Source of the DNA: Nanobdellota archaeon
GTDB lineage: Archaea > Nanobdellota > Nanobdellia > Pacearchaeales > GW2011-AR1
Direction: 5' to 3'
NCBI GenBank assembly: GCA_038045945.1
Contig: JBBSXC010000003.1
Location: forward strand, 32,001 to 96,000
Length of the DNA: 64,000 nucleotides
Shown here: positions 1-64,000 of the stretch, piece by piece
How positions within the stretch are numbered: the stretch's first letter is position 1
How the letters are laid out: each line of letters starts with the position of its first letter
Position numbers and translations under genes: made by a program
The notes under the pieces: generated by a model
The model's input: only the letters and a program-made list of their open reading frames with translations
The model's database searches: none
What the model was told of the DNA's origin: nothing

Positions 1-220
1 TGTCTCTGTCATCTATAGCATGGATCCTCTTTGGGTCGTACTTGCTATCTCTAACATCTTCATCAAATTCTGCCTTAAAATCATCCCAAGATTCTAAGCC
101 ATCAAAAGAAGTCTTAACGATTATTGCTCTAGTCTCTGGAATAGTAATTAATTCGCCATACCTAGAAGAGAAATCACTAAAAGAATCCTCATAAATAACA
201 ATTTTAGGAGAAGAAGTCAT
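1..220 (-). CDS. Receiver-like protein, paralog of 217-630 (runs off the window start)
   Basis: Read manually from ATG at 220: MTSSPKIVIYEDSFSDFSSRYGELITIP..., first 12 aa identical to ORF 217-630; ATGA overlap with that gene's stop. Confidence 0.7.
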   Translation of the reverse strand, partial: MTSSPKIVIYEDSFSDFSSRYGELITIPETRAIIVKTSFDGLESWDDFKAEFDEDVRDSKYDPKRIHAIDDRD

Positions 221-630
221 ATTTTTTCTCCCCTAAGTAATTTTTCTAGAAATCCTTGTGTTATCTCGATTCCTGAGTATGCTCTAACATTCTTTTTTTC
301 AGCTAAGTATCGTATATCGTTATCTCCGGTGTTAAGAACTAATTTTTTATTATCGATCCTATCCATTAATGTTAATGCTTTTCCAACAAGTCCATCAGAA
401 AAATAAATATCCGCTTGTTGGATATCATGAGAGTTTACTTCCTCGCGGCTAAGGGGATTAAAAGTTGTTAGTGGATAATTTGCTTCAACAAATCTTCTAA
501 CCTTTGCAGGATCATCTAAGAATTCAACAAAGAAAACATTTACAGGCATAACTTTAAGAATTTCACCATAACGATCTCTCAATGAAGGCCATTCGTCTTC
601 ATAAATAACAATTTTTGGAGAAGAAGTCAT
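217..630 (-). CDS. Divergent CheY-like response-regulator receiver-domain protein
   Basis: KIVIYEDE (acidic pocket), ADIYFSDG (phospho-Asp position), LVLNTGD (conserved Thr); conserved Lys not evident. Confidence 0.55.
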   Translation of the reverse strand: MTSSPKIVIYEDEWPSLRDRYGEILKVMPVNVFFVEFLDDPAKVRRFVEANYPLTTFNPLSREEVNSHDIQQADIYFSDGLVGKALTLMDRIDNKKLVLNTGDNDIRYLAEKKNVRAYSGIEITQGFLEKLLRGEKI

Positions 631-632
631 AA

Positions 633-1133
633 CTAATCTTTCCTCCTTTCGTAAGAAGACTCAATACCTAATTTGTGTCTGACCTGAGAAACAACACGCC
701 TACCAACATCATAGCCAAGTGAAGCAAGATAAGAAGCAATATCCCTATCACTAAAAGGAGCATTACTATCCTCGCTATCAATGTAAGATTTAACTTCATC
801 AAAGACGTATTGGGGAATCTTGTTTCTTTCTCTCTCACTACTAGCTAATATTTCAGCATTCTTAACAACATCCTCAATACTACAAGAAATAGGAGGAGAA
901 AGACGAAGATTTTGAAGAAAACCTGTATAGGGTTTACCACCACTACCGCCCAATAAATCAAGTTGCAACTTAGAGCGATCATAAACATTAGATCTATCAT
1001 AAACTTTAGGAAGATCAGCACCACGAGAATAATTAGACTTAGCACTAGGAGGCGGAGATGGGCTCTTATAACCGGGTCTGCCAGGAATATTCAACCTTTT
1101 CTTACGACCGCGAAACTTACCAGGCTTAGCCAT
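633..1133 (-). CDS. Protein with C-terminal sigma-54 (RpoN) DNA-binding domain and basic/Pro-rich N-terminus
   Basis: VKSYIDSEDSNAPFSDRDIASYLASLGYDVGRRVVSQVRHKLGIESSYERR matches RpoN C-terminus pattern I..E+...PLSD..I...L...G..+ARRTVAKYR..LGI.SS..R. Confidence 0.8.
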   Translation of the reverse strand: MAKPGKFRGRKKRLNIPGRPGYKSPSPPPSAKSNYSRGADLPKVYDRSNVYDRSKLQLDLLGGSGGKPYTGFLQNLRLSPPISCSIEDVVKNAEILASSERERNKIPQYVFDEVKSYIDSEDSNAPFSDRDIASYLASLGYDVGRRVVSQVRHKLGIESSYERRKD

Positions 1134-1135
1134 GA

Positions 1136-2434
1136 CTAACTATACCCCCTAGAACTTTTCTCAAAAGATTTCTTAGCCCTCTGGTATAATACTGAATTGC
1201 CAAATTCTCCATCAAGAAATCTTTCCTCACGAGGATCATGCAAAGGAGTACCCTTACTCAACTCAACAAACGCAAGTCTTTGATAAGGAGTATCACAAGA
1301 TTCACGCATCTCAGAAAGATGTTTGTGTTTCCCAGAAAGCTTGAACATAGCTGAGTGATAATGAAAATCACTCCAATAAAATTCGCCATCAGAAACATCC
1401 GATTTACTAAAAGAAGAAAGAATCTTAAAAATTTTTCTTCTACCAAATACTTTAGCAAGAGGCTGAGCATGATCAATATAGAAAGCCGCAAGCTTCATAG
1501 CAGAAGAATCAGAAAACATGTGAGAAGCACTAACAAAGAGACATTCAGCTTTCAAAGGATCACTCTTAACAAGTAATTCGGCCTGATCAGCAACAGCTCT
1601 GGCTAGAGCGGGATAATGATAAAGAGCATCACCCAGATGAGACTGGACACCGGTTAAATGAAACATGGTGTGATGGAAAGAAGAATCGCCGCCACCAATC
1701 CTCTTGAAAGCCTCAATACTTTTAATATAAGAATCATCATCAAAAGAAGCTTCAGCAATAAAAGAACTAAGAAGGTGAAGAGACCTGTTATCAGGCCAAA
1801 GAGTAAGACCCTTATCAGTCAATTCTCTAGCCTTGCCAAGATGGCCATCATGAGTAGCATCAGAAGCAATACTCTGAATAACGCAACTAAGACCTTGAGA
1901 GTAAGAAATCCTAACTTCTCTTTCACATTTAGAAGGCTCCCAATCAGCAGCAGTACACTCGATTGGAAAACGATCAACATCAAGAATCATGTGTTCAAGA
2001 GAAGCATACTTACCTAGAGGAGACTTCTTTTGACTAGTAGCAAGCTCAAAATGACCCATTTCGCCTTCAACTTCAACATCAGAACAAGCATCCTTAACGC
2101 CAGTTTGACACCTAAAACCAGCGCTGTAACCCTTGAGATACATGATACTCGCAATTAAGAAAGGAAGACCAACACAGTTCCCACCCTTGCGAGAAAGAAC
2201 ATCTTGAGGCCTGAAAGTTTCAGGAACGTATACAAAACCACTTCTTCTAAGGTCTCTCTTAATATCAAGAGCAGCGACTTTAGGATCAGAATCAACACTA
2301 ATAGAATCAGCAAGAAATTTCATTTCTCTAAGAGTCCTATCATCCGCACCACAAACCTCTAAGTAAGAAGAAACTTCAGCACTAGTCCTATCTCCTTGAA
2401 GTGCAGTTAGTGGTAAATCTAAAACATCAGTCAT
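1136..2434 (-). CDS. Transglutaminase-like (SirB1-type) domain plus TPR-like helical repeats
   Basis: DVLSRKGGNCVGLPFLIASI (Cys motif), EHMILDVDRFPIEC (His/acid), then TPR-like ARELTDKGLTLWPDN. Confidence 0.6.
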   Translation of the reverse strand: MTDVLDLPLTALQGDRTSAEVSSYLEVCGADDRTLREMKFLADSISVDSDPKVAALDIKRDLRRSGFVYVPETFRPQDVLSRKGGNCVGLPFLIASIMYLKGYSAGFRCQTGVKDACSDVEVEGEMGHFELATSQKKSPLGKYASLEHMILDVDRFPIECTAADWEPSKCEREVRISYSQGLSCVIQSIASDATHDGHLGKARELTDKGLTLWPDNRSLHLLSSFIAEASFDDDSYIKSIEAFKRIGGGDSSFHHTMFHLTGVQSHLGDALYHYPALARAVADQAELLVKSDPLKAECLFVSASHMFSDSSAMKLAAFYIDHAQPLAKVFGRRKIFKILSSFSKSDVSDGEFYWSDFHYHSAMFKLSGKHKHLSEMRESCDTPYQRLAFVELSKGTPLHDPREERFLDGEFGNSVLYQRAKKSFEKSSRGYS

Positions 2435-2486
2435 ATTTCATACTCCATTATTAACTTAGGAGTAGTGAATACGCTTGTAATATCTA

Positions 2487-2515
2487 ACTGATATTAATGA
2501 TATGACTGATATTAA
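2487..2515. promoter_or_regulatory. Direct-repeat operator candidate between divergent genes
   Basis: ACTGATATTAA at 2487 and 2505; TGATAT three times at 9-bp period (2489, 2498, 2507). Confidence 0.45.
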
Positions 2516-2555
2516 AAAGCGAAAGAGTTAAAAATAGCAAAATCTAGTAGTTTTT

Positions 2556-3473
2556 ATGGAAGAAAGGAAATTAATTAAGCAAGGTGGAGGTGGATTGACT
2601 ATTTACCTGCCTAAGAAGTGGGTTGACAGAAGGGGGCTGAAGAACGGGGACAATGTTAGAGTCCTAGAAACAGACACCTCCCTAATAATTGAGGGTGACA
2701 TTAATACCAAGAATGAAATAAAAATTGATATTAACGAATCAAACATTCACGACTTAAGACACCTGCTTACTCATGCTTACCGTAGGGGTTTTAGCAAAAT
2801 AATCATTAGTTATAACAAGCCGCAAGAAATAATTAAAGAAACAAAAAAAGTAACTAGTAACGTGCTTTTAGGATTCGAAGTAACAAGCATTGAACAAAAA
2901 AGCATCATTATAGAAAACATTTCTGAACCTAGTGAAGAAAAATTTGATGTAATGCTCCAAAAAGTATTCTTAGTAATATCAGAAACTAATGAAGTATTAT
3001 TAAAAGATTTTACTAACGGGAAGTTTTCCAGCATTGACGAAATTAAAGAATTAAGAGACCAAGGTGACAAATTCATAATATTCTGCAAAAGACTCATCAC
3101 TAAGAACAGAAATGATAAAAACAGCCTCCTTGAATGGGAATTCATGACATTCCTTATGGACATCCACCACAATTACTATTATTTGTACCACTACGCTCAT
3201 GATAACAAAATTAAGACTAACAAGAACTTCTCTCAATTAATAAAAGACTTAGGACTATACTTTAGTGATTTAAGAAGCGCTTACCTGAAGAGGGATGTAT
3301 CAATAGTTCACAGAATTAATGAACAAAAAAAGAAATATCACTTTGGTGAAATAATTAAGCTATTAGAAAAATCGCGAGGGGAAGAAAACATTATCTATTC
3401 ATACATTAGAGAAATATTTCGTTCAATCCAATTATCAACTAGTCCTATAATGTCAATGAGTTTGGGATACTAA
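2556..3473 (+). CDS. AbrB-PhoU family (archaeal phosphate-uptake-regulator-like) transcriptional regulator, copy 1
   Basis: N-terminal RKLIKQGGGGLTIYLPKKWV...GL..GD.V AbrB motif, AY..GF and LLGFEV, helical PhoU-like C-terminus. Confidence 0.85.
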   Translation: MEERKLIKQGGGGLTIYLPKKWVDRRGLKNGDNVRVLETDTSLIIEGDINTKNEIKIDINESNIHDLRHLLTHAYRRGFSKIIISYNKPQEIIKETKKVTSNVLLGFEVTSIEQKSIIIENISEPSEEKFDVMLQKVFLVISETNEVLLKDFTNGKFSSIDEIKELRDQGDKFIIFCKRLITKNRNDKNSLLEWEFMTFLMDIHHNYYYLYHYAHDNKIKTNKNFSQLIKDLGLYFSDLRSAYLKRDVSIVHRINEQKKKYHFGEIIKLLEKSRGEENIIYSYIREIFRSIQLSTSPIMSMSLGY

Positions 3474-3485
3474 ATTATTTGTTTC

Positions 3486-5045
3486 TTAATCTTTCTCTCT
3501 TCTTTCTTTTATCACTCTATCAGCAGTTCCTTCTCCCTGTTCCTTGTCAAGACTTTGTTTAGCGTCATAAAGATTTTTTGCTAATTCCCATCTGTCATGA
3601 ACTCTATCGCCGGAAGTATGAAATTGTGGTCTCATCCAGTTATCAACATAGTTATATGTTATTTGAAGAACTTTACTCTCGATATCATCTGGGTCCTTTC
3701 CTTCTGCTGACATTTCAAGTAGTTTGGTTTTTACGCTTTCATAATCTGTTCTTCCTCCAGCTCTAACTACTGCTTCATAAGTTACGTCTGGGTTTAGATA
3801 AGCTGCAATTGCCGTTTTTTCATCACCTAATTTTTCAACCCACGCTCTAAAATCATAAGCTTCAGTTATTTCTCCTGCACCTAAATTCAATGCTTCAGCA
3901 TCTAAGACTTTTTTGCCTTGAAGTGCAACACGAATGATTTTTTCTTTACGCTCATAACTCAAATCTTTTTTATTTGAGTCTACTTTTTGAGCAAGACTAT
4001 CCTTCTCTTGATTCAATGAAGTTACCTCGTTACGAATAGCAGCAAATCCTAAAGCTACAGCAGTCAAAGCACCATTTATCAAGAACCATCTCTTAGCCCG
4101 TGCACGAGGCTTTGATGATTCATACCTCTTCATTGCTTTACTAAATTCTTCTTCAAGTGATTCTCCATCCTTGTATCTATCTGATGGGTCATAAGCTAAA
4201 CACTTCCTCAAAAACGGTCTTAGAGGTTTAGGAATGTTTGATAATGAATCTTCAATCATACCTTTATATTCCTGAAGACCAATATTTCTCATTGATTCAA
4301 TTGGATCTTTAGAATTTTCTAACCTTTTTTCTGTAGGGTACTTACCACTAAGCAGCTTGACTGCTAGAGAACCAACTGACCAAACATCTGACTGAGTTGT
4401 TGGGTGAGAATTATCAGCAAATACTTCTGGAGCTCTGATAGCTACATGACCAATATTGTCTCTTGGGCTCTCACTCCAATCTTCTGGACTAACTGTTGTA
4501 GCAGTACCTGTATCGGCAATAACTAATCTTGTTCGACTACTGCCAGCCGGATCATAAGACATTATGTTATCAGAATTTAAGTCTCCATGAACTCTAGAGA
4601 AATCTGTGTGTAACTCCTTTACTCCATGAACTATGTCCTCTAGCCCTAAAAGGATGGTTTCTGTTCTCTTGCTTCCTTTAAGGTAATGGTTCCAGTATTC
4701 TTCCCAATTCCTTAGAGTACTATGACATTGAGGCATCCAAATAAATGGTTTACCATCAAGGTCTTTGAATGGAACTGATGGAAGAACGTTACGTGCTGGA
4801 GCAAATCTTGATTCTCTAATTAAGACATCAGTCTCATTAATGTTTCTATGAACTCTTTGCTTTTTAGCAATTTCTGATGGAGAAAAAACCTTTATTGCCC
4901 CGTGCTGACCACTAATAACATCAAAAGCAGCATAGACTGCTCCATTACTTCCTCTCCCCAACTCTTGATAATTAACAAATCTGTCAGAACGAATAACATC
5001 CTCATGACCATCACTCCTCTTAGGGATACTACTACTAGAACTCAT
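3486..5045 (-). CDS. Membrane-anchored Hanks-type Ser/Thr protein kinase, copy 1
   Basis: LGRGSNGAVY, AIK, HGDLNSDN, ADTG, RAPE, SDVWSVG; TM WFLINGALTAVALGFAAI, coiled coil, C-terminal domain; GGAGGT SD upstream. Confidence 0.9.
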   Translation of the reverse strand: MSSSSSIPKRSDGHEDVIRSDRFVNYQELGRGSNGAVYAAFDVISGQHGAIKVFSPSEIAKKQRVHRNINETDVLIRESRFAPARNVLPSVPFKDLDGKPFIWMPQCHSTLRNWEEYWNHYLKGSKRTETILLGLEDIVHGVKELHTDFSRVHGDLNSDNIMSYDPAGSSRTRLVIADTGTATTVSPEDWSESPRDNIGHVAIRAPEVFADNSHPTTQSDVWSVGSLAVKLLSGKYPTEKRLENSKDPIESMRNIGLQEYKGMIEDSLSNIPKPLRPFLRKCLAYDPSDRYKDGESLEEEFSKAMKRYESSKPRARAKRWFLINGALTAVALGFAAIRNEVTSLNQEKDSLAQKVDSNKKDLSYERKEKIIRVALQGKKVLDAEALNLGAGEITEAYDFRAWVEKLGDEKTAIAAYLNPDVTYEAVVRAGGRTDYESVKTKLLEMSAEGKDPDDIESKVLQITYNYVDNWMRPQFHTSGDRVHDRWELAKNLYDAKQSLDKEQGEGTADRVIKERREKD

Positions 5046-5200
5046 TCTAAAACCTCCACTATTGGTTCATCAATAATATCAATAGAAAGCCTAACTATGG
5101 TGCCTGGTTTAAGTTTTCCCTCAATTGATCGAGGAATAACAATTATAGATTGAGAACCATGCTTAGCAATACGCTTAGTAAGAGAAAATTTCTTAGTCAT
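5042..5200 (-). CDS. Small AbrB/SpoVT-like DNA-binding protein (52 aa), copy 1
   Basis: MTKKFSLTKRIAKHGSQSIIVIPRSIEGKLKPGTIVRLSIDII; start moved to ATG 5200 downstream of TATA; ATGA-coupled to kinase. Confidence 0.75.
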   Translation of the reverse strand: MTKKFSLTKRIAKHGSQSIIVIPRSIEGKLKPGTIVRLSIDIIDEPIVEVLE

Positions 5201-5273
5201 TTTATGTATAAAATACATAAAGAAAAAGACTATATAAAGCTTACGAAGTAGTGTAACTAACAAGTGGTAATAA
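5201..5273 (-). promoter_or_regulatory. Archaeal-type promoter of AbrB-kinase operon with upstream conserved motif and palindrome
   Basis: Minus strand TTATTACCACTTGTTAGTTAC...CGTAAGCTTTATATAGTCTTTTT; palindrome TTTATGTAT-AAA-ATACATAAA 5201-5221. Confidence 0.6.
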
Positions 5274-5317
5274 TGTCTAGAAAAAGCCTTAAATATAAGT
5301 AATCCCTAAAGATTACT

Positions 5318-5554
5318 ATGAAGACTATTACTATAAAGCTTCCTGAGAGAGAAGCTGAAGAGCTTGAATTATTTGTTAAGTCTAGCGGTTATCCTTCGAA
5401 ATCGGAATTTATTAGACACTTAATAGTTGGTAAGATGGGTTTAGAAAGAAAAGAAAAGCTCGGATGGATGATGCTTGGCCAAAAAGCTTTAGCTAAAAGA
5501 TGGAATAATCCTAAAGATGATAAGGTATGGAGCAGTTATATAAAAAATGATTAA
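5318..5554 (+). CDS. Ribbon-helix-helix (CopG-like) antitoxin
   Basis: MKTITIKLP...GYPSKSEFIRHLI; overlaps downstream toxin. Confidence 0.8.
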   Translation: MKTITIKLPEREAEELELFVKSSGYPSKSEFIRHLIVGKMGLERKEKLGWMMLGQKALAKRWNNPKDDKVWSSYIKND

Positions 5555-5888
5555 TCAAGGAGACTTATTATTGGCGCCTTTTCCCTTTTCAGATCAGTCT
5601 GGAAGAAAAGTAAGGCCTGTAATTGTTATTAGTAATGACAAATATAACTCTCATCATGATGATATAGTTGCAGTTGGTGTAACGTCTAACGTTTTCAAAA
5701 ATCCATACTACATTGATTTCACCAATGCTGACTTAGACTTTGGTAATCTAGTAACTGTTTGCTCAATAATGGCTGATAGTCTAACACTGCTTGATAAAGA
5801 ATTGATTACTAAAAGAATCGGTAAAGTTAACAAGAACAAAATGAAAACAGTTTTTGATAAAGTTGTTGAAATAATAAAAACTAAATAA
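5547..5888 (+). CDS. mazF: PemK/MazF-family toxin
   Basis: QGDLLLAPFPFSDQSGRKVRPVIVISND...VGVTS. Confidence 0.9.
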   Translation: MINQGDLLLAPFPFSDQSGRKVRPVIVISNDKYNSHHDDIVAVGVTSNVFKNPYYIDFTNADLDFGNLVTVCSIMADSLTLLDKELITKRIGKVNKNKMKTVFDKVVEIIKTK

Positions 5889-5901
5889 ATTTAGTCATCT
5901 T

Positions 5902-6432
5902 TTAATGATCCCACTCGCCTTTTGATTCCTGAGTGGGTTTTTCTTTTATTATTTCTCTGAATCTTATTGCTCCTTCATCATAAATTGCTGATTCTCTTCT
6001 TTCAGCAATCTTATAGCTTGCATAACCTAGTAAAGTTAAAGCACCAAATGTTCCCATTAACGCTTGATGTAGGGGATTATTATCATGTTCTCTTCTATCA
6101 TTTTTATAAGTAATTACTGATTCTTCTTTAGAAGAAAGATTTATCTCTTGGTCTAATTTCTTTATGGTTTCATCAAATTTGGCTGCTAATGGTTCTTGAT
6201 AAATCTTTAATTCTTCTCTAACATTATTCGTTCCTAAAGACCAAAGCTGACTTTGAAGACCATTTCTATAATTAACCAACAATCGATAATGATCATAACC
6301 CATGGTTTTAGGCCTGTCAGGGCCTCCAAATACCCAAAAACCAAGACTAGAAGCTAAACCTAATGATGAAAGAGCAAAAGTAAGACTAGAACAACGCTTA
6401 ATTCTCTTAACAGAATCTAACCGAGAAGTCAT
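5902..6432 (-). CDS. Hypothetical membrane protein (2 TM flanking a coiled coil)
   Basis: Two hydrophobic segments; ATGA-coupled to upstream gene. Confidence 0.6.
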   Translation of the reverse strand: MTSRLDSVKRIKRCSSLTFALSSLGLASSLGFWVFGGPDRPKTMGYDHYRLLVNYRNGLQSQLWSLGTNNVREELKIYQEPLAAKFDETIKKLDQEINLSSKEESVITYKNDRREHDNNPLHQALMGTFGALTLLGYASYKIAERRESAIYDEGAIRFREIIKEKPTQESKGEWDH

Positions 6433-6746
6433 TTCTTTTTCCTCTCACTCAAAAAAGAGTTAATTGCCTTAGACAAGTCTGGTTTGTGTGAATCTCTGCT
6501 TCTTAATGACTCATAATAATTATCATAAGAAGAAGTGTTACTTCTATAACTTCCACCCCACTCAAATAATCGCCAATTATCATTATCAACAACAACCAAG
6601 TCGGATCTGCCATCGCCATTAAAATCTAAAGAATAAACTTCGCGAGGATCATAATCAGAAGAATTATTGCCCAGAACGAAACCAGCAGATAAAACGCCTA
6701 AAGCACAAGCAGCAAATCCCATCTTTCTTAAATTTTCATCAGACAT
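6429..6746 (-). CDS. Small membrane-anchored protein with one FG-GAP/VCBS-like Ca-binding motif
   Basis: N-terminal TM then DFNGDGRSDLVVVD. Confidence 0.6.
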   Translation of the reverse strand: MSDENLRKMGFAACALGVLSAGFVLGNNSSDYDPREVYSLDFNGDGRSDLVVVDNDNWRLFEWGGSYRSNTSSYDNYYESLRSRDSHKPDLSKAINSFLSERKKK

Positions 6747-6760
6747 TTTTCTTTTCTCCT

Positions 6761-8002
6761 TTACTTAAAATTATAAGTTAAGCCAAGCATACCTGAATAA
6801 GAATTTTTACCTTCTACAGGCATAGCAGCACGAAGGGCGAAGTCTAAACTAAGACTCTTATCAGCATTAGTGTAAATTTTAGCTCTTAAATCAGCATTAT
6901 TAACACTCAAACTCTTATCATTAAGATCAGAATGCCTACCAACTTGTAAAACAACATCCTTAATCCATGAATCACTAACGCTACCTAAACCAACAGCAAC
7001 ATCGGAGTTAAAGTATCTGCTTGAAGGTTCATCATGATACTTAACGTCAAAACTAATGCTGCCTAAATTACCACTATTGCTAGCTGAAGCACCAAAGAAA
7101 TCAATTCTAGAGTCGCCATCACCGATGCCGAAAGGGAAAGTAGCATCACCATCTCCACCAAGGAATGGAGTAATGGAGTTGAAAAGAGTGTCCTGAGTAC
7201 CAACAAGGAAAGCACCACCTGGAGCCTTCTTACCAAAACGAACCCTAGCCTCAAAACCCTTATTTTGGCCTTGAACAGTATCAAAAACTTTAGCTTGAGT
7301 GAGAACTTTGTAACCGTCTATAGCACTATTAGCATCAGACCACTTGTAAGAGAAAGCAGTGTTAAAAGTATCAGAATCATTAACTCTATGACCGCCAATA
7401 CCAAAATCAATCTTATTATCATTAAATACTAAAGCATAACCAAAATTACCATCGCTATCAGCAGTAACCTGAGGTTTAAACTTATCAACATTAAAACCGA
7501 TAGCACTAGCAAGTCGGTTCTCAAAAGGTTTAGCATTATCCTGGAATTCAAAATTAAGGAAGTCAAGAGTACTATCTTTGAATGATTTCTCAAGCATAAG
7601 GCGACCATTATCCAAAGATGAATCTAAGAAAGACTGATAACCCGCATTAAAGCGAACACCAGTATTAGACTCAGACTTACCAAAAGTTAAGTCAGCACCA
7701 TAAATATTAGATCCGTTCTCGCCACGATAAGCAACCTTACCTAAATCACTAGAAAGAATCTGGTGAGTTTGCAAACCACCATGACCATCAGCATAAGCTC
7801 TAGAAGTCAAAACTACAGAATCAACAGCCCTTTCTAAGTCAGACTTAGCTGGAGCATTATCTCCGGCTAGAGCACTAGCTCCAAGAGCATAAGGCATCAA
7901 GGCAGCAGTTAAAGCTGCAACATTAGCCATTTTCCTTATACTTTTTCTTATTGTTTGTTTCATTGTATTTTTATCCATCATCTTATGGTCTGTCGTAACC
8001 AC
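6761..8002 (-). CDS. Secreted beta-strand-rich protein resembling an outer-membrane beta-barrel (start uncertain)
   Basis: Signal-like MANVAALTAALMPYALGASALA, many alternating amphipathic strands, C-terminus SYSGMLGLTYNFK. Confidence 0.55.
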   Translation of the reverse strand: MVTTDHKMMDKNTMKQTIRKSIRKMANVAALTAALMPYALGASALAGDNAPAKSDLERAVDSVVLTSRAYADGHGGLQTHQILSSDLGKVAYRGENGSNIYGADLTFGKSESNTGVRFNAGYQSFLDSSLDNGRLMLEKSFKDSTLDFLNFEFQDNAKPFENRLASAIGFNVDKFKPQVTADSDGNFGYALVFNDNKIDFGIGGHRVNDSDTFNTAFSYKWSDANSAIDGYKVLTQAKVFDTVQGQNKGFEARVRFGKKAPGGAFLVGTQDTLFNSITPFLGGDGDATFPFGIGDGDSRIDFFGASASNSGNLGSISFDVKYHDEPSSRYFNSDVAVGLGSVSDSWIKDVVLQVGRHSDLNDKSLSVNNADLRAKIYTNADKSLSLDFALRAAMPVEGKNSYSGMLGLTYNFK

Positions 8003-8050
8003 TTAATGATAACATAATAGCAGAAATCTTGGGATATAAACATTTTTATT

Positions 8051-8080
8051 AAACTATATAAACTAGTATAAATCTATATA
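8051..8080. promoter_or_regulatory. Three 10-bp imperfect direct repeats, operator candidate
   Basis: AAACTATATA AACTAGTATA AATCTATATA just upstream of CTTAAATA TATA-like box of the regulator. Confidence 0.4.
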
Positions 8081-8122
8081 TATTTAGGAAAAGCTTAAAT
8101 ATCGGTCTATATTAACAATCAA

Positions 8123-8998
8123 ATGAAACGTAAATTAGTACAACAAGGGGCTAGCACAATGATGATTAGTCTACCTAGCAAGTGGGTTAAGGCAAATAAC
8201 CTGATAAAGGGGAGCGAAGTGGACATGGATGAAAAGGGTAAAGAAATAGTTATTTCAACTTCAATCAAGAAAGATAATGAAAAAAAGGCCGTAGTGGACC
8301 TATCAGGATATGATTTGCTAATAAACAGAGTTATAGTTTCTCTATACCTTAAGGGATATGAGGAAGTAGAACTAATATTCAAAAACCGTGAAGAAATGAA
8401 GAAAGTGAAGAAGCATGTCCTTGAAGAATTGCTTGGTTTTGAAGTAATAAAACAGGAACAAAATAAGATGATCATAAGAGACCTTACAGGTTTTGAAAAA
8501 CAAAATATTGATGATGTGATAAAGAGGATATTCTTCGTTCTAGATGGGATGCTTGAAGACTTAATTAATGCTGTAAACAAAAAAGAAAGCCTTGATGGAA
8601 TAGTCGACCTTGATTCAAGCATTAATAAGCTGACACACTTTTCACTTAGAATACTTAACTCTAAAGGATATTCTCAAGCAGATAAGACCGAAGAATTCTA
8701 TGGTATGATCTCGATACTTGAACAAATTGGCGACTTAATAAAACAATTAGTGATGGACTTAACAAAAGACAAACTTTCAACAAACCAACTAGAAGTAATC
8801 AGAAAAATTAGATTACTGTTAGATATTTTTTGCAAAATATTGTTTAAGTTTAATAAAGAAGAAGCTGTTAAATTCGCAAAACTATACCAAGAAATAAAAG
8901 ATTCAATAAAGAATAAGAATAAGGTTGACTTAACGCTTAACCAGATTAACGAGGCGATAATAAGAATGAATAACCACTTGCTGGTAACCGTGTTATAA
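8123..8998 (+). CDS. AbrB-PhoU family transcriptional regulator, copy 2
   Basis: MKRKLVQQGASTMMISLPSKWV, LYLKGYEEV, LLGFEV. Confidence 0.85.
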   Translation: MKRKLVQQGASTMMISLPSKWVKANNLIKGSEVDMDEKGKEIVISTSIKKDNEKKAVVDLSGYDLLINRVIVSLYLKGYEEVELIFKNREEMKKVKKHVLEELLGFEVIKQEQNKMIIRDLTGFEKQNIDDVIKRIFFVLDGMLEDLINAVNKKESLDGIVDLDSSINKLTHFSLRILNSKGYSQADKTEEFYGMISILEQIGDLIKQLVMDLTKDKLSTNQLEVIRKIRLLLDIFCKILFKFNKEEAVKFAKLYQEIKDSIKNKNKVDLTLNQINEAIIRMNNHLLVTVL

Positions 8999-10588
8999 TT
9001 ATATGTCTTGATGGTAGTAAGCAAGCCAAGCATCAACAAACTTTCTCCCATCTTTATCTAAAAACTTTCTGTAAGACTTGTAATCATTACTATTAGATTT
9101 AGACTTTACTTCTCTTAATTTACCAATTCCGGATCTTGAGACTACCATCGTATCTTCAACGTCTACATTACCCTTACTATCTCGGCATTCTTCAATTGCC
9201 ACTTCTAGTGATGCAGCAATTGTTGGGAAAAAGGGGCCAAATGCTGGATCATTCTTATCAAAATCTTTATTGTTCAACTTGGCAAATAATCTTGATTGAT
9301 ACTCTGTTAATCTTTCGCCTCTAACATCTGAATTTGCTTGTGCGAAACTCTTAGCAAAATAAGCAACAATTTTATCCTTTGATGCTAACTTAGCGTACCT
9401 GTCAAAACCTTGTTGAATCATGCCATCAGCAGTTTCATAGTCTAAATATTCCTGGCTACTTTCTGAAACGAAAGATGTTTGTTTGCCTTCAAAAATCTCA
9501 TCTTTTGGTTGATAAAGCATTCCCCTAACTTCTTGATCTGATAATTGTCTTCTTTCTGGAATTAATGAAGAAGCATAAATGCCAAAACCTATTAGTCCGC
9601 CAAGCCCTAATGCTCCTAAACCAAACCTTCTAGTATACTTTTTGAATTCATTCATTACGTGAGACTTATCAAGTGTTCTTTCTAAGTTTTCTTTAAGGTC
9701 TGTACCGTTGCTAAACCTTTTATTTTCATCAATATTAAGTCCTTTTGAAAAGAACTTTCTTATCCTTCTGTCACTAATTTTCTCTTTAATTCTTCTATCT
9801 ATGAATTCTTGTATAGCCTCTTTACTTGAACTCTTTATCTCATCATAACTTAAACCCTCTAGGGGGTATTCCCCAGTTTTTAACTTAAACATTAATGCTG
9901 TAGCACTATAGGTGTCTGTTCTCTTTGTAGGGTGACTCCCTTCATTAAAAAGTTCTGGGGCTCTAGTTAAAAACCATCCGATATTATCTCTTGGGGACTG
10001 AGTCATTCCCATACCTTCAACCGTTGATGCACCAAAATCATTAAGTAACAATCGTCCCTCTAAATTAATGGCAAAATTTCCCGGATGACCATCACCATGG
10101 ACTCTGTTTAGTCCTGCCTTTGAGTGAACTTCGCTATATGCCGTTGCAATATCCCTCACATAATGATCAAAATGGGGTTCTACCTTCTCCTCCCATGATG
10201 AAGGATTATAAGGATTATCTTTTGCTATAACCTCTAACATTTTATCTAAAAACATGTCGTAAGGGGGCATTACAATGAATCTTCTACCATTCTTATCGAC
10301 TTCAAATCTTGTTGGAACAACTCTTGAACAAGCAGAAAGCTGAACAGCCTCATTATCCATTGCTTTATTCTCATCAAGATTTCTCTTAGGCATCTTACCT
10401 AAAGCTTCATCCGTTGGAGCAAAAACTTTTATTGCAACATCCTGGCCCGTTATTCTGTCTTTACCCTTATAAACAATACCCCAAGAGCCCATACCGTAAA
10501 TCTCTGCAGGATCAAAAGAATACCTATAAGAATCAATGATCCCAGGGTTCCCCCTTCTAGAGACAAAAGAATTATCCGTTTCAGTCAT
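8999..10588 (-). CDS. Membrane-anchored Hanks-type Ser/Thr protein kinase, copy 2
   Basis: GMGSWGIVY, VAIK, HGDGHPGN, NDFG, RAPE; TM FGLGALGLGGLIGFGIYA; GGAGGT SD upstream. Confidence 0.9.
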   Translation of the reverse strand: MTETDNSFVSRRGNPGIIDSYRYSFDPAEIYGMGSWGIVYKGKDRITGQDVAIKVFAPTDEALGKMPKRNLDENKAMDNEAVQLSACSRVVPTRFEVDKNGRRFIVMPPYDMFLDKMLEVIAKDNPYNPSSWEEKVEPHFDHYVRDIATAYSEVHSKAGLNRVHGDGHPGNFAINLEGRLLLNDFGASTVEGMGMTQSPRDNIGWFLTRAPELFNEGSHPTKRTDTYSATALMFKLKTGEYPLEGLSYDEIKSSSKEAIQEFIDRRIKEKISDRRIRKFFSKGLNIDENKRFSNGTDLKENLERTLDKSHVMNEFKKYTRRFGLGALGLGGLIGFGIYASSLIPERRQLSDQEVRGMLYQPKDEIFEGKQTSFVSESSQEYLDYETADGMIQQGFDRYAKLASKDKIVAYFAKSFAQANSDVRGERLTEYQSRLFAKLNNKDFDKNDPAFGPFFPTIAASLEVAIEECRDSKGNVDVEDTMVVSRSGIGKLREVKSKSNSNDYKSYRKFLDKDGRKFVDAWLAYYHQDI

Positions 10589-10761
10589 TTCTTTACCTCC
10601 TTTTCTTCAACCTTTATTTTGTCTTCTAAAACATCAATAGACAACTTAACAATCATACCAGGCTTAAGGTGCTGCTCAAGAATTCTCGGAACAACAATGA
10701 TTGCCTGGCTACCATGCTTAGCAATACGCTTAGTGATAATAAAGTTTTGTTTAGAAGTCAT
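10585..10761 (-). CDS. Small AbrB/SpoVT-like protein (58 aa), copy 2; absent from the ORF track
   Basis: Read manually: MTSKQNFIITKRIAKHGSQAIIVVPRILEQHLKPGMIVKLSIDVLEDKIKVEEKEVKK, clear paralog of 5042-5200. Confidence 0.8.
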   Translation of the reverse strand: MTSKQNFIITKRIAKHGSQAIIVVPRILEQHLKPGMIVKLSIDVLEDKIKVEEKEVKK

Positions 10762-11072
10762 TACTCATGCCACCCTTCCATTGATGAATCAAGAGATTTA
10801 GGAGAATACCTAAGAGAAAGAAGTCTAACAAGCGGCTCTAAAACTCTTTTTTCTTCAGGTTTAAAACCCTTAATAGAATGACTACCAGAAAAATGATCTG
10901 GGCGTACTAATGAATCCTCAAGGACACTTCTTAACAAATCGTTAAAAGAGGTATAATTTCTAACTTTCATATCGAAAACAGTTTCACCGCTCTGATTACC
11001 AAAAAGACTAATAAAAGTATAACTACAAATACCCTCTTCATCAGTTCTTTTAAGTGAAACTTGGTAAGCCAT
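10761..11072 (-). CDS. Hypothetical protein (103 aa), first gene of AbrB-kinase operon 2
   Basis: Likely start MAYQVSLKR at 11072, below the promoter; TAATG overlap with AbrB gene. Confidence 0.55.
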   Translation of the reverse strand: MAYQVSLKRTDEEGICSYTFISLFGNQSGETVFDMKVRNYTSFNDLLRSVLEDSLVRPDHFSGSHSIKGFKPEEKRVLEPLVRLLSLRYSPKSLDSSMEGWHE

Positions 11073-11087
11073 ATTTTTATTATAAAT

Positions 11088-11170
11088 TATACATCCTTTA
11101 TGTATAGAAAATGGAAGCAAAAAGGGTATAAAAACCTTACTAAATGTAATCACTAAAGAGTTACACTAAA
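11088..11170 (-). promoter_or_regulatory. Promoter of operon 2 with TTTAGT repeats and palindrome
   Basis: Minus strand TTTAGTGTAACTC-TTTAGTGATTACA-TTTAGTAAGG-TTTTTATACCCTTTTT; TATACAT-N5-ATGTATA at 11088-11106. Confidence 0.5.
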
Positions 11171-11176
11171 ATGAGT

Positions 11177-11557
11177 TTAATTGTTTTCGTTAGGTGTTTC
11201 TTCGGCTAAGTATCCTTTTATCTCATCAATTATCGTCTTTAGTTCTTCTGTTTGTGGAATTTTTCCTTCTTCAACTAAAACATTTCTCGCTTTCCTGATA
11301 ATTTTACTATAAGGGGTTTTTGATAGTGAAGATTGTTCTGCTCCCATGCATAAAGTTGACTTAAATAATAAATCTGGCGAATAAATACCTTTTTCTAGAT
11401 TAAGTAATTGTCCTCTAGGGGAAACTGTTTCTTCTTTCATAACTTTGTAAACTGGGTCTAAAGCTTTACAAAAACCGCTATGAACATTATCAACCATTAA
11501 TTCTGATACTTCTTCCCTAGCATTATGAGACTCGACACTTCCTTGATTTTCAACCAT
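11177..11557 (-). CDS. Degenerate 4Fe-4S dicluster protein
   Basis: NVHSGFCKALDPVYK...ETVSPRG and FKSTLCMGAEQSS align with the two CxxCxxCxxxCP motifs of GlcF/GlpC N-termini, one Cys left in each. Confidence 0.65.
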   Translation of the reverse strand: MVENQGSVESHNAREEVSELMVDNVHSGFCKALDPVYKVMKEETVSPRGQLLNLEKGIYSPDLLFKSTLCMGAEQSSLSKTPYSKIIRKARNVLVEEGKIPQTEELKTIIDEIKGYLAEETPNENN

Positions 11558-12827
11558 TTTTTATTTCCTCTCCACTTATAACTTTGTTAATAATTTCCTC
11601 TTCCTTCTTTTCCTCTTCTTCATCAATCTTCTTAATTATTTCAGCGATTGATTCCTTAGTTGGCAGTCCTAACTTTTCATCAAGGTCGACAATAACCCCT
11701 CTATTAAGTTTGTTGTTAGGATCGTAACGTTTCTTTATTCTTTGAGCTAATTTTTTGTCATTAATATCCATAAAATTCTTTTTTGTTTTACCAAAGCCGA
11801 AAGTTCCAGCAATGTTCCCTCTAATTTTTTTGACAAATAATCGCAAATCATTAATAGCTGAAAAGTCATTAGCTGAGAAAAGAGGGTTAACCAAACCGAT
11901 GCCTAAATTAGCATGATAAGGAATTTTTTGTGAATCTAAATAATTAGCAACTTCTATTAGTCTGTCTAAGAAAACTCTAGGGTCTTCAACACGAACATAG
12001 CCAGAAAGAGAAGCATTCTTGTAAAGATCATCAATAATCCTTATCTTATTATTATAAATATCTCCCTTAATGTCACCTCTATCCGACTCAAACTCTATAA
12101 ACAAATGGTTAATTCTGCTTAAACCTAGTATTTCTGAAAGCATAGGTGAAATAAGATGAATCATGCTTACTTGGTTATCCATCTTAAGAGTTCTTGATAA
12201 ATCAATGATTTTTAGTAAATCGGCAGAACGATAAACTGTTAATGACCTTTTAGGCTTATCAATAACTTTTAACTTAGCAGAGTATATTATGCCTGTTATT
12301 CCTTCCATTCCTACAACGTTTGATGCGTCTATACGTCCAAGTTTTACAACTTTGCTATGACCATCAATTATTTCTATTTCTAAAACATGATCAGCTACTC
12401 GCTTATACTTTGCACTTCTTGGGCCTGTCGCATTTGTTGCTATCATTCCGCCAATAGTACAAATTGATCCTGACTGAGGATTAATAGGGAACTCCAAATT
12501 ATACTTTGATAATTCTTGGTTTAAGTCATTAAGAATTATTCCAGCTTGAACATAAACAACCTTTTTGTTAATATCAACATCTAAAATCTTGTCCATTTTT
12601 GACAAATCAACAACGACTGATCCCTCAGAAGGAACACATCCTCCAACAACTCCGCTCCCACCACCTCTAATGGTTATGTTATGATTCTCATGAACTATCT
12701 TGCGTAATTCTTCATCCGTTGTTGGAGTAAAAACGCTTATTGGATTATTACTTATTCCACTTGCATCAGTTGAGTAAGCATTAATCGCGAGTTCCCTATC
12801 AATAACCTCTGACTTCTTATCTGTCAT
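11550..12827 (-). CDS. FAD-binding oxidoreductase (GlcD/D-lactate dehydrogenase family)
   Basis: RGGGSGVVGG, CTIGGMIATNATG, VGMEGITGII, IKKRYDPNNKLNRG. Confidence 0.85.
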   Translation of the reverse strand: MTDKKSEVIDRELAINAYSTDASGISNNPISVFTPTTDEELRKIVHENHNITIRGGGSGVVGGCVPSEGSVVVDLSKMDKILDVDINKKVVYVQAGIILNDLNQELSKYNLEFPINPQSGSICTIGGMIATNATGPRSAKYKRVADHVLEIEIIDGHSKVVKLGRIDASNVVGMEGITGIIYSAKLKVIDKPKRSLTVYRSADLLKIIDLSRTLKMDNQVSMIHLISPMLSEILGLSRINHLFIEFESDRGDIKGDIYNNKIRIIDDLYKNASLSGYVRVEDPRVFLDRLIEVANYLDSQKIPYHANLGIGLVNPLFSANDFSAINDLRLFVKKIRGNIAGTFGFGKTKKNFMDINDKKLAQRIKKRYDPNNKLNRGVIVDLDEKLGLPTKESIAEIIKKIDEEEEKKEEEIINKVISGEEIKNG

Positions 12828-13606
12828 ATCTTAACCTCAATTTTACTAATGCCCAAAGCATGAGTTAACAACTGCGACATCTCTAAAACTTCTAAGCCAG
12901 AATTATTCTTATCATTATTCCTCTTCAAATGCTCATAATCCATAATGCCAATAGTTACTAAACTATTAAAACCAGAATTTTTCACTTGGTTAAGACGTAA
13001 AATTGATGCCTCATCAGCTATTTGAGGATTAGTATAAGGCAAACCACCCGAACTTCCAGAATCAATAGTATTAACCTTAGAATTATGCAACTCCTTAACA
13101 GTATGGCCTAAAATACTCAAAAGTTTCCTTGGCTGCTCAATAATACTACTATACCTGCTCAAGTATGGAGAATCATGAAGTACTAAATCAAAACCAACAT
13201 CCCGAAAAACCCTTCTTCCAAGCATTTTTTGAGTTATTGGAATGATTGCGTTAACAACTTCCAAATCCCAATCCATCAAGAAATCCTTATAATCAATAAG
13301 TAAAGCCTTGTAACAAGAGGGACATGTAGTTATAATCTTGGTAACGCCTAAAGCTCGTAAGAGCTTTAAGTTTTTACGAGCTATCTTAATGAATTCTTTC
13401 TCAAAACCTAGTTCTATTGCTAATGAACCACAAATAAACGGTTTAGAAAGGCCCAAATCCTTATCAGTAAGGAATGGTATCCCCAACTTCTTCATTATTA
13501 ACTCATAATTATTCCTTATAGCCAAATTTTCATACTTTCCTAAAAGACAACCTGTATGAAGAAGAGTCTTACCTTTACCAATACCAAAAAACTCTTTTAT
13601 ACCCAT
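12824..13606 (-). CDS. CCG-domain (Fe-S) protein, GlpC/GlcF/HdrB-like, partly degenerate
   Basis: HTGC, ICGS, TTCPSC; second repeat HDSPYLSR, DSGSSGG. Confidence 0.8.
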   Translation of the reverse strand: MGIKEFFGIGKGKTLLHTGCLLGKYENLAIRNNYELIMKKLGIPFLTDKDLGLSKPFICGSLAIELGFEKEFIKIARKNLKLLRALGVTKIITTCPSCYKALLIDYKDFLMDWDLEVVNAIIPITQKMLGRRVFRDVGFDLVLHDSPYLSRYSSIIEQPRKLLSILGHTVKELHNSKVNTIDSGSSGGLPYTNPQIADEASILRLNQVKNSGFNSLVTIGIMDYEHLKRNNDKNNSGLEVLEMSQLLTHALGISKIEVKI

Positions 13607-13729
13607 AAAAAGAGAAGAAAAGCAACCATTTTAAGCTTTAAGATTGTTCAATATATGTTTTATAATCTTAATGGCCAAAAGTGTAAACATTTTCTTGCTT
13701 TAAAGCGCTCTAACACCCTTTTAGAATAA

Positions 13730-14257
13730 TTAATCACTAGAAGTCAAATTCTGAACATACAAACCAATTTCTGAACCTATAACGCTAGTAAAACCCGAAA
13801 AGTATTTTTCCCTAATAAAAGTCATAGGCAAAACAACCTCTCCATTAGCGCCATAATCCTTAGAGAAAACTTTCAATAATTCTCTATTGTCATCATCATA
13901 AGACATCTCATAAAGATTAAGCTTAACCAAACGATTATTATCCTTCAATCCCTGAACGAAAGACTTACCTTCTAAACAAGAAGTACAATTAACAGCCTCA
14001 TAAAAATAGTTTATTTCAACAAGCTTACTAATATTCTTAGAAAGAGAAGCTGTATCATCAAGAGACTTAACAACATTAGAATTAATAGTCTGAGAAGAAG
14101 GAAGAGTGAAAAAGTAAACAAGGACAAGAATGACCGAAATGGCAAAAATTGCATTAGGCAAAGTCACAAACTTCTTCCAATAAGGCATAGAAGCCTCTTT
14201 TTTGTAAGGCTCAAATGAACCAGCCTTGCCCAAGTCAACAATAGCATCATCAACCAT
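13730..14257 (-). CDS. Membrane-anchored thioredoxin/glutaredoxin-fold protein
   Basis: TM then YFYEAVNCTSC, VLPMTFI...SGF. Confidence 0.65.
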   Translation of the reverse strand: MVDDAIVDLGKAGSFEPYKKEASMPYWKKFVTLPNAIFAISVILVLVYFFTLPSSQTINSNVVKSLDDTASLSKNISKLVEINYFYEAVNCTSCLEGKSFVQGLKDNNRLVKLNLYEMSYDDDNRELLKVFSKDYGANGEVVLPMTFIREKYFSGFTSVIGSEIGLYVQNLTSSD

Positions 14258-14318
14258 GAAGAAAATTATGATGAATGTTATTTATAAGGGTTATGATGTA
14301 GCAAAAAAGAATAAAAAA

Positions 14319-14903
14319 TCACAAAAAATAAACGATCATAGTAGTAATTATTGAACCCAAAGCCGCAACTGCCATATCCTTCTGAGCATCCCAAACGTCT
14401 CCTTGCGCACCCAAAAAAGATATTCCAGCCTTATTATCAGCTGTTTTAGCAACAAACCACTCAATAATCTCAAAAAGACCAGAAGTAGCAACGATAAACT
14501 CCAAAGGAAAATAATAAGCCCAAAAACCATTAACTAACCCAAAATTAACCATTAATTCCATTATTGGATAAGTTAATAACAAACCATAAGAAAAATGAAC
14601 AAGACGATCATACATATTCCTCTTAGTGCCAAATAACCCCCCAACTATTCTGCCTATTGGTGTCTTAGCATAAGTATAGTGTGAACCAACAACATGAAGA
14701 ATCAAAAAAAGAGTGATTAAAGAATAAGAAACTAAAGACAAAGGAAAAAACTTAACAGAAAGGAACAATAAAGGCAAAAGAACAACAACCAATATGTTCT
14801 CTAAAAACCAAGCATCACGATGAAGAGGCTTAACACCAGACCAAAACCAAAAAAGGAAGAAAACGCATAATAGAGATAAAAGGTAAAAGTCAAGCATGAA
14901 CAA
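14319..14903 (-). CDS. DUF2238 (YjdF-like) membrane protein
   Basis: WFLEN, GSHYTYA, RNMYDRLVHFSYG, FLGAQGDVWDAQKDM. Confidence 0.9.
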   Translation of the reverse strand: MFMLDFYLLSLLCVFFLFWFWSGVKPLHRDAWFLENILVVVLLPLLFLSVKFFPLSLVSYSLITLFLILHVVGSHYTYAKTPIGRIVGGLFGTKRNMYDRLVHFSYGLLLTYPIMELMVNFGLVNGFWAYYFPLEFIVATSGLFEIIEWFVAKTADNKAGISFLGAQGDVWDAQKDMAVAALGSIITTMIVYFL

Positions 14904-14945
14904 TAAAATACTCAGACTTATTTATAAATATTCACTAAAAACACT

Positions 14946-15047
14946 TAAAAAACTTTTAGTTTTTTAGGCCTCGAGATTTAAAAATCTCAAAGCTGAGAAG
15001 TTTTTCAAACTTCAATACTTAAGATTCTGCGTATCAAAGAATCTTAA
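14946..15047. repeat. Four consecutive short inverted repeats
   Basis: TAAAAAACT/AGTTTTTTA, GAGATTT/AAATCTC, GAAGTTT/AAACTTC, TTAAGATTCT/AGAATCTTAA. Confidence 0.7.
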
Positions 15048-15079
15048 AGCTTAAAAACATGTGTGTATAATAATTTTTT

Positions 15080-15841
15080 ATGAAGATTGTATCATGGAAC
15101 ATTAACGGAATAAACTCATCAATAAGAGACGGAATTCTTGACTTTATCAAAAAAGACGATGCTGACATATACTGCTTTCAAGAAGTTAAAAGCGACCCTA
15201 AAGCAGCAATAGAATCAGAAGTGGTGAAAGGAAAATACCATGCTTTTTGGCACGCAGCAAAAAAGAAAGGTTACAGCGGACTATTAGTATTAACTAAACA
15301 AAAACCTTTAGCAATAATAGAAGGAATAGGAAACTGGGAATTTGATGATGAAGGAAGATTCCAAGCATTAGAATACGATGACTTCGTACTAGTAAACACT
15401 TACTTCCCAAACTCAAGAGAAGGACTAAGCAGACTAGAATTCAAAATGAAGTTTAACGAAGAATACTTAGAATTCATGAAAAAGTTAGAAAAAGAAACAA
15501 AAAAGCCATTAATAATGACTGGTGACTTCAACGTAGCACACAAAGAAATAGATTTAGCAAACCCTAAAGCAAACGAGAAAAATGCTGGTTTCTCAATACA
15601 AGAAAGAGAATGGTTCACAAAACTATTAGAATCAGGATTCGTTGACACATTCAGAGAATTTGACAAAAGCGCAGGAAAATACACTTGGTGGACTTATCGT
15701 TTCGGTGCTCGCGCTAGAAACATTGGTTGGCGTATAGACTACTTTGTGGTAAGCAAAAAATTTATGAGCAAAATAAAGAAAAGTTATATTATGCCAGAAA
15801 TAAAAGGAAGCGACCACGCAGTAATAGTTCTAGAAATATAA
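15080..15841 (+). CDS. xth: Exodeoxyribonuclease III / AP endonuclease
   Basis: SWNING, QEVK, GYSG, GDFNVAH, GWRIDY, SDH. Confidence 0.95.
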   Translation: MKIVSWNINGINSSIRDGILDFIKKDDADIYCFQEVKSDPKAAIESEVVKGKYHAFWHAAKKKGYSGLLVLTKQKPLAIIEGIGNWEFDDEGRFQALEYDDFVLVNTYFPNSREGLSRLEFKMKFNEEYLEFMKKLEKETKKPLIMTGDFNVAHKEIDLANPKANEKNAGFSIQEREWFTKLLESGFVDTFREFDKSAGKYTWWTYRFGARARNIGWRIDYFVVSKKFMSKIKKSYIMPEIKGSDHAVIVLEI

Positions 15842-15876
15842 TAATACTTAAATAATAAGAAATAATAATCATTATC

Positions 15877-16215
15877 ATGTCTGATTCTGAAGATATTGCT
15901 GCAATAATAATCAACCCAGTTTTTGAAAGGTACGGAGAAATGGGAAGAGTAAACTTCAAAACAAATAGGAATGGGTACTTTGATGTTATCTTTAGTGACG
16001 GAGAAATTGTTAGCTTACCAACAGGTTATGATGGCATAGAATTATACTACCTTAATGGAGATGACAGAGAAACAGGTTTTGACGCGCTTGAAAGAAAATA
16101 CTCTGATATAAACGAAAGAAAGGGAAGGTCGGAGGGACTTGACATAACAGAGATTTTTGATTTAGAATTCTGCGAATTATTTGACAAAGAAAAACTAAGA
16201 AGAATCTTAGAATAA
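15877..16215 (+). CDS. Hypothetical protein, tandem paralog 1 of 3
   Basis: Shares G.+.+V...+.F.DG and E+..LF.E motifs with next two ORFs. Confidence 0.65.
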   Translation: MSDSEDIAAIIINPVFERYGEMGRVNFKTNRNGYFDVIFSDGEIVSLPTGYDGIELYYLNGDDRETGFDALERKYSDINERKGRSEGLDITEIFDLEFCELFDKEKLRRILE

Positions 16216-16241
16216 CATTAATAAATAATAAATAACCTTTT

Positions 16242-16589
16242 TTGTCCATGCCCCACACACCTTTACCATATGATGTATTCACTGATGATATGGTAATACT
16301 AGTTTTAGACAGAACTCATCCTAGATTTGGTCAATTAGCAAAAGTTGAAGCAAAAAGAGCACAAAACTACCTTGTAGGATTTGCTGATGGAGAATTAGAA
16401 TCAATACCTAGATTATCATCAGTAATGGAAGACTATTATAGGCAAAAAGACATGAGGAGCCAAAGACTTGACATAACTCATAATGCTGGTATTGAAAGCC
16501 TCAAAAAAAGGTTTTGGGAAGTAGCTAGAAAAGATGTAGGGAGACTAGAAGAAGAATACCATGAATTATTCAGAGAACACTTAGAATAA
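16242..16589 (+). CDS. Hypothetical protein, tandem paralog 2 of 3 (start uncertain)
   Basis: HPRFGQLAKV...YLVGFADGE...EYHELFRE. Confidence 0.65.
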   Translation: MSMPHTPLPYDVFTDDMVILVLDRTHPRFGQLAKVEAKRAQNYLVGFADGELESIPRLSSVMEDYYRQKDMRSQRLDITHNAGIESLKKRFWEVARKDVGRLEEEYHELFREHLE

Positions 16590-16640
16590 AAAATAATGAT
16601 TATATTAAAGAGTAATAATGTTTAAATTATCATTATTTTA

Positions 16641-16988
16641 TTGTTTACTAAGAAAAAAATGGTTGGTGCTGTAAGTCTTAATGAACTTGTAGCTTTGATT
16701 ACTACTAATTTTAACCAAAGCACTGGTAGAGCAGAATTTGTTGCCATGGCTAAAGTTACTGGTAAATGCGATGAAGGAATAGAACTCTTATTAGCTGATG
16801 GAACACCAGCAATTGCTGATTATGATGATCCAGAAGTAAAATTGTTCTATAGAAGTGTATCCACTGAAAAAAACGGTTATAACGGTGTTTTTCAACTTTT
16901 ACAAAAATATCGTGACGCAGCAAGAGTGCCAACAGAATACATTTGCAGAGAATACGAAATTCTTTTCGGTGAAGAATTCCCAATATAA
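16641..16988 (+). CDS. Hypothetical protein, tandem paralog 3 of 3 (start uncertain)
   Basis: AMAKV...IELLLADGT...EYEILFGE. Confidence 0.6.
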   Translation: MFTKKKMVGAVSLNELVALITTNFNQSTGRAEFVAMAKVTGKCDEGIELLLADGTPAIADYDDPEVKLFYRSVSTEKNGYNGVFQLLQKYRDAARVPTEYICREYEILFGEEFPI

Positions 16989-17056
16989 AAAAAGGATTTG
17001 TTAACACTATTATTTTTACACAAACCTTTAAATACGTTTTTTTCTTCACAAAAACA

Positions 17057-18298
17057 ATGAATAAGAGGGATAATACTTTAACAATTTTAGGACTATCAAT
17101 AATAATGATAATGCTAATAAGTCTTACCCTAGTTAGTGCTAAATCAGAAAACTCTGGAGGAGAATCAGGAAATTCTCCTAACTCTGGAAGTTCATCAAAC
17201 TCCGCAAATTCTGGAAGTTCAGCAAATTCAGGTAAATCGGAATCAAGTAACTCAAACAACAATAAAGGAAAATCATTATCTATTAGTTCGAATGAAGAAG
17301 TATCAATTAACAAAGATAAAGATGATGATAGTGATGACGTTGATGACGATAACGATAGTGATGATGCTGGCGACGATAACGATAGTGATGATGATGGCGA
17401 TGATAGTGATGTTAAGAAAGAATCAAAAAAGTCGTTTGAGTTCGAATCAGAATTAGAAATTGAGGAAGAATCGGGTAAATTCAAAATCAAACTATCCAGC
17501 GGTAAACAAAAAGATTTGGATGTCGAACCAGAATTAGCAAAATCAATAGCTTTTGACAAATTCAAAGGTGACAGATTTAACATCACAATAAACGAATCAA
17601 ACGGATCAGTAACTTATGAAGCTGTAGCTTTCAAAAACGGAAAATTTTTGTGGTTATTCAACAAAGAGGTCGTAATTAAAGCATCTATTGATTCTGTAAG
17701 CGGAAACGTAACAATCAAGAAACCCTGGTGGGCATTATTTGTATCAGGGGAAGACGATGACCAATCAAACTCCTCAAAAATAGTTATTTGCCACGTTCCT
17801 GGAGGAAACCCTAACAACGGACAAACAATAACTATTGGTAGCCCAGCACTTAAAGCCCACTTAAAACACGGAGACGTGTTAGGAGAATGCAACAATAACG
17901 CCACAAACCAAACCAACCAAACAAACAGCACACAACCAGTTAACCAAACCAATAACACGCAACCTGGTAACATTACTAACCAGACTAACCAATCTAACCA
18001 ATCATCACTAGCTATAGCCCTTATCTCTCCTCAAAACTTAAGCGTTCACAACTCATCAATAATACCTCTTGAATTCTCAATAACTAACACAAGCCTTGCT
18101 GAATGCTTCTTCAACTTAGACCTTAACAACCAAACAACAATCATTAATTGCGAGAACACTTCAATAAACTCCGCTATTGGTAACCACTCTATTTACCTAA
18201 CTATAAAAGAGGGAAACAACTCAGCTATTTCCAACACTCACCAATTCTCAATAATAACAAACACTAGCAGCGAGAATAATTCTTCACAACAAAATTAG
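17057..18298 (+). CDS. Secreted/surface glycoprotein with low-complexity S/N/G, poly-Asp and NQT tracts
   Basis: Signal peptide; ICHVPGGNP...AHLKHGDVLGEC module; many N-x-S/T sequons. Confidence 0.75.
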   Translation: MNKRDNTLTILGLSIIMIMLISLTLVSAKSENSGGESGNSPNSGSSSNSANSGSSANSGKSESSNSNNNKGKSLSISSNEEVSINKDKDDDSDDVDDDNDSDDAGDDNDSDDDGDDSDVKKESKKSFEFESELEIEEESGKFKIKLSSGKQKDLDVEPELAKSIAFDKFKGDRFNITINESNGSVTYEAVAFKNGKFLWLFNKEVVIKASIDSVSGNVTIKKPWWALFVSGEDDDQSNSSKIVICHVPGGNPNNGQTITIGSPALKAHLKHGDVLGECNNNATNQTNQTNSTQPVNQTNNTQPGNITNQTNQSNQSSLAIALISPQNLSVHNSSIIPLEFSITNTSLAECFFNLDLNNQTTIINCENTSINSAIGNHSIYLTIKEGNNSAISNTHQFSIITNTSSENNSSQQN

Positions 18299-18342
18299 TA
18301 TCAGAAAGCTTTTTAATACCTTAAAATTAACTAGTAACATCT

Positions 18343-18414
18343 GCCTCAATAGTATATCGGTTAGTACACTTGCCTGTCGCGCAGGAGAGCCGGGTTCGAT
18401 TCCCGGTTGGGGCG
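18343..18414 (+). tRNA. tRNA-Asp (GTC), no encoded CCA
   Basis: GCCTCAA/TTGGGGC acceptor stem, anticodon arm CTTGC-CTGTCGC-GCAGG, T-loop GGTTCGATTCC. Confidence 0.95.
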
Positions 18415-18750
18415 TGATATATTTTTGTGCTTTTACGGAGCCTCCTAAAAAAAGGTTAAGTAAATGCACAAAATAATTCTTGTTATTTTTTAGGGGTCGT
18501 ATACAAAAAGTAGCAGTCGCTTAAATTAAGCGAATGTTTTAATAAAATATGAAAATCAACATTTACAAAGATCAAGAGAGCTAAGAGAGATAAACATACC
18601 TAAGCTTTTTATTTTTTAGACCTATACACTCTAGTCCGACAAGATTTATAAATCAATAGAAGCACAGACTGTCAACGATAAAAAACGCTTTCATAAAAAA
18701 AAGCGTGACCCTAAAAAATAACAAGAACGTATCATCGCCGGTTGGGGCGT
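18403..18750. mobile_element. Non-coding mini-cassette between two copies of the tRNA 3' end
   Basis: CCGGTTGGGGCGT at 18403-18415 and 18738-18750; internal perfect 19-bp inverted repeat 18477-18495/18709-18727. Confidence 0.6.
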
Positions 18751-18867
18751 AATACCTTCTAGGCATATTTGGTGGGCATTGTACCTGTTTTAACATTGTC
18801 TCGAGCAGAGCGTTGATGATTTAAATAGACCTCTATAAAAAAGAATAGAGGTTAGTCATTGTAAATT

Positions 18868-19842
18868 TTATTCTTTGAAAGGATACTGATTATACTTAAC
18901 ATAATGGTCGAATAATACAATACTTTCAACATCTAAAATAATGTCAGAAAATGATGTTCTCATTTCAGTTATCATGCTTTGCAATTCTTTTTGGTTTTTC
19001 ACCTCGTATATAATCTCGAAGTTCCAACTACCTACACTCTCTATATAGAATATAACATTTTTATGATTAATACAATAATCAAATAAAGCTTGTTTTCTTT
19101 CTTGTGTTAAATTTTGGGTTTTTAGAAAAAGTTGGTAGCTCTGGTAACCAAACTCTTGACAATGTATTTGGGCACTGTACCCTTGTATTATCTCACGTTT
19201 TTCTAATTGCTTAAGCCTCAAACGTACAGTGGATACAGGCTCATTAATTGCTTCAGATATTTTAAGAGAAGATATTCTTGAATCTTTTGTAAGTAAACGA
19301 ATAATGTCTTTATCCAATTCATCAATCTTAGCATCATCAAAATGTTTGCCAAATCTTGGGGCTATAGTCTTTAAACTTTTTGTATTAAGTAGATACTCTC
19401 TTGGAAACTGGACAAGCTCTACTCTTATGGCTACATTTAAATCTTTTAGATATTTATTATATTTTGTTGATATTTTGGTTAATACTTCGTTAAACTCTAC
19501 TATATTTTTAGACATTATTGCAAAAGCTAAGTCGAATCTACCACCAAAGCTAGCAATCCAATAAATGTGATTATCCTTTTTTAGACCTTCAATAATTATC
19601 TTTTTTCTTTTATCATTAACATTTTGAAATCTAGCATAAACTGCATAGCCCGTATAACCCATTTTACTAAAATCTAATAATGCGTTAAAACCTGTTATAA
19701 TTTTTCTTTCTTCAAGACGTTTTAACCTATAATGAGTTCTTTCTTGACTTACACCTATTCTTTTTCCTAATTCTGAAGTTCCTAACCTAGCATTAAGGTC
19801 TATTTCATATAAAAGCTTTTTATCTTTGGCATCAAGTTCCAT
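18868..19842 (-). CDS. Tandem-duplicated Lrp/AsnC family regulator
   Basis: Two HTH-RAM units: LDAKDKKLL...NAR and IDELDKDII...DSRIS; GRFDL/GSWNF. Confidence 0.9.
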   Translation of the reverse strand: MELDAKDKKLLYEIDLNARLGTSELGKRIGVSQERTHYRLKRLEERKIITGFNALLDFSKMGYTGYAVYARFQNVNDKRKKIIIEGLKKDNHIYWIASFGGRFDLAFAIMSKNIVEFNEVLTKISTKYNKYLKDLNVAIRVELVQFPREYLLNTKSLKTIAPRFGKHFDDAKIDELDKDIIRLLTKDSRISSLKISEAINEPVSTVRLRLKQLEKREIIQGYSAQIHCQEFGYQSYQLFLKTQNLTQERKQALFDYCINHKNVIFYIESVGSWNFEIIYEVKNQKELQSMITEMRTSFSDIILDVESIVLFDHYVKYNQYPFKE

Positions 19843-19959
19843 ATTTTATATATTGTTATATTACTATTTAAATATTGGGTTTTTATAAAAATATTGCTAA
19901 GATATTTTATATATTATTAATTCGTTATCACTGCATAGTAAATAACATGGATAATAAAA

Positions 19960-20349
19960 ATGGAAACCAAAGAAAGAACTCTTAGACTTGGAAACAGATT
20001 AAACGACAAACTTAATGGTAATTGGGTTAGACCAAAAAAAGTGTATTATGGTAATGCCTTGACTCAATTAGGAAAATTTTTAATTAGTGAATCTGATGCT
20101 TTTAAATTCCCTGATTCTAGACCCTATTTGGAGAGGTTAGGAATTAAAGTTCTTGGAGAAATAAGAAACGAGCCAGAATATGAATGCGAAATACCTTCAA
20201 ATCTTAGGTTAGACCAACAAAATAATGAAAGTTGTTCTGACATGACTACTTTTAATATTTATGATGCTTCTGGCAGGAAAGTAGTAAGCTATTGGGTTAA
20301 AATTGGGAGAGAATACGATCTTTCTGTAGATCTTAGAGGATTACAATGA
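19960..20349 (+). CDS. Hypothetical protein
   Basis: ORF divergent from Lrp, ATGA-coupled to next gene. Confidence 0.6.
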   Translation: METKERTLRLGNRLNDKLNGNWVRPKKVYYGNALTQLGKFLISESDAFKFPDSRPYLERLGIKVLGEIRNEPEYECEIPSNLRLDQQNNESCSDMTTFNIYDASGRKVVSYWVKIGREYDLSVDLRGLQ

Positions 20350-21458
20350 AACCCAAAAGAGAAATAGTTGAGGAAAATCTCTTAGAGCAGTTTAGAGAAA
20401 TAAGACCTCATATACCCTCTAGAGACCATCAGGCTATTAGCCACTATAAAGATGGTACTTTTGGGTTGAGTAGTTTAGGCTTCGCATTATATTCCAATGG
20501 TCACAGTTTGAGGGGTCAAAGTAAAACTCGCCCTTATGGGCTAATTTTTGAAAGCGAAGACACTATGTTCTCTATAGGTTATTATAGAAAGGAACAAGAC
20601 TCAGCGGAATCAGATGGGCATGTGTTTATTGTAGCCCCAAGAGGTGATAAAGTAATAGAAGAAGTCAAAAGGTTGACAAAAAGCGTTTTAAATTCTAGTC
20701 TTCCTTGTAGGGGAGTTTATGCTAGGTTCTTAACAGTAGATCAGTATAAACAATTATTATCTGACGGGTTTTTACCTGCAAAAGAAGCTCCTTGGCATGA
20801 AGATTCCCCCGAGGAAGACGAAACTTTAACAAGTTCTCTTGTTAGATTAGAAGATATAGTTGACTCGCAGAGTCAAATTAGAGTATTACCTTATGGAAGT
20901 AGAAACTCTAGAAAAAAGTCTAGGATGACTTATCAGAGGTTTAGAAATTTCCTAGATAAAAACTGTTTAGAATATGACCTCAGAGACTTTTCTGCAGAAA
21001 ATTCAGAAGTGGCAAAAAGAATAATTCAAGATCATTTTGACACTTTAAGAGAAGAAGGAAACCAAATAGGATCAATTCCAGAAGATCATTTTAACTCATG
21101 CGACTCAGAAATAATCAAACTGCCATCAGTCATAACACAAATAGGTTATTTAGGAAACTTACCTGTGTCTTATTTTTCAGGAGAGATTGTATCAGATTCT
21201 AGGTTAGCACTTTATACTCCTTTCACATTACGTTCACCCGAATTAGTTTTACCTAAAATCGGGAAAGATGTAAAAGCTAAAGAGGGTTTTAGCGCAATAT
21301 CTATGTTTGCTTACTTAGAACTTTTAAGAAAATTGAAAGATAAGGGAATAAAGGAAGTATTATTTGGAGGCTCGGAACATAGGGATTTGAACAGAATAAA
21401 AAGGCAATTTGGGTGCAGAAATGATCCTTCTTACTGGGCAGTTAAGTTGAAGACTTAA
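20346..21458 (+). CDS. DUF2156/FemAB-like GNAT-fold protein (possible aminoacyl-tRNA-dependent transferase)
   Basis: RKKSRMTYQRFR helix and C-terminal GIKEVLFGGSE..DLNRIKRQFG. Confidence 0.5.
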   Translation: MKPKREIVEENLLEQFREIRPHIPSRDHQAISHYKDGTFGLSSLGFALYSNGHSLRGQSKTRPYGLIFESEDTMFSIGYYRKEQDSAESDGHVFIVAPRGDKVIEEVKRLTKSVLNSSLPCRGVYARFLTVDQYKQLLSDGFLPAKEAPWHEDSPEEDETLTSSLVRLEDIVDSQSQIRVLPYGSRNSRKKSRMTYQRFRNFLDKNCLEYDLRDFSAENSEVAKRIIQDHFDTLREEGNQIGSIPEDHFNSCDSEIIKLPSVITQIGYLGNLPVSYFSGEIVSDSRLALYTPFTLRSPELVLPKIGKDVKAKEGFSAISMFAYLELLRKLKDKGIKEVLFGGSEHRDLNRIKRQFGCRNDPSYWAVKLKT

Positions 21459-21507
21459 ATATTTTGGTCCTAAAAGTCTCGGTATCGACCGAAGTAAAAA
21501 ATAGTTT

Positions 21508-21834
21508 TTAGTATCCAAATCTTCTTTCGTAGTTTTTGTGGTCCATCCATTCTAGGAGTACTGATAATACGCTGACTTTATTGTTTTTTACTGTGTAGAT
21601 GAGCCTCCATGCGTCTGGAAGGTTATACTTCCATAGGTTTGTTATGTTTCCGTACCTTTTTGTGTATTCTTTAGGAATAAGATTTTTGGGTATTTGTATT
21701 CCACAAAAAGCGTCATCTTGAAGATTCTTAAAAGCCTTAGTTAGTTGTTCTTGAAGATTATTCTCTTTAATTCCTTCCAGTTTATCAAATTGTTCCTTAA
21801 GTTTCTCATCACCAAAGATTACTTCTGATTTCAT
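21508..21834 (-). CDS. RelE-like toxin
   Basis: NLWKYNLPDAWRLIYTV...LEWMDHKNYERRFGY. Confidence 0.75.
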   Translation of the reverse strand: MKSEVIFGDEKLKEQFDKLEGIKENNLQEQLTKAFKNLQDDAFCGIQIPKNLIPKEYTKRYGNITNLWKYNLPDAWRLIYTVKNNKVSVLSVLLEWMDHKNYERRFGY

Positions 21835-21838
21835 TGTT

Positions 21839-22111
21839 TTATCCTTTCCAAATTAAGTGTTTCTTCTTTAAGTAAGTCTTAACAGATTCAGGATCCCAAA
21901 TCCAAGCTATTTTTCCTTCCTTATCAACAGCGATTCTACCAGCATAAAGTAAGTAGTCAATGATTACAGAAAATGTTTGATACATCATCTTCTTAGGTAA
22001 CTTCTCCCATAATTGTTTCTTAGTATAAGTTCCACTAGTATCATAAATAATCTTTTCCACCATTAATACACTATCTAGTCTTGGATAATGGATTATTTCC
22101 TTAATTTCCAT
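21839..22111 (-). CDS. Winged-helix protein, probable cognate antitoxin
   Basis: PRLDSVLMVE...QLWEKLPKKMMYQTF..IIDYL; directly upstream of toxin. Confidence 0.65.
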   Translation of the reverse strand: MEIKEIIHYPRLDSVLMVEKIIYDTSGTYTKKQLWEKLPKKMMYQTFSVIIDYLLYAGRIAVDKEGKIAWIWDPESVKTYLKKKHLIWKG

Positions 22112-22154
22112 AGTTGTATAGACTTATATAACTATATAAATCTTACGATTTGGC

Positions 22155-23099
22155 TTATAATGTCCCTTTTAAAATGCTACAAATATGACCTGCTTGCTTA
22201 CCACTCTTCTGCCATCTTTTGAAAGCTTCACTCGCGCTGATTCTAAATTGTTTTAATGCTTCTTTTAATTCTGGAGTTGCAAGTCTTTTACCTCTAAGAT
22301 TTTTTTGCCAATAAAGCCATGCTTTCTCATGATCATAAAAATCAAACTCTACGCCTGCTTCTTTCTCATGTTTAGCATAACCCTCTAATGTGTCTTCAGG
22401 CTCACTTTGAATCTTATAAATGCTTACTAGTTCCTCAACATTATAACCATTATCAGTAAAGAGTTCTAACACGTGATTGTAAGGGACACGAATACCTATA
22501 GCGTCAACAACGACACCCTTTTCAGTTACAACATTTTTAGCTTGTTTTAGAAACAAGTATTGATGAGTCAAATACCATCTTTGAAAAACTGTAGGTACAT
22601 CAAGATATTCTCGAGCAAGAAATTGTGAAGCACTAACCTTCTTATCTAAGGGTTTTTGAGATGTTGGGATATTAGGAATGTTAGCATATACCAAATCAAC
22701 CTTTATTTTCTTCTTTATTAGAGGTTCACATAAATCGCCAAGAAATGTTTCAACTATTGCCTTAGAACCAACCCATTGCTGGGCATTTTCCTGAGCAATT
22801 TTAGGCACATTAGGATGAATATCTATTTGGTAAATTCTCTTAGGATGAAATATTTCAAAAACTCCAATAGAATCAACACCTGCACCTGTACCAATAGTAG
22901 CAAAGCTCTCTGGTTTAAAATTAGATTTTTTTAATTCATTAAAACCTAGAAAAGCTGGGTACAACCAACTATCCTCTGGGTTTTTTGGATCAAAATCATA
23001 AGCGTTTTCATTCATAACAACTAATCCTTTCTTCTCAATTCCCACAGAATCAAAAAGCGGTTTTATATCCAAAGTCCACGTTTTCATAATAAAGGTCAA
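22155..23099 (-). CDS. Class I SAM-dependent methyltransferase (HemK/PrmC-like)
   Basis: TIGTGAGVD, IDIH, GDLCEPL, DLVYANIPNIP. Confidence 0.75.
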   Translation of the reverse strand: MTFIMKTWTLDIKPLFDSVGIEKKGLVVMNENAYDFDPKNPEDSWLYPAFLGFNELKKSNFKPESFATIGTGAGVDSIGVFEIFHPKRIYQIDIHPNVPKIAQENAQQWVGSKAIVETFLGDLCEPLIKKKIKVDLVYANIPNIPTSQKPLDKKVSASQFLAREYLDVPTVFQRWYLTHQYLFLKQAKNVVTEKGVVVDAIGIRVPYNHVLELFTDNGYNVEELVSIYKIQSEPEDTLEGYAKHEKEAGVEFDFYDHEKAWLYWQKNLRGKRLATPELKEALKQFRISASEAFKRWQKSGKQAGHICSILKGTL

Positions 23100-23172
23100 T
23101 TAATTAAGTTTAAATTTCTTTTCCTGTGCCCCTAAAATATGCCATAAAGGTCTTGATGTCGGTTGGGGCGTT

Positions 23173-24324
23173 TTATTTGTAGTATCTTCTAGAGCTGGCA
23201 GGCATAGTGGCCGGGCAAGAGCCATTAGCACTGTAATAAACATCAATAGTCATGTTATCAATGACTTTGAAAAATATGAAACCATTAGCACTGTTAGAAT
23301 TAAAATTATCAAGAATTTGGAAACAATGCTGAACAGTAACTTCATCAGGAAGTTTATAAGAAGGATTATTAGAAGAAAAATAATTAACAGGGCTCTTAGA
23401 ACCAAGATTACCAATAGCAACACGTTCTTCATCACCAACAATAGAAATAGGGCTACCATAATCACCATCAGAATAATAATCATAAATAGAGCCCTTAACT
23501 TCTTTATCCAAGAACCACATGCCAGAAATAGAGCCGGGCACGTCCCTAGAAGCAAAACCACAACTCTTAACCTTGAACAAAGTACCGCCACCGCCACCAA
23601 ACAATTCATAATAAGCAACCTTTTTTTCACCAGAATAAAAATCGTAAGGGCAAACACCAGAACGAAGATTATAAGAAAAGCCAGCATCATACCTAGCCTG
23701 GTTTAAAAACTTGTTAGAAATCTTCCTATCTCTAACAATGAAATCAAAACCAGCAACACCACCATCCTGCGGGATATAATAAGCGATAAGGTCACCAGCC
23801 TTAAATTTAACAGGCCTAATATTAATCTCCCTACTATCATCCCTCAATTCGTATATCTGCTCAGAAATTTGCGGAACAACATCCTTAAGGTGGCCGAAAA
23901 CCAGTTCAACATCACAACCAAGCTCAAACTTAAGAACATAATCAGGAATGTAACCCTCAGAAGCACCAGGCATTTTGTAACGAGAACCACTAACAAGAAT
24001 CATATCAGTAGGGGCGTAAATAGGAATCTTCTGGTTTTTGAATTCTTCCTTAATACTAACATAAGAACGCTCAACAATAGATTTACCAAAACCATGAACA
24101 ACACCAATCTGACCAACCTTTTGAACATAAACAGGATCAATAAAGTATTCTGAAAACATAATATCACAATCATCAGCCAGGGATTGACCAAAAAAACTAT
24201 CATTTACTGACCTGTTACCATAACCTTCAGGATTAGTATCTGAAGGAGGATTATGATTAAGAATAAAAATGATTACTACAAAAACAAAAATAATTATTGG
24301 AACAAAAATCAAACCCTTTTTCAC
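23173..24324 (-). CDS. Membrane-anchored secreted protein with M23-like (hybrid-motif) region
   Basis: N-terminal TM; PIYAPTD, FGHL, VKFKAGDLIAY; no clear Zn-ligand motif. Confidence 0.5.
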   Translation of the reverse strand: MKKGLIFVPIIIFVFVVIIFILNHNPPSDTNPEGYGNRSVNDSFFGQSLADDCDIMFSEYFIDPVYVQKVGQIGVVHGFGKSIVERSYVSIKEEFKNQKIPIYAPTDMILVSGSRYKMPGASEGYIPDYVLKFELGCDVELVFGHLKDVVPQISEQIYELRDDSREINIRPVKFKAGDLIAYYIPQDGGVAGFDFIVRDRKISNKFLNQARYDAGFSYNLRSGVCPYDFYSGEKKVAYYELFGGGGGTLFKVKSCGFASRDVPGSISGMWFLDKEVKGSIYDYYSDGDYGSPISIVGDEERVAIGNLGSKSPVNYFSSNNPSYKLPDEVTVQHCFQILDNFNSNSANGFIFFKVIDNMTIDVYYSANGSCPATMPASSRRYYK

Positions 24325-24428
24325 AAAATAATCAATGATTCAATAATATAAAAAGTCTTCTGGTAGGTGTTTTAATCATGAAAAGAATGCTCTGTTCATA
24401 ATAAAAGACACTGAAGGTTGTGGCGTTC

Positions 24429-24839
24429 TTACTCTTCATCATATATCAGTTCTTCTTTGAACACTTTGCTTTCAGGATCATCAGCTTCTAATAAGAACTC
24501 ATCATCTTCAGGATTATCGTTATTAGCGCTTGATTCATCAAAATCATAATTTTCCTCTTTAGGAATAATCCACCTCATACTCAAATCCTCATTCTTACCA
24601 GTAATTCTATCAACAAAAGAATTATCATAAGAATAAAATGATTCGCCACTGTCAGACTTATCTTCAAAAAGAACACTATCAGAAACAAGCTTAGACAAAA
24701 AAGAAGAAAAATCATCACCAAAAAAATCAAAAACGTTATTAGTTTCAAAAAACCTCTTAATATCACCAAAAGAAAAAGATTCTTTATCAGAATTAGAAAA
24801 ATAAAAAGCTAAAGCGTCACAAAAATCATCATAATCCAT
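24429..24839 (-). CDS. Very acidic hypothetical protein, possible winged helix
   Basis: ORF with D/E-rich C-terminus. Confidence 0.55.
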   Translation of the reverse strand: MDYDDFCDALAFYFSNSDKESFSFGDIKRFFETNNVFDFFGDDFSSFLSKLVSDSVLFEDKSDSGESFYSYDNSFVDRITGKNEDLSMRWIIPKEENYDFDESSANNDNPEDDEFLLEADDPESKVFKEELIYDEE

Positions 24840-24944
24840 AAAAATAACAAAAAAACAGTAAATAAAAACTTAACTGTTAACAAAATAATGAAGAAAAATA
24901 TGGTCCCTAAATAATTTTAAACTAACAATAACGAATCAAGAATC

Positions 24945-26522
24945 ATGACAGAAACAAAAAAAGAGGGAGGAGAAGAGAAAGTAGCGGGTAAAGACTTAGA
25001 ATTATTAAAAAGGCATTTTGGGTACGACAATTTCAGACCAATGCAAAAAGAAGTAATTGATGAAATAATAAAAGGAAATGATACACTAGTAATAATGCCC
25101 ACAGGAGGAGGAAAATCAATATGTTACCAGTTGCCATCACTAACTTTCGAAGGAATAACACTAGTAATATCACCACTAATATCACTCATGAAAGACCAAG
25201 TAGACAGCCTAAACGCGAACGGAATAAGCGCAGAATACATAAACTCATCACAAACACAAGGAGAAATAGAAGAAATAAAGGCAAGAATACAAATGGGAGA
25301 AATAAAACTATTATACATAGCACCAGAAAGACTATCACAAGAAGAATTTAAAGAATTCTTAAAAACACAAAAAATAAGCTTAATAGCAATTGATGAAGCA
25401 CACTGCATATCAGAATGGGGACACGACTTCAGACCAGAATACAGAAACCTAAAAAAATTAAGAGAAGAATACCCAAAAATACCAATAAGCGCATTAACAG
25501 CAACAGCAACAGAAAAAGTAAGATTGGACATAATAAAACAACTATCACTAAAAGAAGAGAAAGTATTCATATCAAGTTTTAACAGAAAAAACCTCATACT
25601 AAAAGTAGTAGAAAAAAACAGGGATGTAGACAGAATAATAGAACTATTACCAAAATACAAAGATGAATCAGTAATAATATATTGTTTTTCAAGAAAAGAC
25701 ACAGAAAGCATAGCAAAAAACTTGACAAATTACGGATTTAGCGCACTACCATACCACGCAGGACTAAGCCCAGAAACAAGGAGGAATAACCAAGAATTAT
25801 TCATAAAAGACAAAATAAACATAATAGTAGCAACAATAGCCTTCGGAATGGGAATAGACAAACCAGACGTAAGACTAGTAATACACCACACATTCCCAAA
25901 AACACTAGAAGGATACTACCAAGAAATAGGAAGAGCAGGAAGAGACGGCCTAGAAAGCGACTGCATAATGTTCTACTCAAACTCAGACAAAAGAAAACAC
26001 GAATACTTCATAGACATGATGACAGATAGAGAAAAAGCAGCACACGCAACAACAAAAATGGAAGAAGTAATGAGTTATTGCGAAGAAGAAGGATGCAGAA
26101 GAAAACACATACTAAAATACTTCGGAGAAAACTACAAAGAAGAAAACTGCCAAGCATGCGACAAGTGCATAGAATCAGAAAAACCACAAAAATCGATCAA
26201 AGAAACAAAAAAAGAGAAAGTGTACAAAGGAAGATTCTCACCATTTGAAGAAATAACAATAAAGAAAGAAACAAACATCTTCGAAGAAAAATTCGACAAA
26301 GAATTATTCGAAAAATTAAGACTTTTAAGAAAACAATTAGCAAACCAAAGAAACGTACCACCATTCGTAATCTTTAGCGACGTAACACTAAGAGAAATGT
26401 CAACGAGTATGCCAAAAAATGAAGAAGAATTATTAGAAATAAACGGAGTAGGACAACAAAAACTAAAAGACTTCGGAGACTTCTTCATAGAAGAAATAAG
26501 AAGACATAGAGAAAAAAGTTAA
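24945..26522 (+). CDS. recQ: RecQ family DNA helicase with HRDC domain
   Basis: MPTGGGKS, DEAHCISEWGHDFRP, ATIAFGMGIDKPDVR, QEIGRAGRDG, Zn-binding CRR..C..CD.C, HRDC VPPFVIFSD. Confidence 0.95.
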   Translation: MTETKKEGGEEKVAGKDLELLKRHFGYDNFRPMQKEVIDEIIKGNDTLVIMPTGGGKSICYQLPSLTFEGITLVISPLISLMKDQVDSLNANGISAEYINSSQTQGEIEEIKARIQMGEIKLLYIAPERLSQEEFKEFLKTQKISLIAIDEAHCISEWGHDFRPEYRNLKKLREEYPKIPISALTATATEKVRLDIIKQLSLKEEKVFISSFNRKNLILKVVEKNRDVDRIIELLPKYKDESVIIYCFSRKDTESIAKNLTNYGFSALPYHAGLSPETRRNNQELFIKDKINIIVATIAFGMGIDKPDVRLVIHHTFPKTLEGYYQEIGRAGRDGLESDCIMFYSNSDKRKHEYFIDMMTDREKAAHATTKMEEVMSYCEEEGCRRKHILKYFGENYKEENCQACDKCIESEKPQKSIKETKKEKVYKGRFSPFEEITIKKETNIFEEKFDKELFEKLRLLRKQLANQRNVPPFVIFSDVTLREMSTSMPKNEEELLEINGVGQQKLKDFGDFFIEEIRRHREKS

Positions 26523-26648
26523 TCAGGCAACTATAAAAAAGTTTATCTGCGATAAACACAATTAGACAAAAAATTATATGAATAAAATTAAGATTTTTGA
26601 CGATTTCATCTTCATAATGTTAATAAACGATTTATAGTTCATGTTTTT

Positions 26649-26972
26649 ATGTCAAAATCAGAAATAGCAAAATACGCAATAATAAACGCATTATCAACAG
26701 CACTATACGTTATTATCCTGGTATCACTTATATTCTACTTTGGAAAAACCCTACAAGGCAGTGAAGAAACAATACTAATACCAATAGGGATGATAATGCT
26801 ATTCTTATTCTCAGCAAGCCTAACAGGAACACTAGTGCTAGGAAGACCAATAATGTGGTATTTAGACAACAAAAAGAAAGAAGCATTACAACTACTGCTC
26901 TCTACACTTATAATAATACTAATGATAACACTAATAGTATTCATAATGATGATAACAGTAGCATTATACTAA
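26649..26972 (+). CDS. Small 3-TM membrane protein
   Basis: Hydrophobic; FSASLTG.LVLGRP..WYLD.KKKEA. Confidence 0.7.
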   Translation: MSKSEIAKYAIINALSTALYVIILVSLIFYFGKTLQGSEETILIPIGMIMLFLFSASLTGTLVLGRPIMWYLDNKKKEALQLLLSTLIIILMITLIVFIMMITVALY

Positions 26973-26974
26973 TT

Positions 26975-27238
26975 ATGGACTACAAATTATCAGAAATAGC
27001 AGAGATGATGAAGATTTACGTAAGAGCAGAAGCAGAAACAAAAGATTACTTGTTCTTGTCAGCATCATCTATGAAAAATAAAGAACCAAAAATAAAAAGT
27101 GCTCAAAGAACAATAAAAGCAATAGAGGAGTACAAAAAGTTGCCATTAGAGTTAAGAAAAGAAATAGAAAAAGACACTAATATGAGCAGGATAGAAATGA
27201 TAGAAAAATTATGTCAAGAGACGATAAAAACAATCTAA
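26975..27238 (+). CDS. Hypothetical protein (87 aa)
   Basis: Likely start MDYKLSE at 26975 just after upstream stop. Confidence 0.55.
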   Translation: MDYKLSEIAEMMKIYVRAEAETKDYLFLSASSMKNKEPKIKSAQRTIKAIEEYKKLPLELRKEIEKDTNMSRIEMIEKLCQETIKTI

Positions 27239-27242
27239 TCAT

Positions 27243-27776
27243 TCACATTAATTCTTTTCTAATAAGTTTGTGAGCAGCATTAATCTTTTGGAATAATTCA
27301 TGATTACCCTCAGGCATGTCGGGGTGGTGAATCCTAGCTAAATCCTTATACTTCTTAGTAATAAGATCATAATCATTTTCATTATCACTAACACCTAAAG
27401 TTTTACGAGCCTCTATAAGCTGCTCTGAGTGATCATCATCCTCAGAAAACTCTCGAGAAAACTCATCAGCAGAGATTTCTTTAGATAAAAGACGCTTAAC
27501 CTCAATCTTAAGAACCTGATCAATAATATAAAGATTCTCAACATATCTAGGCATTAAAGAATAAGAATACTTCAAGTTCCTACCATTAAAATACCAAGAA
27601 GCAGTAGCAGGAGATTTCTTACGAGCATTACTCTCAAGAGTGATGTGAACGTTATGACTATCAGTACCAAGACCTTTAAGAGTGAAAATAATATTATTCT
27701 TAAACTGTATTGCTTTACGATCGCAAGAGCTAATAATACTAGGAGTCTCTATCTCATTACCTTTAATCTTAACCAT
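27243..27776 (-). CDS. C-terminal J-domain protein
   Basis: ARKTLGV...YKDLARIHHPD...FQKINAAH; divergent from grpE. Confidence 0.85.
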   Translation of the reverse strand: MVKIKGNEIETPSIISSCDRKAIQFKNNIIFTLKGLGTDSHNVHITLESNARKKSPATASWYFNGRNLKYSYSLMPRYVENLYIIDQVLKIEVKRLLSKEISADEFSREFSEDDDHSEQLIEARKTLGVSDNENDYDLITKKYKDLARIHHPDMPEGNHELFQKINAAHKLIRKELM

Positions 27777-27879
27777 TAAAACATAAGAGAAAAAAGCGTT
27801 TATAAAGGTGACCTAAAAAGAAAAAAAGCAAAAAAGTACTAACAGAATCCTTTATAAGCAAAGAAAAAAAGTAATAATC

Positions 27880-28419
27880 ATGGAAGAAAAAGAAAAAACA
27901 GAAGAAAAAAGTGCTTCAGAAACATTAGAAGAATCAGAAGGGAACGCAATGCTAGAAAAAATAATAAGTGTACTAAACGGAGAAAAATCGCAGATAGCAG
28001 AAGAAAAAATTAGCAAGGAATCAGAATACCTAGAAAAACTACAAAGATTACAAGCAGAATTCGAAAACTTCCGAAAAAGAGTAGAAAAAGAAAAACAAGA
28101 ACAACAAAGTAACGCAAACACAAACCTAATAGGAGAACTATTAAACGTAATGGACAATTTTGAACTATCACTAAAACACAACAAAGACAAAGGAGTAGAA
28201 ATGATATATCAAGAACTGAAAAAAACATTAGAAAAACAAGGACTAAAAGTCATAGAAACAAAAGGAAAATTCGACCCAAAAATACACGAAGCAGTAATAA
28301 AAATCGCAGGAAAAGAAGATGACGCTATATTAGAAGAGATACAAAAGGGTTATGTGCTAAACAATAAGCTTTTAAGGGCAGCAAAAGTAAAAATTAGTAA
28401 ACTGGAAGAAAAAAAATGA
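27880..28419 (+). CDS. grpE: Nucleotide exchange factor GrpE
   Basis: [34 protein letters not shown]. Confidence 0.95.
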
Positions 28420-30260
28420 ACAAAATAAACAAAACAATAGGAATAGACCTAGGAACAACATTCTCAGCGGTAAGCGTAATGGAAGGAGGAAGGCCAAAAA
28501 TAATACCAAACACAGAAGGAAATAACACAACACCAAGCGTAGTATCAATAAACGGAAACGAAGTACTAGTAGGAGACGCAGCAAAAAGAGGAGCAGTAGC
28601 AAACCCAAAAAGCACAATAAGAAGCATAAAGAGACTTATGGGAACGAAAAAACTATCAATAATAGGAGACAAAGAATACACACCAGAACAAGTATCAGCA
28701 ATGATCCTACAAAAACTAAAAAGAGACGCAGAGGCATACCTAGGAGGAGAAGTAACAGACGCAGTAATAACAGTACCAGCATACTTTGGAGACGCACAAA
28801 GAAACGCAACAAAAGACGCAGGAATAATAGCAGGACTAAACGTTAAAAGAATAATAAACGAACCAACAGCAGCAGCATTAGCATATGGCCTAGAAAAATC
28901 ACACGAACACACAATACTAGTATTCGATTTCGGAGGAGGAACATTCGACGTATCAATACTAGAACTAGGAGGAGGAATATTCGAAGTAAAATCAACAAGC
29001 GGAGACAACTTCTTAGGAGGAGACGACATAGACAACCTAATAATAGAATTCTTAATAGCAGAATTCAAAAAAGAAAGTGGAATAGACCTAAAAAACGATC
29101 TTGTAGCATTACAAAGACTAAGAGACGCAAGCGAAAAAGCAAAAATAGAATTATCATCAGCACAACAAACAAAAATAACAATACCATACATAGCAGCAGG
29201 AGCAGACGGACCAAAACACTTAGACGTTAACTTGAGCAGAGCACACTTCGAAAAAATATGTGAACCAATATTTGAAAGACTAAAAAATCCGACAAAACAA
29301 GCAATAAAAGACGCTAAGATGCCAAAAATTGACAAAGTAATACTAGTTGGAGGAAGCACAAGAATACCAAAAGTACAAAAAATAGTAGAAGAACTAACGG
29401 GCCTAGTACCTGACAAATCAGTTAACCCAGACGAAGCAGTATCACTAGGAGCAGCAATACAAGGAGGAATAATAAGCGGAGACGTAAAAGACATACTACT
29501 ATTAGACGTAACACCACTAACACTAGGAATAGAAACGATGGGAGGACTAAAAATGTCCCTAATAGAAAGAAACACAACAATACCAACAAAAAAAAGCGAA
29601 GTATTCACAACAGCAGCAGACAACCAATACGCAGTAACAATAAACGTGCTACAAGGAGAAAGAGAAATGGCAGAAGACAATAAGTCCTTAGGAAAATTCG
29701 ACCTAGTAGGAATACCACCAGCACCAAGAGGAATACCACAAATAGAAGTAACATTTGACATTGACACAAACGGAATAGTAAAAGTATCAGCAAAAGACTT
29801 AGGAACAGGAAGAGAACAAAAAATAACAGTTACTGGAGGAGCACTAACAGAAAAAGAGATAGAAAGCATGATAAAAGACTCAGAAAAATTCAAAGAAGAA
29901 GACAAGAAAAAAAGAGAAAGAATAGTAACAAAGAACGAAGCAGAATCACTAGTATACTCAACAGAAAAAATGTTAGAAGAATACAAAGACAAGGTAGACA
30001 AAGAAACAATAAACAAAATACAAAAAGAAGTAACAACACTAAAAGAAGTATTAGCTACTGATAACCACGAAGAAATAAAAACAAGACTAGAAGAACTAAA
30101 AAAAGTATCACAAGAATTAGGAGTAAAAATTTATGAACAATCAGCAAAAGAAGCACAAGCAGGAAATGCGGCTAACAAAGAGGGAAAAGTAGTAGACGCA
30201 GAAGTAGTAGACGAACACAAAGGCCACGATCACGAAGGCGAACACAACCATTCTCACTAA
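28416..30260 (+). CDS. dnaK: Chaperone DnaK
   Basis: [43 protein letters not shown]. Confidence 0.98.
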
Positions 30261-30354
30261 AAAATAATTTACTAATAACAACATCCTAATTAGTGAATCC
30301 AAAATAATCATTATCTTTCATTTAATTTAAAAAGTTAAATACTACATCATAATC

Positions 30355-31434
30355 ATGGCAAAAAAAGACTATTACGAAATATTAGGAGTAAAAAGTACAG
30401 ATTCTAATGAAACAATAAAGAAAAATTATAAGTTATTAGCACTAAAATACCACCCTGATAAAGCAGCGCCAGAAAAAAAGAAAGAGTACGAAGAAAAATT
30501 CAAAGAAATAAACGAAGCATACAGCACAATAGGAGACGAAGGAAAAAGAAGAAAATACGACTCTGGAGAAACAGCACAAAACTTTGGTGGAGGAGGATTT
30601 AGTCAATCACAAGGTTTTGGAGGAGAAGACTTATCGGACATACTATCAAACCTTTTCGGGGGAGGATCATTTAGAAACGCTTCAAAAAACCAGGGCGGCA
30701 GAAGAAGGGGAGAGGACTTAAGTTATGAAATAACAATAGAATTTACAGAGGCAGCATACGGGTGCGAAAAAGAAATAATAATAAAAAAAGATTATGTTTG
30801 TGAAAATTGTGAAGGATCAGGATCAGAAGACAAAGAATATGATAAGTGTGAAACATGTAACGGTCACGGAAGACTAAGAATAAGCCAAAAAACACCATTT
30901 GGAATAATGAACCAAACAATAATCTGCGAAAAATGCGAAGGAGCAGGAAAAATACCAAAAAACAAATGCACAAACTGTGAAGGTGAAGGAATAATAAACA
31001 AAAAAGAAAAAATAAAAATCAAGATACCAGCAGGAATAGACAATGGACAAACACTAAGAGTAGTAGGCGGAGGCCAAGCAATAAAAAACGGGGAAGAAGG
31101 AGACTTATTCTTAACAGTCAATGTTAAAGAGCACAAAGTATTCAATAGAACCGAATTCGACATTCATATGGACTTAGAAATAAGCTTCTCAAAAGCAGCC
31201 CTAGGAGGAGAAGTAGCAGTTACAACACTAAAAGGAGAATTATTAAGAATAAAAATATCAAAAGGAACACAAACAGGAAGCGTGTTAAGACTGGCTGGAA
31301 GAGGAATACCCATACTAAACAATAATAGTAAGTTTGGAGACCAATTCATAAAAATAATAGTAAAAACACCAAAAAAGTTAACAAAAAAACAAACAAAAAT
31401 ATTTGAAGAATTAGCAAAACTAGAAGAAGAATAA
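30355..31434 (+). CDS. dnaJ: Chaperone DnaJ
   Basis: HPD J-domain, G/F region, four CxxCxGxG repeats. Confidence 0.97.
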   Translation: MAKKDYYEILGVKSTDSNETIKKNYKLLALKYHPDKAAPEKKKEYEEKFKEINEAYSTIGDEGKRRKYDSGETAQNFGGGGFSQSQGFGGEDLSDILSNLFGGGSFRNASKNQGGRRRGEDLSYEITIEFTEAAYGCEKEIIIKKDYVCENCEGSGSEDKEYDKCETCNGHGRLRISQKTPFGIMNQTIICEKCEGAGKIPKNKCTNCEGEGIINKKEKIKIKIPAGIDNGQTLRVVGGGQAIKNGEEGDLFLTVNVKEHKVFNRTEFDIHMDLEISFSKAALGGEVAVTTLKGELLRIKISKGTQTGSVLRLAGRGIPILNNNSKFGDQFIKIIVKTPKKLTKKQTKIFEELAKLEEE

Positions 31435-31479
31435 AAATATACTATAAACAAATATAAAGGGAAAAAATAGTAATAAACA

Positions 31480-31671
31480 ATGGAAAAATACAAAATAAAA
31501 GCAATAATCACAGAAGAGTTACCAGAAAGAGAAATAGAAGCAGAAAGCAAAGAAGAAGCAGAAGAAAAATACATGCAAATGTTTGAGAACGGAGAGATAA
31601 ACGGAGAAGAATACGAAGTAGACTTCGGAGACGGAGATGAGGATGAAGAAGACGATTCTAAAGTTGAATAA
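31480..31671 (+). CDS. Small acidic hypothetical protein
   Basis: EIEAESKEEAEE motif, genome-like codon usage. Confidence 0.6.
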   Translation: MEKYKIKAIITEELPEREIEAESKEEAEEKYMQMFENGEINGEEYEVDFGDGDEDEEDDSKVE

Positions 31672-31809
31672 TCAACAAATCACTATTTCTTCATTATGAC
31701 TCTTTTAATAGCACCATAAGCGCCAAGAATAAAAACTAATGATGGTAGCAAGATGGAAAAAGATAAGAAAATCAAAAGGATTTAAATAGGAAGAGAAATA
31801 TAAAGAACA

Positions 31810-31971
31810 ATGGCATCATACCCCCCAGGAGCAAAGAAACAAAAATTAGATTATACAGTAGACAAGGCAGTATATGACTCGTTCATGAAAAAAAGTAGCA
31901 ATATGGGATTCGCACCACAAGTAATAATAGAAAAATTTATGAAAAAATTCTCAGAAACAGGACAAATATAA
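31810..31971 (+). CDS. Small ribbon-helix-helix-like protein (53 aa), absent from the ORF track
   Basis: MASYPPGAKKQKLDYTVDKAVYDSFMKKSSNMGFAPQVIIEKFMKKFSETGQI; TTTAAATA about 30 nt upstream. Confidence 0.6.
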   Translation: MASYPPGAKKQKLDYTVDKAVYDSFMKKSSNMGFAPQVIIEKFMKKFSETGQI

Positions 31972-32018
31972 AAAAATATTACTAAAAAGTCTAACTTACA
32001 ATAAAAAGAGATGAGAAA

Positions 32019-32753
32019 ATGATAAATCCTGACATAATAAGGTACTTTAAAGAAGGAATATGGAAAGGTTACACTCAAGAATTCTTAAAACAAAACTTAC
32101 TAAAAAACGGATATGACATAAACGAAGTAGAAGAAACAGAAAGAGAACTAATAAGACAAGTATCACTAGAACCAAAAATAGGAAAATTTGAAGGCTATAT
32201 TAAAAAAAATTGGAAGAAGATAATGCTAGCAGGAATAATCCTATTAGCAATAATAATCGCTGCAACAACAATAAACTGGAAAGGCAACAATGAGGAAGAC
32301 CTTATAATAAATGAGAATATAACAATGATTACTTGTGATGGAACAAAAAACCAGTTATTAGTAGAACCAGGACAAGAAATATCATACTTACAAATAACAA
32401 ACGCACAAGAACAACAACTAAGAGACTTAAACCAGAACAGACTAATAGAAACATCATACACAATAAACATCCCTTTAGAAAAAGCAACAATAATAAAACA
32501 AGAATACTACCTAATAACTGATCCTAGCGAAGCTAACGGAACAAGCACAAACCAAGTATCAAAAAACAAAACACAATTCTTAACATTATCAAACATTAGC
32601 GGAATAGAAGAAGGAAACGACAAACTGGGAAAAATGATAAAGACATGGCAGAACAGAAGTATAAGCACATATGAAGAATTCGAAGTAAACACCATATACA
32701 TAAATTTAGGAAACCAGAGCAGAATAATAAGTTACACTTGTAACACTGAATAA
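32019..32753 (+). CDS. Membrane-anchored hypothetical protein
   Basis: N-terminal helical LKQNLLKNGYDINEVEE, single TM. Confidence 0.65.
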   Translation: MINPDIIRYFKEGIWKGYTQEFLKQNLLKNGYDINEVEETERELIRQVSLEPKIGKFEGYIKKNWKKIMLAGIILLAIIIAATTINWKGNNEEDLIINENITMITCDGTKNQLLVEPGQEISYLQITNAQEQQLRDLNQNRLIETSYTINIPLEKATIIKQEYYLITDPSEANGTSTNQVSKNKTQFLTLSNISGIEEGNDKLGKMIKTWQNRSISTYEEFEVNTIYINLGNQSRIISYTCNTE

Positions 32754-32771
32754 AAAACTAGAAGTAACGGC

Positions 32772-33197
32772 TTAACCAAATCTTGATAATATTCCTGATC
32801 CTACAATCACTAAAAGTAATCCTACAATTTTCATAGGTGTTACTGATTCTCCTAAAAAAAATCCTATGGCCGAGGCTATAGCAATACTGCCACCGATTAC
32901 TATGGGTCCGACAATTGATACTGCAGTTCCAGAATTATAAGCTTTTAAAATAAAATAATCAATAGCTAAAGCACAAGCTCCAGCCAAAACTGCAAAAAGG
33001 ATTCCCTTTGGATTAGAGTAAAGAGTTACAGATTTATATTGCGGGGCTAAAAATAATATGCCTAAGACTACCGCAGTTAATGAAACTACAATTGCTCCAA
33101 AAAGGTAATTAATATGAGATGAAGCCTGTTGATGAAAAACGGTCCAGATACCAAACGCAATTGCAGCTATTATTGCAAAAACTATTCCAGGAAGCAT
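32772..33197 (-). CDS. EamA/DMT family transporter (single domain)
   Basis: Likely start MLPGIVF at 33197; FFLGESVTPMKIVGLLLVIVG. Confidence 0.85.
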   Translation of the reverse strand: MLPGIVFAIIAAIAFGIWTVFHQQASSHINYLFGAIVVSLTAVVLGILFLAPQYKSVTLYSNPKGILFAVLAGACALAIDYFILKAYNSGTAVSIVGPIVIGGSIAIASAIGFFLGESVTPMKIVGLLLVIVGSGILSRFG

Positions 33198-33478
33198 CTG
33201 TATACGTGTTTTATGATATTTATAAATCTCTTTACAATCTAACTTTTCGAAAGATATAACTAATAGAATGCCTTCGGAGTAATAGAAATACAATAATTAC
33301 TCAACAAAACCTTAATAATTATCTGTAATTCAACGAGTCTACCATTAAACTACTAGCTAATGATAAAATGGCTGTTCATCATAACCTCTCAATTCAGGTT
33401 TAAGCTAATTGTTCTCTTAAAAAGTTATTTTTCTTACCTAACCAAAACCTATATAATACCAAAAAAATTCTTATAATC

Positions 33479-34390
33479 ATGGAAAAAGAGGAAAGAAAAA
33501 AAATATCAATTAATCTTTCGCCATCAAGCATAAACGTATACTACCAAAGCCCACTATTATTCTACCTAAAATACATAGAAAAAGCACCAGACGACACGCA
33601 AGTACCAGTATGTTACGGTCTGTCAGGAAGCTTAGTACATGAATGCTTAGAAAAATACGCAAAGAAAGAAATAGACAGAGACCAAGCATACGCACACCTA
33701 TTAACACAGTGGGAAAAACAAAACTTACACGTACACCAAGACATAAACGGGAAAACACTAAACCCTATGGATTACATAAACGCAATGATAAAAGGAATAG
33801 AAGTAGTAGAAAAACACGAAGAACACTTATGCGAAGAAACAATAACATTCCCACTAAAAGAAAACGAGAAAATAAAGATAGGGATAAAAGGAATAATAGA
33901 CTTACAAGCAACAGAAAAAGGAACAAAAAAAACAGTATTATTAGACTACAAAACAAGCAATAGCGTAAGCGAAGACAAATCATTCGAAAGACAAGCATTA
34001 TTCTACAACTTACTAATACACAAACAAAAAAACAGAATACCAGAAAAAACAAGTCTGTATTACCTAAAATTAGGAATAACAAAAAATTATGAGTTCAAAA
34101 TAAAAGAAATAGAAGAATTCGAAAAAGAACTACACAAAATAGCTGACAGCATACTAGAAGCAGGCACAAGAATAGAAAACTATCCAGTAGGGCAAATAGA
34201 CGACTTATTCAACAGCAAAAAACAAGCATGCATAAAAGAAGTAGAAAGAAGAAAAATACAAAGCCAACAAAAATTATTATTTGAAAGAAAAGAAAAAATT
34301 TACCAATTTAGCCAACCTGAGACATCTTTCAAGCCTGAACTATCAGGTCCGCTAATGGCCATGCAAAGCGGAGAAAACATCAAACCTTAA
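33479..34390 (+). CDS. PD-(D/E)XK nuclease family (RecB/AddB-like) protein
   Basis: LSPSSI, GSLVHECLE, KGIIDL, LLDYKTS, QALFY. Confidence 0.85.
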   Translation: MEKEERKKISINLSPSSINVYYQSPLLFYLKYIEKAPDDTQVPVCYGLSGSLVHECLEKYAKKEIDRDQAYAHLLTQWEKQNLHVHQDINGKTLNPMDYINAMIKGIEVVEKHEEHLCEETITFPLKENEKIKIGIKGIIDLQATEKGTKKTVLLDYKTSNSVSEDKSFERQALFYNLLIHKQKNRIPEKTSLYYLKLGITKNYEFKIKEIEEFEKELHKIADSILEAGTRIENYPVGQIDDLFNSKKQACIKEVERRKIQSQQKLLFERKEKIYQFSQPETSFKPELSGPLMAMQSGENIKP

Positions 34391-34658
34391 CAATTCATCT
34401 CACAAAAACTTCTTTAAAGTATACGATAAAATAATTGGTAAATGTTCTCTTCAGAAGGAACAACAGACAGAAATATCTGGGAAGAAAATATTTTTAACGT
34501 CGATCATAATATGCTTATTATTTATAATAGGGACAATAGGAAGAATATATCTTAATAAGATGGAAATGAAAAAAATAACTCTAAAGTAGTAGGGGAGTCA
34601 GAGGTTGTCTAGCAAAAAACCGCATTTCTTTTTATATAAAAAATCACGATGCTATTGA

Positions 34659-34997
34659 ATGGTAAAAGAGTTATGCCTAATATGTTACAGAACAATATCG
34701 GACCCCATGTGTGCTGACTGCCATATAAAACACGTACTAATATGGCTAAAAAGTACAAACATAAAAAAGTCAGTTAAAACAGAAATGCTTAAAGAATTTA
34801 AGAAAAAAGTGCATTATGATGCGTTAAACGAAGGAGAATGCGTAGTGTGCTATAAAGGAGAAGTAAACATATGCTACTATTGTTTCTGCAAAAAATTTAG
34901 TAACCAATTACAAAAAACAAAAGAAGGAAAACCATACCTAGAAGAATTCAATAACATATTTAACTATAGCATAATGAGTGATACAAACGAAAAATAA
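34659..34997 (+). CDS. Cys-rich zinc-finger protein
   Basis: Four CxxC pairs. Confidence 0.65.
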   Translation: MVKELCLICYRTISDPMCADCHIKHVLIWLKSTNIKKSVKTEMLKEFKKKVHYDALNEGECVVCYKGEVNICYYCFCKKFSNQLQKTKEGKPYLEEFNNIFNYSIMSDTNEK

Positions 34998-35102
34998 GCC
35001 TATTTGTCTTAAAATATACAACATTTTAGGAAAAGGCTTAAATAGTAAATTTGTCTGTCTATAATAAGACAAAATAAAAAAGAACAATGGAGAAAAAATA
35101 AA

Positions 35103-35858
35103 ATGGTAGCTATTGATGAGGGGAGATTTGATTCAATATTTGAGTCAATAGGTTTTAGTAAGAACGAAATAAAAGTTTATCTTGATTTAGTAAAACAAGA
35201 AAGCTCAACAGCACTAGAAATATCTAAAAGAACTGGAATACACAGATCAAATACTTATGACATAATAAGGAGCCTAATATCTAAAGGATTTATAAGGGAA
35301 ATGAGCATTGAAAGCAAAAGAGTATTTAGAGCACTGCACCCAGATAGACTAAAAGGGTACTTGGACCAAAAAAGACAAGAAGTAGAAAATGTCTTGCCCG
35401 AATTAACAAAGTATGCTCGTCAACACGGAACAACGGCTAGTGCCTCATGGATTAGCGAAGGAATATTCGTTGCTAGAGAAATACTAATGGATTTACTAAA
35501 ACTTAAAAGCTCTATAATAATGTTCGGAGCGTCACTTTCACATGTTGATTACTTGGGAAGATCTTTCTTAGAGGATTTCCATAAAGAAAGAATAAAAAAC
35601 CAGATACTTATGAAAAGAATATTTAGTAAAGAAGGAGTTGACAGATTCTCCGCCTTAAACAAAATGAAGTATACTGAGGCAAGATACTTACCAGAAAAGT
35701 ATGATAGTAATACATCAACAATTGTTTGCAAAGACACAGTACTAATACTAATATTTGGAAAACCAGTGCTAGTAATAACAATTAAGAGTCAAGACATTGC
35801 AGACTCATACGAAAAATATTTCAGAATACTTTGGAGGTCGGCTAGAAAAACAGCCTAG
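35103..35858 (+). CDS. TrmB family transcriptional regulator
   Basis: GFSKNEIKVYLDL...EISKRTGIHRSNTYDIIRSLISKGF. Confidence 0.9.
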   Translation: MVAIDEGRFDSIFESIGFSKNEIKVYLDLVKQESSTALEISKRTGIHRSNTYDIIRSLISKGFIREMSIESKRVFRALHPDRLKGYLDQKRQEVENVLPELTKYARQHGTTASASWISEGIFVAREILMDLLKLKSSIIMFGASLSHVDYLGRSFLEDFHKERIKNQILMKRIFSKEGVDRFSALNKMKYTEARYLPEKYDSNTSTIVCKDTVLILIFGKPVLVITIKSQDIADSYEKYFRILWRSARKTA

Positions 35859-35911
35859 TTGTTTATTTGTATAAATAAAAACAACTAGATTTTAAATAAA
35901 CACAATAACAA

Positions 35912-36730
35912 ATGAATATAATGATTAAAGGGAAAAAAGCAATGGCATCAGGATCATGGATTCTAGTAATAGTACTCGTAGCACTAATAGGAGCAGCAAT
36001 ATATTATACAAGCACAAACTCAATGAAAAGTCAAGATGGTGAAGGAAGAGTACTAATAGCAATGACTGATGCAGCAGCAAACATGGGAACAATAAGCGAG
36101 GTAAGAATAACAGTGGACAAAGTAGAAGCACACAGCGAAGGTCAAGGATGGGTGACACTATCATCAAATTCTCAAACATACGACTTACTAGAACTAAAAG
36201 CTAAAGGGGAAGTAGTAGCAATAGCAGATGAAGAAATAAAAGCAGACAATTATAACCAAATAAGAATGGAAGTATCAAAAGTAGTGGTAGTTGACGCAAA
36301 CGGAAGCCACGAAGCAAAACTACCATCAAACAGGCTAACAGTAAACACACAAATGACTGTAGATGAAGAATCAACACAAACAGCAACATTTGACTTCATA
36401 GCAGACGAATCATTACACGTTACAGGAAACGGCAGGTACATAATGGCACCAGTAATAAGCATAGAAACAAGAGATGACGCAGAAATAAAAGAAGAAAGCG
36501 GAGGAAGAGTAGTAATAAGTGGAGGAAGAGTAATGTCAACAAGCAAAGTAGGAATGGATATAAACGGAAATGTAGGAGTGGGTCTAGGAGTATCATCAGA
36601 CATAAACATTGACGTAAACGAAAATTTAGTGATTGGTGGAGTAATAGGTGCAGGGTCATCCTCTGGAAAAAATAATAGCTCGAGTGGTGGAGTAGGGTTA
36701 GGACTTGGATCATCAGCAAGCACATACTAA
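35912..36730 (+). CDS. DUF4382-like secreted/anchored protein
   Basis: GRVLIAMTDA, YDLLEL, YNQIRM, AKLPS..L, YIMAPVI. Confidence 0.75.
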   Translation: MNIMIKGKKAMASGSWILVIVLVALIGAAIYYTSTNSMKSQDGEGRVLIAMTDAAANMGTISEVRITVDKVEAHSEGQGWVTLSSNSQTYDLLELKAKGEVVAIADEEIKADNYNQIRMEVSKVVVVDANGSHEAKLPSNRLTVNTQMTVDEESTQTATFDFIADESLHVTGNGRYIMAPVISIETRDDAEIKEESGGRVVISGGRVMSTSKVGMDINGNVGVGLGVSSDINIDVNENLVIGGVIGAGSSSGKNNSSSGGVGLGLGSSASTY

Positions 36731-36821
36731 ATTCGTATTAATAATAAAGAATAAAAAAATAATTCCTTCGCCGAAAGGCTTTTAAGCAAGAGAACGTGTT
36801 ACTATTTATAAGGAGTATATA

Positions 36822-38309
36822 ATGGTAAAATCTAATGACAACCTAGAAAAATTAGTTAGGAGTGCTGGTAAAAATGAAGTTATTAGAGCAGTAAACGCCT
36901 TACCATTCTTTCCATCAGGAATAGACATACGCAAAACCAAACATCTGCCTGCATTACCATACCTATACTACGTTTCTAGAGTTCTTCAAGATGTAAAAAG
37001 AGTTTATCAGTCACAAACACATAAAACGCTTAGTGACATTAAAGAAATGTCTCCAACAACAAAAATACCATCAGACTACTTTGATAACTCAAGATACATA
37101 CACTCACTAATAGGAACCCTAGCACATGGTTTTTCTAACGGTTTCCAATACAATCAAAAACCTTCAAACGAATTCGACCCTAACCTTTCAGAGCAGGATT
37201 ACAAAATAAACCCTACGTTTGTCCCTTATGGGCTAGTATTAGCATTAGCAGGCATAGAAACAGTTATTTCAATGTCAGAAACACTTGATGACGTATTTGA
37301 CAATAGCGAAGAAAGAAGAGGAAAAGAAACATACCACTACACTCACGGATGGAAAGCAGCAACACTATCATCAGACTTACAACTTATTGACTCATTAGAA
37401 ATAGTTGACGGAATATCAAGCTATTACATAAGAAAAGTTATAAGAGAAGCAGCCAAAACAACAGCTAAAGGTCAAGGTTTAGAAATAGACATTCAAAGAA
37501 GACTGGCAGCAAAAGGAATAGAGCTAAGAACAGACAGCAGAGGAATGAGCGATGAGGACTCAGAAAAGTTTATAGCAGAATTAATGAGGAAACTAAAAGG
37601 CGATAGAGAAAAATCATCAAGAATGAAGACTAGCGCACTTATAGAATGCGCTGCTGATTGTGGAACATTCTATGGGGGACTAAAACCCCAAGACCTTCTT
37701 AAAAAAGCAATTATGAGGTATTCAAGAGAGTTTGGAATAATGCACCAAATAAGAAACGACCTGGACGATGTACAAAGCGGAAGAGCCGAGGACATGAGAG
37801 ATGGAGTTCTAAACCTAGTAGTATTTGGAGCACTTTCTAATCCAGATATGGCCTTTGATGACAAATTAACACTAGCAAGCACATTAACAAGACAGTATGA
37901 TAGAATAAAGGCCAGAGCAATACTACCAGGAGACGTTATTCATAGGGCAAACCCAAGACCTACAAGAAGATTATCAAAACTTGAAGAGGAAGAAGAAAGA
38001 GAACAAGCAGCTCATGAAACAATGTTTGACGATGACTTAGCCGAAGCAATAAGGTACGACGAAGAGGAAGATCCAGAAACTTCAGAATTAAACTTTGATG
38101 ATGGATTATCAGGAGACAGTCATATTCAAGCTGAAGAAGCAATAAAGTTATCTAACCAGTTAGCACATGAATACGGCTCGGAAGGAGCATGGGAAAGAAT
38201 TAACAGAGAAAAAGAAAAACTTACAAGAAAAGTAATAACAAAAATATCACCAGACCCTGTAGGCCAAAGAGTTTTAGAATCAGTAGTTGACATGATAATA
38301 AAAGAATAA
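36822..38309 (+). CDS. Divergent polyprenyl-diphosphate-synthase (trans-prenyltransferase) family protein
   Basis: LDDVFDNSEERRG, MKTSALIE, FGIMHQIRNDLDD; long acidic insertion. Confidence 0.8.
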   Translation: MVKSNDNLEKLVRSAGKNEVIRAVNALPFFPSGIDIRKTKHLPALPYLYYVSRVLQDVKRVYQSQTHKTLSDIKEMSPTTKIPSDYFDNSRYIHSLIGTLAHGFSNGFQYNQKPSNEFDPNLSEQDYKINPTFVPYGLVLALAGIETVISMSETLDDVFDNSEERRGKETYHYTHGWKAATLSSDLQLIDSLEIVDGISSYYIRKVIREAAKTTAKGQGLEIDIQRRLAAKGIELRTDSRGMSDEDSEKFIAELMRKLKGDREKSSRMKTSALIECAADCGTFYGGLKPQDLLKKAIMRYSREFGIMHQIRNDLDDVQSGRAEDMRDGVLNLVVFGALSNPDMAFDDKLTLASTLTRQYDRIKARAILPGDVIHRANPRPTRRLSKLEEEEEREQAAHETMFDDDLAEAIRYDEEEDPETSELNFDDGLSGDSHIQAEEAIKLSNQLAHEYGSEGAWERINREKEKLTRKVITKISPDPVGQRVLESVVDMIIKE

Positions 38310-38405
38310 GAAAATTCTATCGTATGTTGTCTATGAAAAAACTACTCCTGATTAAATACTAATTTTCTCTACCATTTTTAAGAGGCGACAAACACTAAAA
38401 AAATA

Positions 38406-38963
38406 ATGTCTTTTAGAAAAATAATAAGGTACAAGGATGCACCTTATGATCAAAGGAGCCCCCTAGAAGAAATGATAACGGTGCTAGAGAGAGAATCATT
38501 AAAATCATTTTTTGACAGAGTGGGTAACGCAATACCTGAACTCGTTGAATTAACGCAAAGAGTTGAAGCAAACCCTCGTGATTCAGACGCGCACTACTTA
38601 CTGGCAAGAACTTACCTTAATAGAGAAGACCAAGGAGACTTAAAAATGGCTGATCATCACTTATCATTAGCTATGCAGTACTGCTATGGTAAAACAAAAT
38701 TCGGAGATTACGACATATTACTAGCTTACGGAATAGTAAAAATAGAGTTAGGCGAATACGCCAGAGGAACAGATTTAGTAACTAGAGCAATACAAGTAGG
38801 TAAAAGAACAAAGGTTTATTCTAGCAAAGAAACAGAGGATTACGACCACTTATTAGTTGTTAGCGCGCTAATGATGGAAGGAAAAGAGGGGGAGGCAAAA
38901 AATTATTCTGATAGTAATATGCAATCCAAAGAATTAGTTGAAGGATACTTCTCAGAAAGATGA
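38406..38963 (+). CDS. TPR-like protein
   Basis: NPRDSDAHYLLARTY, YGIVKIELGEYARG. Confidence 0.65.
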   Translation: MSFRKIIRYKDAPYDQRSPLEEMITVLERESLKSFFDRVGNAIPELVELTQRVEANPRDSDAHYLLARTYLNREDQGDLKMADHHLSLAMQYCYGKTKFGDYDILLAYGIVKIELGEYARGTDLVTRAIQVGKRTKVYSSKETEDYDHLLVVSALMMEGKEGEAKNYSDSNMQSKELVEGYFSER

Positions 38964-39039
38964 TTTAGGCATTTTAGAAGTATTATTTTATACAACACAA
39001 ATCCAAATGATATAAAAACTTTAAAAGTTTGCGTTTGTA

Positions 39040-39675
39040 ATGGAAAAGGAAAAAAAGTACCTGTTTTTAGGATTATTCTTCGTCTTTATTCAAATAGTAG
39101 CAATAATAAGAAATGTAAGCTCAGGTTATAACAACTTTTTTTGGTTTTGTGACTTTGCATCACTACCAATAGCCATAGGATTCTTCCTAAAAAAGGACGA
39201 TTTTGTTAAATCAATAGTAAACATTGGATTATTCCCGCAAATAATCTATATTTTAGCATTCGTCTACAAAATATTTTCTGGAGTATCAATACTAGAAACA
39301 ATTCCGGACACATCAACAATATTTTATTTTACTAGCTCAATAATAATACACTTATCAACAATTTTTGCTTTATGCTTTACTTACAAAACTAAACCTAGAA
39401 TCAGCACACTATTCCACTCAATAATGTTCATTTTCGGAATGTATGTCATAGCATTATTCTTCACAAACCCCCAAGACAGAATAAACTACGTACTTTCATC
39501 AAGAACACTCCTACCAATAACAATACCCTACTACACGGAACTGTGGTCATTACTAACATTCCTAATAGTGGTACTACCAACACAAGGAATACAATACCTA
39601 ATATACAGATATTATGAAAAGAATGAAGGCAAGAAAAAAGTTCTCAATACTAAGTCTAAGAAAGAAGCCTTATAA
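39040..39675 (+). CDS. Multi-pass membrane protein
   Basis: Several TM segments; FFWFCD, H, INY motifs. Confidence 0.7.
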   Translation: MEKEKKYLFLGLFFVFIQIVAIIRNVSSGYNNFFWFCDFASLPIAIGFFLKKDDFVKSIVNIGLFPQIIYILAFVYKIFSGVSILETIPDTSTIFYFTSSIIIHLSTIFALCFTYKTKPRISTLFHSIMFIFGMYVIALFFTNPQDRINYVLSSRTLLPITIPYYTELWSLLTFLIVVLPTQGIQYLIYRYYEKNEGKKKVLNTKSKKEAL

Positions 39676-39721
39676 ATCACATTTATAAACACTTATTTTG
39701 ATTACTATCAAGTGACATAAA

Positions 39722-41077
39722 ATGGTTAGATCTAAACAAATGGTTGAGGAAAGGGTTCTGAGAGAATCAGAATCTCTAAAAAGGCCACAACTTGCAAAAA
39801 AATACGGAAGAACAGAACCAGAAATCAGAGAATTCTTTGATTCTAGAGATAGAAGAAAACCTAGAGTTAAGTCGGAAATATCAAGACTCAGAAGAGAATT
39901 ACCAGAAAAAAAGCTCTTAGGCTTACTATTAGAAAAAAGTACTGAAGAGTTATGTGAAGATTATAAAGCTAAAAGAACTAGTATGTCTCAAAGGATTAAA
40001 GAAGTCACAAACGGCCACAGAAAACCACTGGTAAGAAATCATGTTGACATAACAAAAGAAGAACTAATAGAAGCATCAAAACTTTTTTCTGAGGAAGAAA
40101 TAGCAACACTATATGACTGCAGCAGAGCAACAATAGCGCGTAAATATCGAGAAGCCATAATAAAAAAACATTGTGTTAACCCTAACACTAGAAGAATAAA
40201 CAGCATCGATAGTGCAGAATTATTAGAAGTCTCATCAATATTCTCAAGAGATGAGTTAGCATTCCTCTACGATGTTGGTAGAGCCACAATTGTTCGTAAG
40301 CTTAGAGAAGCTAGAGACAAAAAAGATGATCAGAAACATGTTGAAAGAGCCTTGAGGAGAACTTTACCTGCGATTAACTCAGCTATTGATGAAACCCTCA
40401 AAACATTCAGTTACGTAAATTCAGCTATTGATTACTTAATATCTCAAAGACCACAAGCGGAAAGAATGGCAGCAAAGTATATCTTAGAAGTCCAAAATTA
40501 TCGGGGGAATAGTGAACAGTTTAACAAAAAACTGTTAAAACTATGCAAATCCTACATTCAAGCTAAGAAAGAAGGAGAAAAAGTATCAATAACAAAACTT
40601 TCTAAGAAAAGCGGATTTCACACAGCTCAAATATACAGAATAGGAAAAGCACTTGATTGGGACTTAAGAGTAAGAAAATACCAAAGAGGAGTGATTACCC
40701 CAATACAAAACTGGAGAATTATTGAAACAAACATTAATTCTGAATTAACAAACCATGACATTGCAAAATTTTTAGGTTTATCACCTACACCAATAATTGA
40801 CGCGCAAGAAAGAACGGGTATTGAAAGATTAAGAAAAACGCCAATTTATACTAGGAATAGGGCAAAAGTAGGTTATTATGCTGCAAGCATGGTTTACGAA
40901 TCATTAGATGAAGGATATAGCGTGCAGGACTCAGCTGAAATAGCTGGAGTAAGCATTGATGACGTTTTAGCTTTATCAGAAAGAAGAGAAGAACTAGAAA
41001 AGAAAATAATTTCTGGGCTAAGAAGACTTACTGGAAAAAAGGTAGAAAAACCATACTTACCAATAAAAAATAAGTAA
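39722..41077 (+). CDS. Basic protein with multiple helix-turn-helix repeats
   Basis: FSEEEIATLYDCSRATIARKYREA / FSRDELAFLYDVGRATIVRKLREA and further HTH-like segments. Confidence 0.65.
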   Translation: MVRSKQMVEERVLRESESLKRPQLAKKYGRTEPEIREFFDSRDRRKPRVKSEISRLRRELPEKKLLGLLLEKSTEELCEDYKAKRTSMSQRIKEVTNGHRKPLVRNHVDITKEELIEASKLFSEEEIATLYDCSRATIARKYREAIIKKHCVNPNTRRINSIDSAELLEVSSIFSRDELAFLYDVGRATIVRKLREARDKKDDQKHVERALRRTLPAINSAIDETLKTFSYVNSAIDYLISQRPQAERMAAKYILEVQNYRGNSEQFNKKLLKLCKSYIQAKKEGEKVSITKLSKKSGFHTAQIYRIGKALDWDLRVRKYQRGVITPIQNWRIIETNINSELTNHDIAKFLGLSPTPIIDAQERTGIERLRKTPIYTRNRAKVGYYAASMVYESLDEGYSVQDSAEIAGVSIDDVLALSERREELEKKIISGLRRLTGKKVEKPYLPIKNK

Positions 41078-41109
41078 ATCTTTAATAGCTTATAAAAACA
41101 TTATCATTT

Positions 41110-41604
41110 ATGAATAAAACAAAAATAGCTTATTTTGGCGCAGGATGCTTCTGGGGAGTAGAATACCTCTTTAAAAAAGTCCCAGGAATAACAAAAACGG
41201 AAGTAGGTTACATGGGAGGGAAAAAACCAAACCCGACTTATAGAGAAGTATGTAACGATGGTACAGGACACGCAGAAATAATAAAGATTATTTATGATCC
41301 AGCACTCGTCACTTACAAAAAACTCTTAGAATTATTCTTCAAATGTCACAACCCAACAACAATAGACCGACAAGGGCCAGACGTAGGAGAACAATACAGA
41401 TCAGCAATATTCTACACTGATAAAGAACAAAAGAAAGAAGCAGAAGATTACCTAAAGGTTTATGAGAAAGAAATAGGAAAGAAAATAGTTACGGAAATAT
41501 CACAAGCTAGCGAATTTTGGAAAGCTGAAGAATACCACCAAGACTATTACGGAAAGAAAGGCGGACAACCATACTGCCACATAATGCCAAAAGTAAATTT
41601 TTAA
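41110..41604 (+). CDS. msrA: Peptide-methionine (S)-S-oxide reductase
   Basis: GAGCFWGVE, QYRSAIF, AEEYHQDY. Confidence 0.97.
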   Translation: MNKTKIAYFGAGCFWGVEYLFKKVPGITKTEVGYMGGKKPNPTYREVCNDGTGHAEIIKIIYDPALVTYKKLLELFFKCHNPTTIDRQGPDVGEQYRSAIFYTDKEQKKEAEDYLKVYEKEIGKKIVTEISQASEFWKAEEYHQDYYGKKGGQPYCHIMPKVNF

Positions 41605-41627
41605 AAACAAAAAATCATAATAACCTC

Positions 41628-42026
41628 ATGAAAAATATTATACCTAGAACCGATAATGAGTGGGAGAAAAAATTATCCCCAGAACAATATAGGGTTATGA
41701 GAGAAGGGGATACAGAAATGCCGTTCACTGGAAAATTTTTAGATAATAAAGAAAAAGGAGAATATTCTTGTGCTGCATGCAAAAACTCCTTATTCTCCTC
41801 TGACACAAAGTTTAATTCCGGAACTGGATGGCCAAGCTTCACAGACGCAAATAAGAAAAATATAATGCTAAAAGAAGATTATTCTCATGGAATGCACAGA
41901 ATAATGGTCATTTGTAAAAAGTGTAAATCCAAACTAGGGCACGTATTTGATGATATACCAAAAGAATTAGGAGAAAGGTACTGTATTAATTCATGCGCAC
42001 TAAAATTCAAAAATCTTAAAAAATAG
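41628..42026 (+). CDS. msrB: Peptide-methionine (R)-S-oxide reductase
   Basis: SGTGWPSF, LGHVFDD, RYCINS. Confidence 0.97.
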   Translation: MKNIIPRTDNEWEKKLSPEQYRVMREGDTEMPFTGKFLDNKEKGEYSCAACKNSLFSSDTKFNSGTGWPSFTDANKKNIMLKEDYSHGMHRIMVICKKCKSKLGHVFDDIPKELGERYCINSCALKFKNLKK

Positions 42027-42191
42027 ACTTTTGAGCCACAAAAATTAAAGTTTTTGATGTTCAATAAAAAATAATTTTTTATTAATGCTTACAAATAATT
42101 ATAATGGTATTTCTTGACATAATAATTCTTATAAAGACAAAAAACGGTAGTAATAACTTAAAAAGGTTAAATGAAAAAATGGTGAACTAAA

Positions 42192-43787
42192 ATGACGACT
42201 ACAGATGCTCCTGTAGATATGGATGTAAAGAATAAAGTATTCTATGAAGAAGTAAGAGCTAGTTTAGGAGGAAAATTACCATTAAGTTTAGGAAGTAGCA
42301 GATTAGAACAAGGAGAGGGAGGAAGACTAGTAGTAGTATTCCCTAATGAAGTATACAAAGCAAGAGCTAATGATTACGGTCAAGAACTAAGAAGAGGACT
42401 AAGAAAAGTAGGGGGAGGAGAGGACTTATACTTAGGAGTTGACAAAAATATGCTTGATTCAGGAAGAAGACTAGCATCATCATACCTGTCAGGATTAGAA
42501 GAAGCAACAAACACAGAACCTGCAGAAAAAACAGTAAGAATTGTTGTTAGACCAAAAGACGAACTATTAGTGGTTAGGTCGCAAACAACAAAACAAAAAT
42601 CATTAGAAACAACAGCAACAAAATACCAGTTATTACCAAAACCAGAAACAATAATGAAGTATGAAGGAAACAATTACGCAGTAGACGTAACAAGAAGGAT
42701 AGCAGAATTAGCATCATCGCCAAAAGAAGTAAGAACAAACATAAAAAAAACATTAATTCACGGACCAAACGGGGCAGGAAAAACGGCGCTAGCAACAACA
42801 TTATGCTACAGTTTAGCAGAAGCAGGAATGACACCAGTATATTTGGACGTGCCGGGCCTGTCAGAGTTCTTAAGACATAACGCAAGAATGGCAGCAGCAA
42901 TAGCCGGAATGATGGGAGAACAAAAACCAATAATGAGAGAGTACGGACAATTAGAAAACTTAAGAGAAGCAGACTTATTAGTTTTAGACGGAATAGAAGC
43001 AACACTAAGGGGAGAAAAAGAAAACCGTCCGGGAGTAGAGGCAATCCTAAGAGCAGCAATAGACGCATCAGTAGCAAGAAACATACCTGTATTAGCACTA
43101 TACAGGGGGACGGGGGAAACACTCAAAGCGTACATATCAAGAATGAAGTTTGGGGAAGGAGGAAACAAAGACTTAGCAGACAGACTAGAAGAATTCGTAA
43201 GGGTGCCAATGCATTTACCATCAGGAAGAGAAAGAGGAGGACTAATGAAAGACTTACTAATAACAGAACACGGATTTAGCGAGCAAGCAAGCCAAGAAAT
43301 ATCAAGAGCGCTAGGAGAAAACTTTGGAAGCGAATCAACCTTGAGAGAAATAAGAGGATCAGTAGCATCAGCAGTAAACTACATAAATTTTGTTGGAGGA
43401 GAAAAACCAGACTATTACACACTAGCAAGTAAAGCACTAAAAGGAACGGCAGGACTGCAAGGATTACTATTCGGAAAAAAAGTAGATACAGCAGAATTAT
43501 TCAAAGAAATAGAAAGAAGAACAGGAATAGCCAAAGCAAGCATGACAGGAAGAAAAGGAACAAGCGACGTGATAAACGCAAGACACGCATACGCAGCAAT
43601 AGCAAGAAAAGATGAAAGTTTAGGAGTAAGCGCAATAGCAAAACTATTAGGAAAAGATCATGGAACACTAAACAGCGCGTATGAAAGAATAGACCGGGTG
43701 TTAGGTTCAACAGAACAAGAAAAATTAAGTCTTAGAGACAAAGAATTATTAAGACTAATAAAAACACTAGAAGAAGCAAAAGCTTGA
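42192..43787 (+). CDS. dnaA: Divergent full-length DnaA-like AAA+ protein (domains I-IV)
   Basis: Domain I LVVVFPNEVYK; Walker A GPNGAGKT; Walker B DLLVLDGIE; sensor II TLREIRGSV; domain IV ARHAYAAIAR...IAKLLGKDHGTL. Confidence 0.8.
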   Translation: MTTTDAPVDMDVKNKVFYEEVRASLGGKLPLSLGSSRLEQGEGGRLVVVFPNEVYKARANDYGQELRRGLRKVGGGEDLYLGVDKNMLDSGRRLASSYLSGLEEATNTEPAEKTVRIVVRPKDELLVVRSQTTKQKSLETTATKYQLLPKPETIMKYEGNNYAVDVTRRIAELASSPKEVRTNIKKTLIHGPNGAGKTALATTLCYSLAEAGMTPVYLDVPGLSEFLRHNARMAAAIAGMMGEQKPIMREYGQLENLREADLLVLDGIEATLRGEKENRPGVEAILRAAIDASVARNIPVLALYRGTGETLKAYISRMKFGEGGNKDLADRLEEFVRVPMHLPSGRERGGLMKDLLITEHGFSEQASQEISRALGENFGSESTLREIRGSVASAVNYINFVGGEKPDYYTLASKALKGTAGLQGLLFGKKVDTAELFKEIERRTGIAKASMTGRKGTSDVINARHAYAAIARKDESLGVSAIAKLLGKDHGTLNSAYERIDRVLGSTEQEKLSLRDKELLRLIKTLEEAKA

Positions 43788-43837
43788 TTGTTACTACTGT
43801 TTAGTTACTTTAATCGTTAGGTTTATATAGTCTTTTT
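43788..43837 (+). promoter_or_regulatory. Promoter closely matching 5223-5273 (minus strand)
   Basis: TTGTTACTACTGTTTAGTTACTTTAATCGTTAGGTTTATATAGTCTTTTT. Confidence 0.6.
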
Positions 43838-43850
43838 ACTTGGGTTTCTT

Positions 43851-45191
43851 ATGGGAAAAAAGATTTTATACGGTGCCGGACTTGTAGCTGCTGGAATAAC
43901 TGGTTACTTAATAGGCAGTTCTAAAAGTGTTGATCCAGACGCAGAAGTTGAGCTTAAACATGGAAAACAAGACAATAACATGCTGCGTGAAAGCACACAA
44001 AGAGTTTCTCTTAGAGGACTTTCTAACGATAAAAAACTTTTAGAATCTCAACTTGATGATGCTAAAACTCTTATTGCTCAAAAAGACGCTGAACTTGCTA
44101 AATACAAACCTTTCCAGGACTCATTAAACATTGCATCATACATTAAGAAAGCTGGCAGTGATGTCCCTATTAGCGCACTTAAAGGTCTTGACGCTAACGG
44201 TGGTATAGCATACCTAGACAAAAACAGCGGTTCTTTATACGTTAATACTAATGATAAAATAGTTAGAAACACTGTTGGTTCTTCACCCTTAGCTATGGCT
44301 ATCACTGGGGGAAAAATGCCTGCTAAAAGTTGGGGTATGTGGGACAGCAGAGGCGGTAAATGGAAGGATGGTGAACAATTATCCTCAACTGATCATTCTT
44401 ACAGAGCTTTCGCTTTCGGAGACCCGCAAGGACACTCAATAATTTCAGTTATTGATGAAAAAAGCGGAGAAAACGTTGGTAACACAGCAGTATCAGGATC
44501 TATTGAAGATTACGGTTTAACAACTGGCAAAAACTCTGAAGGTAAAGAAGTTCCAATAATATGGACTTTAACACTTGTTAATCCTTTAGCAGGACTTAAA
44601 GGAGAAGTACAAAGAGAAATACTAGGACCTCAATTTTCAAACTTTAGAACCGCTCTAGAATTATACGGTGAAGGTAAAGGAAGAAAAGACGGTAATGGAC
44701 AACTTATCCCTTACGAACAATACGCTGAATCAATAACTCTTACTCAAGCACTTGGTGATGGTAGAACTGGCGGACTAATTGATATATTACAAAAAATTAA
44801 TGTTGATGGAGAATTAAGAAGAGGTGAGGAAGCTTCATACTTTGACGCAAAATTCAAAGATAGCACTAGTGTAACAACTGGTACTTTACAAAGTGTTCCT
44901 TTAAGAGCTAAACCGGGAATTACTAAATGGATTTCACCAATTAACAGACCAGGAAAAGTTAGAAGTATTATAGCTGAAGATGATCGTGTTGTTTACGAAG
45001 TAGAATTCGGGGATTACCCTGCCCAATACTCAGAATTCGTAAGAGAAAGCAACATTAACTCATGCAACACTACAAGCGCAGGAGAATTCTACGGACTAAA
45101 AACAATTATTAATTCAGAACCACTACCAACACTTGAAAAAGAAATAGAAAGAGTAGACCAAGAATACAACGAAAAACTTAAGGGAAAGTAA
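43851..45191 (+). CDS. Membrane-anchored hypothetical protein (TM, coiled coil, beta-rich domain)
   Basis: MGKKILYGAGLVAAGITGYLIG; LESQLDDAKTLIAQKDAELAKY. Confidence 0.7.
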   Translation: MGKKILYGAGLVAAGITGYLIGSSKSVDPDAEVELKHGKQDNNMLRESTQRVSLRGLSNDKKLLESQLDDAKTLIAQKDAELAKYKPFQDSLNIASYIKKAGSDVPISALKGLDANGGIAYLDKNSGSLYVNTNDKIVRNTVGSSPLAMAITGGKMPAKSWGMWDSRGGKWKDGEQLSSTDHSYRAFAFGDPQGHSIISVIDEKSGENVGNTAVSGSIEDYGLTTGKNSEGKEVPIIWTLTLVNPLAGLKGEVQREILGPQFSNFRTALELYGEGKGRKDGNGQLIPYEQYAESITLTQALGDGRTGGLIDILQKINVDGELRRGEEASYFDAKFKDSTSVTTGTLQSVPLRAKPGITKWISPINRPGKVRSIIAEDDRVVYEVEFGDYPAQYSEFVRESNINSCNTTSAGEFYGLKTIINSEPLPTLEKEIERVDQEYNEKLKGK

Positions 45192-45197
45192 AAAAAA

Positions 45198-45578
45198 ATG
45201 TTGAGACAAACACCTATAGAGGAAATAATTGATACTGAATCAATAATGATTGATAACAGAACTGATTCTAACGGATCATTAACTGCTAGACTACTAGTAG
45301 ATAATAATGACGACTTAGAGATTGATGAAAAAACAGAAGATTTTGCTAAAGACTTTGTTAACTACCTAAAAAGTCAGGGTTTTTCAGCATTAATAGACGG
45401 TAAAAAAGGAAATTATGAAGTAACAGCTAATAAGTCCGGAAGGAATGATTCTTACGTTGTTAGTAAAGGTTTCCCCCATGATTCTCAAAGCGTTATCGTA
45501 ACAATGATCCCAGTTCATGATTCTAACCCTTCAATAATGGGAGAATATCTCAGACACATACAAGGCGTTGTTTGGTAA
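45198..45578 (+). CDS. Hypothetical protein
   Basis: 6 bp after previous stop, same strand. Confidence 0.6.
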   Translation: MLRQTPIEEIIDTESIMIDNRTDSNGSLTARLLVDNNDDLEIDEKTEDFAKDFVNYLKSQGFSALIDGKKGNYEVTANKSGRNDSYVVSKGFPHDSQSVIVTMIPVHDSNPSIMGEYLRHIQGVVW

Positions 45579-45622
45579 AGTTATACAACAAGATTAAATA
45601 ATGCCTTTACTAACCATTATTC

Positions 45623-45871
45623 ATGCCTAAAAAGAGTGTTATGAAGATTCCTAAATCTTACACTCTTAATTGTCCTTTATGCCACAAAAACACTAGAGCT
45701 AGCACAAGTATAGATTTCTCACCACAAAAATACACCTGCCCAAAATGCCTCAAAGAAATATTAACACCAGTTAACTCATGCTGCATAATATGCGCAAACG
45801 ACATAAAAACGAGAAGATGTCCAAGAAACCTGTACATGGAAGCAGTAGTAAAAGGACTAATAATAAAATAA
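45623..45871 (+). CDS. GDCCVxC-like zinc-ribbon protein
   Basis: CPLC, CPKC, SCCIIC, CP. Confidence 0.6.
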   Translation: MPKKSVMKIPKSYTLNCPLCHKNTRASTSIDFSPQKYTCPKCLKEILTPVNSCCIICANDIKTRRCPRNLYMEAVVKGLIIK

Positions 45872-45874
45872 AAA

Positions 45875-46378
45875 ATGGATTATAATAACCTGTTAATACA
45901 GTCATTAGCAATAATAGCACTAGGACTATTCGCTATTTCTTACCATGCTAAAGCTAGATGGAAAATATTGTTATTTCAAGCAATAGCACTATTATTTTGG
46001 ATTACGCACTTTTTACTGCTATCAGCATGGACTGGAGCATCAATGAACATAATCAACATCTTTGTTATAACATTACTGATATTTAAAACAAAGAAAAAAT
46101 GGATTAGAAGCAACATTACCCTTTACTCAATAATCTTAGTATTTATCATTGCAACAATTATAACTTGGCAAGGCTACTACAGCATTTTCGCTCTTTTAGG
46201 AATAATCTTTATGACTATTGCAAGATGGCAGGACAAAACTATAAACATTCGTTATTTAGCACTACTTGGAGGACTATTATGGATAATTTATGATTTATTT
46301 GCAGGAGCTTACGGTAGCGTAATAGCAGAATTAGTAATAGGCACATCAATAATAATATCAATATACAGGAATAAGTAA
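45875..46378 (+). CDS. YgjV-like inner membrane protein
   Basis: HFLLLSAWTGA, WIIYD...GAYG. Confidence 0.8.
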   Translation: MDYNNLLIQSLAIIALGLFAISYHAKARWKILLFQAIALLFWITHFLLLSAWTGASMNIINIFVITLLIFKTKKKWIRSNITLYSIILVFIIATIITWQGYYSIFALLGIIFMTIARWQDKTINIRYLALLGGLLWIIYDLFAGAYGSVIAELVIGTSIIISIYRNK

Positions 46379-46383
46379 TAAAA

Positions 46384-46530
46384 ATGAAAGGCAAAATTAA
46401 CAAACTAGTCGTTTTTAATTCAATAATCGCCTTAGGATGCTTAGCATTAACTTTTTTTGTTCATTGGTTATTCATAATTCCAGCAGTTTACTTAATGATA
46501 AGAAACCAAAAAGAACTGGTTAAGAACTAA
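46384..46530 (+). CDS. Small membrane protein (48 aa), absent from the ORF track
   Basis: MKGKINKLVVFNSIIALGCLALTFFVHWLFIIPAVYLMIRNQKELVKN. Confidence 0.5.
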   Translation: MKGKINKLVVFNSIIALGCLALTFFVHWLFIIPAVYLMIRNQKELVKN

Positions 46531-46564
46531 AATTATCTGGAAAAGATTTAAATATGTCAAATGA

Positions 46565-47611
46565 TTGTTTATAATCGTGGCTTTTGATAACAAAAAATTG
46601 TTAGTATTCTCAATATTATTAGTATCATTGATAATTTTTAGCTCTGGAGTTATGGCTGCTTCTTGCCCTATAAAGGTAGAAGCTAAAACAACTAAGGCAT
46701 TACTTGCCGAGATACCATCAATTAATACTCAACTAACAGATTGTAAGACAGAAACACCATCACAACTAAAAAAACTCATAACTAATGGAGTATTCTTAGT
46801 TGAAATAACAGATAATGATGACATATACATCTCAATAACTGATGGAATAATCACAGGAGTAAGTGTGGCTAATGAAGGAAAATACTCTTATAGAGCAACT
46901 ATGAGCTCTTGCAACCTTGACGTAATGCTAAAAAAACCTAACACTATGGCTGCTTTCGCGAGCTACTACCTTAGCGGTAAAGCAGACCTAGGAGCTAGCG
47001 GAATAGTTAACAAAGTAAAATTATTCTTCGGAAAAATGTTCGCTAAAGGAACACTAAAAGACATAGCATCAGTTGTAGAGGATTGCGCGCCAGCAACTGA
47101 TGAAATAAGCGGGTACACAGGATACCAAGTTTGCGAATTTTACCAAGCACCAAAAGTAACTAAGAAACTAGTAACATGCACTGCTTACAAAGCAGGAGAC
47201 TCATTCTGCGTCACATCAATGGGTAAGGATGCTAGAGCACTAAAATGTGATGATACCGGGGTTGTTGTTTGTGGAATTAAGTGTGGTCAGAAAGCACCAA
47301 GCATGTGCGCAAGCGACATTAACAGAAAGAGAGGTAATAATGCAGCACCATTATCATTCTGTGAAGAGGAAATAAAAATGACAGATACAAAAACAAGCAC
47401 TAAAGGTAAAAAACCATCAAATTGTTATGAAACTTACATGCAAGGGCACGAACAATACCAATTCGCAAAAATGCAATGGGACGCTTGGCTAGCTGAAACA
47501 GGAAACATATGCCAAACACAAACAGCAGAAAAACCAAAATCTGACGGAGAATGCAAATACTTATACGAACAGATAAAGAACGGCGACAAAAAATGGTTAT
47601 GCTGGTACTAA
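46565..47611 (+). CDS. Secreted Cys-rich protein with SCP2-like N-terminal region (start uncertain)
   Basis: Signal peptide; YYLSGKADLGASGIVNKVK; many Cys. Confidence 0.6.
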   Translation: MFIIVAFDNKKLLVFSILLVSLIIFSSGVMAASCPIKVEAKTTKALLAEIPSINTQLTDCKTETPSQLKKLITNGVFLVEITDNDDIYISITDGIITGVSVANEGKYSYRATMSSCNLDVMLKKPNTMAAFASYYLSGKADLGASGIVNKVKLFFGKMFAKGTLKDIASVVEDCAPATDEISGYTGYQVCEFYQAPKVTKKLVTCTAYKAGDSFCVTSMGKDARALKCDDTGVVVCGIKCGQKAPSMCASDINRKRGNNAAPLSFCEEEIKMTDTKTSTKGKKPSNCYETYMQGHEQYQFAKMQWDAWLAETGNICQTQTAEKPKSDGECKYLYEQIKNGDKKWLCWY

Positions 47612-47673
47612 AAGAAAAGCTTAATAACAAGAAAAAATAATTAGTTCTTAAGAGAAAAAAATATGGCGATAAA

Positions 47674-48450
47674 ATGTTAGAGTTTAGTGCATTATCTTCA
47701 GGTAGTTCGGGTAATTGTTTCTGGGTTAATAACACTGATACAAACAGCGCTGTCCTTATTGATTGCGGTATCAGCATGAAAAAAGCTAGTGAAAGATTAA
47801 CATCAATTAACAGAAGCATAACAGACGTTAAGGCAATATTCATAACTCACGAACACACAGACCACATAGCAGGAGCAGACGTGTTAAGCAGACACCTAAA
47901 AATACCAGTATTCGCAACAAAAAAAACTTTTGAAGCATTAAGATTTTGCGAGGAAGAATACCAAAACGTAATAAAAAAAGGAGAAAAAACAAATATTGGC
48001 GGAATGACTGTAGAATCATTCAAAAAGAATCATGGAGCAGCGGACCCAGTATCATACAACGTTACAAAAGAATCAAAAAAAGTATCAATAATTACAGATG
48101 TTGGAAGCACATGTGAAAACATTGATGACAACATTAAAGAATCAGACATTCTATGCTTAGAATCAAATCATGATTTACAATTACTTAAAGGAGGAAGATA
48201 CCCACAATTTTTGAAAGACTGGATAGCAAGCGACACAGGACACTTATCAAACAAACAAAGCGCACTAGCAGTCCTAGAACACGCAAGAAAAAAACTAAAA
48301 AAAGTAGTATTATCACACCTAAGCACCAATAACAACACACCAAGAGACGCACTAGAAACATTCCATGATTTAATAAAGCACAGACAAGACATAAAACCAC
48401 AAATAAGCGTATCAACAAGATACGCAGCAACAGAAATAATAAAAATATAA
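47674..48450 (+). CDS. Metallo-beta-lactamase-fold hydrolase (YycJ/WalJ-like)
   Basis: SGSSGN, LIDCG, THEHTDH, LESNHD, GHLSN, HLS.NNN. Confidence 0.9.
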   Translation: MLEFSALSSGSSGNCFWVNNTDTNSAVLIDCGISMKKASERLTSINRSITDVKAIFITHEHTDHIAGADVLSRHLKIPVFATKKTFEALRFCEEEYQNVIKKGEKTNIGGMTVESFKKNHGAADPVSYNVTKESKKVSIITDVGSTCENIDDNIKESDILCLESNHDLQLLKGGRYPQFLKDWIASDTGHLSNKQSALAVLEHARKKLKKVVLSHLSTNNNTPRDALETFHDLIKHRQDIKPQISVSTRYAATEIIKI

Positions 48451-48501
48451 AAAAAACTTACTACAATAATACTTAAAAATTGTAATTTTCTCAACATTTT
48501 T

Positions 48502-49191
48502 ATGTATTACAATTTTGGCACTAAAGACTCACTAAACTTAGGAGAAATAACTGTTTTAGGAATGCAAGTTTTAGAAGAAAGAGCACAAAGCTTAGGAGCA
48601 GAAATATTAAGTTTAGGAGAACTTGAAGAAACCCCAGAAAAGGGTTATACCGCTAAAACAGAATTAGACATAGGAATAAAGGGAGGGAAAGGAAGAATAG
48701 GAACATCAAAACTACAATTAGTACTATTCAGACCTCGTGATGGAACAGGAACAAGAGAAAGTTACGCTCTAGAAAGATTACCGCCAAAACTAACACCAAG
48801 AAGAAAAGACGGAGTAGCAGAATTATTCATGACTGTTGGAACAGGATACAGAAACATGTGGTGGCCTGGAATAAACAACTTAAGAGAATTAACAGTTAAT
48901 GCAGAATCAGGATTAAGAGAACTATACCCATTAGGGTTAGAAGAAGGAGAATGGGCGGAAATAGTATCAGGAAGAAAAGGGCTAGTAGCACCAAAAAAAA
49001 CAGCTTTTGCTTACACCCACGACTCAAGAACAGGATACGGTAACCCACACGCAATAATATTCTCTAATCCTCAAACAAAAAACTTACCAAGAATTGATGA
49101 TATTGAACCATTATTCCAATTAGCAGCATTCTTAAAATTTGAAGATGATAAAGGATTAGAAATAGTGGATAAACTTGTAATAAAAAGATAA
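48502..49191 (+). CDS. Hypothetical protein
   Basis: 229-aa ORF with upstream TATA-like box. Confidence 0.6.
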   Translation: MYYNFGTKDSLNLGEITVLGMQVLEERAQSLGAEILSLGELEETPEKGYTAKTELDIGIKGGKGRIGTSKLQLVLFRPRDGTGTRESYALERLPPKLTPRRKDGVAELFMTVGTGYRNMWWPGINNLRELTVNAESGLRELYPLGLEEGEWAEIVSGRKGLVAPKKTAFAYTHDSRTGYGNPHAIIFSNPQTKNLPRIDDIEPLFQLAAFLKFEDDKGLEIVDKLVIKR

Positions 49192-49204
49192 AAAAAGTAT
49201 TCTT

Positions 49205-51010
49205 TTATATTTGGTGTTTTAAAGTCTTTTTTTGGTCTCGATAATTATCACTAAAAGACCAAGCGCCATCATTTAACTCTGGAAAAATCAGTAATCTGCC
49301 CCTAGGTAAACCAGTAATTTTTTTCTTAAAGTATTCTTCCTGGCCTTTAGGATCGCTCGTAAAATAATGATCCTTAAACTTAACAAAATCATCAATTTTA
49401 CCTTCAGCTTTAAAATTACCAATGAGTGCAAGCATTTTAGAAACAACTAAAGGCATTTTTACAGGATCAACAACGAATCTTTCCCTACCATCCTCATTAA
49501 CCGATAATAATCCTCCGTGTTCTACAAAAAAATTAAACATCATCTTACGAGAACCAGCATGATGAAGAGGATTAACACGCAAATTAACGCCTATTGCTTG
49601 GAGCATTGAGTAATAACCCGCAACAACGTCCTCATTATCAATAATGCCATGCTTAGCCATTATTGGTAAAGCAAACATAGAAATTAGTTCAGCCCTAGCT
49701 TCTTCCATAACAGAATAATCCTTACCGAAAACAATTCTGGGATCTTTAGAAATAACGACACCACCGGTGGTGTGTCCTTGTTCATGAGCAATAGTCATCT
49801 TCATAGTCAAATCATAATTCATTCTTGAACTATACTTTTGCAGTTCTGACTTAGTCATCATTTCTTTAGCAACAATATCATAAATGCCAGACTTCCTAAT
49901 AGCTTCTTGAATATTACCGTAAATCATAAGTCTAGAACCATGCTTATCAATAACTTCTTTTTCGTTAGGTAAAGCCTGAGCCATAGTGTTGAAGGGCAAA
50001 TCATCATAATCACCGGACCAAGAGATAACATTAACAACTCTTAAATCAGGAATAGCTGAATCAACAATAACCTTTTTGTTTTTCCAAGGAGCAGTTGATT
50101 CTATTTCTGGTAGGAGTGAACTGATTTTTTTACATAAACCCATATATTTCTTATCAACTAACATAAGTGATGAAGCAGCCCCTCCCCTAACACCCTTAAA
50201 TTCATCAATGTAAGTTTCTTCAGCCGTTCTAAACTTAAAATCAATTTCGTGATCGTTCTTAAGCCAAGCAATATCCGAAGCAAAACGATGGACTTTAGAA
50301 CCAGATCTTAACTCATCAATAACAGCCTTAAGATAAACCAATAATTTTCCATCAACCAAAGGCAAAACTTCCTCTAATTCTTTAATGACCTTACTAATAA
50401 CTAACAAAAACTTTTTTTCGTTATTAACAACTACTAAACCACCACTTTCATCCCTAACAACACTAGAATTAATAAGTTCCTGATCAGAAAGTGATAATTT
50501 TGATAATTCCTCATGGGTTATATCCTTAGGATACAAACCTCTACTAGGCAAATGTTTTTTAGGAATATTATGCAAACTAGAAAACTCTTGCGAAAAATTC
50601 TTAACTAACATAAATTTTTCTTCAATTTTATCAGGAGTTATAGGAAAAACTATAGCTAAACCATCATGATCAAACAAAGAGTTAGAAGCAGATAACAAAT
50701 CTAAATAATCATCAACTGATTTACGATCAGGAGAACCAATTGGTAAGCTTTGAGAATACTCCTCTATAGCCTTGTAAACCTGCGTTACATCATGATCCCT
50801 CTGCTGAGCTATTATAGAATTAAACAAGTTTACAGCCTTAGACAACTTCTCTAAAACTAACAAAAACTTTTTATCAGCAGTTATGAGCTCCGCAGGTAAA
50901 GCAACCTTAATTAGAGCAGCGTTCTCCTTATCACCCTGAGAAGTTATGTAAGTTATATCTCTAATCTTTCTTGAAACATTCAAATCTCGCATTAAATAAC
51001 AAACAATCAT
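49205..51010 (-). CDS. Zn metallopeptidase, M49 (dipeptidyl-peptidase III-like)
   Basis: GLYPKD, ETYIDE, AQALPNE, HEQGH, EEARAE. Confidence 0.8.
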   Translation of the reverse strand: MIVCYLMRDLNVSRKIRDITYITSQGDKENAALIKVALPAELITADKKFLLVLEKLSKAVNLFNSIIAQQRDHDVTQVYKAIEEYSQSLPIGSPDRKSVDDYLDLLSASNSLFDHDGLAIVFPITPDKIEEKFMLVKNFSQEFSSLHNIPKKHLPSRGLYPKDITHEELSKLSLSDQELINSSVVRDESGGLVVVNNEKKFLLVISKVIKELEEVLPLVDGKLLVYLKAVIDELRSGSKVHRFASDIAWLKNDHEIDFKFRTAEETYIDEFKGVRGGAASSLMLVDKKYMGLCKKISSLLPEIESTAPWKNKKVIVDSAIPDLRVVNVISWSGDYDDLPFNTMAQALPNEKEVIDKHGSRLMIYGNIQEAIRKSGIYDIVAKEMMTKSELQKYSSRMNYDLTMKMTIAHEQGHTTGGVVISKDPRIVFGKDYSVMEEARAELISMFALPIMAKHGIIDNEDVVAGYYSMLQAIGVNLRVNPLHHAGSRKMMFNFFVEHGGLLSVNEDGRERFVVDPVKMPLVVSKMLALIGNFKAEGKIDDFVKFKDHYFTSDPKGQEEYFKKKITGLPRGRLLIFPELNDGAWSFSDNYRDQKKTLKHQI

Positions 51011-51094
51011 TCATTATATAAATTATTAGTACAAGAAAAATTAAACAAACCATTTAACAAAAGCTTAATAAACAAAAAAAAGTATTCTTTTCTA

Positions 51095-51589
51095 ATGGCA
51101 GAACAAGAAGTAGAAGTAATAAAAAAGATTTTTGAGGTGATGAAAATGCACCCAAGTTACCAAGAGCACCAAGCCGTAATAACCAGTGAAGAAGCAGCTC
51201 AAACACGCGGAGTAGAACTAAAAAGCGGAATAAAAGCATTATTATTCACAAACGGAGAAGGAAAAGAAGTATCATGGGTAATAGTAAACGTACCAGCAGA
51301 CAAAAAAGTAGACCAAAAAAAAGTATCAGAAGAAATGGAGTGGAGTAAAGGAAAAACAAGAATGGCAACGGAAGCAGAAGTAGAAGAAAGAACAGGATGC
51401 AAAATAGGAGCAGTACCACCATTCGGACACAGAAAAAGAACAAAAATACTAGTAGATAAAAAAGTGTACGAAAACCAAGAAAGTAACTTTAATATAGGCA
51501 CAAGAACACAGTCAGTAAGGATACAAACAAAAGAAATGAGAATAGTATTTAACAAACTAGAAGCAAAAGAAGGAGAATACACAAAATAA
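51095..51589 (+). CDS. YbaK/ProX aminoacyl-tRNA deacylase family
   Basis: TSEEAAQTRG, IKALL, TGCKIGAVPPFG, FNIG. Confidence 0.9.
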   Translation: MAEQEVEVIKKIFEVMKMHPSYQEHQAVITSEEAAQTRGVELKSGIKALLFTNGEGKEVSWVIVNVPADKKVDQKKVSEEMEWSKGKTRMATEAEVEERTGCKIGAVPPFGHRKRTKILVDKKVYENQESNFNIGTRTQSVRIQTKEMRIVFNKLEAKEGEYTK

Positions 51590-51888
51590 TGGGGATGCTA
51601 GACTTTTTAGGAAAAACAATAGGAGAAGGAGCAGCAAAAGTAGTAGAATCAGTAAAAAACGAAGCAGCAATAAGAATTAAGAAAGAAACACAAAAATTTG
51701 AGGAAAGAATAACAAAAAGAATAAGCGCAACAATGATAACATTCCTAGGAGTAATACTAGTAACAATAGGACTTGCATTCCTAATAATAGACTACCTAAA
51801 AATCAGCAGAACAATAACATTCATAACACTAGGAATAATAATATTACTGGTAGGAATAATAAAAAACCTAACAACAAAAAACCAATAA
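51589..51888 (+). CDS. Small 2-TM membrane protein
   Basis: Two hydrophobic C-terminal helices. Confidence 0.65.
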   Translation: MGMLDFLGKTIGEGAAKVVESVKNEAAIRIKKETQKFEERITKRISATMITFLGVILVTIGLAFLIIDYLKISRTITFITLGIIILLVGIIKNLTTKNQ

Positions 51889-51890
51889 GA

Positions 51891-52613
51891 TTATTTGTAC
51901 TTAGACCTAACTTCTCGAGCAATAGTCATAATTTCCCTAACCTTTGCCGGATTAACTCTCAAAGTAGTATCTTTACCAGGCTTAAAGTAAGAACCAACAA
52001 TTATACCATCACAGTTATCTAAAGTTTCATAACAATTATGCTTTTCAACACCAGAACCAGCAATAACAGGAAAAGACGGAGCTAAACGCTTAAAATCTTG
52101 TAATTTATCAATAGGAGTTTCCTCACCAGTGCCTTCACCAGTAGTTACGATAGCATCACAACGATCCATAGCAACTTTAAGAGAGTCAGGAAGAGTCCTC
52201 ATGCTCTCACGAGAATACTTAAAACGAACACCACCAAGAACAATAAGGCGAGGATTAGCTTTTCTAACATCAGACCAATAATCAAGATCAAAATCCCTAG
52301 GTTGAACACTATCAACCTGAACAAAACTACCACCATAATGAGAAGCTAAAGAAAAAGCGTCACCAATACGACCTAAAGCATTAACACCAACAACCAACTT
52401 ATTATCCCTCTCAGCAATAGCCTCCATAGCATCCATAAGATTATTCATATCACCATGAAAATTCTCAACAATAGCGCCATCAACACCCTCAGACTCATAA
52501 ATAGCTAATTCTTCCAAAGCACGAACAAGCTTTTGTTCATGAGTATCACCAGAAAGATGAATCATACCAATAACAGGTTTAGGAGTGCGAAAAACTCTAC
52601 GAAAGTTAAACAT
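51891..52613 (-). CDS. BtpA/SgcQ family TIM-barrel protein
   Basis: KPVIGMIHL, GVDGAIVENF, GVN, DAIVTTGEGTG, DGIIVGSYFK. Confidence 0.9.
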   Translation of the reverse strand: MFNFRRVFRTPKPVIGMIHLSGDTHEQKLVRALEELAIYESEGVDGAIVENFHGDMNNLMDAMEAIAERDNKLVVGVNALGRIGDAFSLASHYGGSFVQVDSVQPRDFDLDYWSDVRKANPRLIVLGGVRFKYSRESMRTLPDSLKVAMDRCDAIVTTGEGTGEETPIDKLQDFKRLAPSFPVIAGSGVEKHNCYETLDNCDGIIVGSYFKPGKDTTLRVNPAKVREIMTIAREVRSKYK

Positions 52614-52691
52614 GAAAAAACAATAATGATTATAGTTAATAAGTATTATTATTTTATAAGATAACGTTCCTTAAGGGCTTTGCGTATAAAG

Positions 52692-52886
52692 TTATTTTTT
52701 CTTTTCAAAAAAACTCCAAACTACATAAGCAAAAATACCAGGAGCAGACATTACTAACAAATTAGAATCCTCATTTGCCAAAAAAAGAAAATGAGCTAAA
52801 CGAGTAAGAAGAAGAACTACTAAAACAGCAATAACTTTCCATTTTGTTGGCTTAAAATTCATAATAAAAATACAAGATTTATACAA
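52692..52886 (-). CDS. Small membrane protein (start uncertain)
   Basis: MNFKPTKWKVI...YVVWSFFEKKK. Confidence 0.5.
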   Translation of the reverse strand: MYKSCIFIMNFKPTKWKVIAVLVVLLLTRLAHFLFLANEDSNLLVMSAPGIFAYVVWSFFEKKK

Positions 52887-52973
52887 TTATAAACATTCCC
52901 CCTTAGGTACTCAACGACTTCCTTGACTAAACCTTTAAATAATCCAACCGTTATAAACTTAAAGAAAAAAGAG

Positions 52974-53279
52974 ATGGCAACAACAGTTAAAACATACAAA
53001 AAAGACGGTCAGTGGAAAACTTTGCACGTAATTGAAAAAACGCTAAAAGACCACGTAATAGAATGGTTAGCAGCAATACTAAGCGTTATAGGAATACTAC
53101 TAAACGCAAATCTTTTCAACATAACATCATTTAACACTTACAACTCATCATTCTACGTTTGGACAGCAGGAAACCTGTTATGGATAACATTCGCATACAA
53201 ACACAAACACTGGGGAGTACTAATAACATTCCTACTATACTGCATAGTAAACATACTAGCAATAATAAAAAACTTATAA
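52974..53279 (+). CDS. Small PnuC/SWEET-like membrane protein
   Basis: EWLAAILSVIGILLNA, FYVWTAGNLLW; start at ATG 52974. Confidence 0.6.
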   Translation: MATTVKTYKKDGQWKTLHVIEKTLKDHVIEWLAAILSVIGILLNANLFNITSFNTYNSSFYVWTAGNLLWITFAYKHKHWGVLITFLLYCIVNILAIIKNL

Positions 53280-53695
53280 TGGCAAAAAAAGGAATAGCAA
53301 TAACAATAGTAATCTTTCTAACAGTAATAACATTAATATTAGGGCCAAAATTGTGGCCATCAATAGAAGGAGAAGTAGGACCAACAAGTGCACAAATACC
53401 ATTCTTGATAACACTATCAATAATAGAATCACTACTATTCGGAATAGGAATAGCACTAATATACATAGCAATACCACAACTGAAAAAAGTAAAAGAAGAG
53501 GAAAGAAGAAGAACATACTGGACTTTTGCATCAATAATATGGATACTAATATCATGGTGGCCACACGACAATTTACACAGACACGTGGGAATGAATTATT
53601 CAGCACTAATAGGGATAGAGTACGGATTCCACCTAACAATAATGTTAGCAGGAATAATGATCGCGTACTACTTCATGAAAGAAATAAAAGAATAA
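53279..53695 (+). CDS. 4-TM membrane protein
   Basis: Start MAKKG at 53279; SWWPHDNLH, IEYGFH. Confidence 0.7.
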   Translation: MAKKGIAITIVIFLTVITLILGPKLWPSIEGEVGPTSAQIPFLITLSIIESLLFGIGIALIYIAIPQLKKVKEEERRRTYWTFASIIWILISWWPHDNLHRHVGMNYSALIGIEYGFHLTIMLAGIMIAYYFMKEIKE

Positions 53696-53774
53696 TGATT
53701 AACATATAGAAACTCTATTATAGATGATTATTTCTAATAATACTTATAAGATGAAGAAGTAATAATAAGTTCAA

Positions 53775-54038
53775 ATGGAACAGGAGAAAAAGAAGAGTTT
53801 TCATCATGGACTGTCAATAAGCGACTTAGCACCAATATTACAAGCAGTATCAGGAATATTTTTACTAATCATAATTATAACAGTATTCTATAACAAAGCA
53901 ACAACGATAGACAACGTTTTCCAAGTAATAATGGTAATATTATCAATATTCATAATAGTTGTAGGATTAGTATTCATGATTTTTAGAATAATTTTTGTTA
54001 GAAGAAAACACAGAGAACATGGAATAAGAACAAAATAA
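53775..54038 (+). CDS. Small 2-TM membrane protein
   Basis: Two hydrophobic helices. Confidence 0.55.
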   Translation: MEQEKKKSFHHGLSISDLAPILQAVSGIFLLIIIITVFYNKATTIDNVFQVIMVILSIFIIVVGLVFMIFRIIFVRRKHREHGIRTK

Positions 54039-54064
54039 TTATTTTCTTCAGAAAACTTTCTTTT

Positions 54065-55924
54065 TTATTTAGAACTAATGGGGCTTGGTAAAGGAGCACC
54101 AGACATAATACTGCCGCCTAAAACTTGTTTCTCCAAACCAATAGTTAAGTCATTACGACCAAGAGTCTTATCAAGATAAGCACCCATAGCCTCAACGCCA
54201 GAAACACCATAATCAGCAGTTAACTCATGATAAGTACTAAGAGATTCAGGGAACTTATCAAAAGTTTCAGACTGACCCCTATGAATAGTACGCTGAATAA
54301 AACCCTGGTATAACTTACTCTTACCATCAATCTCAACATGCCAATCAACAAAACCAGAATTATAAGAATAATCAGTTGTTGGAGCAGGCAAAGGAACATC
54401 AGTCCTAACTCTTAAATCAATAGATGGAACAGGAGCAGGTAAAGGAACATCAGTCCTAACCTTTAAATCAATAGATTGAACAGGGGGAGGTAAGGGAGCA
54501 CCAGGCATAACACGTAAATCAGCAGTAGGAGCAGGTAAAGGAACATCAGTCCTAACAGCTTGATTTTTGAATAAGTCATCAGAAGTTAAAAACTCCAAGC
54601 CATTATCAGAAGCATACTTCTTCACTCTAACAGTCTCATCAGCCATTTTTTTAGCTAAAGCAACATCAGCCTTTCTCTCATTATCTTGAGAAACCAAATA
54701 GTTATGCAATTCAGCAACTTGTCCAATACCGCTATACTTCTTCTCTAAAGACTTAACAAAAGAGAAGTCCGGATCAGAATCAGGTGTAACATTAGCTGAA
54801 TAAATTTTGTCTAAAGCACTAAGAGCCCGACTTGACTCTTCATCAGACCAATAACTAACATCAACTTCCCAATCAGCCTTAACAGAAGACTCTAAAGACT
54901 TAGAATTATCAACCAAAACAAAACGCAAATCCTTAACATCAGAAGAATTATGAAAATCCATAGTAGGAACAGTTACAGCAGCAGGAATCATACCAGAAAC
55001 TTTAGAATCATCTAAAACCGTAACTATAGGACTAACAGGTTTAGTATAAAAATCATCATTATTCAAAGCTAAAGCCTTCTTGACATCATCAGTGTTATAA
55101 GCAGAAGAAACATCTTTGCCCAAACTAGAGTAATGATCAAGAGTATTCCTAAGCATACGAGTATCCAAATCAGTTTTACTAAGAGAAACATAAGAAGGAA
55201 CATCCATGGAATCAGTAGGTCTTGGAGGAATAACAAAGACTTTATCGCCATTCATAACAATATTATTAACAGGTTTAGGAAGAGTAACCTTATCTCTAAC
55301 AAAAACCGGATTATAATGCAAACTATTAAGATTGTCAATAACCTCATCAAGACGAGAAGGTTTAGAATCATCATCAGCTACAACAGAAGAAATACAAGAA
55401 CGATCATTACGATCACAAGAATTATTAGAACTAACACAACCAGAAGTTGAAAGACCCATAACACTACCAGCAGCCATAACAACACTAGCAGCAATACCAG
55501 TCATCCTCTTAGAATAATCACTCATAAGAAAAACGTTATTATTAACTGGTAAAGCATTAAGGGCAGGGCGAATAGTGTAGGCTTCTAAATGATTTCTCAA
55601 AGAAGAATTATTATTACCCAAAAAATTCATTAGCTTCTGAGAAAAATCAGAAGATATTTTGTTATCATGATTATAAAGAACATTAGTAATTTGAGAAGAA
55701 ATCTTATCAATGCTTACACCATCATGAATCCTAGAAGCAATATTAGCAATTTTCCTCTCAAAATCGTTAGTTGCGTTATTATGCAGACGATTCTTAACCT
55801 TTTCAACATCACTAACAACTCTTAATTCAACTTTAGGAGTATCTTTTATAACACCAGTTGCCTTAGCAACACTTTGCACAGCCTTCTTAAGAAAACCAAA
55901 TACCATTGTGTTACTATCATACAA
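54065..55924 (-). CDS. Large hypothetical protein with internal hydrophobic segment and Pro-rich repeats
   Basis: GIAASVVMAAGSVMGLSTSGC; VRTDVPLPAP x3, GAPLP x2. Confidence 0.7.
   Translation of the reverse strand: MYDSNTMVFGFLKKAVQSVAKATGVIKDTPKVELRVVSDVEKVKNRLHNNATNDFERKIANIASRIHDGVSIDKISSQITNVLYNHDNKISSDFSQKLMNFLGNNNSSLRNHLEAYTIRPALNALPVNNNVFLMSDYSKRMTGIAASVVMAAGSVMGLSTSGCVSSNNSCDRNDRSCISSVVADDDSKPSRLDEVIDNLNSLHYNPVFVRDKVTLPKPVNNIVMNGDKVFVIPPRPTDSMDVPSYVSLSKTDLDTRMLRNTLDHYSSLGKDVSSAYNTDDVKKALALNNDDFYTKPVSPIVTVLDDSKVSGMIPAAVTVPTMDFHNSSDVKDLRFVLVDNSKSLESSVKADWEVDVSYWSDEESSRALSALDKIYSANVTPDSDPDFSFVKSLEKKYSGIGQVAELHNYLVSQDNERKADVALAKKMADETVRVKKYASDNGLEFLTSDDLFKNQAVRTDVPLPAPTADLRVMPGAPLPPPVQSIDLKVRTDVPLPAPVPSIDLRVRTDVPLPAPTTDYSYNSGFVDWHVEIDGKSKLYQGFIQRTIHRGQSETFDKFPESLSTYHELTADYGVSGVEAMGAYLDKTLGRNDLTIGLEKQVLGGSIMSGAPLPSPISSK
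54381..54556. repeat. Intragenic 29-bp repeats
   Basis: GGAGCAGG(C/T)AAAGGAACATCAGTCCTAAC at 54381, 54432, 54528. Confidence 0.85.
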
Positions 55925-55985
55925 TGACTTATAAACCTATCCTTTAGCTGATAAGTATTTAAAGATACGAAACGCAAACAAACTA

Positions 55986-56417
55986 ATGGTTAAGGCTAAA
56001 AACAACAACAGAATGATGATTATTGGAACAGTTGTTATCCTAGCAATAATTATCGGGATAGTAGCATTCTCAACAATTTCTAAACCAGAACCAGCGATTA
56101 TACCAACAGATAATAATGACGCACCAATAGTTGATAACGGTCTTGACTTAAAACCTTCTGCTAATCAAGGGAAAAACATAGTTATTGGTGGGCAAAAATA
56201 CTTACCCCAAACACTAACAATTAATAAAGGCGAAACAATAGTGTGGGTTAATGATGACTCAATGCAACACACAGTAACTTCTGACAGTGGATCTGAACTT
56301 AACTCAGGAACAATAGGATTAGGACAAAAATATTCACACACATTCGAAAATGCAGGAACATACGAATACCACTGCGAATTCCACTCATCAATGAAAGGTA
56401 AAATAATAGTTCAATAA
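55986..56417 (+). CDS. Membrane-anchored blue copper protein (plastocyanin/amicyanin-like)
   Basis: HTVT and YHCEFHSSMKG type-1 copper ligands. Confidence 0.9.
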   Translation: MVKAKNNNRMMIIGTVVILAIIIGIVAFSTISKPEPAIIPTDNNDAPIVDNGLDLKPSANQGKNIVIGGQKYLPQTLTINKGETIVWVNDDSMQHTVTSDSGSELNSGTIGLGQKYSHTFENAGTYEYHCEFHSSMKGKIIVQ

Positions 56418-56484
56418 AAAACTACCTTCACCAAAACTCTTTCTTCAAAAAAAAGTTAATAAAAATAAAAAAGTTTTTGTTTAT

Positions 56485-57351
56485 TTAGGCTTTAGCTTTG
56501 AATAATCCTCTAAACCTAGACCAGAAGCCAACCTTAGCACCGTTATCTGAAACTTTAACAGTTCCATCAGCACTAACATTAACTTCTCCCTCACCCTTAA
56601 GTCTATGGTCCATTGTCGCAATGCTTAAAGTGTAAGTCTTACCTGAATCAAGCTTTAATTCTCCACCCCAAGTGCTAAAAGCACCAATGGCAGTCTTTTC
56701 ATCAAGTACTAAAGTACCACTAGTCTTACCCTTTAACGTAACGTTAAAAGTCATTTTTGTATCAGTCTTAGAAGTTAATTCTAAATTGTAAGCCTCATGA
56801 CCAACAATTTTTATAATACCCCTACTCTTAGTAACTTCAACATCTGATCCTGACTTAACATAGGACTTCTCAACTAACATTATTCTAGCAAAAGCGCCTT
56901 CATCAGCCGTAACAGCCCAACCCTCACCTTGCGAAACTTGAGCGAAAGTACTGGCCTTGAGTGTTGAATCAAGACTTGCAGAAGCATCAATATCCCTAGA
57001 CTGAGCCTCAATAGCTTCAGAGTTAGAAACAGAAACTTCCTCGTCATAATCAGCACGTATCTTCATAGCTAGTTCTTTAGAAGTTCTAGCAACAGCTCTG
57101 TTAGACCTATCAATAGCGACTCTAGCTCTATCTTCAATCCCTAAAGCACGGCCCCTAATTGATGAGTCAGCACTAGCACTAGCAGAAGTGTCAGAACTAG
57201 CAGATGAACCCGCAGATCCTGTACTCACACTAGTATCAGCATCAATATCAACTCCTGCCTGACCAGTAATGCCAGCAGCGCTAACACTGGCTAAAAAACC
57301 CATAACTAAAACAAAGCTAATAAAAGCAAATTGCATTTTTTCCTTATTCAT
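56485..57351 (-). CDS. Secreted hypothetical protein
   Basis: Signal peptide, S/A-rich linker, C-terminal GFWSRFRGLF; GGAGGT SD. Confidence 0.7.
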   Translation of the reverse strand: MNKEKMQFAFISFVLVMGFLASVSAAGITGQAGVDIDADTSVSTGSAGSSASSDTSASASADSSIRGRALGIEDRARVAIDRSNRAVARTSKELAMKIRADYDEEVSVSNSEAIEAQSRDIDASASLDSTLKASTFAQVSQGEGWAVTADEGAFARIMLVEKSYVKSGSDVEVTKSRGIIKIVGHEAYNLELTSKTDTKMTFNVTLKGKTSGTLVLDEKTAIGAFSTWGGELKLDSGKTYTLSIATMDHRLKGEGEVNVSADGTVKVSDNGAKVGFWSRFRGLFKAKA

Positions 57352-57510
57352 ATTTTCTATTTATACCTCCTTACAATTATTTGACAAACCATTAAAAAAG
57401 TAAAGGAAAAAATGTATATTAAACCTGGCCGAGACCAAAATGGGACTAATAATGAGACTATGTGGAGTATGAAAAAATAATACTTTTTTCAAAAAATAAT
57501 TTTTCTTTTT

Positions 57511-58221
57511 TTATGCTAACTCAATAATTTTGTTTTTGCCTTCACCTTTACGAACAATAAGACCCTTCTTCTCAAGCTCTTGTAAAACCCTGAAAAATGA
57601 TGATTTAGGAATAGAAGAAAGAATTCTCAAATAAGAACTACTAATCCTCTTCTTATCCTTAATAATACCAATAAGCAAACGCTCACTACTATTAAGAGTA
57701 GGCTCAATGATAGAAATCTTTTTATCACGAGTAAGACGACGATTATTAACAGGCTTTAAAAAAACTTTTCCTTTAGAAAAATAGTAGTAAGATAAACTAA
57801 TAATTATTAGAGCAGAAATAATAATTATTAATAACAAAAAAGTTTTTTCATCATCAAAAACATAAGTTATTTGGACACTTCCTTGAGAATAAACAACAAT
57901 GTTCCTAACGCTTGTGGAAACCTCACCATTAGTACTCTTAATTATAACATTACGAGGTAAAAAAACCTGTATTTCAGAATTATCAATACTTAAAGAAAAA
58001 TTCCAAACACTACCAACTTTACTCGTAAGATCATAAGAAATACCACGAACTTTACCATCAATGGAAGTAACGCCCAAAGGAAGAGGAACATCACTATCTG
58101 AAGAACCTAAAAAAGTAGATTTACCAGAAGAATCAACATGAACAACAATTTCAGAAGAAGCAAGAACTAAACCAGTTAATAATGACAAAATCACCACCAT
58201 AATAAACATTATCTTCATCAA
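57511..58221 (-). CDS. Membrane-associated transcriptional regulator (extracellular domain, TM, C-terminal wHTH)
   Basis: TLNSSER...IPKSSFFRVLQELEKKGLIVRKGEGKNKIIEL. Confidence 0.8.
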   Translation of the reverse strand: MMKIMFIMVVILSLLTGLVLASSEIVVHVDSSGKSTFLGSSDSDVPLPLGVTSIDGKVRGISYDLTSKVGSVWNFSLSIDNSEIQVFLPRNVIIKSTNGEVSTSVRNIVVYSQGSVQITYVFDDEKTFLLLIIIISALIIISLSYYYFSKGKVFLKPVNNRRLTRDKKISIIEPTLNSSERLLIGIIKDKKRISSSYLRILSSIPKSSFFRVLQELEKKGLIVRKGEGKNKIIELA

Positions 58222-58272
58222 TTTTTAACAATACTTCAATATTTATAAACCTGACACAAAATAAAAAAGAAA

Positions 58273-59868
58273 TTATTTTTTCCCTATACATGCCTTAACA
58301 AAATTATAAAAAAACTTGTCAGGATTAGTCAAAGTACTTGTTAATTCAGGGTGAGCCTGAGTAGCCATAAAAAAAGGGTGATTCTTAATCTCAACTATTT
58401 GCATAATTTTGTTATCAGGAGTAGTACCACTAAAAACTAAACCATTACTTCTCAATTCTGAAACGTACAAAGGGTTAACTTCGTAACGATGCCTAAACCT
58501 CAACCTTACAGAATCACCAAAAATTTTACCAGCTAAACTATCAGAATCATTAATTATAACATCATGACCTCCAAGTCTCATAGTACCGCCCTTATCACTT
58601 ATTGCTCTCTGCTCAGGAAGCAAATCAATAACAGGATTATTAGTAGAAGGATTAATCTCAGTACTATTAGCATCAATTAATCCGCAAACATTTCGAGCAT
58701 ACTCAATAACTGCTAACTGCATACCATAACATAATCCCAAATAAGGAAGATTATTATTACGACAATGATTAATAACCTTTATTTTACCCTCAGCACCCCT
58801 AACACCAAAACCTCCAGGAACAATAACACCATCAATACCCTTTAATGCATCACTAACAACAACCTTACCATCCTCAATATTAGTAGTCTCAACCCAAACA
58901 ATTACAGGCTTAACACCAAAATGAGCACAAGAATGCCTCAAAGCCTCAACAACACTAGCATAACTATCCTCAAGCTCAGTATACTTACCACAAATAGCAA
59001 CTCTTAACTCCTTAGAAGGATTACTCATAGAATAAACCAAATCATTCCAAGAAGGATCAGGAATAACAGACCAAGAAAACTTTTTGTTAATCAAACTAAC
59101 AATTCCCTGCTTCTCAAAATTAACAGGAACCTCATAAACATTATTAGTATCCTTACCAGTAATAACACAATCAGTATCAATATCAGCCCAAGAAGCAATA
59201 CGCTCACGAATCTTATTAGTCAACCAATCCTTACAACGAGCAATAATTATATCAGGCTGAATACCCCTCTGCCGGAGCAAACTGATACTTTGCTGAACAG
59301 GCTTACTCTTCTGCTCATTAACGCCTGATGGTATAGGAACATAACCAAGATGAACATACAAAATATTATCCTTACCAACATCCTTCTTAAGCTCCCTAAC
59401 AGCCTCCAAGTAAAGCTCATTCTCCATATCACCAACAGTCCCACCAATCTCAATAAGTAACAAATCAGGATTCTCCTCCAAAACAATCCTGTTAAAATGA
59501 TCCTTAATAACATTAACAACATGAGGAATGTACTGAACAGTCTTACCCAAATAATCACCCCTCCTCTCCTTAAGACGAACCGTATCAAAAACCTTACCCA
59601 TAGTCAGGTTCCAAGACTTCTTAGTAGTACAATTAAGAAACCTCTCATAATGACCAAAATCCATATCAACCTCACCACCATCATCCATAACAAAAACTTC
59701 TCCGTGCTCAACAGGATTCATAGTACCAGGATCAGTATTAAGGTAACCATCACACTTAATAGGAATAACCTTTTTTGAAGGTGAAAGAAGACGACCAATA
59801 CTAGCAGCAGCAATACCCTTACCAATACCAGAAATAACACCCCCAGTAATAACCAAATATTTTGTCAT
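58273..59868 (-). CDS. pyrG: CTP synthase
   Basis: GGVISGIGKG, DPGTMNP.EHGEV, GLCYGMQ, RHRYEVN, QAHPE. Confidence 0.98.
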   Translation of the reverse strand: MTKYLVITGGVISGIGKGIAAASIGRLLSPSKKVIPIKCDGYLNTDPGTMNPVEHGEVFVMDDGGEVDMDFGHYERFLNCTTKKSWNLTMGKVFDTVRLKERRGDYLGKTVQYIPHVVNVIKDHFNRIVLEENPDLLLIEIGGTVGDMENELYLEAVRELKKDVGKDNILYVHLGYVPIPSGVNEQKSKPVQQSISLLRQRGIQPDIIIARCKDWLTNKIRERIASWADIDTDCVITGKDTNNVYEVPVNFEKQGIVSLINKKFSWSVIPDPSWNDLVYSMSNPSKELRVAICGKYTELEDSYASVVEALRHSCAHFGVKPVIVWVETTNIEDGKVVVSDALKGIDGVIVPGGFGVRGAEGKIKVINHCRNNNLPYLGLCYGMQLAVIEYARNVCGLIDANSTEINPSTNNPVIDLLPEQRAISDKGGTMRLGGHDVIINDSDSLAGKIFGDSVRLRFRHRYEVNPLYVSELRSNGLVFSGTTPDNKIMQIVEIKNHPFFMATQAHPELTSTLTNPDKFFYNFVKACIGKK

Positions 59869-60026
59869 GATACAAAATAAACTCTTGCAAGAATACTATT
59901 TAAGTTTTTATGAAAAAACAGAGAAAAAATCATGTACAAATACTTGTACACAAAAAAATTTGTAAGACTAATAATTATCCAATTAGTATAGACAAGCTTT
60001 TAAAGTCAAAAACATTATTCACTATT

Positions 60027-60191
60027 ATGAACGAAAAAAAGAGGCTTAAAATGGCAGTAATCGCTGGAGCTGCAGCAGCATCAAAATTCATGAAGAATAA
60101 TAGGATGGCAACAAGCGAAGACGCAATAAGACACGTAACAAAAGAAATAGCTTCAATTCTAGAAAACATTGAGAAAGACGGAGAAATATAA
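60027..60191 (+). CDS. Small hypothetical protein (54 aa)
   Basis: Likely start MNEKKRLKMAVIAGA at 60027 below TTTTAAAG box. Confidence 0.6.
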   Translation: MNEKKRLKMAVIAGAAAASKFMKNNRMATSEDAIRHVTKEIASILENIEKDGEI

Positions 60192-60216
60192 AAACAATAA
60201 CTTTTTATTTAAGTAA

Positions 60217-60717
60217 ATGAAAAGAGTCAACCACACAATAATAATTGTAACAATAATAGCTTTACTATCAATAGCACTCTACATAAACAGCGATAATAAA
60301 GAAAAAACACAAATAATTAACGACCAAGAAGCAAAAACAACAAAAACATTTACATCTCCAACATACATAACTTACAAAAATTTTGAGCCAGTAATGAGCA
60401 AAATGAGCATTATTAAAGACGTACCAGAAGAATACCCGATACAACTAAAATTTTTCAATTTTAACACCGGGATTAGACAATGGGAAAAATCATACATAAT
60501 TTCTTCGGCGGGTGTTAAAGAAGGAACGATAGAAAACCCGGAATTAACAGTTGTTCTAAACTCAAAATACTTACAAGGACTAACAACAGCAAACTTTTGC
60601 TCAGCAATAAGCCTAGCAAAAAAGAACGGAGACTTAGGAATAGAATCAGAATCATCAAGCATAAGCCTAGCAATAAAGTATAAATCACTAATAAAACACA
60701 AAGACTGCTTAGGATAA
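60217..60717 (+). CDS. Membrane-anchored protein, SCP2-like fold candidate
   Basis: N-terminal TM; NPELTVVL...FCSAISLAKKNGDLGIE. Confidence 0.55.
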   Translation: MKRVNHTIIIVTIIALLSIALYINSDNKEKTQIINDQEAKTTKTFTSPTYITYKNFEPVMSKMSIIKDVPEEYPIQLKFFNFNTGIRQWEKSYIISSAGVKEGTIENPELTVVLNSKYLQGLTTANFCSAISLAKKNGDLGIESESSSISLAIKYKSLIKHKDCLG

Positions 60718-60724
60718 AAAAAAT

Positions 60725-61285
60725 TTAAGCCCCTGCTAACTCTCTTCCTCTATATGTTTCTCTAATTCTCTCCCTAGCCCTGTGAACTCTTGACATAACA
60801 GTGCCTGGAGGTATCCCAAACTTTTCGGATATTTCTTTACAACTCATTTCTCCAACAGATTTAAGTCTTAAAGCCTCAAAATATAAAGGGTCTACACCTT
60901 TAGAATAATTATCAACAGCATCTCTTTCCTCATAAGACATTTCACCATTATGCCCTTCATAATTTTTTTCTGAGGCAGCTATTCTCTCTAAAGAATCATC
61001 ATTAACCGGACCAAGCTTCCCACGCTTCATATGAGTTAACAAGTCTCTCTTAACAATTGTTTTAAAAAGAGCCTTAAAACTCGTATTAGGCATAACATTA
61101 CGACTCGTTTTAAACAAAGCGGTATTGGCAATCCATTCTGCATCACTAACCTCTACCTTCCCATAAGTGCTCCTGCTAAAATCTCTAGCATAATTCATAG
61201 CCAAAGCCATGTGTTCAGTGATCATTCTTTCTCTTTCACTATCAGTGAATAATCCTTCATTCTTGTAACTACCTAATGATGACAT
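60725..61285 (-). CDS. ECF-type sigma-70 family protein (divergent region 2, conserved region 4)
   Basis: DAEWIANTALFK...SFKALFKTIVKR (region 2); EALRLKSVGEMSCKEISEKFGIPPGTVMSRVHRARERIRE (region 4.2). Confidence 0.85.
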   Translation of the reverse strand: MSSLGSYKNEGLFTDSERERMITEHMALAMNYARDFSRSTYGKVEVSDAEWIANTALFKTSRNVMPNTSFKALFKTIVKRDLLTHMKRGKLGPVNDDSLERIAASEKNYEGHNGEMSYEERDAVDNYSKGVDPLYFEALRLKSVGEMSCKEISEKFGIPPGTVMSRVHRARERIRETYRGRELAGA

Positions 61286-61309
61286 AAAAATGTCAAGATT
61301 TTAGGGTTT

Positions 61310-62077
61310 TTAAGCTTTTATTTTCTCAAAAAGTTTTGTTCCAATAAACATTGAAAGAACAACTAGGTCTAAAACAATTATTAAGTCAAGCCAAATACTG
61401 AAGTGAGAAACACCACCAAGAGCAGCCCTAAGGCCATCAATACAATAAGTTAAAGGATTAAGATAAGCAACAACTTTTAGAGCAGTAGGAGCAGAATCAA
61501 TAGGAAAGAGAGCGCCGGACAAGAAAAATAGTGGCATAATCAAAAAATTAATTATTAGAGGAAAAGCTTGCATGTCCTCTAAACGAGTTGCAATAGCAGT
61601 ACCAATAGCAGTGAATAATAACCCCATCATAACCATAAACAATATAGCAACAGGCAAAAGAGACCAATTAGTAACTTTAAAACCAACAAGTAAAGAAATA
61701 GCTAATATGAACACACCTTGAAATATTGAAACTGTCGCACCACCAATTGTTCTACCAAACATAATCTTCCACCTAGGAACAGGAGCAACTAGTGTTTCTT
61801 TAAGAAAACCAAACTGCCTATCCCAAATAATTTCAATACCATTAAACATAGCAGTAAACAAAATAGTCATAGCAATAATACCTGGAGCTAAAAACTGAAT
61901 GTAACTACCACCAACAGCTTTTTGAAAAATAGAGCCCATACCAAAACCCAAAGCTAACAAAAAAAGTAAAGGCTGACCTAAAGAACCAATCATTCGAGGC
62001 TTAGAACGCCAATACTTCTTAAGTTGACGAAGCCACATAGCATAAATGGGAGAAGTACTCATCTTTTTCCCCTCCAC
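61310..62077 (-). CDS. ABC-2 type transporter permease (DrrB/NodJ-like)
   Basis: FLAPGI, DRQFGFLKETLVAP, FFLSGALFP, NPLTY. Confidence 0.92.
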   Translation of the reverse strand: MEGKKMSTSPIYAMWLRQLKKYWRSKPRMIGSLGQPLLFLLALGFGMGSIFQKAVGGSYIQFLAPGIIAMTILFTAMFNGIEIIWDRQFGFLKETLVAPVPRWKIMFGRTIGGATVSIFQGVFILAISLLVGFKVTNWSLLPVAILFMVMMGLLFTAIGTAIATRLEDMQAFPLIINFLIMPLFFLSGALFPIDSAPTALKVVAYLNPLTYCIDGLRAALGGVSHFSIWLDLIIVLDLVVLSMFIGTKLFEKIKA

Positions 62078-62883
62078 ATCTTAGCACCCTGACGTAAAAC
62101 ATCAATACTATTAGCTTCCTCTTCCCTAATAGAATGACCAGTAAGTTTAAGGAAAGCCTCTTCTAAAGTTTGAGAATTCGTTTCTTTCTTCAAAGACTTT
62201 GACGAACCACTAGCAACAATTTTTCCATGATCAATAATAGCAATTTTGTCAGCAATCTTATCAGCCTCTTCCATATAATGAGTAGTTAAAAAAACAGTCA
62301 TTTCTTCATCATTCATCAATTCCCTAATGTACTTCCATAAATGATTTCTAGTTTGAGGGTCAAGACCGAGAGTAGGCTCATCCAAAAAAAGAATTTTAGG
62401 GTGATGAATAAGACCACGAGCAATTTCAAGCCTCCTCTTCATCCCGCCAGAGAAGGTTTTAACAACCAAATTCTTCTTATCCCATAAACCAACAAATTTT
62501 AGTAATTGCTCAATCCTCTTCTTTCTTAAACTTCTAGGAACATTATAAAGAATAGCATGAAAATCCATGTTTTCAATAGCAGTCAAATCATCATCAAGAC
62601 TAGAATCCTGAAAAACAATACCAATAGAAGAACGAACCTCATCCTTACCGCTCTTAGGATTATGACCATTAATAAGAACCTCACCATGAACGTAATCAAG
62701 AATAGTAGTAAGCATCTTAATAGTAGTTGTTTTACCAGCACCATTAGGACCTAAAAAAGCAAAAACAGAACCCCTCTTAACACTAAATGAAACATTATCA
62801 ACAGCAGTAAAGTCACCAAACTTCTTAGTAAGACCCTTAACAGAGATAATATTATCAACCTTAACCATGATAAAAACAAACAA
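62059..62883 (-). CDS. ABC transporter ATP-binding protein (DrrA/NodI-like)
   Basis: GPNGAGKTT, FSGGMKRRL, LFLDEPT, TTHYMEEA. Confidence 0.95.
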   Translation of the reverse strand: MFVFIMVKVDNIISVKGLTKKFGDFTAVDNVSFSVKRGSVFAFLGPNGAGKTTTIKMLTTILDYVHGEVLINGHNPKSGKDEVRSSIGIVFQDSSLDDDLTAIENMDFHAILYNVPRSLRKKRIEQLLKFVGLWDKKNLVVKTFSGGMKRRLEIARGLIHHPKILFLDEPTLGLDPQTRNHLWKYIRELMNDEEMTVFLTTHYMEEADKIADKIAIIDHGKIVASGSSKSLKKETNSQTLEEAFLKLTGHSIREEEANSIDVLRQGAKMWRGKR

Positions 62884-63003
62884 ATTAGCAGTTATTAAAG
62901 ATTATGAACATGAGGAGCATAACAAAGAATAATGAAATATTCATCATTAAGAAGTAGTTACTAAACGAAAGCCTTAAATAATGTTTAATGATCTAATAAA
63001 TTG

Positions 63004-64000
63004 ATGGTTATTAACAAGAAAGTATTGATACTAGCACTTTTAATGATTAGTTTCGTATTTTTAGCAAGCCAAGTAATGTCTGAATCATTCGTGACTTATT
63101 GCAACGTTCAGTACCCCTTACTAAACAACTTTTTATGGTATAGCAACGTTAGTGGAATTATTAATGTCTCATGGAATGCAACATCACAATGTGACCTATT
63201 TGAAATAAAACTTGCAGGACCATCATTTTTCAATAGTAATTTAACAAACATAGCAGGAAACGGGACAAGAACATATATGTGGGACACAAGAGACTTACAA
63301 AACGGTCAAGGGTACAGATTAGAAGTTTGGGGAAGAGACTCACCAAACCCAACAATTTGGTCAGTTGCAGGGGCAGGATCACTAAAAATCAACAACACGC
63401 TCCCAATAATAACAATAAAAAATAGTACTATAAGAACTAATAATATCTCAGGAATAAACCATTACTCATACTTAGAATCAATAAGTAACAAGAACCAATC
63501 ATTAGGAATTAATTGTAACACAGGATCAACACTGGGAATTGGCGAATCATCAATAACTTGTAACTCAACAGATCAAGCTAACAACACAGAAACAAAAAAT
63601 TTCACTATAACAGTAATATTTGCCATAGATTATAACAAAACAGAAGCACCGACAACCACTATAGAGTTCAATAACATACCAAACATAACAAATATTGACC
63701 TAAGAGCAATTGAATATAACGAAACAAACCTATCAACAAACGGATTCTTAACAACAGGTAAATATTATGATATAACATCAAACTTAACTAATGGAGAATT
63801 CAACGCAACAATAACATTCTCATACCTTGACTCTGATAATGACTCAATAATTGATAACACAACAATTAACGAAACAGAAATAAGCGTTTATTATTATAAC
63901 AATCAAACATCAAATTGGACAAGCATACCAATTATTAATAGAGACACAGAAAACAACACCGTAACAATAAAAGTTGACCACTTCACACAATTCTCAATGA
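63004..64000 (+). CDS. Secreted surface glycoprotein, runs off the window end
   Basis: MVINKKVLILALLMISFVFLASQVMS signal; Asn/Thr-rich; ends VTIKVDHFTQFS. Confidence 0.7.
   Translation, partial: MVINKKVLILALLMISFVFLASQVMSESFVTYCNVQYPLLNNFLWYSNVSGIINVSWNATSQCDLFEIKLAGPSFFNSNLTNIAGNGTRTYMWDTRDLQNGQGYRLEVWGRDSPNPTIWSVAGAGSLKINNTLPIITIKNSTIRTNNISGINHYSYLESISNKNQSLGINCNTGSTLGIGESSITCNSTDQANNTETKNFTITVIFAIDYNKTEAPTTTIEFNNIPNITNIDLRAIEYNETNLSTNGFLTTGKYYDITSNLTNGEFNATITFSYLDSDNDSIIDNTTINETEISVYYYNNQTSNWTSIPIINRDTENNTVTIKVDHFTQFSM

Follow-up and report, generated by a model that had tools for sequence, protein, structure and literature searches.

Does a small archaeon that carries a sigma-54-like, a sigma-70-like and a DnaA-like gene possess one coherent set of bacterial-machinery mimics, or were these genes acquired independently? 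The question is raised by a window of 64,000 nt (the whole stretch of DNA analyzed here) from the 847-kb genome of a small groundwater DPANN archaeon of the Pacearchaeota type, whose relatives bear the names Pacearchaeota and Nanoarchaeota. The first-pass annotation read the window as a dispersed kit of effectors or decoys aimed at a bacterial host or, as a fallback, as domesticated DNA-binding regulators. The features considered are summarized in Table 1.

Table 1. Features of the window, with position, strand and main characteristics
Feature	Position	Strand	Characteristics
137-aa protein	217..630	-	last gene of the tight three-gene sigma-54 operon
166-aa RpoN-box protein	633..1133	-	basic, Pro-rich N-terminal part; C-terminal sigma-54 RpoN-box domain (residues about 104-165)
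432-aa protein, no known family	1136..2434	-	first gene of the sigma-54 operon; 2-nt spacers
AbrB/SpoVT-N-terminal regulator 1	2556..3473	+	weak MazE/AbrB matches; G301 counterpart 68% identical
Hanks-type Ser/Thr kinase 1	3486..5045	-	kinase domain, one TM segment (320-338), C-terminal outer part
Secreted, beta-rich, candidate porin-like protein, 413 aa	6761..8002	-	hydrophobic N-terminal segment; OMP-like YNF end
AbrB/SpoVT-N-terminal regulator 2	8123..8998	+	MazE_antitoxin, 25.3 bits
Hanks-type Ser/Thr kinase 2	8999..10588	-	layout as kinase 1, TM segment 325-343; Pkinase 55 bits
tRNA-Asp(GTC)	18342..18415	+	CCA not encoded
GrpE-DnaK-DnaJ, bacterial-type chaperone set	27880..31434	+	profile matches
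Multi-HTH protein, 451 aa	39722..41077	+	two genes upstream of the P0001 gene; many weak HTH matches
P0001, divergent DnaA-family protein, 531 aa	42192..43787	+	domain I-like, disordered linker, AAA+ with lid, domain IV HTH
P0002, ECF-type sigma-70-family protein, 186 aa	60725..61285	-	sigma2+sigma4, full layout
ABC-2 permease + ABC ATPase	61310..62883	-	upstream of the ECF gene

Archaeal setting of the window

Profile searches of the genome (estimated 93% complete, 1% contamination) revealed TBP, with two repeats of 97 bits each, on the window's own contig (C3), and the Cdc6_C domain of Orc1/Cdc6 on contig C4. The sole rpoB-like gene is an archaeal-type ORF of 1113 aa, which scores under the bacterial cut-off and is followed by Rpo1N. 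No match to DNA_pol3_beta (DnaN), Sigma54_activat, Omp85 (BamA) or Response_reg was found in this 93% complete genome. The archaeal backbone proposed earlier is thus borne out by TBP, Orc1/Cdc6 and an exclusively archaeal-type RNA polymerase. TrmB and a double Lrp/AsnC protein were also recovered; of the claimed AbrB-PhoU protein only the AbrB part stood, in two proteins, while the PhoU part was undetected. The tRNA-Asp indeed lacks an encoded CCA, a feature that is not diagnostic of archaea.

Since the genome is a metagenome assembly in 7 contigs from which SSU rRNA is absent, the bacterial-type genes might lie on bacterial or chimeric DNA as a result of a binning or assembly error. However, TBP shares the contig with the window, the same proteins are recorded on a contig of 506,114 nt, and window positions 2.5-14 kb are in synteny with a contig carrying a barrel protein that NCBI assigns to Pacearchaeota. 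In two runs of one study, either of which may be the source, positions 1-20000 are assembled as a single collinear contig (0 differences); four runs, all of DNA, contain the region. Moreover, GC3 is uniform (0.18-0.35 across all 72 window genes), with no outliers among the three DNA-binding genes (0.23-0.27), and contamination is low. An artefact is therefore largely refuted, and we consider its likelihood close to nil.

DNA-binding proteins of bacterial type

The RpoN C-terminal domain attributed to the 166-aa protein was confirmed by a Sigma54_DBD match above the cut-off (41.2 bits vs 22.8, E = 1.8e-10), which spans only profile positions 99-160 of 160, i.e. the last ~60 residues of sigma-54; TIGR02395 likewise aligns over its last 55 positions only. 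The top PDB match is Aquifex RpoN (5ui5_I/2o8k_A; E = 4.7e-10, residues 113-164). By hand count, these residues are ~44% identical to the last 52 residues of Aquifex aeolicus sigma-54 (2O8K / 5UI5), with both the RpoN-box RR and the LGI.SS.ERR tail conserved. Unlike bacterial sigma-54, the protein lacks region I, the core-binding domain and the -12 HTH, its first 100 residues form a basic, low-complexity stretch, and it occurs in an archaeon without an activator ATPase or a bacterial polymerase. The RpoN box itself reads GRRVVSQVR, whereas a related Nanoarchaeia family and Aquifex have ARRTVAKYR (5/9 positions altered). The exact 166-aa sequence is on record from this organism alone.

Neither operon partner could be assigned to a family. 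The 432-aa protein gave no family match in profile searches and has no counterpart beside the AbrB-type gene of the same-genus genome G301. The 137-aa protein, probably the one previously described as receiver-like, has no Pfam (E up to 1) or NCBIfam match. Its Atlas model (pLDDT 0.85) adopts a generic alpha/beta fold with generic flavodoxin-like neighbours (GT-B halves, TM 0.75; response regulators, TM 0.55-0.61). With no Response_reg match in the genome either, the receiver assignment is not supported.

P0001 represents a rare but genuine four-domain DnaA family, of which a search of 1.84 billion proteins recovered 25 members (E up to 0.001). It matches TIGR00362 (E = 2.4e-12), and its family profile aligns with B. 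subtilis DnaA (residues 14-443, E = 3.9e-43) and, separately, with domain I (4tps_B) and domain IV (1j1v_A). Foldseek ranks 1-10 of its AF2 model (pLDDT 76.8) are all DnaA. The four-domain DnaA claim thus holds for a divergent family member. Like the DnaA proteins of B. subtilis (8BTG) and A. aeolicus (2HCB), P0001 has four domains in the same order and retains Walker A, the box-VII and sensor-II arginines and the DH(G/S)T motif of domain IV; the motifs present are GPNGAGKT, LLVLDG, RLE at 331 and DHGT at 489. It differs in its low score (46.7 bits vs the DnaA equivalog cut-off of 343.9), in a Walker B (LLVLDG) without the second acidic residue, and in its setting, a genome with Orc1/Cdc6 and no dnaN. 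DnaA domain-IV-like HTHs are also found elsewhere in Nanoarchaeia, within proteins that are small or tandem, which fits a general reuse of this fold as a DNA-binding module. However, the largely intact AAA+ module and domain I of P0001 are more than a plain regulator needs.

The ECF assignment of P0002 was likewise upheld, by TIGR02937 (57.7 bits vs cut-off 42.9, residues 17-176). Its structure matches are SigW/SigE, and it resembles these ECF (group 4) factors in length, in the two-domain sigma2+sigma4 layout and in a region 4 close to that of SigW. Only region 4 is detected by Pfam (Sigma70_r4_2, E = 3.9e-11), region 2 being too diverged. Also unlike SigW/SigE, P0002 sits in an archaeon without a bacterial polymerase, and its gene has no anti-sigma neighbour and is preceded by an ABC-2 transporter pair on the same strand (24 nt apart), an arrangement not conserved beside ECF-like genes in 8 other genomes. 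The earlier claim that partner-binding or catalytic parts had been lost therefore applies fully to the sigma-54 piece only, since P0001 keeps Walker A and both arginines and the ECF protein both sigma domains.

Sigma-70 genes in DPANN archaea were already described by Castelle et al. 2021 (PMC8204110), together with DnaK/DnaJ/GrpE, reported there as common. According to that paper, genomes with sigma-70 genes also carry TBP/TFB, mis-binning was ruled out and no anti-sigma factors were found. Our data concern the same phenomenon in the same archaeal group, and the count of Sigma70_r2 (130/301 phylum genomes, 129/301 above the Pfam cut-off) agrees. Sigma-54, DnaA and barrel proteins are not mentioned in its passages on these factors, and its supplementary tables may list such families. 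For these archaea, our literature searches found no report on the DnaA family, on the sigma-54 forms or on the barrel family.

The sigma-family proteins could function as specificity factors of the archaeal RNA polymerase, docking on the clamp coiled-coil homologous to the bacterial beta-prime site. This would accord with the frequency of Sigma70_r2 in the phylum, with the three sigma-70-family genes of this genome (RpoD-like, FliA-like and ECF-like) and with the canonical region 2.2 motif AED..Q kept in other ECF-like members, a hint of retained polymerase contact. However, the basal archaeal machinery, here represented by TBP and Rpo1N, is expected to suffice, and region 2 of P0002 itself has diverged beyond Pfam detection, so we regard such a role as quite unlikely.

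Membrane kinases, AbrB-type regulators and a candidate porin

Both kinases conform to the PknB topology attributed to them: the catalytic motifs are complete, and a single hydrophobic segment follows the kinase domain. Kinase 1 (Pkinase, 87 bits) contains GxGxxG, AIK, HGD..N, DTG and APE, and it is 51% identical to its counterpart in G301. Like PknB/Stk1, both proteins combine a kinase domain with a single TM segment and an outer domain, but neither has a PASTA domain, HGD replaces HRD, and all NCBIfam kinase models score far under their cut-offs. The counterpart of AbrB-type regulator 2 in G301 (44% identical) adjoins the barrel gene there.

The 413-aa protein may be a porin-like barrel, a lead suggested by its signal-type N-terminus and OMP-like end, although it has no HMM match. 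Like monomeric OmpG-type and other diderm porins, it is beta-rich with a terminal aromatic motif, and its Atlas structure neighbours are barrel porins (TM ~0.65), one being "Beta-barrel porin 2" (TM 0.65/0.62; low-confidence Atlas model, pLDDT 0.60). Five homologues (39-50% identity) end in F in 5/5 cases and in YNF in 3/5. Unlike diderm porins, the family is seen in only a few Pacearchaeota/Nanoarchaeota records, these being the source names where given, and the host has no Omp85/BamA. The OMP-like C-terminus of this family in a BamA-less organism is not explained by independent acquisition of the genes.

Gene distribution and probable origin

Gene distribution was analyzed in 301 genomes of the phylum (this one, G000, included) and in 24 nearest relatives, including G301 (79% complete). 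Sigma54_DBD occurs in 7/301 genomes (0/13 in the same family), the full-length DnaA-family member in 2/301 (G000 and G182), P0002-like proteins in 9/301 and the barrel protein in 1/301. Only G224 shares both a sigma-54-like and an ECF-like gene. Among the 24 nearest relatives, the sigma-54 piece was not detected (0/24), no DnaA-like gene was found (1/24 with a weak AAA+ match only) and the ECF gene gave one weak match (1/24). G301 keeps AbrB-type regulator 1, kinase 1, a MazEF-like pair, the barrel gene and regulator 2 (44-78% identity) and has unrelated genes in place of the sigma-54 operon. None of the three DNA-binding genes was found there, which is weak evidence because of the incompleteness of G301. 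Each gene thus has its own distribution (7/301, 2/301, 9/301 and, for the sigma-70 family, 130/301), and the co-occurrence expected of one system was not seen in either sample. We consider it probable that the genome is a mosaic, in which bacterial-type genes were taken up separately and at different times by an archaeal core, with no single system. Recent scattered transfer receives partial support from the missing genes in G301; however, the uniformly low GC3 speaks against very recent acquisition from a donor of different composition, and the genes, instead of being new gains, could be old ones that were lost elsewhere.

Alternatively, the proteins might be delivered into a bacterial host, occupying sigma-54/ECF promoters and DnaA boxes, with the barrel inserted into the outer membrane. 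The genome indeed contains none of the partners that they would work with, namely a bacterial core polymerase, an activator, DnaN and BamA; the sigma-54 piece is reduced to its DNA-reading domain, the barrel family combines a signal-type N-terminus with an OMP-like terminal YNF, and bacterial hosts for some DPANN were raised as possible in PMC8204110. However, no N-terminal hydrophobic segment or signal peptide was detected in the RpoN-box protein, P0001 or P0002, and a scan of the 72 window genes revealed no delivery machinery. The sigma-54, ECF and DnaA-family genes do not co-occur, the RpoN box is altered, P0001 keeps ATPase and oligomerisation motifs needless for a decoy, and sigma-70-family genes are common in the phylum and already published. 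We therefore regard the effector or decoy proposal as very improbable.

The species-specific genes might also be part of mobile elements, integrated or resident, in the archaeon, with P0001 as the replication initiator of an element and the sigma-like and multi-HTH proteins as its regulators. They are singletons, not found in G301 and patchy across the phylum; P0002 matches the phage sigma family phrog_1740 (E = 1.5e-11) and the multi-HTH protein the DNA-binding family phrog_664 (E = 1e-9). The 3' end of tRNA-Asp is repeated (13 nt) 335 nt downstream, and in G301 the match to window position 60.0 kb lies only 2.4 kb after tRNA-Asp. However, the scan of the window proteins yielded no gene for an integrase, capsid, relaxase or partition protein, two IMG/VR scans returned no match to the DnaA family, no DnaA-box-like repeat array lies near the P0001 gene, and GC3 equals that of the rest of the genome. 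The segment at 18.5-60 kb contains the housekeeping genes dnaK, recQ and pyrG, so that a rearrangement or missing assembly seems to underlie the break with G301. A mobile-element origin is possible but unlikely.

Under the favoured reading of separate acquisitions, the bacterial-type genes would form three layers of different age. The first, widespread in the phylum, would consist of sigma-70-family genes and DnaK/DnaJ/GrpE. A second layer, common to the genus, would comprise the membrane kinase, the AbrB-type gene beside it and the secreted porin-like protein. The third, seen in this species alone, would contain the RpoN-box protein, both of its operon partners, the DnaA-family protein and the ECF sigma described here. 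We infer that, as in the fallback idea of domesticated DNA-binding regulators, the three DNA-binding proteins stay in the archaeal cytoplasm and bind the archaeon's own DNA. The RpoN-box protein would then be a small helix-turn-helix regulator and the ECF protein a putative sigma-derived regulator, while P0001 would be an ATP-dependent, oligomerising, sequence-specific DNA binder that may serve as a regulator or as the initiator of a secondary replicon.

Genome setting and distribution of the bacterial-type genes

The 847-kb assembly of the studied genome (7 contigs, GC 0.34-0.37, completeness 93%, contamination 1%) is archaeal, as the first-pass annotation had placed it. A TBP gene with two repeats is located on the same contig as the window (C3:32001-96000), Orc1/Cdc6 is present on contig C4, and the sole rpoB-like gene is an archaeal-type ORF of 1113 aa, which falls under the bacterial cut-off and is followed by Rpo1N. 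Profile searches of this 93% complete genome found no match to DnaN, to the Omp85/BamA insertase or to Sigma54_activat (the enhancer-binding AAA+ activator), and nothing above the Bac_DnaA cut-off; the SSU rRNA is absent from the assembly. Relatives are recorded as Candidatus Pacearchaeota, Woesearchaeota, Nanoarchaeia or Nanoarchaeota. The region was contained in four sequencing runs, all of DNA, from groundwater metagenomes of one study, with no RNA run among them. Two of the four runs each contain positions 1-20000 as a single contig with 0 differences, and either could be the source. The Pfam scan of the window covered 72 ORFs, and the distinguished features are summarized in the table.

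Location of the distinguished features (window positions unless a genome and contig are named; G000, the studied genome; G182, a same-class genome)
Feature	Coordinates	Strand	Size (aa)
Operon partner of the sigma-54 piece	217-630		137
Sigma-54 piece (RpoN-box protein)	633-1133	-	166
First AbrB-kinase pair	2556-5045
AbrB 1	2556-3473	+
Kinase 1	3486-5045	-
Antitoxin-like and PemK/MazF-like genes	5318-5888
Barrel protein	6761-8002	-	413
Second AbrB-kinase pair	8123-10588
AbrB 2	8123-8998	+
Kinase 2	8999-10588	-
Three tandem small ORFs	15877-16988		112, 115, 115
tRNA-Asp 3′ end	18403-18415
Repeat of the tRNA-Asp 3′ end	18738-18750
YoeB-like gene and small HTH neighbour	21508-22111
J-domain-only protein	27243-27776		177
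Further gene with defence-model comparison	39722-41077
P0001 (DnaA family)	42192-43787	+	531
Segment matching G301, the same-genus genome	60024-60185
P0002 (ECF-type sigma)	60725-61285	-	186
RpoD/RpoS-like protein, outside the window	G000:C5:57850-58062 (L004:1354-2220)		288
FliA/WhiG-like protein, outside the window	G000:C1:108832-109044 (L005:1390-2193)		267
DnaA-family member L041	G182:C1:358507-359961		567

The bacterial-type genes had been regarded as one kit, for which co-occurrence across genomes was the proposed check. Each component proved to have its own distribution in a sample of 301 phylum genomes, the studied one counted in: Sigma54_DBD was detected in 7/301, a full-length DnaA-family protein in two (the studied genome and G182), P0002-like proteins in nine, the barrel protein in one and Sigma70_r2 in 130/301 (129/300 without G243, a genome flagged as unpublished). 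The A2 profile used for the DnaA family matched mostly generic AAA+ proteins (276/301 genomes), and only full-length and domain-IV-only matches were used. Among the 300 other genomes, G224 alone shares two components, a sigma-54-like and an ECF-like gene. The components thus do not co-occur, and a single co-inherited system is not upheld.

Searches of the 24 nearest relatives found none of the genes for the sigma-54 piece, the DnaA-family protein and the ECF sigma, apart from a single weak match each for ECF and for AAA+. The relatives are all metagenome assemblies, and a gene is called absent here if the genomes searched did not yield it. The same-genus genome G301, one of the 24, is 79% complete, and its Rpo1N is 87% identical to that of the studied genome. 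It keeps AbrB 1 (68% identity), kinase 1 (51%), the MazEF-like pair (76-78%), the barrel protein (46% over 442 residues) and AbrB 2 (44%), and has unrelated genes at the position of the sigma-54 operon. The components form layers that differ in age, a pattern consistent with independent acquisition. GC3 is low throughout, so the three DNA-binding genes are not set apart by composition, and synonymous sites are likely saturated, since no orthologue pairs beyond those at 44-78% identity are available.

An origin of these species-specific genes from mobile elements is unlikely. The 3′ end of tRNA-Asp recurs as a 13-nt copy 335 nt downstream; in G301 the match to the segment near 60 kb lies only 2.4 kb past tRNA-Asp, and window positions 30-64 kb are nearly without DNA match. 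The break relative to G301 (about 18.5-60 kb) may reflect a rearrangement, an old insertion or a gap in the assembly. The segment (18.5-60 kb) was also considered as a genomic island at tRNA-Asp, a reading not adopted because the segment contains housekeeping genes and G301 is incomplete.

DNA-binding proteins of the DnaA and sigma families

P0001 represents a genuine four-domain DnaA family, in agreement with the first reading. DnaA models match P0001 weakly when it is searched alone, a word-based homologue search returned only P0001 itself, and P0001 alone had no match in genome contigs or viral contigs; alignment A6 likewise gave none in viral contigs. An exhaustive HMMER search recovered 25 proteins at E <=0.001 among 1.84 billion. 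The family profile, composed of 16 of these including P0001, matched full-length B. subtilis DnaA (8btg_A) over residues 14-443 with E 3.9e-43, and it aligned separately with domain I and domain IV structures. The AF2 model of P0001 (pLDDT 76.8) has four parts, and Foldseek ranks 1-10 are all DnaA.

As in bacterial DnaA, domains I-IV occur in order, with a DnaA-type HTH in domain IV, and P0001 retains Walker A, the box-VII arginine (R331), the sensor-II arginine (R385) and the DH(G/S)T motif. Unlike bacterial DnaA, P0001 has an altered Walker B, with D followed by G in place of the second acidic residue, so ATP hydrolysis is uncertain. It also has no dnaN or oriC neighbourhood: no repeat array was found near the gene, only two-copy, chance-like repeats. 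With 46.7 bits against the DnaA equivalog cut-off of 343.9, no DnaN found and Orc1/Cdc6 present, orthology of P0001 to the chromosomal initiator is not supported.

The neighbours of L041 are not shared with the window. P0009 and P0017 are further members, and one of the family's other members is named Candidatus Pacearchaeota by NCBI. The longest contig is 41,476 nt for both P0017 and the barrel homologue P0034, which may therefore share a contig. Loci L043, L044, L048 and L051 of other Nanoarchaeia encode small or tandem proteins (185-490 aa) of DnaA domain-IV-like HTH modules, which carry DHST-type motifs and no AAA+ domain. The four-domain DnaA family occurs in Pacearchaeota-type genomes; a 2026 preprint gives zero strict dnaA hits, at annotation threshold, in 208 complete Nanobdellota genomes (10.64898/2026.05.13.725050).

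The sigma-54 piece retains the C-terminal RpoN-box DNA-binding domain of bacterial sigma-54, as had been proposed. It matches Sigma54_DBD with 41.2 bits (cut-off 22.8), at profile positions 99-160 of 160 only, and aligns with the C-terminal 52 residues of Aquifex sigma-54 in a PDB search (E 4.7e-10); the TIGR02395 match is confined to the last 55 positions of the model. In contrast to bacterial RpoN, region I, the core-binding domain and the -12 helix-turn-helix gave no Pfam or TIGR02395 match in this protein, alignment A4 has a gap across the HTH, and neither an activator nor a bacterial polymerase was found in its genome. The first 100 residues are basic and Pro-rich. The gene is flanked, with 2-nt spacers, by genes encoding proteins of 432 aa and 137 aa that belong to no known family. 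A word-based homologue search returned the sigma-54 piece only. For the 137-aa partner, the closest feature neighbours in the Atlas (score 0.89) are hypothetical proteins of Patescibacteria (Minisyncoccota, Absconditibacteriota), no more than a hint at a possible donor group.

A second form of cut-down sigma-54, of about 275 aa (233-312 aa), was distinguished in other Nanoarchaeia/Woesearchaeota genomes of the same class (L006, L007, L008, L010, L011, L012, L033-L039). It combines a region-I-like start (LSPLELELLL) with a -12 HTH and an intact RpoN box (ARRTVAKYK), and lacks the core-binding domain. The family profile matched residues 276-467 of E. coli-type sigma-54 (E 1.2e-11). The family occurs in 6/300 other phylum genomes, and GTDB species genomes contain it at 7 loci; literature searches found no report of it. 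Sigma-54-like genes elsewhere have no neighbours in common with the window, and close kinship of the two forms is not supported (hhalign probability 2.7%, 32 columns).

P0002 passes the sigma70-ECF model TIGR02937 (57.7 bits, cut-off 42.9) over residues 17-176, a span that includes both sigma2 and sigma4, and the ECF assignment therefore holds; Pfam detects region 4 only. It resembles ECF sigma-70 factors in these domains and differs in having no adjacent anti-sigma factor, its neighbours being an ABC-2 permease/ATPase pair and small unknown proteins. ECF-like genes elsewhere share no neighbours with the window. Two more sigma-70-family proteins are encoded outside the window, the RpoD/RpoS-like one with regions 2 and 4 and the FliA/WhiG-like one with regions 2 and 3. 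Genuine sigma function on the archaeal polymerase appears quite improbable; the predicted complex of P0002 with the N-terminal 413 residues of Rpo1N scored 0.00, which is evidence neither way.

Barrel candidate, kinases and small genes

The barrel-like reading is only a lead. The protein has a hydrophobic N-terminus, no HMM match and a weak Atlas model similar to beta-barrel porins, and F is the last residue of all five homologues, three of which terminate in YNF. A closed transmembrane beta-barrel is unconfirmed; the single-sequence AF2 model (pLDDT 32) is unusable. An OMP-type motif at the C-terminus marks this porin-like family, whose genomes lack BamA. A possible distant porin-like relative is mentioned in Altiarchaeales (PMC12228718).

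Both kinases carry all catalytic motifs of the Pkinase domain and one hydrophobic segment C-terminal to it, in accordance with their initial description. They differ from the PknB/Stk1 subfamily in that Pfam detected no PASTA repeats and NF033483 gave 37-42 bits against a cut-off of 450. No Response_reg match was obtained for the 137-aa protein or anywhere in the genome, and the fold neighbours of that protein are ambiguous; receiver-like proteins were thus not substantiated.

In two places an AbrB-N-terminal regulator gene converges on a membrane Hanks kinase gene, and the first pair is kept in G301. A methylation-associated defence system was considered and rejected. PADLOC/NCBIfam comparison of the two kinase genes, the DnaA-family gene and the further gene listed in the table gave generic, weak matches (mad1 E 9.4e-8, mad8 E 1e-5, mad3 E 8e-4), and the MAD6 kinase model scored 45-57 bits on the kinases (cut-off 460); the genes are dispersed, with no methyltransferase nearby. 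The tandem ORFs have no family match, and G301 has a weak counterpart of the middle one only. The MazEF-like pair kept in G301 consists of a small antitoxin-like gene and a PemK/MazF-like toxin gene. The similarity of the YoeB-like gene is weak. The extra J-domain-only protein, with this domain at its C-terminus, is encoded upstream of and divergently from grpE-dnaK-dnaJ.

Proposed action on the archaeon's own DNA

We favour the reading that the three DNA-binding proteins would act on the archaeon's own DNA, because none has an N-terminal hydrophobic segment, no delivery apparatus was recognised in the proteins of the window, and domain-IV-like modules occur elsewhere in the class. The first-pass annotation had seen decoys or effectors aimed at a bacterial host, or else domesticated DNA-binding regulators. 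Nothing found here supports the host-directed role, and the different distributions of the components argue against a host-directed toolkit; we regard it as most improbable and correct the first reading accordingly.

Sigma-70 genes, above all in Woesearchaeota, and DnaK/DnaJ/GrpE have already been described in DPANN archaea; that paper excludes mis-binning and remarks that anti-sigma factors are lacking (PMC8204110). Literature searches found no account of a sigma-54, a DnaA or a barrel protein from these archaea, although supplementary tables may bear on this point; the “RpoN” of PMC8407392 denotes subunit N of the archaeal polymerase. The presence of bacterial information-processing genes in DPANN archaea is a recognised puzzle, to which the window adds a DnaA family, cut-down sigma-54 and a porin-like family. 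With each of these three it can be tested, in a tractable way, how an archaeal cell reuses a protein whose function normally depends on a bacterial partner.

It is distinctly unlikely that some Pacearchaeota natively run a bacterial-type initiation machinery beside the archaeal one, with origin firing by DnaA and a sigma-directed polymerase. If so, the DnaA-family protein would serve to fire a chromosomal origin of replication or that of a resident replicon, and the sigma-family proteins would confer promoter selectivity on the archaeal RNA polymerase. On the same reading, the YNF-terminated barrel family could be a genuine pore, assembled in a membrane without BamA and located either in a partner cell or in an outer layer so far unrecognised.

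Follow-up and report, generated by a model that had tools for sequence, protein, structure and literature searches.

A stand-alone sigma-54 RpoN domain in an archaeal mini-protein encoded beside a predicted menin-like partner

The window analysed here is a 64,000-nucleotide stretch of contig JBBSXC010000003.1 from a groundwater archaeon of the DPANN type, whose 847-kb genome (G000) is archaeal, is 93% complete, and encodes TFB. A gene at positions 633..1133 of the minus strand (g2; coordinates include the stop codon) is an intact open reading frame that starts with ATG and codes for a 166-aa sigma-54-derived mini-protein. It is preceded by g1 (1136..2434, minus strand; 432 aa), a conserved upstream partner whose stop codon is separated from the g2 start codon by 2 nt, and followed by g3 (217..630, minus strand; 137 aa), a paralog of g4 without a Pfam family. 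In G000, the g1-g2 pair stands at the head of a 12-gene operon; g3 lies outside the conserved pair and belongs to the 12-gene array, which is specific to this genome.

The C-terminal part of g2 (residues 104-166; 636..824, minus strand) is an RpoN domain, with helices at residues 108-119, 129-138, and 145-155, and a short C-terminal helix. The Pfam profile Sigma54_DBD (PF04552), which the preliminary description had named for comparison, matched g2 significantly (E-value of 1.8e-10; 41.2 bits versus a curated cut-off of 22.8 bits), with residues 104-165 corresponding to profile positions 99-160 of 160, i.e., to the last 62 positions that make up the C-terminal RpoN domain only. Likewise, NCBIfam rpoN models aligned to g2 only through their last ~55 positions (37.2 bits versus a whole-protein cut-off of 277). 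Comparison of the g2 sequence with solved Aquifex RpoN domains revealed matches to 5ui5 (E 4.7e-10), 2o8k (2.2e-8), and 2ahq (3.2e-8), and a profile-profile comparison of the g2 family with 16 full sigma-54 proteins (hhalign, whole alignments) gave 98.8% probability and an E-value of 4.3e-17, confined to the C-terminal domain. In the AF2 model, block-mean pLDDT was 96-98 across residues 111-160, and the best 25 Foldseek matches in the PDB were all sigma-54 RpoN domains (rmsd of 1.7 Å over 51 columns for 2o8k; 0.8 Å over 54 columns, at 35% identity, for 9msf_M). We conclude that the RpoN fold in g2 is genuine, as had been proposed for its C-terminal ~60 aa. The domain is preceded by an extra predicted helix (residues 86-103; 825..878, minus strand) that has a pLDDT of about 85-87 and whose pattern ..EEVV.NA.. 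is conserved among family members. No Pfam match to the core-binding domain, Region I, or the ELH-HTH part was found in g2 at E ≤ 1, so the absence of a core-binding domain, also proposed earlier, holds.

The g2 domain resembles the C-terminal RpoN domains of sigma-54 (2O8K, 2AHQ, 5UI5) in its three-helix fold (rmsd 0.8-1.7 Å over 51-54 columns), in sequence (35-45% identity), and in the position of the recognition helix. The RpoN box within this helix is altered: residues 144-152 (678..704, minus strand) read GRRVVSQVR and align to the Aquifex box ARRTVAKYR, in line with the substitution previously noticed. Of the canonical box, g2 retains R2, R3, and R9; T4 is replaced by V, K7 by Q, and Y8 by V; K7 and Y8 are invariant in all 16 full sigma-54 proteins. 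Box conservation was followed across alignment A1, which consists of g2 and 25 hand-picked short relatives (98-176 aa). Among these 26 members, R9 is present in all and R2 in 20, K7 in three and Y8 in one, and position 4 is Asp or Glu in 24. The net charge of the RpoN domain is -2 in g2 versus a mean of +5.0 in sigma-54. Relatives in genomes G505, G779, and G569 terminate directly after the recognition helix. Because of the acidic position 4 and of these early ends, much of the family may bind DNA only weakly or no longer at all, as judged from sequence.

The Aquifex RpoN domain alone binds DNA with a Kd of ~109 nM, and the box Tyr is termed crucial for DNA binding (PMC5626770). Residues R455 and R456 of sigma-54 contact bases, and a single R456 substitution retargets promoter choice, according to PMC12096077. 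Both base-contacting arginines are retained in g2, together with the invariant last Arg of the box, and it is plausible that g2 is a DNA-binding regulator that was "re-targeted".

The N-terminus of g2 is formed by a basic, disordered tail (residues 1-43; 1005..1133, minus strand) that contains seven Lys, five Arg, eight Pro, and a single acidic residue, for a net charge of +11. Its RLNIPGR motif is common to P0002, a full-length g2 ortholog (51% identity) in which even the disordered tail is conserved. Two VYDRS copies follow, beginning at residues 44 and 50 (VYDRS-N-VYDRS, residues 44-54; 972..1004, minus strand) and partly kept in P0002; both the K/R/P-rich disordered tail and the repeat are as the preliminary description had them. 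Next comes the family N-motif (residues 55-85; 879..971, minus strand), which reads KLQL..GGSGGKPY..LQNLRLSPPIS in g2. In relatives, this motif takes the form of a peptide that ends in (T/S)P, is followed by a nearly invariant PP, and is similar to the N-terminal ~20 residues of Region I in sigma-54, the peptide gripped by sigma-54 activators. A 10-mer, RLEQRLVMTP, is common to relative P0034 and Region I of a genuine 503-aa sigma-54.

The resemblance was quantified with an HMM of Region I for which 66 sigma-54 proteins were used, with 1040 shuffles as background. Twelve of the 26 family N-termini scored above the 99th percentile of the shuffles, all in a single register, and 11 of 26 reached at least 5 bits, versus 3 of 1639 ORF N-termini of the host genome. 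When the N-motif was aligned to Region I with hhalign, the observed score was reached by none of 150 column shuffles, the match itself having a probability of 1.6% over 10 columns. The g2 N-motif is too diverged to score alone (-2.9 bits), and Pfam Sigma54_AID (PF00309) matched none of the 26 members at E ≤ 10. Survival in the family of a remnant of Region I, covering its first ~20 residues, is, at the level of sequence, supported statistically, not proven. The earlier statement that Region I is absent stands for g2 itself, where no Pfam match is seen, but not for its relatives; since they carry the putative Region I peptide, the N-terminal part appears, at the family level, not wholly unrelated to sigma-54.

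Members of the mini-protein family are 80-176 aa long and combine an N-motif containing PP with an RpoN-like C-terminal domain, and g2 has all of these features. Nothing is left of the middle of sigma-54, which comprises the remainder of Region I, Region II, the core-binding domain, and ELH-HTH. An exhaustive HMMER search with g2 yielded 79 matches at E ≤ 1e-3, P0002 among them. All 26 members of A1, of which roughly two dozen are 98-142 aa long and align across query residues ~56-165, match Sigma54_DBD; P80 and P81 are nearly invariant, and E121, P126, R152, and R163 are invariant. The family profile, of which g2 itself is part, matches g2 with an E-value of 2.9e-32. A word-indexed homolog search retrieved only g2 with g2 and only g1 with g1, and no g2 relative was found in phage records, viral contigs, or metagenome contigs (alignment A4); the only match in a second metagenome scan was a normal bacterial rpoN. 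A degenerate-motif scan of species genomes returned at least 120 matches, and 112 of the 120 listed matched the family HMM. Eighty of the 120 loci were judged with up to 6 kb of flanking sequence per side. Among the matches listed, nearly all loci with enough flank were ordinary full-length rpoN genes (about 470-620 aa); the few exceptions were shorter, truncated by a contig end, or coded for ~960-984-aa proteins, and the short family was not located. A protein atlas gave only leads below 0.9, all pointing to short Sigma54_DBD clusters of a generic kind that carry a bacterial label. A search of titles and abstract beginnings in the literature found no description of archaeal or natural stand-alone RpoN-domain proteins, and the family is apparently undescribed so far.

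The upstream partner, g1, consists of an N-terminal alpha/beta domain and TPR-like repeats, and its predicted fold is menin-like. Among g1 and its homologs (336-432 aa), two residues are invariant: C87, at the N-terminal end of a helix, and H148, in a strand. The best whole-length structural match of the g1 model was menin 3re2_A (VIA-align), with a Z of 14.3, borderline for a helical protein, and an rmsd of 5.3 Å over 296 aligned residues (model residues 8-349); comparison with menin 3u88 gave a TMq of 0.34 over 418 columns. No Pfam family, Menin included, matched g1 at E ≤ 1, and a PDB sequence profile revealed only weak TPR similarity. The model suggests that g1 combines a transglutaminase/papain-like domain with TPR repeats in a menin-like overall arrangement. 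Neither g1 nor g2 matched any family in PADLOC or PHROGs.

The two genes occur together. Homologs of g1 in genomes G518, G505, and G779 (29-32% identity, E 1e-44 to 1e-57) each have a small gene immediately downstream; matches of G518 with A1, and of G518, G505, and G779 with alignment A5, are partly by construction, their sequences being within the query alignments. In a sample of 401 genomes of the order, g1 was found in six genomes, which represent one family and five genera, and in all six a family-like small ORF lies directly downstream. In a sample of 401 genomes of the phylum, the g2 cassette was found in one. The flanking genes differ among genomes, and a tyrosine recombinase adjoins the cassette in G779. 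We conclude that the conserved unit is a two-gene g1-g2 cassette, not a wider operon. Both genes are under purifying selection (dN/dS between G505 and G779 of 0.28 for g2 and 0.13 for g1). A comparison of the upstream regions of four loci revealed no shared features other than TATA-like boxes and, in three of the four, a short stretch that contains ACTACT. Pairing of the RpoN-domain protein with the HTH_8 protein encoded by g11, as a conserved "sigma-54 DNA-binding pair", was also considered, and was dropped because, with the queries used, none of g11, g3, and Sigma54_CBD (PF04963) was found in five other genomes with Sigma54_DBD family matches.

Prediction of a g1-g2 complex gave a score of 0.58 (0.57, 0.61, and 0.58 in individual runs; 0.02 in the best of three controls), which falls in a band where predictions are wrong more frequently than right, except for pairs whose contact was already probable on other grounds. 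Runs agreed in at least 50% of contacts, and partner pLDDT was at least 69. Of 157 solved complexes used to calibrate the method, 116 reached the mark, as did 2 of 215 mismatched pairs; among those that reached it, only 18 solved complexes, but both mismatches, scored 0.60 or under. These counts apply only roughly here, since our own alignments were supplied. The prediction lends weak support to contact between the two proteins.

The reading we favour, and to which we give about even chances, is that g2 is a small DNA-binding regulator that has been retargeted and is under the control of g1. Its specificity would have moved away from the -24 element of sigma-54 promoters, and it would work without contacting RNA polymerase, as a repressor or operator-binding protein, with the +11 tail probably raising affinity for DNA in this lineage. 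The conserved disordered N-motif (..LSPPI..) would serve as a handle bound by g1. Cleavage or modification of this handle by g1 may occur, and g1 would therefore determine how active or how stable g2 is. We infer DNA binding by g2, contact between the two proteins, and the direction of control.

Two alternatives concern the relation of g2 to sigma-54 itself. Lacking a core-binding domain, ELH-HTH, and a full Region I, g2 cannot act as a sigma factor, as was recognised in the preliminary description, and its host is an archaeon with TFB. Competition at the -24 promoter element was suggested there as well. When engineered to stand alone, the Aquifex RpoN domain acts as a repressor of sigma-54 promoters in Pseudomonas aeruginosa (PMC5626770), and both box arginines are kept in g2. 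However, Sigma54_CBD was not found anywhere in the 93%-complete host genome, and a search for the activator AAA+ domain there revealed only weak generic AAA+ matches, none convincing (17.9 bits for the best stretch; the same control was positive in each of 14 reference genomes, among them archaeal ones). The TGGCAC-N5-TTGC consensus shows no enrichment (27 matches in the host genome versus 25.4 ± 5.1 expected), and the box Tyr and Lys are both replaced. With no sigma-54, no convincing activator, and a consensus at the level of chance, there is nothing to compete with; the suggestion found no support and we consider it very improbable. That g2 is a decaying fragment of a horizontally acquired rpoN, the other possibility raised earlier, would fit the fact that sigma-54 models match only its C-terminal ~60 residues. 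Decay is at odds with the intact ORF, whose ATG follows the upstream stop codon by 2 nt, with an upstream gene unrelated to sigma-54, with recurrence of the short form beside the same partner in six genomes of five genera, with the dN/dS of 0.28, and with conservation of even the disordered tail in P0002. A broken-rpoN origin is effectively refuted, and we hold it to be extremely improbable.

The remaining alternatives accept the cassette as a functional unit and divide the labour differently. The pair could be a mobile toxin-antitoxin or defence module, in which g1 would be the effector, a protease of papain/transglutaminase-like type that senses through its TPR part and is blocked by the g2 N-motif, and the HTH domain of g2 would autorepress the cassette. 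Strict pairing, the patchy spread, flanks that differ in every genome, the recombinase beside the G779 cassette, and the invariant Cys87 and His148 of g1 are all consistent with such a module. Many type II antitoxins consist of a disordered segment and a small DNA-binding domain, and g2 is built in the same way; like type II antitoxins and small HTH regulators, it is small and adjoins a putative enzyme gene. Unlike in such systems, the partner is no known toxin, is of unusual size and outside known toxin families, and is encoded first; neither gene matches PADLOC or PHROGs, and the G000 pair forms the start of a 12-gene operon. We regard a toxin-antitoxin or defence role as rather unlikely. 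Alternatively, the RpoN-like domain may no longer bind DNA, leaving g2 as a protein-protein adaptor or as a substrate whose Gln/Lys/Gly-rich disordered N-terminus would be cross-linked, deamidated, or trimmed by the g1 transglutaminase/papain-like domain. In line with this, the PP-containing N-motif rather than the recognition helix is best conserved across the family, box K7 and Y8 are mostly lost, position 4 is mostly acidic, the net charge of the domain is low, and g1 keeps its Cys/His pair. Conversely, retention of Arg9 in every member and of Arg2 in 20 of 26, both base-contacting arginines and the +11 tail in g2, and a three-helix fold predicted at very high confidence argue for continued DNA binding; we regard an adaptor or substrate role as unlikely.

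The g2 protein differs from the sigma-54 RpoN domain in standing outside any sigma factor, in its archaeal host, in the T4V/K7Q/Y8V box, in a net charge of -2 instead of about +5, and in its extra N-terminal helix, disordered tail, and dedicated partner gene. For a regulator of the kind we favour, the closest functional parallel would be RpoN*, an engineered "molecular roadblock" made of the 60-aa Aquifex RpoN domain, a DNA-bound repressor without RNA polymerase contact, of which g2 would be a natural counterpart; according to PMC5626770, RpoN* is synthetic, has a canonical box, and is aimed at bacterial sigma-54 promoters, whereas g2 has an altered box in a host without sigma-54. The likeness of g1 to menin lies in an alpha/beta domain followed by helical repeats; identity is 9%, and g1 keeps a Cys where menin has a Ser. 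Menin is described as a scaffolding protein with a transglutaminase-like/papain-like domain, and its pocket is reported to bind MLL and JUND (PMC10318531, PMC3495828); PMC10318531 describes it as solely eukaryotic. The g1 product would be a prokaryotic protein of menin-like architecture that has kept the catalytic cysteine.

To our knowledge, sigma-54 is regarded as purely bacterial, with parts that work only together on bacterial RNA polymerase, and archaea are held to lack sigma factors. Since g2 always lies beside its menin-like partner, in a host without sigma factors, it seems that a component of bacterial origin has been put to a new use. The promoter-reading domain of sigma-54, in relatives apparently together with the activator handle, survives as a selected archaeal mini-protein with a new partner, which would clearly exemplify the recycling of a protein domain across domains of life. 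More speculatively, the family may consist of the two ends of sigma-54 only, the peptide seized by activators and the -24 reader, rewired in DPANN archaea to a menin-like g1 that has an intact Cys/His pair and would bind or process this peptide, yielding an RNA-polymerase-independent switch; we think such a scheme doubtful. With proteins of 166 and 432 aa, the cassette offers a compact system for retargeting of the RpoN fold and for re-use of a disordered handle by a different machine.

Other archaeal proteins derived from sigma-54 without a core-binding domain are encoded in two DPANN genomes of the same GTDB family (311-321 aa; G510 L141:9581-10516 and G035 L004:1441-2406). No significant similarity to g2 was detected by BLASTP for the G035 protein (E 0.61), the Region I HMM signal in the two proteins was not significant, and at the loci seen g1 is not adjacent. 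Unlike g2, these proteins have an almost complete DNA-binding region in which the HTH is present (profile positions 6-158 and 22-157, respectively), and the box of the G510 protein is near-canonical, ARRTVSKYR.

The gene g2 (positions 633-1133, minus strand) starts with ATG and encodes a 166-aa protein, whose residues 104-165 match Pfam Sigma54_DBD (E 1.8e-10; 41.2 bits, cut-off 22.8). The match is limited to profile positions 99-160 of 160; likewise, only the last ~55 positions of the NCBIfam rpoN models were matched, with scores far under the whole-protein cut-offs. In sequence, the solved structures most similar to g2 are those of the Aquifex aeolicus RpoN domain (5ui5, 2o8k and 2ahq; E 4.7e-10 to 3.2e-8), and alignment to them places the altered RpoN box GRRVVSQVR (residues 144-152, nt 678-704, minus strand) opposite the Aquifex box ARRTVAKYR. 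The stretch of residues 1-43, with 7 K, 5 R and 8 P, carries a net charge of +11, and copies of VYDRS begin at residues 44 and 50. In an AlphaFold2 model based on a 26-sequence family alignment, residues 1-80 are disordered; an extra helix (86-103) precedes helices 108-119, 129-138 and 145-155 and a short C-terminal helix, and the block-mean pLDDT is 96-98 across residues 111-160. The 25 best PDB matches of this model in Foldseek were all sigma-54 RpoN domains (rmsd 1.7 A over 51 columns for 2o8k; 0.8 A over 54 columns, at 35% identity, for sigma-N in holoenzyme complexes), with E-values that were modest (from 1.5e-3) because the domain is short. The RpoN-type C-terminal domain, the substituted box and the K/R/P-rich, disordered N-terminus with its VYDRS repeat, all put forward in the preliminary description, were thus confirmed. 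Between two same-genus copies, dN/dS was 0.28 for g2 and 0.13 for g1, the gene directly upstream, with dS saturated at 1.7-2.2. We conclude that g2 is a real gene under selection, and that its product has the RpoN-domain fold.

A word-indexed homolog search with g2 returned no protein besides g2 itself, while an exhaustive HMMER search of 1.84 billion representatives yielded 79 proteins at E <= 1e-3. One of them, P0002, is a full-length ortholog (176 aa, 51% identity) that keeps parts of the disordered tail (RLNIPGR, DLP.VY, KLQL, GGSGG.PY, LRLSPPI). A second group consists of 98-142-aa proteins aligning to g2 residues ~56-165, some two dozen of which were placed in alignment A1 (g2 and 25 short relatives, hand-picked among the 79 matches). 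The third group is made up of ordinary full-length sigma-54 proteins, and the fourth of proteins with 2-7 tandem RpoN-like domains. All 26 A1 members match Sigma54_DBD, and the A1 profile aligned with a 16-member sigma-54 alignment at 98.8% probability (E 4.3e-17), the match being confined to the 62 C-terminal columns. A motif common to the family, with two prolines that hardly vary (consensus ..Q...L.PPIA.T.E.V..NA..), stands in front of the RpoN domain.

The tandem-domain proteins (P0003, P0006, P0007, P0008, P0011, P0017, P0021, P0025, P0032, P0035, P0040, P0046 and P0050) are 145-671 aa long, several with an N-terminal hydrophobic segment resembling a signal peptide, and are clearly not sigma factors. 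The domain occurs in a further non-sigma setting, among the matches listed, in ~960-984-aa open frames of Brevibacillus and Clostridium records (L050, L061, L065, L038), where the RpoN motif lies in the first ~40 residues (family HMM E 1e-7 to 4e-10). A protein atlas also contains bacterial-labelled automatic clusters of 80-110-aa 'Sigma-54 DNA binding domain-containing' proteins, which, with scores < 0.9, serve as leads only; some may be gene fragments.

The N-terminal motif was compared with sigma-54 Region I, which the preliminary description had considered absent from g2. A scan seeded with peptides of P0034, a protein from the HMMER search, led to a normal 503-aa bacterial sigma-54, whose Region I (..ALRLEQRLVMTPQLQQAIKLL..) has a 10-mer in common with P0034 (..FARLEQRLVMTPPVAGSE..). 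In hhalign, 10 columns of the family N-terminal block aligned with Region I of 16 full sigma-54 proteins (probability 1.6%), with a score of 11.8 that was equalled by none of 150 column shuffles (mean 6.6, sd 1.4). A Region I HMM was built from 66 sigma-54 proteins (50 full-length ORFs selected from at least 120 matching loci, plus the same 16). On this HMM, 12 of the 26 family N-termini scored above the 99th percentile, and 14 above the 95th, of 1040 composition-matched shuffles, and the significant alignments fell in one register, with the family (T/S)P on HMM positions 19-20. At least 5 bits were reached by 11/26 family members and by 3/1639 N-termini of the other ORFs (>= 80 aa) of the host genome, G000, whose maximum of 8.4 was exceeded by three family members. 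Pfam Sigma54_AID was matched by 0/26 members, and the likeness ends at TP. Judging from these comparisons, the family motif is likely, if only somewhat so, to be of Region I origin. In g2 the corresponding stretch is broken by GGSGGKPYTGF and scores -2.9 bits (-1.8 in P0002); taken alone, its own copy could not demonstrate such an origin. The absence of Region I therefore stands as regards the score of g2 itself, but not as regards its relatives, in which a Region I-like N-terminal peptide is present.

The RpoN boxes of the 16 sigma-54 proteins and the 26 family members, g2 included, were then compared. Position 9 is R throughout (16/16 and 26/26); R at positions 2 and 3 is invariant in sigma-54 (16/16 each) and found in 20/26 and 13/26 family members, respectively, g2 having R at all three. 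Position 4 (T in 14/16 sigma-54 proteins) is D or E in 24/26 family members and V in g2, position 7 (K in 16/16) is K in 3/26 and Q in g2, and position 8 (Y in 16/16) is Y in 1/26 (A in 18, V in 6) and V in g2. At positions 2-4, g2 is the most sigma-54-like family member. Base-specific hydrogen bonds have been proposed for R455 and R456, and promoter choice is redirected by single substitutions of R456 (PMC12096077, available excerpt); the box Tyr is termed crucial for DNA binding, which Y48A attenuates (PMC5626770, available excerpt, citing Doucleff et al.). The changed box residues of g2 would thus argue against canonical -24 specificity. The net charge of its RpoN domain is -2, versus a sigma-54 mean of +5.0, with the N-terminal tail contributing +11. 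According to the same excerpt, the 60-aa Aquifex domain in isolation has a Kd of ~109 nM for the -24 element (PMC5626770, citing Doucleff et al.) and represses sigma-54 promoters when expressed alone (PMC5626770); the RpoN fold is therefore able to bind DNA by itself.

The G000 assembly (847,022 bases, 7 contigs, 93% complete, 1% contaminated), of which the window covers C3:32001-96000, encodes a TFIIB/TFB protein, the corresponding control being positive only in archaeal reference genomes. The sole Sigma54_DBD match in G000 is g2, and Sigma54_CBD was not found in the whole 93%-complete assembly. The top match to Sigma54_activat, a search whose control was positive in all 14 reference genomes, archaea included, had 17.9 bits (best stretch) and lay within an 870-aa frame. 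The sigma-54 promoter consensus (<=2 mismatches) was not enriched in the window (27 matches versus 25.4 +/- 5.1 expected). With no core-binding domain, no convincing activator and no excess of promoters, there is therefore no sigma-54 system in G000 for g2 to join or compete with. Nor is g2 the remnant of a broken full-length rpoN, a possibility raised in the preliminary description, because the upstream g1 (1136-2434, minus strand, 432 aa) has no Pfam match at E <= 1, and nothing in it points to sigma-54.

The distribution of the family was followed in two samples that include many incomplete genomes. In a phylum sample of 401 genomes with completeness of 90% or more, both the family and g1 were found in G000 only. 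Among 401 genomes of the order, of at least 40% completeness, the family profile matched six (G000, G518, G695, G505, G779 and G510), all inside one GTDB family (5/355 others); the G518 match is partly by construction, its protein being P0020 of the query alignment, and the other matches are independent. Small metagenome contigs (845-8376 bp) of four public sources are where the remaining short relatives were encoded. In G000, 2 nt separate the g1 stop from the g2 ATG, and g1 homologs precede the short gene on the same strand in G518, G779 and G505 (29-32% identity, E 1e-44 to 1e-57). A g1 profile made from these four sequences, run against apparently the same 401 order genomes (the tallies are identical), matched G000, G505, G518, G779, G695 and G569. 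The short gene of G695 (C59:183-470) comes right after the end of g1 (C59:2-139); in G569, an 80-aa ORF located 175 nt after g1 begins ..QTLAPPISNSLSELRAN.. and stops just past a degenerate recognition helix. A family-like gene is thus directly downstream in 6/6 g1-bearing genomes of this sample, and g1 is present in 5/6 A1-profile genomes, the exception being G510. The cassette flanks have nothing in common between genomes: PGK and GAPDH in G518; GNAT and a UvrD/PD-(D/E)XK helicase in G505; and a tyrosine recombinase, a cyclodipeptide synthase and an archaeal RNA polymerase Rpb3-type subunit in G779. We conclude that g2 belongs to a mini-protein family that is strictly paired with g1, in a host without sigma-54 machinery.

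The G510 match is a protein of a different kind, sigma-54-like and long (311 aa, L141:9581-10516, plus strand; Sigma54_DBD positions 6-158, E 3.1e-16). With a 321-aa protein of G035 (L004:1441-2406, minus strand), from the same archaeal family as G000, it shares 29% identity. Unlike the short family, both contain nearly the whole Sigma54_DBD, including the HTH, while the core-binding domain is absent; the G510 box, ARRTVSKYR, is near-canonical.

In the four-sequence g1 alignment, C87 (GNC.G.P), H148 (LEH), D115, E159 and E171 are invariant. In the AlphaFold2 model of g1 (pLDDT 75.3), C87 immediately precedes helix 89-100, and H148 begins a strand of a small sheet; helical repeats follow over residues 178-431. 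Foldseek ranked TPR proteins first and matched menin over ~418 columns; an independent structure search gave menin the top rank, shared with a TPR protein of equal Z. The match to menin 3re2_A (rmsd 5.3 A, 296 residues aligned over model residues 8-349) had a Z of 14.3; according to the tool, values of about 14 are borderline when proteins are helical. Among the top-ranked rows, menin alone covers both the N-terminal domain and the repeats; Pfam at E <= 1 and a PDB sequence profile gave no sequence-level support for the likeness. Available excerpts describe menin as a solely eukaryotic member of the transglutaminase-like/papain-like family, with Ser replacing the catalytic Cys (PMC3495828, PMC10318531). 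The predicted architecture of g1 is similar, but g1 keeps Cys at menin's Ser. The models thus suggest a menin-like Cys/His alpha/beta-plus-TPR protein, with a borderline structural match, that may have enzymatic activity. A prokaryotic relative would be of interest, the family being described, in the excerpt of PMC10318531, as solely eukaryotic.

A complex of full g1 with g2 residues 50-166, predicted once with self-built alignments, scored 0.58 (runs 0.57, 0.61 and 0.58, sharing at least 50% of contacts, with partner pLDDT >= 69), versus 0.02 for the best of three controls. In calibration, which applies only roughly to self-built alignments, the mark was reached by 116/157 solved complexes and 2/215 mismatched pairs; scores of 0.60 or less included only 18/157 solved complexes, plus both passing mismatches. 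The prediction lends weak support to a g1-g2 contact. With the conserved adjacency as a prior, we consider it quite probable that g1 binds g2.

The family likely descended from a bacterial rpoN after loss of everything between the N-terminal peptide of Region I and the RpoN domain. We propose that g2 would be a DNA-binding protein whose specificity differs from that for the -24 element, that it would act without contacting the polymerase, and that its conserved disordered motif would be bound by g1, which would thereby control g2, possibly through cleavage or modification. Competition at the -24 element, as the preliminary description had suggested, is poorly supported, there being no sigma-54 system in G000, and so is the view that g2 is a pseudogene. 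We consider it unlikely that g1-g2 is a mobile cassette of toxin-antitoxin or defence type, which would fit the patchy distribution and variable context, though neither gene has a match in PADLOC or PHROGs. Somewhat less likely still, g2 would be an adaptor or a g1 substrate that does not bind DNA, as would fit the erosion of the box in its relatives. The RpoN domain is already known, and what is new is the architecture, the partner and the host domain; in the available portions of the literature, we found neither natural RpoN-domain proteins that stand alone in archaea nor their pairing with g1 described.

In the last ~45 nt before g1, an ACTACT-containing stretch is present in three of four loci (G000, G779 and G505), beside TATA-like boxes; in G000 (window 2435-2475) it lies within a short inverted repeat, TACTCC..GGAGTA. 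From its sequence, this stretch could be a promoter or operator. The G000 pair heads a 12-gene minus-strand array (L007:10249-16434, equal to C3:28249-34434; window part 1-2434), in which most successive genes overlap by 4 nt and most have no Pfam family. Genes g3 and g4 are paralogs (35% identity, E 9e-21), and g5 resembles a membrane protein. Gene 11 (g11, L007:10827-11327, minus strand, 166 aa) has an N-terminal Fis/NtrC-type HTH_8 (E 4.5e-11), the only one in G000, and also matches the C-terminal HTH of the PADLOC RtcR/PspF2-type model. One archaeal operon thus holds DNA-binding modules typical of sigma-54 and of its activators, a link not conserved elsewhere; g3 and g11 were not found, with these queries, in five other family-match genomes. 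Close to the cassette, the window encodes two Ser/Thr protein kinases of eukaryotic type, each with a long C-terminal half that is not kinase (519 aa, 3486-5045, and 529 aa, 8999-10588, both minus strand), the former also matching PADLOC defence-associated kinase models, probably generically. A PemK/MazF-like toxin gene (5547-5888, plus strand, E 1.1e-14) overlaps the end of an upstream 78-aa ORF (5318-5554, plus strand), and the two look like an ordinary type II toxin-antitoxin pair.
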